A DNA stretch of 64,000 nt from Chrysemys picta bellii (Eukaryota), in contig NC_088794.1 of NCBI RefSeq assembly GCF_011386835.1, positions 11,532,001 to 11,596,000 of the forward strand. Direction: 5' to 3'. Under the pieces are notes generated by a model. The model had not been told where the DNA came from and did no database searches. It saw only the letters and a program-made list of their open reading frames with translations. The position numbers and the translations under genes were made by a program. Shown in pieces: positions 1 through 64,000 of this stretch (positions are counted from its first letter, which is position 1; each line of letters starts with the position of its first letter).

Positions 1-448
1 GGGGTTGGGATGCAGTGAGTGGGAGTGGGGCAGGAGATGCAATGGGTGGATGTGGTGAGGGTGGCAGGGGAGAGATGCAGTGGGGTGGGTGTTTGTTGGG
101 TAGCAGTGGTGGTTGGAGATGCAGTGGAGGGGTTGGGATACAGTGAGTGGGTGTGGGGAGTGGGGTGGGAGATGCAGTGTGGGGGTGTGGGGAGGGAGAT
201 GCAGTGGGTGGATGCGGTGAGGGTGGCAGGGGAGAGATGCAGTGCGGTGGGTGTTTGTGGGGTAGCAGTGATGGCTGGGATGCAGTGAGTGGGTGTAGGG
301 AGTGGGGTAGGAGATGCAGTGGTGGGGAGGTGATGTTGATTAGGAGATGCAGTGGGGTGGGATTGGAGGGTTGGTGGTGAGGGAAATGCAGTGGGGGGGG
401 GGCAGGTGTTCATGCCATAGGACTTACCATCCTGTTCTTTATCTCCAG

Positions 449-3400
449 GTCCTGATTATGATACAAGCCAATGGACTAATGAGAAAGAGAAGCTGGGGCT
501 GGATTTCCCGAACGTACGTAGCAGCCTCCTTTGCCGTTCCCCATGTGTCGCTGGGGAGGACAGGGTCAGAGAGGGAAGTGGTTGGAGACTAGCAGCTTTC
601 ACGGCTGGCTCTGAGGTGGAGCCAGGCCGTTGGCTGGGGAAGGGCTCCCAGCTCTCCAGTGCCCCCTTGGCTGGTGCAGGAGACTCAGGCCTTGCTGTCT
701 TTGCAGCAGCGAGCACGTGGCTGTGCCTAGCCTGAGTGTGATCGTGGTTGTGCATGGCTATAAGGTTAAATGCTAGGCACTGAACAGTGAATCTGGGGCC
801 CTGCTGTCCACCTGCTCCCCCAAGCAGAGTCAAAAAGTGCAGGGCCTGCTCATGAGACACTGAGCTCTGCTCTTTGACCTCCCGCCGACTAGGAGGCACA
901 AGTAGCTTGGTGGCTGCGGTGCCCTCCAAGAGTAGGATAAATGGGTGGGGAGAACTTATCCCCTGACATCCTCTCTTTGCCCTCCCAGCTCCCCTATCTC
1001 ATTGACGGCCAGACCAAGCTCACGCAGAGCAATGCTATCCTCCGCTACGTAGCGCGCAAACACAAGATGGGTGAGTATTGCTGCAAGTCGAAGGCTTGTC
1101 TGCACGGGGAACTTGACTGGAACAGCTCCTCTGGAATAGGTCCCCAGTCCAGAGTAAAAGTGCTGGGCCATTATTCTAGAAGACCTAGGTCATTCCAGAA
1201 TAACTGGGCTGGTCAATTCCCCCCAGTGAAGACAAGCCCTTAGAGGCTAGTTGAGATTTAAACCATGGTTGCTGAGCCTCTCTGCCCCTGTGTGTTTTCT
1301 GACTCCCAGCTGGCGAGAGTGAGGAGGAGATACAGAGAGTGGACATGCTGGAGAACCAGGTGATGGATTTCCGCCTGGCCTTTGCAAGGATCTGCTACAG
1401 CCCTGACTTCGTGAGTGCATCCCTGCTCCCCTGGGGGTGTGGGTCATAGCTGGAGTGCAAGAGATGACTCAGGAGGGTCACATGAGGTTAACAGGTGTAG
1501 ATATAATCCAGAGCTTTACAAGCCTCCATTAATTACCTGGGCAGAAGAGTAGTTATCCCCATTTTACAGAGGTGGGGGAGAGAGAAGTGATGTGACTTGC
1601 CTGAGGTCCCACAGTAAACCAGTAGCAGAGGTAAGATAGAATTTGAGCCCTCCCTAGATTCAGCACTGCCTGTTCCCCCATCCCACGCTGCCTCACAGAC
1701 AGAGAGAGGTGGAATTGCTCAGGGATTATGTGTCAGAGCAGACCAGTCTGTGAAGTCTATTACGGCTCCTCTCTAGCCACAGCCTCTTCCTTCAAAGGAA
1801 GGTGAATAATTTCTATCATGCACCAGACTAGTTCCCTGATGTTGGCATGGGAGGGAGGAGAGTGTCTGGGATGGGAGATCCCTTCAGATGATCAGTTTAT
1901 GCCCCAAAAGTTGGGACTGAATTACCCCCGTCACTGCCTTGGGCCACCTTAGAAAGCCGGAACTCTGAGTTGCTCCGGGGTGGTGGGGATTGCGAGGATT
2001 TGACCCACAGCTCCCTTGCTTCTATTTTCCCTTCTGCAGGAGAAACTGAAGCTGGAGTACTTGGAGCAGCTGCCCGGGAAGCTGAAGCTGTTCTCCCAGT
2101 TCCTGGGGGTCCGGAAGTGGTTTGCTGGGGAGAAGGTATGTCGCTAGACAGGGACTGAGGACATAGCTGCTCCATGTTAAAGAGAGGCCAGAGATGGGAA
2201 GTGCAGATCGGGATGGTTCTGATCTGACGCTCTGCTTATTTTCATTCTAATTTCCAAGCTCACCTATGTTGACTTCCTCGCGTACGACATCCTGGATCAG
2301 CACCGCATGTTCGCACCCAAGTGCCTGGATCAACTAAAGAATCTGAAGGATTTTCTTGACCGATTTGAGGTGAGCTTGGCCCTGACTCCCCTGTGACATG
2401 CTGCTCTCTGGATCTCCAGTTCTGCAGGGTCTGCAGTATGTGACCCTGGGTCAAGTTACTTTTCCCAATTAAGGTTGATAGATGGTTTCCATTCTAAGCC
2501 TTCTGCACCCTTTATCTTGTCAAAACAATAACCCACCTCTTGGTCCTTTTCACAATATATGGAATCGGCGTTCACCTTAAACAGGAGGTGTTCATTATAG
2601 AAGACAATCAACACTAAAGACACACAAACAAGTTTCCACACAGCTCAAGTTCCAGCACTGTCTCCCTTGTGAAGAGCTCCAGACAGGAAACTGGTGAACA
2701 GCACATAGTCATAAGAACATAAGAACATAAGAAAGGCCGTACCGGGTCAGACCAAAGGTCCATCTAACCCAGTATCCTGTCTACCGACAGTGGCCAATGC
2801 CAGGTGCCCCAGAGGGAGTGAACCTAACAGGCAATGATCAAGTGATCTCTCTCCTGCCATCCATCTCCACCCTCTGACAGACAGACAGGCTAGGACACCA
2901 TTCCTTACCCGTCCTGGCTAATAGCCATTAATGGACTTCACCACCATGAATTGATCCGGTTCTCTTTTAAACTCTGTTATAGTCCTAGCTTTCACAACCT
3001 CCTCAGGCAAGGAGTTCCACAAGTTGACTGTGCGCTGCGTGAAGAAGAACTTCCTTTTATTTGTTTTAAACCTGCTGCCTATTAATTTCATTTGATGACC
3101 CCTAGTTCTTGTATTATGGGAATAAGTAAATAACTTTTCCCTCTCCACTTTCTCCACATCACTCATGATTTTATAGACCTCTATCATATCCCCCCTTAGT
3201 CTCCTCTTTTCCAAGCTGAAGAGTCCTAGCCTCTTTAATCTCTCCTCATATGGGACCTGTTCCAAACTCTTAATCATTTTAGTTGCCCTTTTCTGAACCT
3301 TTTCTAGTGCCAGTATATCTTTTTTGAGATGAGGAGATCACATCTGTACGCAGTATTCGAGATGAGGGCGTACCATCGATTTATATAAGGGCAATAATAT

Positions 3401-4725
3401 ATTCTCAGTCTTATTCTCTATCCCCTTTTTAATGATTCCTAACATCCTGTTTGCTTTTTTGACTGCCTCTGCACACTGCGTGGACATTTTCAGAGAACTA
3501 TCCACGATGACTCCAAGATCTTTTTCCTGACTTCTTGTAGCTAAATTAACCCCCATCATATTGTAGGTATAGTTGGGGTTATTTTTTCCAATGTGCATTA
3601 CTTTACATTTATCCACAGTAAATTTCATTTGCCATTTTGTTGCCCAATCACTTAGTTTTGTGAGATCTTTTTGAAGTTCTTCACAGTCTGCTTTGGACTT
3701 AACTATCTTGAGCAGTTTAGTATCATCTGCAAACTTTGCCACCTCACTGTTTATCCCTTTCTCCAGATCATTTATGAATAAGTTGAATAGGATTGGTCCG
3801 AGGACTGACCCTTGGGGAACACCACTAGTTACCACTCTCCATTCTGAGAATTTACCATTAATTCCTACCCTTTGTTCCCTGTCTTTTCACCAGTTCTCAA
3901 TCCATGAAAGGACCTTCCCTTTTATCCCATGACAGCTTAATTTACATAAGAGTCTTTGGTGAGGGACCTTGTCAAAGGCTTTCCGGAAATCTAAGTACAC
4001 TATGTCCACTGGATCCCCCTTGTCCACATGTTTGTTGACCCCTTCAAAGAATTCTAATAGTCACCTAGTAGCTGAATAATATATTGCAAGTGCACATCAT
4101 TACAGTCCTGAATTTCTCAAGCTTGGTTCTTGGGCAGAGGAGATTTTGAAGAGCAGACTGAGTTTGGAACCGGACAAACTGTTTTAGAGAAATGGAGCTT
4201 TGAGAAGTTACAGGACGTCCTGCTTTTAGAAAGTGCTTTATCTGCTCCTAAACCTAGAGCAGCTCGGCAACGTAAGGGCCTGGCTTTCCGAAGTGCCGAG
4301 TGAAATCGAGCGGTGCGGTGAGTGGTCAGCAGCTTTGAAAAATCACATCCTTGGGGCCTGATCCAAAGCCTTTTGAAGTCTGTGTCAAGGCTCCCACTGA
4401 TTTCAGCAAACTTTGGATTGGACTCTAGGTCCTCCAGAAGAACTGGGCCATAGGAATGTCTGATAAGAGGTGGCTGCGTGCCTTTCTGGTTTGCAATGGG
4501 GAGCGATTCCCAAGCAGCTGTTTGGCTGTGGCCCATGCTGAATTTCTGGCGGTGATGATGGGTAGGGGGCATGTGAGGAGCTGATGATGTCTCTTTACGT
4601 TGATGGATCTTCTTTTGCTTTCCCTGTAGGCCCTGGAGAAGATCGCTGCCTACCTGAGTTCTAGCCGCTCCATGAAGACTCCCATTTTCTGGAGAACTGC
4701 CCAATGGAGCAACAAAAAGGAGTAG
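449..4725 (+). CDS. GSTM: Glutathione S-transferase mu, gene B (5'-partial; exons 3-8 in window)
   Basis: Exons 449-513, 989-1070, 1310-1410, 2040-2135, 2259-2369, 4630-4725 have the canonical mu-class sizes (65, 82, 101, 96, 111, 96 nt), GT-AG sites and consistent phases. Translation: [49 protein letters not shown]/...[21 protein letters not shown].../...[14 protein letters not shown]. Exons 1-2 presumably lie left of base 1. Confidence 0.95.
1553..1670. mobile_element. MIR/CORE-SINE-like remnant (similar remnants at ~26370-26600, ~35565-35660, ~52310-52420)
   Basis: ttatccccattttacaga..gtgacttgcctgaggtcccacag resembles the MIR core. Confidence 0.55.
2712..4056 (-). mobile_element. 5'-truncated CR1 LINE (RT C-terminal half, 3' UTR, (TTCTTATG)n tail) in GSTM B intron 7
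   Basis: ORFs with [28 protein letters not shown] and RPHLEYCVQ. Tail cataagaa x3 at 2710-2733. Flanking duplication atagtca at 2705-2711 and 4057-4063. Confidence 0.95.
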
Positions 4726-5909
4726 GCTCAAGTGGAGCTCAGCAAATGTCAAACAACTCTCTTGGCATTGACCCACTACAGCATCTGAGAAGGAGACGGA
4801 GACCCCTGGAACCCCTCTAGCTTGCAAAGTCCCATTACACAGCAAATCAGTAATAGCTGAAATCCGCAAGCCCTGTTGTAATCCTTCCCACTCAGCTAGC
4901 TGCGATTACTGGCTAATGAGAACATTTTGGTGACTGTATAGTCGTCTCAGCTTATTGACTTTCCTGGTTTCTGTTTGTTTTTCAAAAATAGATCTCTAGG
5001 GAGTTCTGATTAGGAGACCCTTAGTTCTACTTTTAAACCTCTTCTGACTTTCAGCATTTATCCCGGCATGCAGGCCAGTTCCTGCTTCCATTGGTGCTCT
5101 TCAGATGGCCAAGTGGCTCTTTGACAAAGGGCTCTGAATTTCAGAGGTGTTGAGCACCTACCACTCCTTTGAGCCCCTGTGCATATGAAAATATAAACAG
5201 AAAGATAATTCTCCCCTCCCCTTAAACCTGCTCTCTCCTGGAGCACCCCACACACACCGGCTTGTGATCACACACGCAGAAAGAAGATCATGTTTCAGAG
5301 GGGACGGAAGATTTCCCTTTTGTGACTAGATATGTAAGAAGTTGGCTAGTTCCTGGGGGCCAGCGTGAGAAAGCCCTGATGTCCTATCCAATGCATAATC
5401 AAGGTACTAATTAAATCACCATCCTCCCCTCCGACAGGACAGCTCAGCCAAGTAGAGGGGAGAGGAAGCTGGATGCACCCAATCAGGTTTGTAAGTGTGC
5501 TGCGCCCTGCAGCCCCTGTTCTGACACAGAGGGCCAGATCCCCAAGAGAACTCAGTCTGGCCCCTCCGTTTAGTGCCTACAGCAGAGCGGAGCTGTCTGG
5601 AAGCTTGGTCCCAAAGCACTGTTGCACACAGCTGAGAGAGCAAGTAATGCAGTGCTTGTATGGGCTGGGAGCAGGTTTAGGGAGACGTAGTCTGGATTTG
5701 TGCAACCGCAAAGAACCCCAGGGCAGTAGTGGAGAGTAGCAGAGAGGGACCCAGTCGTTCCAATGGGGTGGAGGTTTTGAGGCTTATGTAAATCCCTGGC
5801 CTTTCAATCTCTAAAGCCACAGGCCTCTGCTGTGTAAGCTAAAGCAGATCTCCTTTGGCTGGCAGATGTAGTAGGGCCTTTATCTACCTTGTGGTTTCAG
5901 CTACTAGCT

Positions 5910-6351
5910 CAGGGGCGGGCAAACTTTTTGGCCTGAGGGCCGCATCGGGTTTCATAAATTGTATGGAGGGCCGGTTAGGGGAGGGGGTTGTGGCCCGGTC
6001 CCCACCTCCTATCTGCCCCCCTGGGGCCCCTACCCCATCCAACCACCCCTTCTCCCTGTCCCCTGACTGCCCCCAGAACCCCTGCCCCTGACTGCCCCCC
6101 CCCATCCAATCCCTCCTCTCATTCCTGATGCCCACCGGCTTGAGCTGGGCCATGCCATTGCCACGCACAGCTCAGAGACTGGGTCAGACCTGGCTCTGCA
6201 GCTGCGCTGCCCCAGGAGCTCACAGCCGCACCGCGCCGCCCAGAGCATGGTGCTGGCGGAAGAGCAAGAGAGCTGAGGCTGTGGGGGAGGGGGACAGCAG
6301 GGGAGGGGATGGGGCAGGACGGTCCCGTGGGCTGTAGTTTGCCCACCTCTG
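5910..6351. mobile_element. hAT-type MITE (mirrored at ~18146-18588)
   Basis: TIRs caggggcgggcaaact / agtttgcccacctctg; flanks tactagct / tactagag. Confidence 0.8.
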
Positions 6352-7419
6352 TACTAGAGGACACCATCACACATTTGCTGCTTTGTACACAGAGCCAGTA
6401 CATTACACAGTGAGTGCCAGTGGTCATGGCAACGTCTGTGACTATATCTCCCTTGCTGAGCAGCATGTGAGCCGGGGGCTCCCTGTGTTTCTTCCTCCAA
6501 TCTCTTGCAAACTAGGAGTGTTGCCCTTTGTTCCCCACAACGATCATACAACACGGCTTTCCCCTGTGCCTAAACACAAGGGCCAGCTACCCTGACACGA
6601 GCATGGAGAACTGGTGACCCCAGAGGGTGAGGGGCCGATGGGGAGCAGCAGGCTGACAGCACAGGAGAAAACCCGGTGTAATGTGGCTAAGGGGTGGGAT
6701 GGCAGGGGGCCAGAGGAGGTATAGAGGGGAGATGCCCCATATCAGAGCAAGTACAAAGTGATGCTGGTGTGAGGAGGAGAAAACCCTGGAGGACGTAAGT
6801 AGGGCCTGGGCCTTTTGGAAACCCTTGCACGGGGAGGGGGAAGGTATCGATTGCCCACCCAGAGTACTGTTCCTGGAGTACTGTGGTGGAAGGATGCCTG
6901 CTTGGCCCAATCCCCTATTTGCTCTTGCAGCCGATGCTCAGTGTAACCATGGCTGATGCCCGCGGGCAGTGCCCCTCTCAATTTCAGGAACTCTTTTCAT
7001 CTTGCATCTCGTGTTTGCAGCACATGGTAGAGATGTCTCCCCAGCTGGGAAGCAGGGGCCTGATTCTGATCATACCCTGGTGTAAATCAGGAGTAACCCC
7101 ACGGGGCCCCGTTCCTCTCTCACCCAGGTGTAAATCAGGAGTAACTCCATTTAGGTCAGGGGAGCTGCACTGGTGTCAAACTGGGGTGAGTAAGAGGAGA
7201 CTCGGACCCGTTGTTTTCTGGGAGGATGAGCATGAGCTTATTTTTGGATTAAATCTCTTTGCGGTCCCTTTGCTTAGACCAATATCTCCCGTGAGCGGTT
7301 CCAGCCATTTTCCAGCAGGTCCCTCGTCCCTCTCTCTGCACAGGCTCCACCCCAGAGTCCGCCGGGCGGTGCTTCATTTAAAGAGGCACTGCCCGGTTGA
7401 AAACAAAACCCGGGCTAGA

Positions 7420-7960
7420 ACAAATCCGGGGCCCGGCCCGTGTGAATAGCACCTCGCACGCGAAACCGCTTTACCCGGGCACCTTCCCTCCCGCAGCGCC
7501 AACACCCCGCAACTGGGCTGGGCTTTTGGTCGCTTCTCAGGAGTGCATGTGCCCGGCGCTGCAGCGTCCGCCGGGCAAACCTCTGCCCCGCTGGGAGTGT
7601 GTGGAGCGGGGATCGGGGCCTCGCCTAGAGCCGAGCAGCGACACCTGCTTCCCCCGCAATCGCCCGTTCAAATAAAACACCCCTGGGGGCGTGTCTACGG
7701 GTTTGGGCGGCGCGGCCCCTTTAAGACCCCCCTCCCCATTGGGTTGTGCTCGGCAGCCGCTCCCATTGCCGGGCAGGTTATAGAGCAGCCGCCGCGCTCC
7801 AGTCCCGACTCCCCGACAGACGCAGCCGCTGGAGCAGCCGCGTAAAGCAGCAGGAAAAGCAGCGCAGCGCAGCGCACCATGCCGGTGGTTCTCGGGTACT
7901 GGGACATCCGCGGGGTGAGTCCGAGCTGCAGCGCCGGGCACGGGGCGGGGGCTGCTATTT
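7420..7960 (+). promoter_or_regulatory. CpG-island promoter of GSTM A
   Basis: CpG-dense. Inverted CCAAT (attgg, 7738-7742) and TATA-like ttatagag (7778-7785) ~100 nt upstream of the ATG. Confidence 0.7.
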
Positions 7961-10900
7961 TCATTTCCCCCTGGGCCTGACTCTCTAGCCGAGTGGGGTC
8001 ATGTCTCTGGAGGCTGCTGACGCTGGGTGGGGGGGACCCTACCAAATTCATGGCCATGAAGAATGTGTCCTTGACTGTGAAATCGGGTCTTGTCTGTGCT
8101 TTTAACCTCTACTGATTTCACGGGGGACACCAGCGTTCCTCCAATGGGGGGCCCTGACTCAAAAGGGGGCTGCAGGGCGTCACAAGGTAGCTTGAGGGGT
8201 TTGTGATACTGCCACCCTCACTTCTGTGCTGCCTTCAGCGGTGGGTAGCTGGCAAGTGGTGGCTGGTGGCCGGACAACCAGCTCTGAAGGCAGCTCCCCG
8301 CCAGCAGCAGTGCAGAAGTAAGGGTGGCAAGACCATACTGTGCCAGCCTCACTTCTGTGCTACTGACTGGCTCTGAAGAAGTACCACAACCCCCCCCCCC
8401 CCTCCCACCACACACACACACACAATAACCTTCTAACTTCCCCACACACACACACAACTCCTTGTTGGGTCAGGACCCCTACAATTACAGCATGCTGACA
8501 CTTCAGATTTAAATCGTTGAAATCATTAAATTTGCCATTTAAAAAAATCCTAGGACTGTGAAATTGATCAAAATGGGCCATGAATTTGGTTGTTCCCTAT
8601 TGATGGAACCTGCTTGTTAATGATGCCATACAGCCCACCTGCCCCTCCTTGCAGCAAAAGGAGCACGTGGCCCCTGCTGCTTTCCTGCATTGTTTTCAAC
8701 AGAGCCTTCTGCTGTTGCAAGAGTCTCTGTAGAAAGCACCCAGAAAAACAAAATAAGGGTGCCCCTGTGCTTTGGCCCAGGGCGTCTCTAGGGATCTGTA
8801 GGTGGCTCCGGGGCTATGGGACAGGTGTTGGGGAAGTGGCCTGTGTTCATAGGTGGTGAGTTACATGGGCCCATGGTGCCCGTGCTCCATCAATATTTAG
8901 GAACGTGGGCCTGGCTCCACCAATGTTTGGGTTTACCGTGCTTTGGGGAGGCCCCCATGCTTCAGGGGGACATAGGGTCCAGGGCAGCCTGGGGGGTTAG
9001 TGGGGAGCCTGATGCCGGCAGCAGCGCGCGATTTGGCCCCGGCGCACCCCACTGGCTCCTCGCGTTGCCATGGGCAGGTAGAGGGCCAAAGCCCCTGACT
9101 CAAGATTGGAGGTGGGGGGGAATCTCGCTCCATTATCTATTTCCCTTCCCACTCCAAGGGGAAAACGTAGAACAGGGATGGTCCCAAACCACTGGAAAGC
9201 AGAAATGGCCTTACACCTGAGCATGCCATCGCCTGCTCCCATGCACATGGTGCCGCGCACTGTAGCCCTCATGCCTTGCACGGTATCCATGTGGGAAGGG
9301 CTGGATTGCAAAACGGTTACACTTGCAAGCCCTGTGTGCAGCTGGGGGTGGTAGGTTTTGAGGTTTGGCTGGCACTGGGCACCAAACTGCTCTGCCTGCA
9401 CTTGTTCGAGCCTGCCTTGGTGGGGAGCTCATAGCGGTTTTGGGGGAGCTGACGTGAATCTGGAGTTGCTTGCCTCCGGGGGCAGGGTGCTGCTCTGGTG
9501 GTGGTGAGTTCTAATCCAGCTCCTCTCACTGACTATATGTCCGCAGGCAGGACTGTTGGCCTCATGCAGGGTTATTTCCATTGTTTGAGTACTTGATTTG
9601 GCTGGGGCCTGGTCTTCAGGTAATACCCATTGGGCACCCAAAGTTAGAAACCATTCTTTAGAAACTAGATCTTAATCTGTGCCTCAGTTTCCCTACCTGC
9701 AAAGATGAGGTGTGTGATGGAAGGGGTGGGGCAAAGGAGACTGACCTGCCTTTTGTATGGGCTAAGATGTCTAAGCACTTGAGGAGGAGTGCTGTAGTGA
9801 CCCTCACCAGGGAGGGGACTGACGGGTGAAAGAGGAGAAGTCACTGCTCCCTTTCATTGCTGCAACCACAGTGACCCGGCTCCTGAAAGACAAATCACGA
9901 CCTTTGGCAAAGGAATCTCTTGGGGTTGAATTTCCAGGCTGCTTTTGGGGTGGGCGTGGGGGAGGAGGGACGATGAAGCTTGTTCAGTGAACTCCCTTGA
10001 GGCTGAAGAATTACATTAGACCAGGAAGACTCTCACTCCGGCTTGCAGGCTGCCAGTGACTCTTTATCGTGTCTCCTGTGGCTCTTGCAGCACATAATTA
10101 AAATACTGATTTAATTATTAACCAATCAGGATGCTTATGCTATGCTTATGCTAGCCAATTGTAGTTGCTGAATTAATACTTGCACTGTGATTTTGCTGTG
10201 AGAAGAATATAAGCTGTAGATATTTCCTGCCATACTGTTTTAAATATGAATATATAGTACTATAGTAAATGAAATGAGGAGTTCACACCCTTGTGGCTCT
10301 TCTGGGTAAAGCTGATGGTAACTTGACTCCTGTAGCCTGAGGTCGGAATCCCCCTGCTCTGATGCTAATACTTGCAGGCTCTCATGTTGCCCTGGTCTTC
10401 TCCCTGCAGCTTGCCCACTCCATCCGACTGCTGCTGGAATACACGGGCACCGCGTACGAGGACAAGATGTACAGCTGTGGGGAAGGTGAGTGGTGCAGGC
10501 AGGGAGCAAAGCTAGCCCTCCCCGGCTCATTGAGTGGAAAGTGTTCTGAGGGGCCAGGAACGGCTCGTTTGTGTAGGAGCTCTGCTCCCAGCTCTGCGGA
10601 GACACCCCTTTCCCTTGCCAGGCGAAAGGCTCTAGTGAGCCTGCTGGTGGCTGTGAGGGCCTCTTGCCTGGCTGACTTGGACTAGTCACAGCTCTGTGCA
10701 GTCTGAGTCTCCAGGGAGCAAAGGGCTTCCTGGTCCCTACAAGAAATTCTTAGCATGAATCTCCTTCAGTGGAGTGCCATGCATTCTAGAGGGTCATGTG
10801 CTGCCGCATGCTGACCTGGTGTTTGATGGGGTAATGTTTACACTAAGGAAGTAGGGAAGGGATCCCACAGTTCTTGGCTGTTGGACTGGTATCTGACAAA

Positions 10901-13900
10901 CCATGCCGTCAGAGCTGGATTAACCAACATACCAATGAGGCCTGAGCCAGCCTAGGGCTGCTAATCTGCCAGTGTCTGGCTGTTAGACCTAGCCACTAGG
11001 AAATTTAGAGTTAACTCTTCATTCATTCATTTCAGGACTGTGTCCTGTCTTACCAGTCTGCTCAAACACCTGCTCCTAGCTCTCAGCAAATCCCACTGCA
11101 CTGGATTCTCTAGAATCTAATTTAGTGAGTGTGCTAATAGTTGGTCTTTAAAGACAGCTAGAAAACTACCTGTTGCAAGGACCATTTCCCATAACAAACT
11201 CACAAGAAAGTTGCATGCTCGTTATCTTGGGCTTTTAATCCTCCATCCCTGGCATGTGCTCTCTGGTTTCTCTTGGTGCCTGAGTGCTTTCAGCATAAAG
11301 GGAATTGCTCCAGATGACCTCCCCAAATATCTTTGCTGCTCTTGTGAGGCAGTTCAGCATCTAAACACTTGTTACCAGTGGCTTAGGCTATTGCTACCAT
11401 GGAGAAGCCCCCCATTTTATCCTGCACCAGCAGTTAGGTGTTGTGACAGGGTCAGACCAGATGGCTACAGGAGAGTGATAGAAGGCAGATATATTTGCCC
11501 CAGATTAAGTAGGTCTCTTTTCCCTGGATAAGGTAACAGGGAAGGTTCCAGAACAATCAGGAACTTTCTGGAAACAATTAAAGCAGACAGGCTGATTAGA
11601 ACACCTGCAGCCAATCAAGAAGCTGCTAGAATCAGTTAAGGCAGGCTAATCAGGGCACCAGTTTGTGGTGTGGGTGTAAGGAGCTGGGAGTGAGAGGATG
11701 TGCTGCTGGAGGACTGAGGAGTATAAGCATTAACAGACATCAAGAAGAAGGTCCTGTGGTGAGGATAAAGAAGGTGTTGGGAGGAGGCCATGGGGAAGTA
11801 GCCCAGGGAATTGTAGCTGTTGTGCAGCTGTTCCAGGAGGCACTATAGACAGCTGCAGTCCACAGGGCCCTGGGCTGGAACCCAGAGGGGGGGCCTGGGT
11901 TCCCCCCAAACCTCCCAATTGAGCTGGACCGTGGGTTCTACCAGAGGGGAAGGTCTCTGGGCTGTTCCCCAACTCACATGGTAAATCTCTGAGGCAAGAA
12001 AATCCGCCAATAAGCGCAGGACCCACCAAGATAGAGGAGGAACTTTGTCACAGTGTATATGTTCTGACCTCCTCATTGCATGTAGCTCTAATAGCATCTG
12101 TCAGCTGTAGTCCATGCTACCGTTTAGCATCTGTTGCATGCAGCAATACAATCTTAGGTTGGGATCCTGTAGGATCAGGGGAAGTGACGTTGGGTTGGTT
12201 CACTCTTCAGGGGTGGGACAGAACTTGGTACTGCTGACCTCCAGGGTGACCAGTGAAGCTGGGTCATTACCCCCGAGTGCTCCGCTGAGCACCAGTAGTA
12301 ATTTAGGGTATGTCACCCTGCGAAATGTGTTTGCCTGGGCTGGCTAATTCTGGTTAAGGCAGTTGTAGTTCTAATGTAAGGTAGCAGGTAGACTTAAACA
12401 CCAGATTCCCCTCTAGTCTTTGTCTTTGGTCAACAGGTTAAAACTACAACTGCCATGTCTGTGGTCATTAGGATTTTAACTTGTGGTAAGGACACTTTCT
12501 CTTGGTGTGAAAACACTGTTAGAATTTGGCCAGGGCATGAGAACACTAACTCTTGTCACCACATTCTGCCAAGCTGAAACCACAGAGGAAGACCAACTAG
12601 ATTGAGAACACCCTGCATTGTGCCCTAACATGTTGCAGAGGGTTGTGGTGAGCTGAAGGGACTGCCCCATCTCACCTGAGGGGCAGTAAGTGTGCATGGA
12701 TCACTGCTCTTATTGGCCAAATAAAAGACCCAGTACGCTGAGAGGTTTTGTACTCAACACTGCCCTCTAGAAACCAAGAAGGCTTATTTCCTCTTACCTG
12801 GTGTAGGCTCCTTTAACCTGTATTCCCAGCAGGTGTAGTTCCACACTGATTACAGCTCGCTGGTGTTATCCAGGCCAGAGTTTTTGGACACACTGCAAGT
12901 TGAATGGGCTGACAGTGGACTTTGAGTCTATTATTTACAACTCTGTCAATAACTTAACAGGGTGGACTCAAGTTAATTGGCAGCCGACTCAAATTACAAC
13001 AGGTCCTGAAACTGTGCACCTGTTCTAAAGAAAGCTGCACCTGTTTTAACTTTGGGTGCAGTTTTTTTTAAACTGGCTTAGCTATACTGGTGTGAAGGGC
13101 TGTGTAGACCCTTTTTTATTTCAGTTCAGACCAGGCTTGTAGTTAGGTGTATTTCATTTTAGCATGACTTAAAACCAGAGTAAAGGGGAGCCACACAGCT
13201 TTTTGCACCAGTTTAACCTTCACCAGGTTAGAAATTTCCCCTTAATTTAAACCAAAGCAGCCTTCTTGTGTAGACGTGGCTACTTGATGACTGGGAGAGA
13301 GCTGGCCTGGAAGGATTCCGGCTCAGGCCCTCTTTGACTTAGGACCTGATTTTCAAGAGTGCTGGACCCCTGGTATGTTCTCCGCCTTCAGTGAGCTGAT
13401 GTTGGTCAACACCATGGAGAATCTGCATCACAAGTGTGTGCCATGCTGCCCCAAGATGCTAAGGGGAGGAATTAGGTGGATGTGTTGGCATTGGCCTGGG
13501 ATCTACCCTCTCTGTTCTCCTTCCAGCTCCGGACTATGACAAAAGCCAGTGGATTAAGGAGAAGGAGAAGCTGGGACTGGATTTCCCAAATGTATGTAGA
13601 GTTACTCTGGGTGGGTGGGTGGGCAGGTCCTTCCTTGGGGTGTGGTGGGTTTGGGAGTTTCACTGATTAAGATGGATTCTGGGTGGGGACCAATGCTGGG
13701 GTATCGGTGGGGTTCTTGTGCAGAAGTAGCAGGGAGGGGGGAGTGTGGGAGCCGGAGAAGTGGGAAGAGCTTGCTTACTAACCTTGCCTCTGACTGCCCT
13801 TCCAGCTGCCCTACCTCATCGATGGCAAGACCAAGCTCACGCAGAGCAATGCCATCCTCCGGTACATCGCGCGCAAGCACAAGTTGTGTGAGTATCGGTG

Positions 13901-16222
13901 GGGGGAGGTCTGGGCCTCACTAATGATCAAGGGGCCGGGATTTGGCTGGGTAGCTGCCGGTGAGCATTCTGACATTTGTTGTCTCCCAGGTGGCGAGACG
14001 GAGGAGGAGATGCTGCGAGTGGACATGCTGGAGAACCAGGCCATGGATTTCCGTATGAGCCTTGTAATGATCTGCTACAATCCTGACTTTGTGAGTTCAT
14101 CCATGCTGTCCTGGGGGCTGCAACAAGACCTTGTTGATTTCAGGACCAATCCCACTCCAATACGATGCTATTGGCACACACAGCATTTTCCATACTAGAT
14201 TGGGTCCATTTAGCTGGTATTCTGCTTCTGGCCCAATACTGAATCCTTCAGGGGCAGGTGAATAATGGTCTGAGTCACTTGCATAATGCTGTACCGGGGG
14301 AATTCCTTCCTGGCCCTCACAGGTGACCTGCCCTGAAACATGATACTGCTCCCCCTTAGATCCCTATTATGACAATGGCAAACTCCAGGTGCCCTTCCCA
14401 CTACAAGAATTTACTGTACATTGGGTGGGTACAGGGTTGCCTTGGTCTAATCCACAGCTGTCTCTGAAATCTTTCCCTCTTCCTCTCTGCAGGAGAAACT
14501 GAAGCCTGGCTACTTGGAGCAGTTGCCTGGGAAGCTGAAGCTGTTCTCTCAGTTCCTGGGGAAGAGGAAGTGGTTTGCTGGGGAGAAGGTACATGGTGGG
14601 GGTGTGATTGGGGGAGGGGCATGGGAACAGACTCGACTGCCCTGTGTCACTTCTCTCTCTCTTTCTCTCTCTCTCCTCTCTCCAGATCACTTTTGTTGAC
14701 TTTGTCATGTACGACATCCTGGACCAGAACCGCATGTTTGAGCCCAAGTGCCTGGATCAGTTCCAAAACCTGAAGGATTTTCTTGCCCGCTTTGAGGTGA
14801 GGTTTGCCCTGACTCCTGTAATGCACTGCTCTGGTTATTCAGGGACAGCCCAGCTGCAAACATTAACTCCTTTGCAGAGAACTGGGCAACAGGCAAAGAA
14901 TTTCGTTTGCTAACAGATACAGCAGCTGCCAGAGCTATTGCTAACAAGTACTTGTTAGTGCTTCTGGTGGTAATGGAGATGTCAGACTGCCCCCCTCTGG
15001 CACCAGTAGGGCAGACAACTCTGGAGGGAGTGAAGTCCTCTTTGCTCTGTAACCACACAGGTTTTTCCCCTCCCAGTGCCCTGTAGATTTGCTTCAGCCC
15101 TGACTGAGGCCTTCCTCTGAGAGAGTGAGAGAGAGTCGTCTCTCTCCTTGGCCATGTATCTGATGGGCTCTCTGCTGGCCTCTGAGGGACTGGCTCCCTC
15201 CTTCTCTAATGGAGAGGTAGCCACATCTTGGTGTCCCGCTTGCTTGGTGATCTTGGCAGACACTCTTCGGGTGGCACTGGCAAGCTGGGATGGGACACTC
15301 CTATCCTGTGAGCCCTCCTAAGCAATGTCTCGTGGGATTCCCAAAGCACACTCGCTCCTGTTCTACTCTGTCCTTGCTCTGTATCTTGTTGGCCGTGAGC
15401 TGCTGCGGAAATGGCTGAAGTGGCAGGCACTGGTTCCGGGTGGAAATAGGTGCTGGGACAGAAAGGAAGCAAAAGCCGTACTTGCCATGAGTAGTTTTCT
15501 ATATTATCCCAGCCTGACTCCTGCCATAGCTTCAGTGAAGCAAGAGAGGGTCCTTGTATGTGGATCGGGGCAATGGGCCAGTCTCCAGTCTGCCAAGGTA
15601 CAAGGTAGTATCCGGGAGCTGGGTATGGATTCCTAACTTTGGCCTGGGCCAGGGCCAGAGCAGAGAGCAGCAATGGGGCTGCTCTAACCTGTGGCAGGAG
15701 GCAACAGTCCTTAAAGGATCATATCACAATTGGGGATGTGCTCTGGCCACTCCTGCCCTAGGGACTGTAGGGAGGAGGTACAGGAGCCAACTGTGCACTC
15801 AGGGGATCACCACTATTCAGTGCTGGGGGAAACTCTAGCTAGATGAGGGTGTGGCCACTCCTTGAGCAGCGCAAAGGAAGTAGGGCAGAAAACATCCCAC
15901 CATGCCAGCAGGTATAACTGGTTCCTCAGGGACTTGCTAGATATCACACTGATCAGACTCCTGACCGGGGGATGTGGGGGTCCCCCTTTGGTGTGGCCCA
16001 GAAGAGTCTTCATGTTCATGTTTCACGGGGTTGAGGCTGTGTTGTGAGGTGGTTTGGGAAGCAGACTGTCTCCCTCTGCTCAGGGCTCTTCATCTGCTCT
16101 CTCCTTTCTCCCCCCCCACCCCCAAGGCCCTGGAGAAGGTCGCAGCCTACATGAGCTCTAGTCGATTCATGAAGACTCCCGTCAACAACAGGATGGCCAA
16201 ATGGAGCAACCAGAAGAAGTAG
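7879..16222 (+). CDS. GSTM: Glutathione S-transferase mu, gene A (complete, 220 aa, GSTM3-like C-terminus)
   Basis: Eight exons: 7879-7914, 10410-10485, 13527-13591, 13806-13887, 13990-14090, 14493-14588, 14686-14796, 16127-16222 (663 nt, open). Translation: [25 protein letters not shown]...SCGEAPDYDKSQW...SNAILRY...CYNPDF...PVNNRMAKWSNQKK*. Catalytic Tyr7 present. AATAAA at 16412-16417. Confidence 0.97.
8033..8599. mobile_element. TIR-bounded MITE in GSTM A intron 1
   Basis: ccctaccaaattcatgg ... ccatgaatttggt inverted ends. Confidence 0.75.
11442..12052. mobile_element. Solo LTR in GSTM A intron 2
   Basis: TGTGACA...TGTCACA termini with a perfect 4-bp TSD (gtgt). Confidence 0.85.
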
Positions 16223-17041
16223 ATCTGTGTGGAAGGGAGGGGCTGGAGAGGAATAATCCAGAGCCCCCACTTGCTGTTTGTGTACGGACTCCCTCAGATC
16301 GGATGTTGTGAGGGGGTGGACAGTGGAAGATGTTAAGTGGCGGCTTCAGTGAATTGCTCTGTGGAACAATCACTAACCGTGTGTAGTGACCCTACTCGGA
16401 AATGACCAGCCAATAAACGTTTAGTAATTGCACAATGGCTCCCTCGTGCTGAGTTGCCGTAGCCTCCCTGGAGGAAACCAGCCTCTCCAGTGCTGCCTCT
16501 TCCCCACGTCTGTTCAGTTAACCGAGCTGGGAATAGCCAAGTACCCAGCACCACATCACATCTCCTACGGGGCATCAAGACCAAATCCTGCTTTGGCTTT
16601 GATGCCTCTGCAGTTGTCAGTGGAGTGGCGCAGGTGGAACTTCCCCCAACCCCTGGCCTGAGACTCAGGTGGTGCTGGTCAGTGTTGCTTAGTGGATTTA
16701 GAGGGCTGCTGTTACTGTAGATTCCCTTCAAGGGAAGAGGCTCTGGCCTGTTTCCCATTCCATCCTCGGTGGTGCTTAAAAGCCCTGTCTCCTGGCAACC
16801 AATTACAGGTACTTTCCTTGGGTGACCTACCCTGGCCTGTGGGGGAGTGATGCTCCAGGCTGGGTTGCCATGGCCCTGGCAACTCAAGGACCAGTAATCA
16901 GGGCTGGCTTTAGCAAGAGGGGGGCCCGATTGCTGGGGGTGGGGCTTGCAGCAAGCCCCACCCCAGGAATCGAGTCTCACTCCGGCTGTGTTCGCTGGGC
17001 TGGGGTCGGGCCCAGAGCCCCTTGGCCGCTGGAGCCGAAGC
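15529..17041 (+). repeat. Direct repeat copy 1 (GSTM A intron 7 end, exon 8 and 3' flank)
   Basis: Starts gcttcagtgaagcaagag and aligns to 32993-34521 at about 96-97% by eye, with two indels of ~70 bp. Confidence 0.93.
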
Positions 17042-17077
17042 CGAGCCGAAGCCAGGGGGCAAACCCACGGTGCTGCA

Positions 17078-20000
17078 GGGCAGAGGTTTGCATGGCGGAC
17101 GCTGCAGCGCCGGGCACATGCACTCCTGAGAAGCGACCAAAAGCACAGCCCAGCCCGGTTGCGGGGTGTTGGCGCTGCGGGAGGGAAGGTGCCCGGGTAA
17201 AGCGGTTTCGCGTGCAAGGTGCTATTCCCAGGGGCCGGGCCCTGGATTCGTTCTAGCCTGGGTTTTGTTTTCAACCGGGCAGTGCCTCTTTAAATGAAGC
17301 ACCGCCCAGCGGACTCTGGGGTGGAGCCTGTGCAGAGAGAGGGACCCGCTGGAAAATGGCTGGAACCGCTCATGGGAGATATTGGCCTAAGCAAAGGGAC
17401 CGCAAAGAGATATAATCCAAAGCAAAGCTCATGCTCATCCTCCCAGAAAACAACAGGTCCGTGTGCTGCAAACACGAGATGCAAGATGAAGAAAAGAGTT
17501 CCTGAAATTGAGAGGGGCACTGCCCGCGGGCATCAGCCACGGTTGCACTGAGCATCGACCGCAAGGGCAAAGAGGGGATTGGGCCGAGCTGGCATCCTTC
17601 CAACACAGTACTCCAGGAACAGTACTCTGGGTGGGCAATAGATACCTTCCCCCTCCCCGTGCAAGGGTTTCCAAAAGGCCCAGGCCCTACTTACGTCCTC
17701 CAGGGTTTTCTCCTCCTCACACCAGCATCACTTTGTACTTGCTCTGATATGGGGCATCTCCCCTCTATACCTCCACTTGCCCTCTGGCCCCCTGCCATCC
17801 CACCCCTTAGCCACATTACAGCAGGTTTTTTTCTGTGCTGTCAGCCTGCTGCTCCCCATCGGCCCCTCACCCTCTGGGGTCACCAGTTCTCCATGCTGGT
17901 GTCAGGGTAGCTGGCCCTTGTGTTTAGGCACAGGGGAAAGCCGTGTTGTGTGATCGTTGTGGGGAACAAAGGGCAACACTCCTAGTTTGCAAGAGATTGG
18001 AGGAAGAAACACAGGGAGCCCCCGGCTCACATGCTGCTCAGCAAGGGAGATATAGTCACAGACGTTGCCATGACCACTGGCACTCACTGTGTAATGTACT
18101 GGCTCTGTGTACAAAGAAGCAAATGTGTGATGGTGTCCTCTAGTACAGAGGTGGGCAAACTACAGCCCGCGGGACCGTCCTGCCCCAGCCCTCCCCTGCT
18201 GTCCCCCCTCTCCCACAGCCTCAGCTCTCTTGCTCTTCCGCCGGCACCATGCTCTGGGCGGCGCGACGGGGCTGTGAGCTCCTGGGGCAGCGCAGCTGCA
18301 GAGCCAGGTCTGACCCAGTCTCTGAGCTGTGCGTGGCAATGGCGTGGCCCAGCTCAAGCCGGTGGGCATCAGGAATGAGAGGAGGGATTGGATGGGGGGG
18401 GCAGTCAGGGGACAGGGGTTCTGGGGGCAGTCAGGGGACAGGGAGAAGGGGTGGTTGGATGGGGTAGGGGCCCCACGGGGGCAGATAGGAGGTGGGGACC
18501 GGGCCACAACCCCCTCCCCTAACCGGCCCTCCATACAATTTATGAAACCCGATGCGGCCCTCAGGCCAAAAAGTTTGCCCGCCCCTGAGGTAGATAAAGG
18601 CCCTATTACATCTGCCAGCTAAAGGAGATCTGCTTTAGCTTACACAGCAGAGGCCTGTGGCTTTAGAGATTGACAGGCCAGGGATTTACATAAGCCTCAA
18701 AACCTCCACCCCATTGGAACGACTGGGTCCCTCTCTGCTACTCTCCACTACTGCCCTGGGGTTCTTTGCGGTTGCACAAATCCAGACTACGTCTCCCTAA
18801 ACCTGCTCCCAGCCCATACCAGCACTGCATTACTTGCTCTCTCAGCTGTGTGCAACAGTGCTTTGGGACCAAGCTTCCAGACAGCTCCGCTCTGCTGTAG
18901 GCACCTCAATGGAGGGGCCAGACTGAGTTCTCTTGGGGATCTGGCCCTCTGTGTCAGAACAGGGGCTGCAGGGCGCAGCACACTTACAAACCTGATTGGG
19001 TGCATCCAGCTTCCTCTCCCCTCTACTTGGCTGAGCTGTCCTGTCGGAGGGGAGGATGGTGATTTAATTAGTACCTTGATTATGCATTGGATAGGACATC
19101 AGGGCTTTCTCACGCTGGCCCCCAGGAACTAGCCAACTTCTTACATATCTAGTCACAAAAGGGAAATCTTCCGTCCCCTCTGAAACATGATCTTCTTTCT
19201 GCGTGTGTGATCACAAGCTGGTGTGTGGGGGGTGCTCCAGGAGAGAGCAGGTTTAAGGGGAGGGGAGAATTATCTTTCTGTTTATATTTTCATATGCACA
19301 GGGGCTCAAAGGAGTGGTAGGTGCTCAACACCTCTGAAATTCAGAGCCCTTTGTCAAAGAGCCACTTGGCCATCTGAAGAGCACCAATGGAAGCAGGAAC
19401 TGGCCTGCATGCTGGGATAAATGCTGAAAGTCAGAAGAGGTTTAAAAGTAGAACTAAGGGTCTCCTAATCAGAACTCCCTAGAGATCTATTTTTAAAAAA
19501 CAAACAGAAACCAGGAAAGTCAATAAGCTGAGACGACTATACAGTCACCAAAATGTTCTCATTAGCCAGTAATCGCAGCTAGCTCAGTGGGAAGGATTAC
19601 AACAGGGCTTGCGGATTTCAGCTATTACTGATTTGCTGTGTAATGGGACTTTGCAAGCTAGAGGGGTTCCAGGGGTCTCCGTCTCCTTCTCAGATGCTGT
19701 AGTGGGTCAATGCCAAGAGAGTTGTTTGACATTTGCTGAGCTCCACTTGAGCCTACTCCTTTTTGTTGCTCCATTGGGCAGTTCTCCAGAAAATGGGAGT
19801 CTTCATGGAGCGGCTAGAACTCAGGTAGGCAGCGATCTTCTCCAGGGCCTACAGGGAAAGCAAAAGAAGATCCATCAACGTAAAGAGACATCATCAGCTC
19901 CTCACATGCCCCCTACCCATCATCACGGCCAGAAATTCAACGTGGGCCACAGCCAAACAGGTGCTTGGGAATCGCTCCCCATTGCAAACCAGAAAGGCGC

Positions 20001-23000
20001 GCAGCCACCTCTTATCAGACATTCCTATGGCCCAGTTCTTCTGGAGGACCCAGAGTCTGATCCAAAGTTTGCTGAAATCAGTGGGAGCCTTGACACAGAC
20101 TTCAAAAGGCTTTGGATCAGGCCCCAAGGATGTGATTTTTCAAAGCTGCTGACACTCACCGCTCCGCTCGATTTCACTCGGCACTTCAGAAAGCCAGGCC
20201 CTTACGTTGCCGAGCTGCTCTAGGTTTAGGAGCAGATAAAGCACTTTCTAAAAGCAGGAAGTCCTGTAACTTCTCAAACCTCCATCTCTCAAAACAGTTT
20301 GTCCGGTTCCAAACTCAGTCTGCTCTTCAAAATCTCCTCTGCCCAAGAACCAAGCTTGAGAAATTCAGGACTGTAATGATGTGCACTTGCAATATATTAT
20401 TCAGCTACTAGGTGACTATTAGAATTCTTTGAAGGGGTCAACAAACATGTGGACAAGGGGGATCCAGTGGACATAGTGTACTTAGATTTCCAGAAAGCCT
20501 TTGACAAGGTCCCTCACCAAAGGCTCTTATGTAAATTAAGCTGCCATAAGATAAAAGGGAAGGTCCTTTCATGGATTGAGAACTGGTTAAAAGACAGGGA
20601 ACAAAGGGTAGGAATTAATGGTAAATTCTCAGAATGGAGAGGGGTAACTAGTGGTGTTCCCCAAGGGTCAGTCCTCGGACCGATCCTATTCAATTTATTC
20701 ATAAATGATCTGGAGAAAGGGATAAACAGTGAGGTGGCAAAGTTTGCAGATGATACTAAACTGCTAAAGATAGTTAAGTCCAAAGCAGACTGTGAAGAAC
20801 TTCAAAAAGATCTCACAAAACTAAGTGATTGGGCAACAAAATGGCAAATGAAATTTCATGTGGATAAATGTAAAGTAATGCACATTGGAAAAAATAACCC
20901 CAACTATACATACAATATGATGGGGGCTAATTTAGCTACAACAAGTCAGGGAAAAGATCTTGGAGTCATTGTGGAATGATGTTAGGAATCATTAAAAAGG
21001 GGATAGAGAATAAGACTGAGAATATATTATTGCCCTTATATAAATCGATGGTACGCCCTCATCTCGAATACTGCGTACAGATGTGGTCTCCTCATCTCAA
21101 AAAAGATATACTGGCACTAGAAAAGATTCAAAAAAGGGCAACTAAAATGATTAGGGGTTTGGAACGGGTCCCATATGAGGAGAGATTAAAGAGGCTAGGA
21201 CTCTTCAGCTTGGAAAAGAGGAGACTAAGGGGGGATATGATAGAGGTATATAAAATCATGAGTAATGTGGAGAAAGTGGAGAGGGAAAAGTTATTTACTT
21301 ATTCCCATAATACAAGAACTAGGGGTCATCAAATGAAATTAATAGGCAGCAGGTTTGAAACAAATAAAAGGAAGTTCTTCACGCAGCGCACAGTCAACTT
21401 GCGGAACTCCTTACCTGAGGAGGTTGTGAAGGCTAGGACTATAACAGAGTTTAAAAGAGAACTGGATTAATTCATGGTGGTTAAGTCCATTAATGACTAT
21501 GAGCCAGGACGGGTAAGGAATGGTGTTCCTAGCCTGTCTGTCTGTCAGAGGGTGGAGATGGCTGGCAGGAGAGAGATCACTTGATCATTGCCTGTTAGGT
21601 TCACTCCCTCTGGGGCACCTGGCATTGGCCACTGTCGGTAGACAGGATACTGGGCTAGATGGACCTTTGGTCTGACCCGGTACGGCCTTTCTTATGTTCT
21701 TATGACTATGTGCTGTTCACCAGTTCCCTGTCTGGAGCTCTTCACAAGGGAGACAGTGCTGGAACTTGAGCTGTGTGGAAACTTGTTTGTGTGTGATTGT
21801 CTTCTATAATGAACACCTCCTGTTTAAGGTGAACTCCGATTCCATATATTGTGAAAAGGACCAAGAGATGGGTTATTGTTTTGACAAGATAAAGGGTGCA
21901 GAAGGCTTAGAATGGAAACCATCTATCAACCTTAATTGGGAAAAGTAACTTGACCAAGGGTCACATACTGCAGACCCTGCAGAACTGGAGATCCAGAGAG
22001 CAGCATGTCACAGGGGAGTCAGGGCCAAGCTCACCTCAAATCGGTCAAGAAAATCCTTCAGATTCTTTAGTTGATCCAGGCACTTGGGCGCGAACATGCG
22101 GTGCTGATCCAGGATGTCGTACGCGAGGAAGTCGACATAGGTGAGCTTGGAAATTAGAATGAAAATAAGCAGAGCGTCAGATCAGAACCATCCCGATCTG
22201 CACTTCCCATCTCTGGCCTCTCTTTAACATGGAGCAGCTATGTCCTCAGTCCCTGTCTAGCGACATACCTTCTCCCCAGCAAACCACTTCCGGACCCCCA
22301 GGAACTGGGAGAACAGCTTCAGCTTCCCGGGCAGCTGCTCCAAGTACTCCGGCTTCAGTTTCTCCTGCAGAAGGGAAAATAGAAGCAAGGGAGCTGTGGG
22401 TCAAATCCTCGCAATCCCCACCACCCCGGAGCAACTCAGCGTTCCGGCTTTCTAAGGTGGCCCAAGGCAGTGATGGGGGTAATTCAGTCCCAACTTTTGG
22501 GGCATAAACTGATCATCTGAAGGGATCTCCCATCCCAGACACTCTCCTCCCTCCCATGCCAACATCAGGTAACTAGTCTGGTGCATGATAGAAATTATTC
22601 ACCTTCCTTTGAAGGAAGAGGCTGTGGCTAAAGAGGAGCCGTAATAGACTTCACAGACTGGTCTGCTCTGACACATAATCCCTGACCAATTCCACCTCTC
22701 TCTGTCTGTGAGGCAGCGTGGGATGGGGGAACAGGCAGTGTTGAATCTAGGGAGGGCTCAAATTCTATCTTACCTCTGCTACTGGTTTACTGTGAGACCT
22801 CAGGCAAGTCACATCACTTCTCTCTCCCCCACCTCTGTAAAATGGGGATAACTACTCTTCTGCCCAGGTAATTAATGGAGGCTTGTAAGGTCTGGATTAT
22901 ATCTACACCTGTTAACCTCATGTGACCCTCCTGAGTCATCTCTTCCACTCCAGCTATGACCCACAACCCCAGGGGAGCAGGGATGCACTCACGAAGTCAG

Positions 23001-24515
23001 GGTTGTAGCAGATCCTTGCAAAGGCAAGGCGGAAATCCATCACCTGGTTCTCCAGCATGTCCACTCTCTGTATCTCCTCCTCACTCTCGCCAGCTGGGAG
23101 CCAGAAAACACACAGGGGCAGAAAGGCTCAGCAACCATGGTTTAAATCTCAACTAGCCTCTAAGGGCTTGTCTTCACTGGGGGGAACTGACCAGCCCAGC
23201 TATTCTGGAATGACCTAGGTCTTCTAGACTAATGGCCCAGCACTTTTACTCTGGACTGGGGACCTATTCCAGAGGAGCTGTTCCAGTCAAGTTCCCCGTG
23301 CAGACAAGCCTTCGACTTGCAGCAATACTCACCCATCTTGTGTTTGCGCGCTACGTAGCGGAGGATAGCATTGCTCTGGGTGAGCTTGGTCTGGCCGTCA
23401 ATGAGATAGGGGAGCTGGGAGGGCAAAGAGAGGATGTCAGGGGATAAGTTCTCCCCACCCATTTATCCTACTCCTGGAGGGCACCGCAGCCACCAAGCTA
23501 CTTGTGCCTCCTAGTCGGCGGGAGGTCAAAGAGCAGAGCTCAGTGTCTCATGAGCAGGCCCTGCACTTTTTGACTCTGCTTGGGGGAGCAGGTGGACAGC
23601 AGGGCCCCAGATTCACTGTTCAGTGCCTAGCATTTAACCTTATAGCCATGCACAACCACCGATCACACTCAGGCTAGGCACGGCCACGTGCTCGCTGCTG
23701 CAACGACAGCAAGGCCTGAGTCTCCTGCACCAGCCAAGGGGGCACTGGAGAGCTGGGAGCCCTTCCCCAGCCAACGGCCTGGCTCCACCTCAGAGCCAGC
23801 CGTGAAAGCTGCTAGTCTCCAACCACTTCCCTCTCTGACCCTGTCCTCCCCAGCGACACATGGGGAACGGCAAAGGAGGCTGCTACGTACGTTCGGGAAA
23901 TCCAGCCCCAGCTTATCTTTCTCGTTAGTCCATTGGCTTGTATCATAATCAGGACCTGGAGATAAAGAACAGGATGGTAAGTCCTATGGCATGAACACCT
24001 GCCCCCCCACTGCATTTCCCTCACCACCAACCCTCCAATCCCATCCCACTGCATCTCCTAATCTACATCACCTCCCCACCACTGCATCTCCCACCCCACT
24101 CCCTACACCCACTCACTGCATCCCAACCATCACTGCTACCCCACAAACACCCACCGCACTGCATCTCTCCCCTGCCACCCTCACCGCACCCACCCACTGC
24201 ATCTCCCTCCCCACACCCACACACTGCATCTCCCACCCCACTCCCCACACCCACTCACTGCATCCCAACCATCACTGCTACCCCACAAACACCCACCGCA
24301 CTGCATCTCTCCCCTGCCACCCTCACCGCACCCACCCACTGCATCTCCCTCCCCACACCCACACACTGCATCTCCCACCCCACTCCCCACACCCACTCAC
24401 TGCATCCCAACCCCTCCACTGCATCTCCAACCACCACTGCTACCCCACAAACACCCACCGCACTGCATATCTCCCCTGCCACCCTCACCACACCCACTCA
24501 CTGCATCCCAACCAT
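17078..24515 (-). repeat. Right arm of large inverted segmental duplication (GSTM C unit; probably continues toward ~32990)
   Basis: gggcagaggtttgcatggcggacgctgcagcg at 17078 is the reverse complement of 7557-7589. Alignment to the left arm ends only because the window ends. Confidence 0.93.
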
Positions 24516-27500
24516 CACTGGTACCCCACAAACACCCACCGCACTGCATCTCTCCCCTGCCACCCTCACCGCACCCACCGCATCTCCCTCCCCACACCTA
24601 CACACTGCATCTCCAACCCCACTCCCCACACCCACACACTGCATCCCAACCCCTCCACTGCATCTCTAACCAGCAATGCCACCGCACAAACACCCACTCC
24701 TCTGCATCTCTCCCCTGCCACCCACACACTCACTGTGTCCCTTTCCCTCCCATCCTCTTCACCCCCCACCCTACATCAACAGTGACTGGTGGTAGAACTG
24801 GAGATTGAGTCCCCTGCTCTCTCCCTCTCCCCACACCCCAGGAGCTGAGGGGAGAGGGCCCTGGCTCACCTCCAACCAACACTGCTCCAAGTCCAGGGCT
24901 GGAAGAAGACTTAGGTCCCCAGGCTGGCCCCTTTGCACCACTCTAGCAGCAGGAAAGGGCCAGAACCCAGACAGAGCTTCCCACCACCCTTGGACAGCCC
25001 TATCCCTGGGGCAGCAGGTTTGTATAATTTTTGGTGGAGTCTAGAATGGGTCCAAGTGCCCGCCACCACCTGCCTAAGGCTCTGGCAGGGAGTTTGGGTG
25101 CGGGCTCTGGGCTGGGGTAGGGGGTTGGGGTGCAGGAGGGGGTGTGGGCTCTGGGAGGGAGTTTGGGTGCAGAGGGGGATTTGGGCTCTGGGAGAGTTTG
25201 GGTGCAGGCTCAGGGCTGGGGCAGGGGTGCGGGAGAGGGTGAGGGGTCTGGTGCTTACCTCAGGCAGCTCCCGAAAGTGACCCGCACACCCCTCTGGCAG
25301 CGGCTCCTAGGAGGGGAGGCCAGGGGTCTCTGTGCATCGCTGCCCACAAGCACCGCCCCCACAGTTCCCGGCCAATGGAAGCTGCAGAGTCGGTGCTCGG
25401 GGCAGGGGCAGCACGTGGAGACCACCACCCCGGGGCCGTGGGGCCATGCCAGCTGCTTCCAGGAGTGGCAAGGACCGAGGCCAGGCAGGAAGGTGCCTTA
25501 GCCCCTCTACACTGCCAGTGGTGGTGGCGGCAGCGGCCGGGGCCCTCCAGGCTCTTTTAAATCACCTGGGGGCAGCAGGCAGGGCCGGAGGAGAGACCCA
25601 GCCCCGAACACTGGTGGAGCATGGACACCACGGACCCTGAATATTCCTGGAGCACGGGCACCATAGACCCATACAACTCGGCACCCGTGCCCTATACCAC
25701 ACTTCTGCTCAGCTCCTGGCATGGGGCATGCCTGTTCTGACATAGCAGAGCAGCCACTCAAGGCCGTGGTAGCTTACAGCACCCCCCTGGGCTGCTCTAA
25801 CACTGGGCCAGGCCACGTTGAAAGCCACCTGTGTTCCCCCTCCCATTCCTGAGCTGTGCCATTCCGGACATGCAGCTTGGCATCTGGGCCTAGAAAAAAC
25901 AGGGAAAAGCCTCAGCACATCCAAGCATGAAGGAGCAGCGCTGCAGCAATCGATACTTAACGGCCACAATTTTCACCACTGGCCTCTGATGTTAGATGCC
26001 AAACCTGGCCACGGGCGCCTGATTTTCAGAAGCACCGAGCACCGCCTGCTCCCATCGAAATCCCTTGGAGTTGCAGCTGCTCGGTGCCCCTGAGGAAAGC
26101 CAAGCTGCTCATTTACGTGGCTAACATCAAGCCCCCACATCTGATCCTTTCGGCCAACACTCCCACCCACGCTGGCCTCTCGTTCCCAGACGGTGCCGTT
26201 TACCGACCTTGCAGAAACATCATGAAACGGCTCAGTGCCAAGGCTAGACACCATGAGCACAATATGGTGTTTATTACTGGAGTGCCTGAGGCCGGCTGAG
26301 AACAAGGTGCTGGGTGCCAGACAAACACAGAATCAAAGACCGTTCCTGCCGGGAAGCCCGTCTCTAATGAGATGGTCCAGTAGTTAAGAGCATGAACCTG
26401 GGGATTTGGGAGACTGAAGTTCAAATCTCTGCTCTGCCATACACTTCCTGGGTTCCCGTGGGGAAATCACGAAGCCGCTCAGAGCCTGAGTTCCCCAGCT
26501 GTAAAACCGGGATCCGAGACTAACCGCACTTTCCTACCACAACTGGGGGATTGTGAGGCTAAATACAGTAAAAACTGTGAGGTGCTCAGATGCTACCACC
26601 TATCCTAGGGGCCTATATGGCTATGCTTTGTGTCTGGATTTAACCGCTTCCCTGCTGGCCCGGGTCCCCTTTACAATCAGGCAGGGCGCACGCAAACCGC
26701 AATGATATGAAATCCTCCCACTTCCGTTTGACACAGGGTGATAAGCAAAGCGTCAGTGGCCATGTGCAATCTGGCTTCGTTTATCAGTGCTCAAAGGTCT
26801 GTTTACCTGCAGGTGCCATGCTGGCTATGAAATAAACGTGCGGCAAATCCATCCCCACTAGTGCAGCCTGAACTGGGATATAAGCCCGGGGTCCTCCAAC
26901 CCCGGGGACACAGGGTCTGTTTGCAGTGCAATCTAGGGGTGTAATTGCAGCACATGTAGACACACCCGAGCCAGCTTTGATCTGGATAGTGCAGGTACCG
27001 ATAGCAGTGAAGCTGTGTCAGCACGGGCCAGCTGCCCAAGTACATACCCGGGGTCCCAGGTGAACTTGTAGAGCCGGCACTGCTATTGGCATGCAAGCTA
27101 GCTAGAGGCACATGCTGCAGTTACACCTCCAACTGCAATGTAGACAGACCCTGAGAGGATTTACTGGGAGGGCAGGGAGAGTATAAACCCAGCAGAATCA
27201 GGGGGGAGGGGCAGGGCACGAGTTCCTGAGAATACTCATAGGCCCCCAGGGGCCACTGACTCTGATACAAACCTAAGGTCTTATCCTCAGCTTCTGTAAA
27301 TCCAGGCAGATCCATTTACACCAGCTGAGAATCTCCCTCTCCCCAGCCATGAAAGGCAGGAATTGTAATTCTTACGGTCTTTAATCAAGACAAATGATGC
27401 TATTGCTTGGGACAAGCACCTCCTGGTATAGGTTCCAGCCAGGGTCCCGAGTCCCAGCCAGAGGATCGGCTCTGGGATTGTCCGCAGTATAAGGACAATC

Positions 27501-30500
27501 TGCCGGAACTGGAGTTCCTTGTCCAGTGCACCGCTAGTTCTTTCCCATAAAGAGAGTACAGTCTAGTGGTTAGAGCACAGGCTTGGTGTGAGGACACCTG
27601 GGTTCCACTCCCAGCTCTGTCACTCACTCATCGGGGCTTGGTCATCACTGCAAGAAAGGGTGTTTTTACACTGCGATAGCTGTCTCGATGTAAAATTCTG
27701 GTGGGGCCAAGGCACTGCGGTTCTTACCTTGATGTGGCTCAGTGGTTCTCAACCGCAGACCGCTTGCAGCCCAATCAGCACAGAGTTGCGGCCCATGTGC
27801 CATCCTCAGGGCCATACAGGTAGCACTGGGATGTGGTACACAATGATAAACAGGATGAGAACCACTGATGTAGCCGATTGATAGGGTAGACCTCAACTAG
27901 CTGCATCCAGGTAAAAACTCCAGTCTCTTGTCTCCACCATGAGTTTACAGAGAGAGAAATAACTACAAACATCTTTTTGCAGTGAGGACAAAGCCGGGGT
28001 GACCTTAACGCAAAGTCACTCACCCTTTCTGAGTCTCAGTCGAAAGGGGAATTTTACTTTCGTGGTGCCCTGGGAAGTTGTGAGGTAGAATTTTATCGTG
28101 ATTCTAAAGGGATAGAAATGTGCAATGTCATTGTAAAGCTGCACTTTCTGCTCGGGGAGAACGTGTTGCTTTGAGACAGCTGGGGTTTCTTATCGCTCAC
28201 TGTGACAAAGAGCAGCCCCGTGACCTTCAGAATCATATAACCAAATCTCGGGGTGCATGACTCAGCAAAAAACCCCAACAAGGTGGGAAATTCGTCCAAG
28301 GCAAGAGAGTCACAGAGTCTCTCTGCAGCCATGGAAGAGTTAAGCCAAGCCCCTGGGAGAGCAGAGATAGGAAGTGGCTGTTACAAAGCTGCCTTCTAGA
28401 AACAGGCTGGCCAGGGTTGAGCAATGCTCCCAGCTCCCATGGACTCCAACTGGCGTTGGGCCCCTCAAAGTCTGTCCCTTCCAGCAGCAGAAAGGCCAGC
28501 TCCGGACAGAGGGCACTGTCTTAATATAGGGCAGATCCCTGCTCTCGCTGAAAGCAATGGGAGTTCTGCTCTCAACTGCCACAGGAGCAGGACCGGGCCC
28601 TGTAAGCAACAGCAAATAGAAGCCGATACAGGCCCGGTAGAACCAGACCTTGGAGGAGGAGTGACCTAAGGCAGGAGGGAGAAGAGGGTCTGAACCTCCT
28701 CCCCATTAATGCAGAGGGGCTGTACAGCCGGCCCTCCGGAACTGACCTCGCTAGCTGACTAATCCACACACCCCATCCCCAGACAGAGAGAAAAAGGCAG
28801 TTTCTAACACAGCTGCTGAAACCTGAGCACCTCCAGGGAGCTCATTGCTAACAAAAAGAACAGGAGTACTTGTGGCACCTTAGAGACTAACAAATTTAAC
28901 AGCGAGTCTAAGGTTACAGCCTGCTCAGAACTAGTTTCTACCACAGCCCTGCAGAGTTGTCCTGGTTAATTTCAGGGGTGGCAGCAAAAGCTGCTGTTCT
29001 CCTGCCTGGTGTGATCTGCAAACTGCAACTTGATAGATTTTTGCAGTGGAAAAAATCTGGCCCGAGTCAATGATTTCCTTGCAATTTCCAGCTGCGATCT
29101 GGGCTTGATCCAACATCAGCCTCTCTATTGCCTTCAACAAGCTTAGACCCTAATTGAAGGGCCTGCTCTAAGGTGACTCAGGAGCCAAGATGCCATGTGA
29201 ACAAGGGCACCATTCAGTGCTGTTAAAGGACCTGGACACTTATTGCTATTTAACACTGTTGAGCATAGATCTTAAAACACCCCTTAGCCCTAACGATAAC
29301 AGCGCACCCCTCTCTCACAATATGAGGTTGGTATAGACCCAACCACTTCTGTATCCCTCCCCAACACCAGTTCTGATCTCCACACAGGTTCCCTGCCAAG
29401 ACTGCAAAAGACAATGCACCTTGCAAGTGCCCGTCTCACGCTCCACAGGGCAAGGCAGCCCGGGGCGCAATCTCCACCCATGACACCTTACCTTCCCCAC
29501 TGGGGCTGTATTGCTTGTCCTCATAGGGAGTGTCCGTGTATTCCAACAGCAGTCGGATGGCGTGAGCAAGCTGAAAAGAGGAGCACGAGAGCATTTATAT
29601 CCCAGGATCCCTCCAGTTCCATTGGGCGAGCCCAGAGCTTGCCCATCTCCGAGAAAGCAAGATAAATTGACCTTCCTCCCAATTCTGCTCACAGCTGCTG
29701 GAGCCCAGGACTATACACAGATCATGCGTGATGGCTTCTACCTTAGCCAACGCACCACACAGGGGATTGAACCAGGGAACCTCCATCGCTCAGACTGGAA
29801 GGCCAGAAGGGACCATCATGATAGTCTAGTCTGACTTCCTGCACATCGCAGGACACAGAACCTCCCCCACCCACTCCTCTAATAGACCCCTAGCCTCTGG
29901 CTGAGTAACTGAACTCCTCAAATCATGATTTAAAGACTTCAAATTACCAAGAATCCACCATTGACACTAGTTTAAGCTTGCAAGTGACCCGCGCTGCAGA
30001 GGAAGGTAAAAAAAACAAAAACAAAAAAAACGCAGGGTCTCTGCTAATCTGACCTGGGGGGAAATTCCTTCCTGCCCCCAAATATGGTGATCTGTTGAAC
30101 CCTGAGTATGTGGGCAAGACTCACCAGTCAGACACCTGGGAAAGAATCCTCTGGGGTAACTCAGAGCCCTCCCCATCGAGTGTCCCGTCTCCAGCCATTG
30201 GGGATTTTTGCTACTAGCAGTCACAGACGGGCCACATGTCATTGTAGCCCGATGCATCCTAGGACTGCATTAGCCTTTTTCACAGCCACATCAGGTCAGG
30301 GGCTCCTAGGCATCCTGTGATCAAGCAATTTACTCAGGTCTTTTGGCTTTTCTGTTGCTTCCAACAGATACATCCCCATCTTATCGCAAATATTCCTGTT
30401 GTTAGTGCCTACATTCATGACTCTGCACTTTGCACTATTAAATTTCATCCCATTTCTATTCCTCCAGTTTTCCAGGTTCTCCAGATCTTCCTGTGCGATA

Positions 30501-31826
30501 TTCCGGTCCTCCTCCATATTGGCAATACCTCCCGCTTTTTGTGCCAAGGTCATGAATGAAAACGTTAAATAAGATTGGACCGAAGACCGATCCCTCAGTG
30601 GAACGCCCCTAGTAACCTCCCTCCAGCCTGGCAGTTCACCTTTCAGTGTGACCTGTTCTAATCTCCCCTTTAACCAGTTCTTTATCCACCTTTCAGTTCT
30701 CATATTAATCCCCATCTTTCTCCAATTTAATGAATAATTTCCCATGTGGGACTGTAAAAGCACAAGCTAAAGTTCTAACAGACTCAAATCCACCATAGAG
30801 CGCACACCATATGTGCGAGGGGAGACCGAGAACACACCTGCCCCACGGCATTACACATGCTCGTGGGAGTTTCAGTAGCCTGAGTTAGGAACCCTGCATT
30901 GCACTGTGGACCCAAAGAGGGCTTTTCTTGCTGAGACCACGCGGCAACTAATGCAACTAATGCAAAATTGCAATGGGGCTCCTGACCTCCAAGCCACCAG
31001 CCACTGGGGGGACTACACCCACCAATGACATGCCTCCCCTCCCCCCAGACATCTGCTGTTGGGAAACAAAACTTTTACAGAGTTACAAATAAAGTGCCCA
31101 GTCAGGGCCTGGCAGTGAGACGGGTCCATCATAGTTTCACTGCAGAAAGGGGCAGGGGCCAGGAGTGTGTAGGGCTTTCTGCAGGGACGCATCATGGGCA
31201 TTGGCTGCCGGGCAGGGACGACTTTCCCCCAGCCCCACCCTTGGGGAAGGGATAAAGGTGGGGGACGGACACTTTCACGTGATGGGGCCCTGCTCTCCTA
31301 GGGCTCACAGCTGAATTGTCAACTGGCCTGCTTGCGAGAGCCATCCCCCTACCCCAGGCAAATCTTGGCTACCATGACATGTGACCCCAAGCAAACCTGA
31401 TAGAGCCAACCCATACATTCCCCTACAGAGACCTCCCCCACAGCTGGGAGGCCGCCTGCCCCACTCCTGCACCCTCCCCCATAGCTAGGGCTGCCTGCCC
31501 CACTCCTGCACCCTTCCCCCATAGCTGGAGGGCCGCCTGCCCCTCTCCTGCAGTCCCGCCCCTCCCCCATAGCTGGGAGGCTGTGTGCCCCACTCCTGCA
31601 CCCTTCCCCCATAGCTGGGGGGCCGCCTGCCCCTCTCCTGCACCCTCCCCTATAGCTAGGGCTGCCTGCCCCTCTCCTGCCGCCCCTCCCCCATAGCTGG
31701 GGGGCCGCCTGCCCCACTCCTTTACCCCTCCCCCATAGGTGGGGGGCCGCCTGCCCCACTCCGCGCTGGCCCGGCGCTGCCCGCACTCACCCCGCGGACG
31801 TCCCAGTACCCTAGAGTGACCCCCAT
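19753..31826 (-). CDS. GSTM: Glutathione S-transferase mu, gene C (complete, 221 aa; inverted near-identical paralogue of B)
   Basis: Minus-strand exons: 31826-31791, 29570-29492 (79 nt), 23955-23891, 23414-23333, 23093-22993, 22364-22269, 22145-22035, 19848-19753 (666 nt, open, all GT-AG). Translation: [47 protein letters not shown]...[11 protein letters not shown]...[14 protein letters not shown]. Confidence 0.96.
20420..21702 (+). mobile_element. Same CR1 insertion in GSTM C intron 7, with ~52 bp internal deletion
   Basis: Same RT motifs and the same tgactat flanks (20413-20419, 21703-21709). The deletion at ~20977 removes the [18 protein letters not shown]-coding stretch. Confidence 0.95.
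24050..24770. repeat. C-rich minisatellite (CACTGCATC core, ~142-bp higher-order unit) in GSTM C intron 2; mirrored at 1-400
   Basis: actcactgcatccc recurs at 24111, 24253 and 24395. Confidence 0.9.
25006..25690. mobile_element. Non-autonomous DNA transposon (related fragment at ~8848-9130)
   Basis: Imperfect TIRs ggggcagcaggtttgtat / atacaactcggcaccc with a G-rich internal array. Confidence 0.65.
26912..27152. mobile_element. Palindromic GTCTACAC-type MITE
   Basis: cagggtctgt...gcagtgca / ctgcaatgtagacagaccctg termini. Confidence 0.65.
27740..27867. mobile_element. Short hAT (Charlie-like) MITE
   Basis: TIRs cagtggttctcaacc / ggatgagaaccactg; 8-bp flanks atgtggct / atgtagcc. Confidence 0.8.
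28257..28271 (+). promoter_or_regulatory. Consensus ARE / NF-E2-Nrf2 site in GSTM C intron 2
   Basis: ATGACTCAGCAAAAA is a full match to RTGAYnnnGCRwwww. Motif match only. Confidence 0.45.
28853..28897 (+). mobile_element. Penelope-like terminal fragment (second one at 39445-39481, minus)
   Basis: aaaagaacaggagtacttgtggcaccttagagactaacaaattt resembles the reptile Penelope terminal motif as I recall it; not database-checked. Confidence 0.5.
29785..30765 (-). mobile_element. Degenerate CR1 fragment in GSTM C intron 1
   Basis: Decayed RT ([20 protein letters not shown]) plus CR1 3' UTR (gaagggaccatcatgatagtctagtctgac). Confidence 0.8.
31430..31760. repeat. Minisatellite in GSTM C intron 1
   Basis: About 7 units of ccccatagctgggaggccgcctgcccc(a/t)ctcctgcaccct. 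Confidence 0.85.
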
Positions 31827-32100
31827 GCTGCCCCTGCGCTCCGGTCTCGCCGCGGTTCGATGCGCTCGAGTGGGGCTGCGGGGAGCGGAGATCCGAGCTT
31901 CCGCCCTGGAATCCGGTTACTTGCCTGTCAGGCCAAACTCGCTTCCCCAGTTCCTGGGCGATCGCGGGGGGCGGATCCTGAGCGCTGCGGACCCCACCTG
32001 TTAACCCTGCCCTGGCTGTCTGCACTCCTGCAGCCCCGCAGACCCCTCGCCTGTGCCCCCCAGCCCCTGCCTGCCTCCCGGGGGGACCGACCCCCCACTA
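31770..32100 (-). promoter_or_regulatory. CpG-island, apparently TATA-less promoter of GSTM C
   Basis: CpG-dense block around exon 1 with a GC box (ggggcgg, ~31967). Confidence 0.6.
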
Positions 32101-32849
32101 TCTCTGGGGGCCTTGGAGGTTAATTTAGCTCATTGCTGAGCTGGCTGCTCCCTGCAGTGTTATGCCCTGGTGCTAGCCAACCTGCGGAACTCCCTGCAGC
32201 AGGACGGCGCTCTCTCTCCATCATGTACTGGGCGGTCAGTGGGGCAGTGTCTGTTGGGGGGAGGGGTTGACTTGGCAGGACTCTGACCTGTTGTGACTGA
32301 CCTTTCCTTTCCTGGTCACCTCGGCCCCTTCATTCACACCCTGCCCATCCGGCTTTGGGCAGTAGCTTTGCTCGGATCAGCTGGGTGCAGAAAATAGAGT
32401 CTCAGGAGGCAGCTCTGGTGACCAAACCTGCAAAGTCTCTTACAGGCCAAATCTGGGCTTTCTGGGCCAGAGCGTAGCAGGAATGCTTGGCATGCACAAG
32501 CCAAGTTGGCTCGGCAGGATCTGGCAGGCCACCCTGGATCGGGGCAGAGTTTTCCCCTCTCTGCCCGCCCCTATGTTTCCACCCAGGGTGGGAGCTGGCC
32601 AGAGATACCAACCCCTCACACCCATTGTACGCATTGTTGGAGGGTTTGTTTGTGGCTCTGGCATCCATAACCACTGCCCCCTTTCCTATCACAGACAGGG
32701 GGACAGTGGGGAGACTGGGACCAGAGAAGAGGGGGCACTGCAGGCACTAGGTCCTTACCTCCTGCTGAAAAGGGCCTTAGTGTAGCGGTCGAAGGAATAA
32801 GGTGGTTTGGAGCCCCTGAGACGGCTTTTTGTTACTTGTTCATTTCTGT

Positions 32850-32990
32850 TGGGTCCGTATTGAAGGTGTGGGCGCACCAGGGATTCATATAGAGGCATTA
32901 TGATATTTTCTGTTTTATTATCTATCCCTTTCCTAATGGTTCCCAACATTGTGTTCACTTTTTTCACTGCTGCTGCACATTGAGTTATGA
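32850..32990 (-). mobile_element. Short CR1 ORF2 fragment at the duplication junction
   Basis: Encodes QCAAAVKKVNTMLGTIRKGIDNKTENIIMPLYESLVRPHLQY. Confidence 0.85.
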
Positions 32991-32992
32991 CC

Positions 32993-34521
32993 GCTTCAGT
33001 GAAGCAAGAGCGGGTCCTTGTATGTGGATCGGGGCAATGGGCCAGTCTCCAGTCTGCCAAGGTACAAGGTAGTATCCGGGAGCTGGTTCTGGATTCCTAA
33101 CTTTGGCCTGGGCCAGGGCCAGAGCAGAGAGCAGCAATGGGGCTGCTCTAACCTGTGGCAGGAGGCAACAGTCCCTAAAGGATTATATTACAACTGGGGA
33201 TGTGCTCTGGCCACTCCTGCCCTGGGGACTGGAGGGAGGAGGTACAGGAGCCAACTGTGCACTCAGGGGATCACCACTATTCAGTGCTGGGGGAAACCCT
33301 AGCTAGATGAGGGTGTGGCCACTCCTTGAGCAGCACAAAGGAAGTAGGGCAGAAAACATCCCACCATGCCAGCAGGTATAACTGGTTCCTCAGGGACTTG
33401 CTAGACATCCCACTGATCAGACTCCTGACTGGGGGATGTGGAGGACCCCCTTTGGTGTGGCCCAGAAGAGGCGTCATGTTCATGTTTCAGGGGGTTGAGG
33501 CTGTGTTGTGAGGTGGTTTGGGAAGCAGACTGTCTCCCCTCTGCTCAGGGCTCTTCATCTGCTCTCTCCTTTCTCTCCCGCCCCCCCAGGCCCTGGAGAA
33601 GGTCGCAGCCTACATGAGCTCTAGCCGCTTCATGAAGACTCCCGTCAACAACAGGATGGCCAAATGAAGCAACCAGAAGAAGTAGATCTGTGTGGAAGGG
33701 AGGGGCTGGAGAGGAATAATCCAGAGCCCCCACTTGCTGTTTGTGTACGGACTCCCTCAGATCAGATGTTGTGAGGGGGTGGACAGTTGAAGATGTTAAG
33801 TGGCAGCTTCAGTGAATTGCTCTGTGGAACAATCACTAACCGTGTGTAGTGACCCTACTCGGAAATGACCAGCCAATAAACGTTTAGTAATTGCACAATG
33901 GCTCCCTCGTGCTGAGTTGCCGTAGCCTCCCTGGAGGAAACCAGCCTCTCCAGTGCTGCCTCTTCCCCGGTCTGTTCAGTTAACCGAGCTGGGAATAGCC
34001 AAGTACCCAGCACCACATCACATCCCCTACAGGGCATCAAGACCAAATCCTGCTTTGGCTTTGATGCCTCTGCAGTTGTCAGTGGAGTGGCGCAGGTGGA
34101 ACTTCCCCCAACCCCTGGTCGTGTAGACTGCTGCTGTTGATGTACCTCCCTTGGTGGCTGGGGTGAACCAGACTAACAGCATCAGCCTGAGACTCAGGTG
34201 GTGCTGGTCAGTGTTGCTTAGTGGATTTAGAGGGCTGCTGTTACTGTAGATTCCCTTCAAGGGAAGAGGCTCTGGCCTGTTTCCCATTCCATCCTGGGTG
34301 GTGCTTAAAAGCCCTGTCTCCTGGCAACCAATTACAGGTACTTTCCTTGGGTGCCCTACCCTGATGACCCTGGCCTGTGGGGGAGTGATGCTCCAGGCTG
34401 GGTTGCCATGGCCCTGGCAACTCAAGGACTCCCTCCTCCCCCGCCAGGAATCGAGCCGCACTCCGGCCGTGTTCGCCGGGCTTGGGTCCGGCCCAGAGCC
34501 CCTTGGCGGCCGGAGCCGAAG
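32993..34521 (+). repeat. Direct repeat copy 2 (carries orphan exon 8)
   Basis: Same sequence as 15529-17041. Begins immediately after a CR1 fragment and runs on into the SLC43A3 intron. Confidence 0.93.
33590..33685 (+). pseudogene. Orphan copy of GSTM gene A exon 8 with nonsense codon
   Basis: Acceptor ccccag at 33584-33589, then ALEKVAAYMSSSRFMKTPVNNRMAK followed by TGA at 33665-33667 (TGG in gene A). AATAAA retained at 33875-33880. No + strand GSTM exons 1-7 were found between gene A and this exon. Confidence 0.92.
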
Positions 34522-34810
34522 CTGCGCCGCGGGGGCCGGGCCGGGGGCCGAAGCCGCGCCGCAGGGGCCGGCGCACTCGGCCGGATCTGGGGCTGGACTA
34601 GGCCGTGCCTCCCTGGAGCCCTTCTCGCGCCCCCCACCACCCCGGGTTATCTGGTGCTGCCTGCCCGCCCCTGCTTCTTTTCAGACTTCCCGCAAACCTC
34701 TGATTCGTGTGAAGCAGGGGAGGGGTAGGAGCAGGGGGCAGAGCATTCAGGGGAGGGGAGGAGGGGGAAGTGAGCTGGGGGCAGGGTGGAGAGCTGTGGC
34801 GCCCTCTTAG

Positions 34811-37586
34811 CGCAGGGCCCAATTCAGCCGAATCGGCCTAAAGCCGGCCCTGACGGAGAGCCCCCCGGCATGTCTTTCCGTGCCTGTGTCTTCTCCAAGC
34901 TCTTCTTCTGGCACCTCATGTGGCTGTCGGTGATGGAGCTGCGGCACTACCTCTTCATCGGCACCCTCAACCCCATGCTGGAGCACCTGGCTGCCGGCGA
35001 CACCACGCTAGGTACGGGGCACCCAGCCTGCCACAGCTGGGAGTACAGGGGAAGGGGGAGAACGGAACAATGGGGCAGGCAGAGAGGAGAAGAGAGATGG
35101 TCTATGGAAGGATGGAGGGAATGGAGCAGGTGGGGATGGAGAGAGATGATGGAGGGAAGAACAGGGGAATGGAGCAGGCGGGAATGAAGAGAGATGATCG
35201 AGGGAAGGTCAGAGGGAATGGAACAGGTGGGGATGGAGAGAGGTGATGGAGGGAATGGAACAGGTGGGGATGGAGAGAGATGATGGAGGGAAGGACGGAG
35301 GGAATGGAGCAGGCAGGGATGGAGAGATTTTGTTGGTAAAGTTGGAGGTGGGGCCGTGTTGGAGTAGGCAGAGGTGTCTTTGAGCTGGGCAGCGTTGCCC
35401 CCTGCTGTCTGATGAATGGATTGTACTTATTGGTATGGATGGAGTGAGGAGAACTGAAGGGGGGAATGGGGCAGGTTCCAGAGCAGGGGAGGGAGGCTGG
35501 AATAAGTACAAACCCTTGGCCCTTCCTGCCCAGCGTCTCGGGTGACCTGACAAGGTTGGTACTATTGTCACCCATGGGAAACTGAGGCAGGGGGAGGGGC
35601 AGTAGCTTGGCCAAGGTCACCGAGGGCTGGGTGCGGGACCCAGGAGTGCCTGGCCAATACAGGCCCCCCTCCTGTCCAGTGGATCAGGAAGTGACCAGGG
35701 CATGTGGGGTGAAGTCTCAAGCATTATGCCTTGCTGCCTGTCTCTGTTCTCAGTAAGCACCTACACCAATGCCTTCGCCTTCACCCAGCTCTGTGAGGTC
35801 CTGTGCGTCCCCTGGAATGGGCTCATCTTAGACCGGCACAAGCGTGGGAGGAGGAAGGATGGCAGTGCCAAAGGTAATCACCCCGTCCGTCGCCAGCTGC
35901 TGGACCCAGCTCTGCCTACTGCTGCTCCTCCCGCTGCTGTGAGCTTCCCCACAGCAGTGCCCATCCGGGACCCCGGTACTGCGAGCTTCCCCACAGCAGT
36001 GCCCATCCGGGACCCCAGTGCTGCAAGCTTCCCCACAGCAGTGCCCATCCGGGACCCCAGTGCTGCAAGCTTCCCCACAGCAGTGCCCATCTGGGATCCT
36101 GGCACTGCAGGATTCCCTGCAGCCTATGCCCATCTGGGACCCCAGAGTGCGAGCTTCCCAGCAGCAGTGCCCCATGTCTCTCCCTTGCCTCTTGCCAGTG
36201 TCTCTCCTGTCTGTCAGGTGGCTCGGACTCCCTGGCGGACCTGCACTCCTGCATCCTGTCGCTGGCTGTGACGGTGCTGCAGTGTGTGGCCTTCTCGGTC
36301 TGTGCCTCCGTGCCAGTGATGCCTGTGCAGTACGCCACCTTCATCCTGCAGGTGCTGAGCCGCTCCTTCCTGTACGGGGGCAACGCCGCCTTCCTGGCCA
36401 TCGCGTGAGTCACCCGGGGCGCACGGGCTGGGGGAGGGGAGATCCTAGACATGGAGGTGGCAGGGGGCTACCAATGGGCAGGGGGGCAGGGATGGGGTGG
36501 AGGAAATGGAGGGGAAGGCTGACAGGGCAAGGAGATGCCCTGCAATGGACAGTGGGGCAGGGTATGCCTCTGGCCTGTCTCACAGCAGTGCCCCCCACAT
36601 CTGTAACACTGTCCTTCCTTCCTCCCCCCGCCGCTGAGTCGTCTCTTCACAGGTTCCCACTGGAACGTTTCGGGAAGCTATATGGGCTGGTGATGGGCCT
36701 GTCGGCCTTGGTGTCACTCCTCCAGTACCCCTGCTTCGCACTCATCAAGGGACCGCTCAGCGATGACCCCTTCTATGTGAGTGTCCTTGTAGATAAATCT
36801 CTGATCATTTTCATATGACTTTACCTTGTGCCTGTTCATATAACCTTGTAGTGGGTCAACCCATGTGTGACCTCTGTCTTCATGAGACTTTGTATCAAGG
36901 CCTAATATAGAAACTTTGTACTGATGAGCCTTGGTATATGGAAACTTTGTATCAAAGCCTCATGTAGAAACTTTGCCTTGCCCTTGGTATAATGTTATAG
37001 CCCCTAAGGATAGAATAAGATAGAAGAAAAATGTCTTTTTGCTAGCAGTAGAACAAGATCTCCCCTCCCTCTCTCTCCCCCCCCCCCCCCCGCGCCCCAC
37101 ACACTCTCTTAATCAATTGCCCTGTTGAATGAATGAGGTGTGAATGAGGAAGGCATGGAAGGCAGCACCTCCAAACAGCTGCAACAGTTGGAGAGGGGCT
37201 GGGAGCCAGACCCAAGGATGCTAAAACGTGTCAAGTGGGCTCACTAAAGAAGATCAGACATACTGATGGCCTCGGGGGTTAGAAGCCAGCACCTTCTTTT
37301 GGAAACACCCTCTTTGCAGCAGCATTGGGACAACCCCCAGAAGGAAGCAGCACAAAGGACCAATGGACACAGACACAGATTTTGAATCTGGTACAGATTT
37401 GCATGAGAGGGAAGATGCTATAAAAGTGAGGTGTCTTGCAGAGGACCCCGGGTCTCGTCTTGTCACATGGGAGCATTGATCCAGATCGGCAGAAGCCCAG
37501 CTCCACCCCCTCCCTCATCTAACTCACCTGGCCAGTGCAGTTAAGGGGAGCAACTAATTGGTAACAACAACAAGACAGAGCATGCT

Positions 37587-37618
<32 letters not shown>

Positions 37619-38092
37619 AGTGCATTAGTGTATATGTATATATCTCATATGCATATGATACAGTATTAACAAATACATGTATTACTAATAAATGTGGCAT
37701 TTTGCCTTATTCCCCCTGAAAAGATCCTGTGTAGTAGTTTAAGTACAACATCCTGTCCCATCTGGGGCCTGGGGAACTTCATCGACACCCTGCAGTGAGA
37801 GACAGGGGGTGCCCCGTCTGGGGTGAGGGGGAACTTTATTGGCAACCCGCAGTGAGAGACAGGGCGTGCCCCTTACAGGGCCTGGGGGAACTTTATTGAC
37901 CCCCACTTTCTGTATTGTTCAGAACCTGATTTTCCCATCCAGGTGAACACTGGCCTCATCATCGTCATCCTCCTGGCCTTCCTCAGTCCGCTGGTAGTGC
38001 TGCGGGAGTACCAGCGCCGGGAGAGGGAGCAGGAAAAGCAACATGTTGACTCACCCCCCCTGGCCAAGGCCGGTGTGGAGTCCTCCATCTGA
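34811..38092 (+). CDS. SLC43A3: SLC43A3 (equilibrative nucleobase transporter), last five coding exons only
   Basis: Exons 34811(or 34816)-35011, 35754-35873, 36218-36404, 36653-36776, 37943-38092 splice in frame. They give [88 protein letters not shown]-like [11 protein letters not shown], which match the known SLC43A3 C-terminal half. No 5' exons were found in the window. Confidence 0.9.
35935..36170. repeat. 42-bp minisatellite in an SLC43A3 intron
   Basis: (g/a)agcttccccacagcagtgcccatccgggacccc at 35941, 35983, 36025 and 36067. Confidence 0.9.
36788..37750 (+). mobile_element. Solo LTR in the last SLC43A3 intron
   Basis: TG...CA termini with a perfect 4-bp TSD (tcct). TATAAAA at ~37419, AATAAA at ~37687, internal (TG)n. 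Confidence 0.85.
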
Positions 38093-62508: not shown

Positions 62509-63165
62509 TAGGGTTACCATATTTAGTGCCTCCAAAAGGAGGACACTTTAAAGGGGCCCCAGCCCCGCCCCAACTCCGCCCCCTCCCCAAAGTCTCCGCC
62601 CCCTCCCCTGCTTCCCGCGAACATTTGAGTCGCGGGAAGCCTGAAGCAGGTAAGGGGGAGTGTGGGGGGAGGAGCCAGGGGATTTGGGGTAGGGTAGGGA
62701 GCACCGCCGGCCGAGCCCCCGAGCCCCCGGCCCGGCACCCGGCCCGGCACCTGAGCCGCCAGACGAGCCCCCGAGCCCCCGGCCCGGCACCGGGCCCCCC
62801 CGAGCACCGCCGGCCGAGCCCCCGAGCCCCCGAGCCCCCGGCCCGGCACCCGGCCCGGCACCCGGTCCGGCACCCGGCACCCGAGCCGCCGGCTGAGCCC
62901 CCGAGCCCCCGGCCCAGCACCGCCGGCCAGGCCCCCCGATCCCCCGGCCTAGCCCGGCACCGGGCCCCCCCGAGCACCGCCGGCCGAGCCCCCGAGCCCC
63001 CGGCCCGGCCCGGCACCGCCGGCCAGGCCCCCTGAGCCCCCGGCCCGGAACCGCATGTCCGATTTTCCCGGACATGTCCGGCTTTTTGGGATTTCCCCCC
63101 GGACGGGGATTTGGAGCCCAAAAAGCCGGACATGTCCGGGAAAATCCGGACTTATGGTAACCCTA
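62509..63165. mobile_element. hAT MITE (same family, opposite orientation)
   Basis: Perfect TIRs and perfect 8-bp TSD (gtctacac). Confidence 0.93.
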
Positions 63166-64000
63166 GTCTACACTGGCACCTCTCAGCATTGCTGTGCCGG
63201 GCGGCAGACCTGCGCCAGCGCTACCCTGGCAATGGAAGAGTCCTCAGTGGAAATGCAGACTTCATGACACAGACCCTCCTCCTCACTTCAAACCTGATGC
63301 TGCTCTGGTCAGTCGCTAGGCTCTTGTCACTTTCAAACCCATGCAGGGTATCTGGCTCTTTTTCAGTTCTGAGGTTAAGAAAAGCCTCTGCATTTTGTGA
63401 GGGCTTCAGCGTTCACATTCCTACTTCACAAACTGTCTGCCTGACACATTGCTCCCAGGGCATTCATCTTTAGTCATTATCGGCAAGTCCATCAGATTAA
63501 CGAGCAACACAGGGAGGCAACACAATGGTGTCAAGGATTTTTAATTTTTCAATCCACTTTGGCCTCAACAGGGATAACAGCAAATCTGGACAGAGCAGAT
63601 GGGTGTCAGGATGGGTTTGGGTATTTATTAATTTTTTTTTTTTAAGTGAAAATGTTTGGGTCTGAGCAAAGGCTGCAAACTTCCCTTTGGAAACCTCTGC
63701 AGATCTTTTGCCCCAGGGGCTAACGACAGCCTGGATTCCGGGACAGATTTCCACATCCATGCAGGGTGAGATGATCGGGGGCGGGGGGGGGAAGGGACTG
63801 TGGGGGAGGCAGAGGGAACAGGGTCGGGGGGGCTGAGGGCAGTGGCTTGAGGGTGGGGGGCACAAGGGGGACATTGCGGGGGAGGCTGAGGGAACAGGGT
63901 CAGGGGGCCTGAGGGCAGTGGGTCTCAGGGGAGCCCCCCCAGAGGGACCTGCCAGGGGGCCAGGTGAGCCCAGCAGGGCTTACTTGGAGCGGCTCCCAGA

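What the first reader, a model, noticed from the sequence alone, without database searches (positions are those of the whole stretch)
1..34521. GSTM gene C and the orphan exon appear to come from one template-switch rearrangement (X-Y-Z-invX-Z)
Seen: X (gene B unit, ending at 7589) recurs inverted from 17078. Y (7590-15528) is single copy. Z (15529-17041) recurs directly at 32993-34521, right after the 5' end of gene C. Both duplicate pairs look similarly diverged (~3-4% by eye). Junction 1 falls in a GC-rich MITE-like tract with ~25 nt of unassigned sequence (17053-17077). Junction 2 abuts a CR1 fragment. Known: duplication-normal-inverted-duplication layouts are the signature of FoSTeS/MMBIR. 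Inference: two template switches created a complete new detoxification gene and a dead exon in one event.
Basis: partly seen in the sequence, partly recalled or inferred. Interest (0 to 1): 0.7.

Follow-up and report, generated by a model that had tools for sequence, protein, structure and literature searches.

The report
Inverted GST gene copy, painted turtle
A 16-kb block holding a whole mu-class glutathione transferase gene was copied upside-down into a turtle gene cluster, along with a 1.5-kb repeat that left a dead exon; this is a clean fixed example of a rearrangement type known mostly from human patients, not a new kind of event.

Summary
The layout is real. X (1-7591) recurs inverted at 17075-24381. 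Y (7592-15528) is single copy. Z (15529 to about 17048) recurs directly at 32993 to about 34529.

Gene content:
- X holds exons 3-8 of gene B.
- Y and Z hold a complete second gene, whose exon 8 lies in Z.
- The inverted copy and the 8.6 kb beyond it hold a complete, intact 8-exon gene C. All eight exon peptides equal RefSeq XP_065447421.1 of Chrysemys picta bellii.
- Z' holds an orphan exon 8 with TGG>TGA.

The two repeat pairs are equally diverged in substitutions: 2.21% against 2.43% (p=0.62).

Junction 1 has no long homology. It has 14-26 unassigned bases, and parts of these resemble the nearby end of X in the opposite orientation (suggestive only). Junction 2 abuts a high-copy repeat that looks CR1-like.

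The arrangement equals the "DUP-NML-INV/DUP" structure of human complex rearrangements, so one event with serial template switching is the most economical reading.

Three things were not tested. The parental end of X lies left of the window. No read or contig bridged either junction.

Verdict: observation confirmed, interpretation partly supported, a new member of a known kind.

The parts
1..7591 (+). X: visible part of the gene B unit. It holds exons 3-8 (449-513, 989-1070, 1310-1410, 2040-2135, 2259-2369, 4630-4725) and 2.9 kb of 3' flank. It runs off the left edge of the window.
   Evidence: Self-BLAST; exon map from tblastn with turtle GSTM proteins and splice context.
7592..15528 (+). Y: single-copy segment with exons 1-7 of the middle mu-class GST gene (7879-7914, 10410-10485, 13527-13591, 13806-13887, 13990-14090, 14493-14588, 14686-14796). 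The Y/Z breakpoint lies in its intron 7.
   Evidence: Pfam GST_N hit on 13794-14195.
15529..17048 (+). Z: distal part of intron 7, exon 8 (16127-16222) and the 3' flank of the middle gene. Homology to Z' may run on to 17060.
   Evidence: Alignments.
17049..17074 (.). Junction 1 tract of 14-26 nt with no clear parent. It includes an 11-nt tandem duplication (17032-17053) and two short pieces (17056-17065, 17068-17078) that resemble X 7572-7581 and 7554-7564 in direct orientation.
   Evidence: 10 of 3000 shuffles and 4 of 128 GC-matched control windows reach the observed match.
17075..24381 (-). Inverted copy of X, with gene C exons 8-3 (19753-19848, 22035-22145, 22269-22364, 22993-23093, 23333-23414, 23891-23955).
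24382..32992 (-). Rest of the inverted unit, presumed to copy gene B's 5' part, which is unseen. It holds an intron 2 minisatellite (24002-24741), gene C exon 2 (29492-29570), exon 1 (31791-31826), an intron 1 42-bp tandem repeat (31432-31762) and 1.17 kb of 5' flank. The flank ends in a high-copy CR1-like fragment (about 32758-32992).
   Evidence: A Malaclemys alternative first exon maps to 32443-32500. Repeat depth.
32993..34529 (+). Z': direct copy of Z with an orphan exon 8 (33590-33685) carrying TGG>TGA at 33665-33667. It has 67 bp (34118-34184) that Z lacks.
   Evidence: Relatives' contigs keep the 67 bp and read G at 33667.
34530..38092 (+). W: single-copy continuation. It starts with a GC-rich 32-bp tandem repeat and a high-copy repeat (34623-34823), followed by exons that look like the 3' half of SLC43A3.
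Evidence: Pfam gave no hit, so the SLC43A3 label rests on that note and my recollection of the protein.

Best explanation
In the painted-turtle lineage, one complex rearrangement inserted an inverted copy of the whole gene B unit just downstream of the neighbouring mu-class GST gene. The unit is about 16 kb: the gene, about 1.2 kb of 5' flank and 2.9 kb of 3' flank. The same event re-copied the last 1.5 kb before the insertion point (Z).

The result is X-Y-Z-invX-Z'-W. It carries a new intact gene (C) on the opposite strand and a stranded copy of exon 8 that has since gained a stop codon.

The most likely mechanism is serial template switching during replication or break-induced repair (FoSTeS/MMBIR):
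1. Synthesis ran to the distal end of Z.
2. It then jumped to the distal end of X on the other strand, probably with one or two very short extra switches.
3. It copied X backwards to its proximal end.
4. It then jumped to the proximal end of Z and carried on.

Shown: the layout, the breakpoints that are visible, equal divergence of the two pairs, an intact gene C and a dead exon. Inferred: that it was a single event, the replicative mechanism, and the extent of X beyond the window.
For: - Layout and orientation.
- Junction 1 joins the distal ends of X and Z, and junction 2 uses the proximal end of Z. This is the defining geometry of DUP-NML-INV/DUP, in the variant with the proximal segment inverted between two direct copies of the distal one (PMC6902434).
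- Divergence is 2.21% for X and 2.43% for Z (Fisher p=0.62). 39% of equal-sized windows of X are at least as diverged as Z.
- The joined ends share no long homology or repeat.
- Junction 1 has a 14-26 nt insertion with pieces resembling X's last 40 nt in the opposite orientation (10/3000 shuffles, 4/128 control windows).
- Gene C is intact and matches RefSeq XP_065447421.1 in all 8 exon peptides.
- B and C differ at 8 of 551 coding bases, 5 synonymous and 3 not.
- B and C share exon-8 residues that the Malaclemys, Emys and Terrapene proteins of the same cluster lack, which fits a lineage-specific duplication.
- The sequence up to at least 32500 corresponds to the 5' region of the Malaclemys relative.
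Against: - The parental proximal end of X is outside the window, so neither junction 2 nor the length of X can be verified.
- No listed contig of four related runs bridges junction 2, because a high-copy repeat lies beside it.
- Divergence along X is uneven: 0.3-6% per 300 bp, index of dispersion 2.7. Gene conversion between the arms is likely, which weakens 'equal age' as a test.
- With the GC-rich tail included, Z is 3.0-3.5% diverged.
- Contigs of the relatives are closer to Z' than to Z, an asymmetry that a simple clock does not predict.
- The templated-insertion signal is only moderately significant.
Confidence: 0.6

Rival explanations
1. An inversion with duplicated ends, followed by a flip. 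The whole X-Y-Z block was first inverted with X and Z duplicated at its ends (X-invZ-invY-invX-Z', a dupINVdup made by staggered breaks or by template switching). Later recombination between the two inverted X copies turned the Y-Z spacer back to its present orientation.
For: This route gives exactly the same two junction sequences. PMC6902434 states that three structures satisfy the same two junctions. The inverted arms are at least 7.6 kb long, 97.8% alike and only 9.5 kb apart, which makes them good substrates for recombination. The patchy divergence along X suggests exchange between the arms.
Against: It needs one more step than the direct route. A 16-kb stagger is long for the staggered-break version. 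Nothing in the window requires it.
Confidence: 0.15
2. Two or more separate events. For example, a small tandem duplication of Z came first and an inverted copy of X was later inserted exactly at its midpoint, or the insertion came first and the Z copy second.
For: Mu-class GST clusters are known to change repeatedly by duplication and deletion (PMC5918908, seen by title and abstract only). With the GC-rich tail included, Z looks a little more diverged than X (3.5% against 2.2%, p=0.005).
Against: It needs the second event to hit the boundary of the first to the base. Clean Z and X have the same divergence. The excess in the tail is CpG decay: 7 of 11 sites in the Z tail and 8 of 10 in the last 200 bp of X.
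Confidence: 0.1
3. An old head-to-head or tail-to-tail pair of paralogues was made similar by large-scale gene conversion, so gene C is not new.
For: Divergence is uneven along X, with blocks of 0.3-1% beside blocks of 3-6%.
Against: Homology covers introns and intergenic DNA continuously for at least 7.6 kb and stops sharply at a point flanked by the Z duplication. Conversion would not create Z' or the orphan exon. For several other turtles (Mauremys, Chelonia, Natator, Chelydra) the cluster listings show one 'GST 2-like' and one 'Mu 1-like' protein with adjacent accession numbers. This is weak evidence.
Confidence: 0.07
4. Assembly artefact: a misjoin at the CR1-like repeat or in the GC-rich tract created a false inverted copy.
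For: Both junctions lie in or beside repetitive or GC-rich sequence. I could not span them with independent reads.
Against: The copies differ by 2.2%, far above the 0.48% heterozygosity reported for the likely source animal. That assembly used ~14-kb HiFi reads, which exceed the 0.1-1.5 kb repeats at the junctions (bioRxiv 10.1101/2025.04.01.646645; that this is the source assembly is my inference). RefSeq annotates gene C as a separate protein. In four related runs, contig k-mer depth over 30.7-32.9 kb is about 1.6-1.8 times that over W and is not explained by GC. This is only a weak hint that the region is two-copy.
Confidence: 0.05

Closest known systems
DUP-NML-INV/DUP complex genomic rearrangements at human disease loci (e.g. 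PLP1 at Xq22), attributed to FoSTeS/MMBIR (PMC6902434)
   Same: There are two duplicated segments with a copy-neutral segment between them. One junction joins the two distal ends and the other joins the two proximal ends. The proximal segment lies inverted between two direct copies of the distal one. The visible junction has no long homology and a small insertion.
   Different: This case is fixed, or at least assembled, in a turtle genome and about 2% diverged, not de novo in a patient. It is far smaller (16 kb, 8 kb and 1.5 kb, against hundreds of kb to Mb). In the human cases, oppositely oriented LINE or Alu pairs mediated one switch; no such pair is visible here, though the X side of junction 2 is unseen. 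Here the event produced an intact extra gene.
dupINVdup (paired-duplication inversions) and inversions with duplicated breakpoints in Drosophila (staggered-break model); named from my own knowledge, not read here
   Same: The same two junction types; duplicated sequence at both ends of an inverted block.
   Different: In those cases the middle segment is inverted and both duplicated pairs are inverted repeats. Here Y is not inverted and Z/Z' are direct repeats, so a further flip would be needed.
Mu-class GST cluster evolution in primates (PMC5918908)
   Same: The same gene family, expanding and contracting by local structural change.
   Different: That work concerns duplication, deletion and conversion among the family's repeats (abstract only). 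The turtle event is an inverted, non-homologous insertion with a flanking duplication.

Membership tests
DUP-NML-INV/DUP rearrangement (FoSTeS/MMBIR class) | Two separate duplicated segments with a single-copy segment between them | tested here: met
   X and Z each occur twice and Y once.
DUP-NML-INV/DUP rearrangement (FoSTeS/MMBIR class) | [quoted passage not shown] | tested here: met
   Z's end (17048-17060) is joined to the reverse complement of X's end (7591) at 17075.
DUP-NML-INV/DUP rearrangement (FoSTeS/MMBIR class) | The other junction joins the proximal ends of the two segments | tested here: inconclusive
   The proximal end of Z (15529) is used at 32993. The proximal end of parental X lies left of the window.
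DUP-NML-INV/DUP rearrangement (FoSTeS/MMBIR class) | Junctions with microhomology or short, possibly templated insertions, not long homology | tested here: inconclusive
   Junction 1 has no long homology. Its 14-26 nt insertion has a suggestive match to nearby X. About 2-13% later change blurs the microhomology. Junction 2 is not testable.
DUP-NML-INV/DUP rearrangement (FoSTeS/MMBIR class) | Both junctions made in one event | tested here: inconclusive
   Divergence is equal at 2.21% and 2.43%, p=0.62. This is consistent with one event but is not proof. No intermediate or ancestral allele was seen.
Mu-class glutathione S-transferase (gene C) | Eight-exon mu-class gene structure with an open frame and canonical splice sites | tested here: met
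   Exons of 36, 79, 65, 82, 101, 96, 111 and 96 nt, all with AG/GT. There are no stops.
Mu-class glutathione S-transferase (gene C) | Sequence membership (GST_N and GST_C domains, close kin named mu class) | tested here: met
   All 8 exon peptides are identical to XP_065447421.1. That protein's cluster representative, P0107, carries PF02798, PF14497 and PF00043. The N-terminal GYW motif with the catalytic tyrosine is present (its role is from general knowledge).
Mu-class glutathione S-transferase (gene C) | Expression and enzyme activity | not testable with these tools
   No RNA run was among the holders.

The most novel reading that the evidence does not exclude
The rearrangement may still be structurally unstable or polymorphic in Chrysemys. 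The 16-kb inverted arms would flip the Y-Z spacer back and forth and exchange sequence. Some painted-turtle populations might keep the ancestral X-Y-Z-W allele. One hint: in a run that the tool groups under the same species label as the likely source (I take it for conspecific; names were coded), a 2679-nt contig joins a Z'-like start of Z to 2454 unlike letters. If so, both the 'before' and 'after' alleles of a replication-based complex rearrangement that made a working gene could be read in one living species.
Probability: 0.12. Interest if true: 0.6.

Novelty: new member of a known kind. Interest (0 to 1): 0.4.

Why it matters
Complex duplications with an inverted segment are well documented as fresh disease mutations in people. 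Resolved cases that became fixed and produced a complete, apparently constrained new gene are fewer, to my knowledge.

Here all but one of the breakpoint ends are readable to within a few bases. The extra gene keeps its promoter-side flank, and the by-product (a stranded last exon) shows how such events scatter dead gene pieces.

The locus also sets up long inverted repeats around a working detoxification gene. That predicts recurrent inversion and gene conversion, which could be tested in turtle populations.

It does not change what is known about the mechanism.

Tried and rejected
1. Fetching the orthologous loci of Malaclemys and other turtles with the look-up of encoding contigs.
2. Spanning junction 2 with public runs.
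   - Only contigs of four related organisms could be laid, and they break at the high-copy repeat at 32886-32992.
   - Contigs that begin matching exactly at 32993 and run on for 291-2454 unlike letters are what the Y-Z copy must look like. They therefore neither support nor refute junction 2.
3. Copy number from contig depth. The ratios W: 30.7-32.9 kb: Z' are about 1: 1.6-1.8: 2.3-4 in all four runs and are not explained by GC. The tool warns that depth is not copy number, so I keep this only as a hint.
4. Repeat-mediated switching (opposed LINE pairs, as in the human cases). No homology beyond 11 nt exists between the joined ends.
5. Error-prone synthesis as the cause of the high divergence next to junction 1. 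Rejected, because most differences there are at CpG sites.
6. Confirming 'CR1'. Pfam gave only a weak RVT_1 hit (E=0.004, below cut-off) on the other fragment at 30299-30766 and nothing at the junction. The Atlas gave nothing above 0.87.
It was redone from coordinates.
8. The spliced gene models were never sent to a search tool. Exons were compared one by one. Exons 3-8 of B and C were joined only inside a local script to count codon differences.
9. The big representative-protein search was not used. The family was already clear.
Full report
**What is there.**
- X: 1-7591 matches the reverse complement of 24381-17075. The match is interrupted only by a 175-bp segment present in X (7028-7202) and by small indels.
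- Z: 15529-16891 matches 32993-34429 in direct orientation. Homology picks up again at 16956-17048, matching 34437-34529.
- Y: 7592-15528 has no second copy.
- There are no N runs in the window.

**Genes.** Stop-free segments with mu-class GST motifs were mapped by tblastn with turtle proteins found by one word search, and splice sites were checked. The map is:
- Gene B, + strand: exons 3-8 at 449-4725. Exons 1-2 lie left of the window.
- A middle gene, + strand: exons 1-7 in Y, and exon 8 at 16127-16222 inside Z.
- Gene C, - strand: exon 8 at 19753-19848 back to exon 2 at 29492-29570 and exon 1 at 31791-31826. All have AG/GT sites and the frame is 221 codons.
- An orphan exon 8 at 33590-33685 in Z'. 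It differs from the parental exon at three bases, one of which turns Trp into a stop (33665-33667).

The Y/Z breakpoint lies in intron 7 of the middle gene, which is why Z' holds only the last exon.

All eight exon peptides of gene C occur exactly in RefSeq XP_065447421.1, 'glutathione S-transferase 2-like' of Chrysemys picta bellii. The window is therefore painted turtle or something indistinguishable from it, and gene C is already annotated.

**Divergence.**
- X (401-7591, minisatellite left out): 153 mismatches in 6910 aligned bases, 2.21% (95% CI 1.88-2.59).
- Clean Z (15529-16891): 33 in 1360, 2.43% (95% CI 1.68-3.39).
- Fisher p=0.62, and 39% of equal-sized windows within X are at least as diverged as Z.
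- Including the last 86 bp of Z (12.8% different) raises Z to 3.0% (44/1446). The uncleaned alignment gave 3.5% and an apparent difference (p=0.005).
- That tail and the last 200 bp of X (5%) are CpG-rich, and most differences there are at CpG sites (7 of 11 and 8 of 10).
- Divergence along X is patchy, at 1 to 18 mismatches per 300 bp with an index of dispersion of 2.7. This points to gene conversion between the inverted arms or to uneven constraint. 'Equal age' is therefore consistent with the data but is not a sharp test.
- B and C differ at 8 of 551 coding bases, 5 synonymous and 3 not. That is mild evidence that both copies remain constrained.

**Junction 1.**
- Z homology is solid to 17048 and may extend to 17060.
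- The inverted X starts at 17075, which corresponds to X 7591.
- The 14-26 nt in between include an 11-nt tandem duplication.
- The ends that were joined share nothing longer than 11 nt, so the join was not mediated by a repeat pair.
- Two pieces of the tract (17056-17065 and 17068-17078) match X 7572-7581 and 7554-7564 with one mismatch each. They are in direct orientation, opposite to the inverted copy that follows.
- Only 10 of 3000 shuffles and 4 of 128 GC-matched control windows do as well.
- This looks like the short templated insertions reported at replication-based junctions, but I rate it suggestive only.

**Junction 2.**
- The Z side is exact at 15529/32993.
- The other side is a fragment of a very high-copy repeat, with depth of 5x10^4 to 5x10^5 in four runs for the bin 32814-33014.
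- Its reading frame on the minus strand recalls the C-terminal part of CR1 ORF2. I could not confirm that class.
- The parental sequence is outside the window, so microhomology cannot be assessed.

**Is 24382-32992 a copy of gene B's 5' part?** This is not directly testable. Three indirect points bear on it:
- The region holds exons 1 and 2 of the B/C type and 1.17 kb of 5' flank.
- An alternative first exon of the related Malaclemys gene maps to 32443-32500, so it is genuine gene-upstream sequence of this lineage.
- In four related runs, contig k-mer depth over 30.7-32.9 kb is about 1.6-1.8 times that of W and is not explained by GC. This is a hint only.

**Relatives.**
- The read search returned only contig sets of six coded organisms. 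I laid four of them on 30000-36000.
- They differ from the window by about 0.9-2.6%.
- No listed contig bridges 32992/32993, because the contigs stop at the repeat.
- In three runs a contig starts matching exactly at 32993 and continues for 291, 402 or 2454 unlike letters. That is what the Y-Z copy would look like, so it decides nothing.
- All four runs read G at 33667 (no stop) and keep the 67 bp at 34118-34184 that Z lacks. The stop is thus derived in Z' and the deletion is derived in Z.
- These contigs are closer to Z' (0.9-2.0%) than to Z, which I cannot explain with a simple clock.
- At the protein level, B and C share exon-8 residues that the Malaclemys, Emys and Terrapene members of the same cluster lack. 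This fits a duplication after those genera split off.

**Comparison with what is known.**
- The order X-Y-Z-invX-Z' is exactly one of the three structures that Bahrambeigi et al. give for DUP-NML-INV/DUP rearrangements. One junction joins the distal ends, the other joins the proximal ends, and the proximal segment lies inverted between two direct copies of the distal one. The authors attribute these to iterative template switching (PMC6902434).
- They also note that the same two junctions fit a structure in which the whole block is inverted.
- That gives the main rival here: an inversion with duplicated ends, followed by recombination between the inverted X copies.
- Separate events, conversion of an old pair and misassembly are each less likely, for the reasons listed under the rival explanations.
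- The likely source assembly was built from ~14-kb HiFi reads of an animal with 0.48% heterozygosity (bioRxiv 10.1101/2025.04.01.646645). That argues against an artefact. The paper mentions neither glutathione nor GST.

**Verdict.** One complex event is the most economical history (confidence about 0.6, or about 0.75 if the flip variant is counted as the same initial event). A replicative mechanism is inferred from geometry, lack of homology and a suggestive templated insertion. This is a new, neat member of a known class of rearrangement, of moderate interest.

Noticed in passing
window 34870-38090 (+): Open segments that read like the C-terminal half of the transporter SLC43A3 follow directly after Z'. 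No N-terminal half is in the window. Pfam gave no hit on three of these segments.
   Followed up: partly
window 44222-45041 and 58195-59082; 39856-43984 and 53107-57131: There is a second set of repeats further right. One is a direct pair about 0.8 kb long at 96.4-97.6% identity, close to the identity of the X and Z pairs. The other is an inverted pair about 4 kb long at 76-81%.
   Followed up: no
proteins P0115 (Terrapene) and P0087 (Chelydra): Two database models join exons 1-6 of the 'GST 2-like' type to exons 7-8 of the 'Mu 1-like' type. These are either read-through annotation across neighbouring genes or real chimeric transcripts.
   Followed up: no
window 7028-7202: A 175-bp segment is present in X but absent from the inverted copy. 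It holds an internal 22-nt near-repeat and looks like a small interspersed element inserted (or deleted) after the duplication.
   Followed up: no
window 1-400 and 24002-24741; 31432-31762: There are G-rich minisatellites in intron 2 of genes B and C (units of about 34, 81 and 142 bp, with copy number differing between the two genes). A 42-bp tandem repeat lies in intron 1 of gene C.
   Followed up: no
window 32993-34429, against contigs of four related runs: At sites where Z and Z' differ, the relatives mostly carry the Z' state, so Z seems to have changed about three times as much as Z'. In one run two variants coexist at 33810-33999, one with a 12-bp deletion seen in neither window copy. 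This hints at more than two Z-like copies in those genomes.
   Followed up: partly
window 16127 and 33590: The acceptor before the functional exon 8 in Z is AAG, while the orphan copy has the stronger CAG.
   Followed up: no
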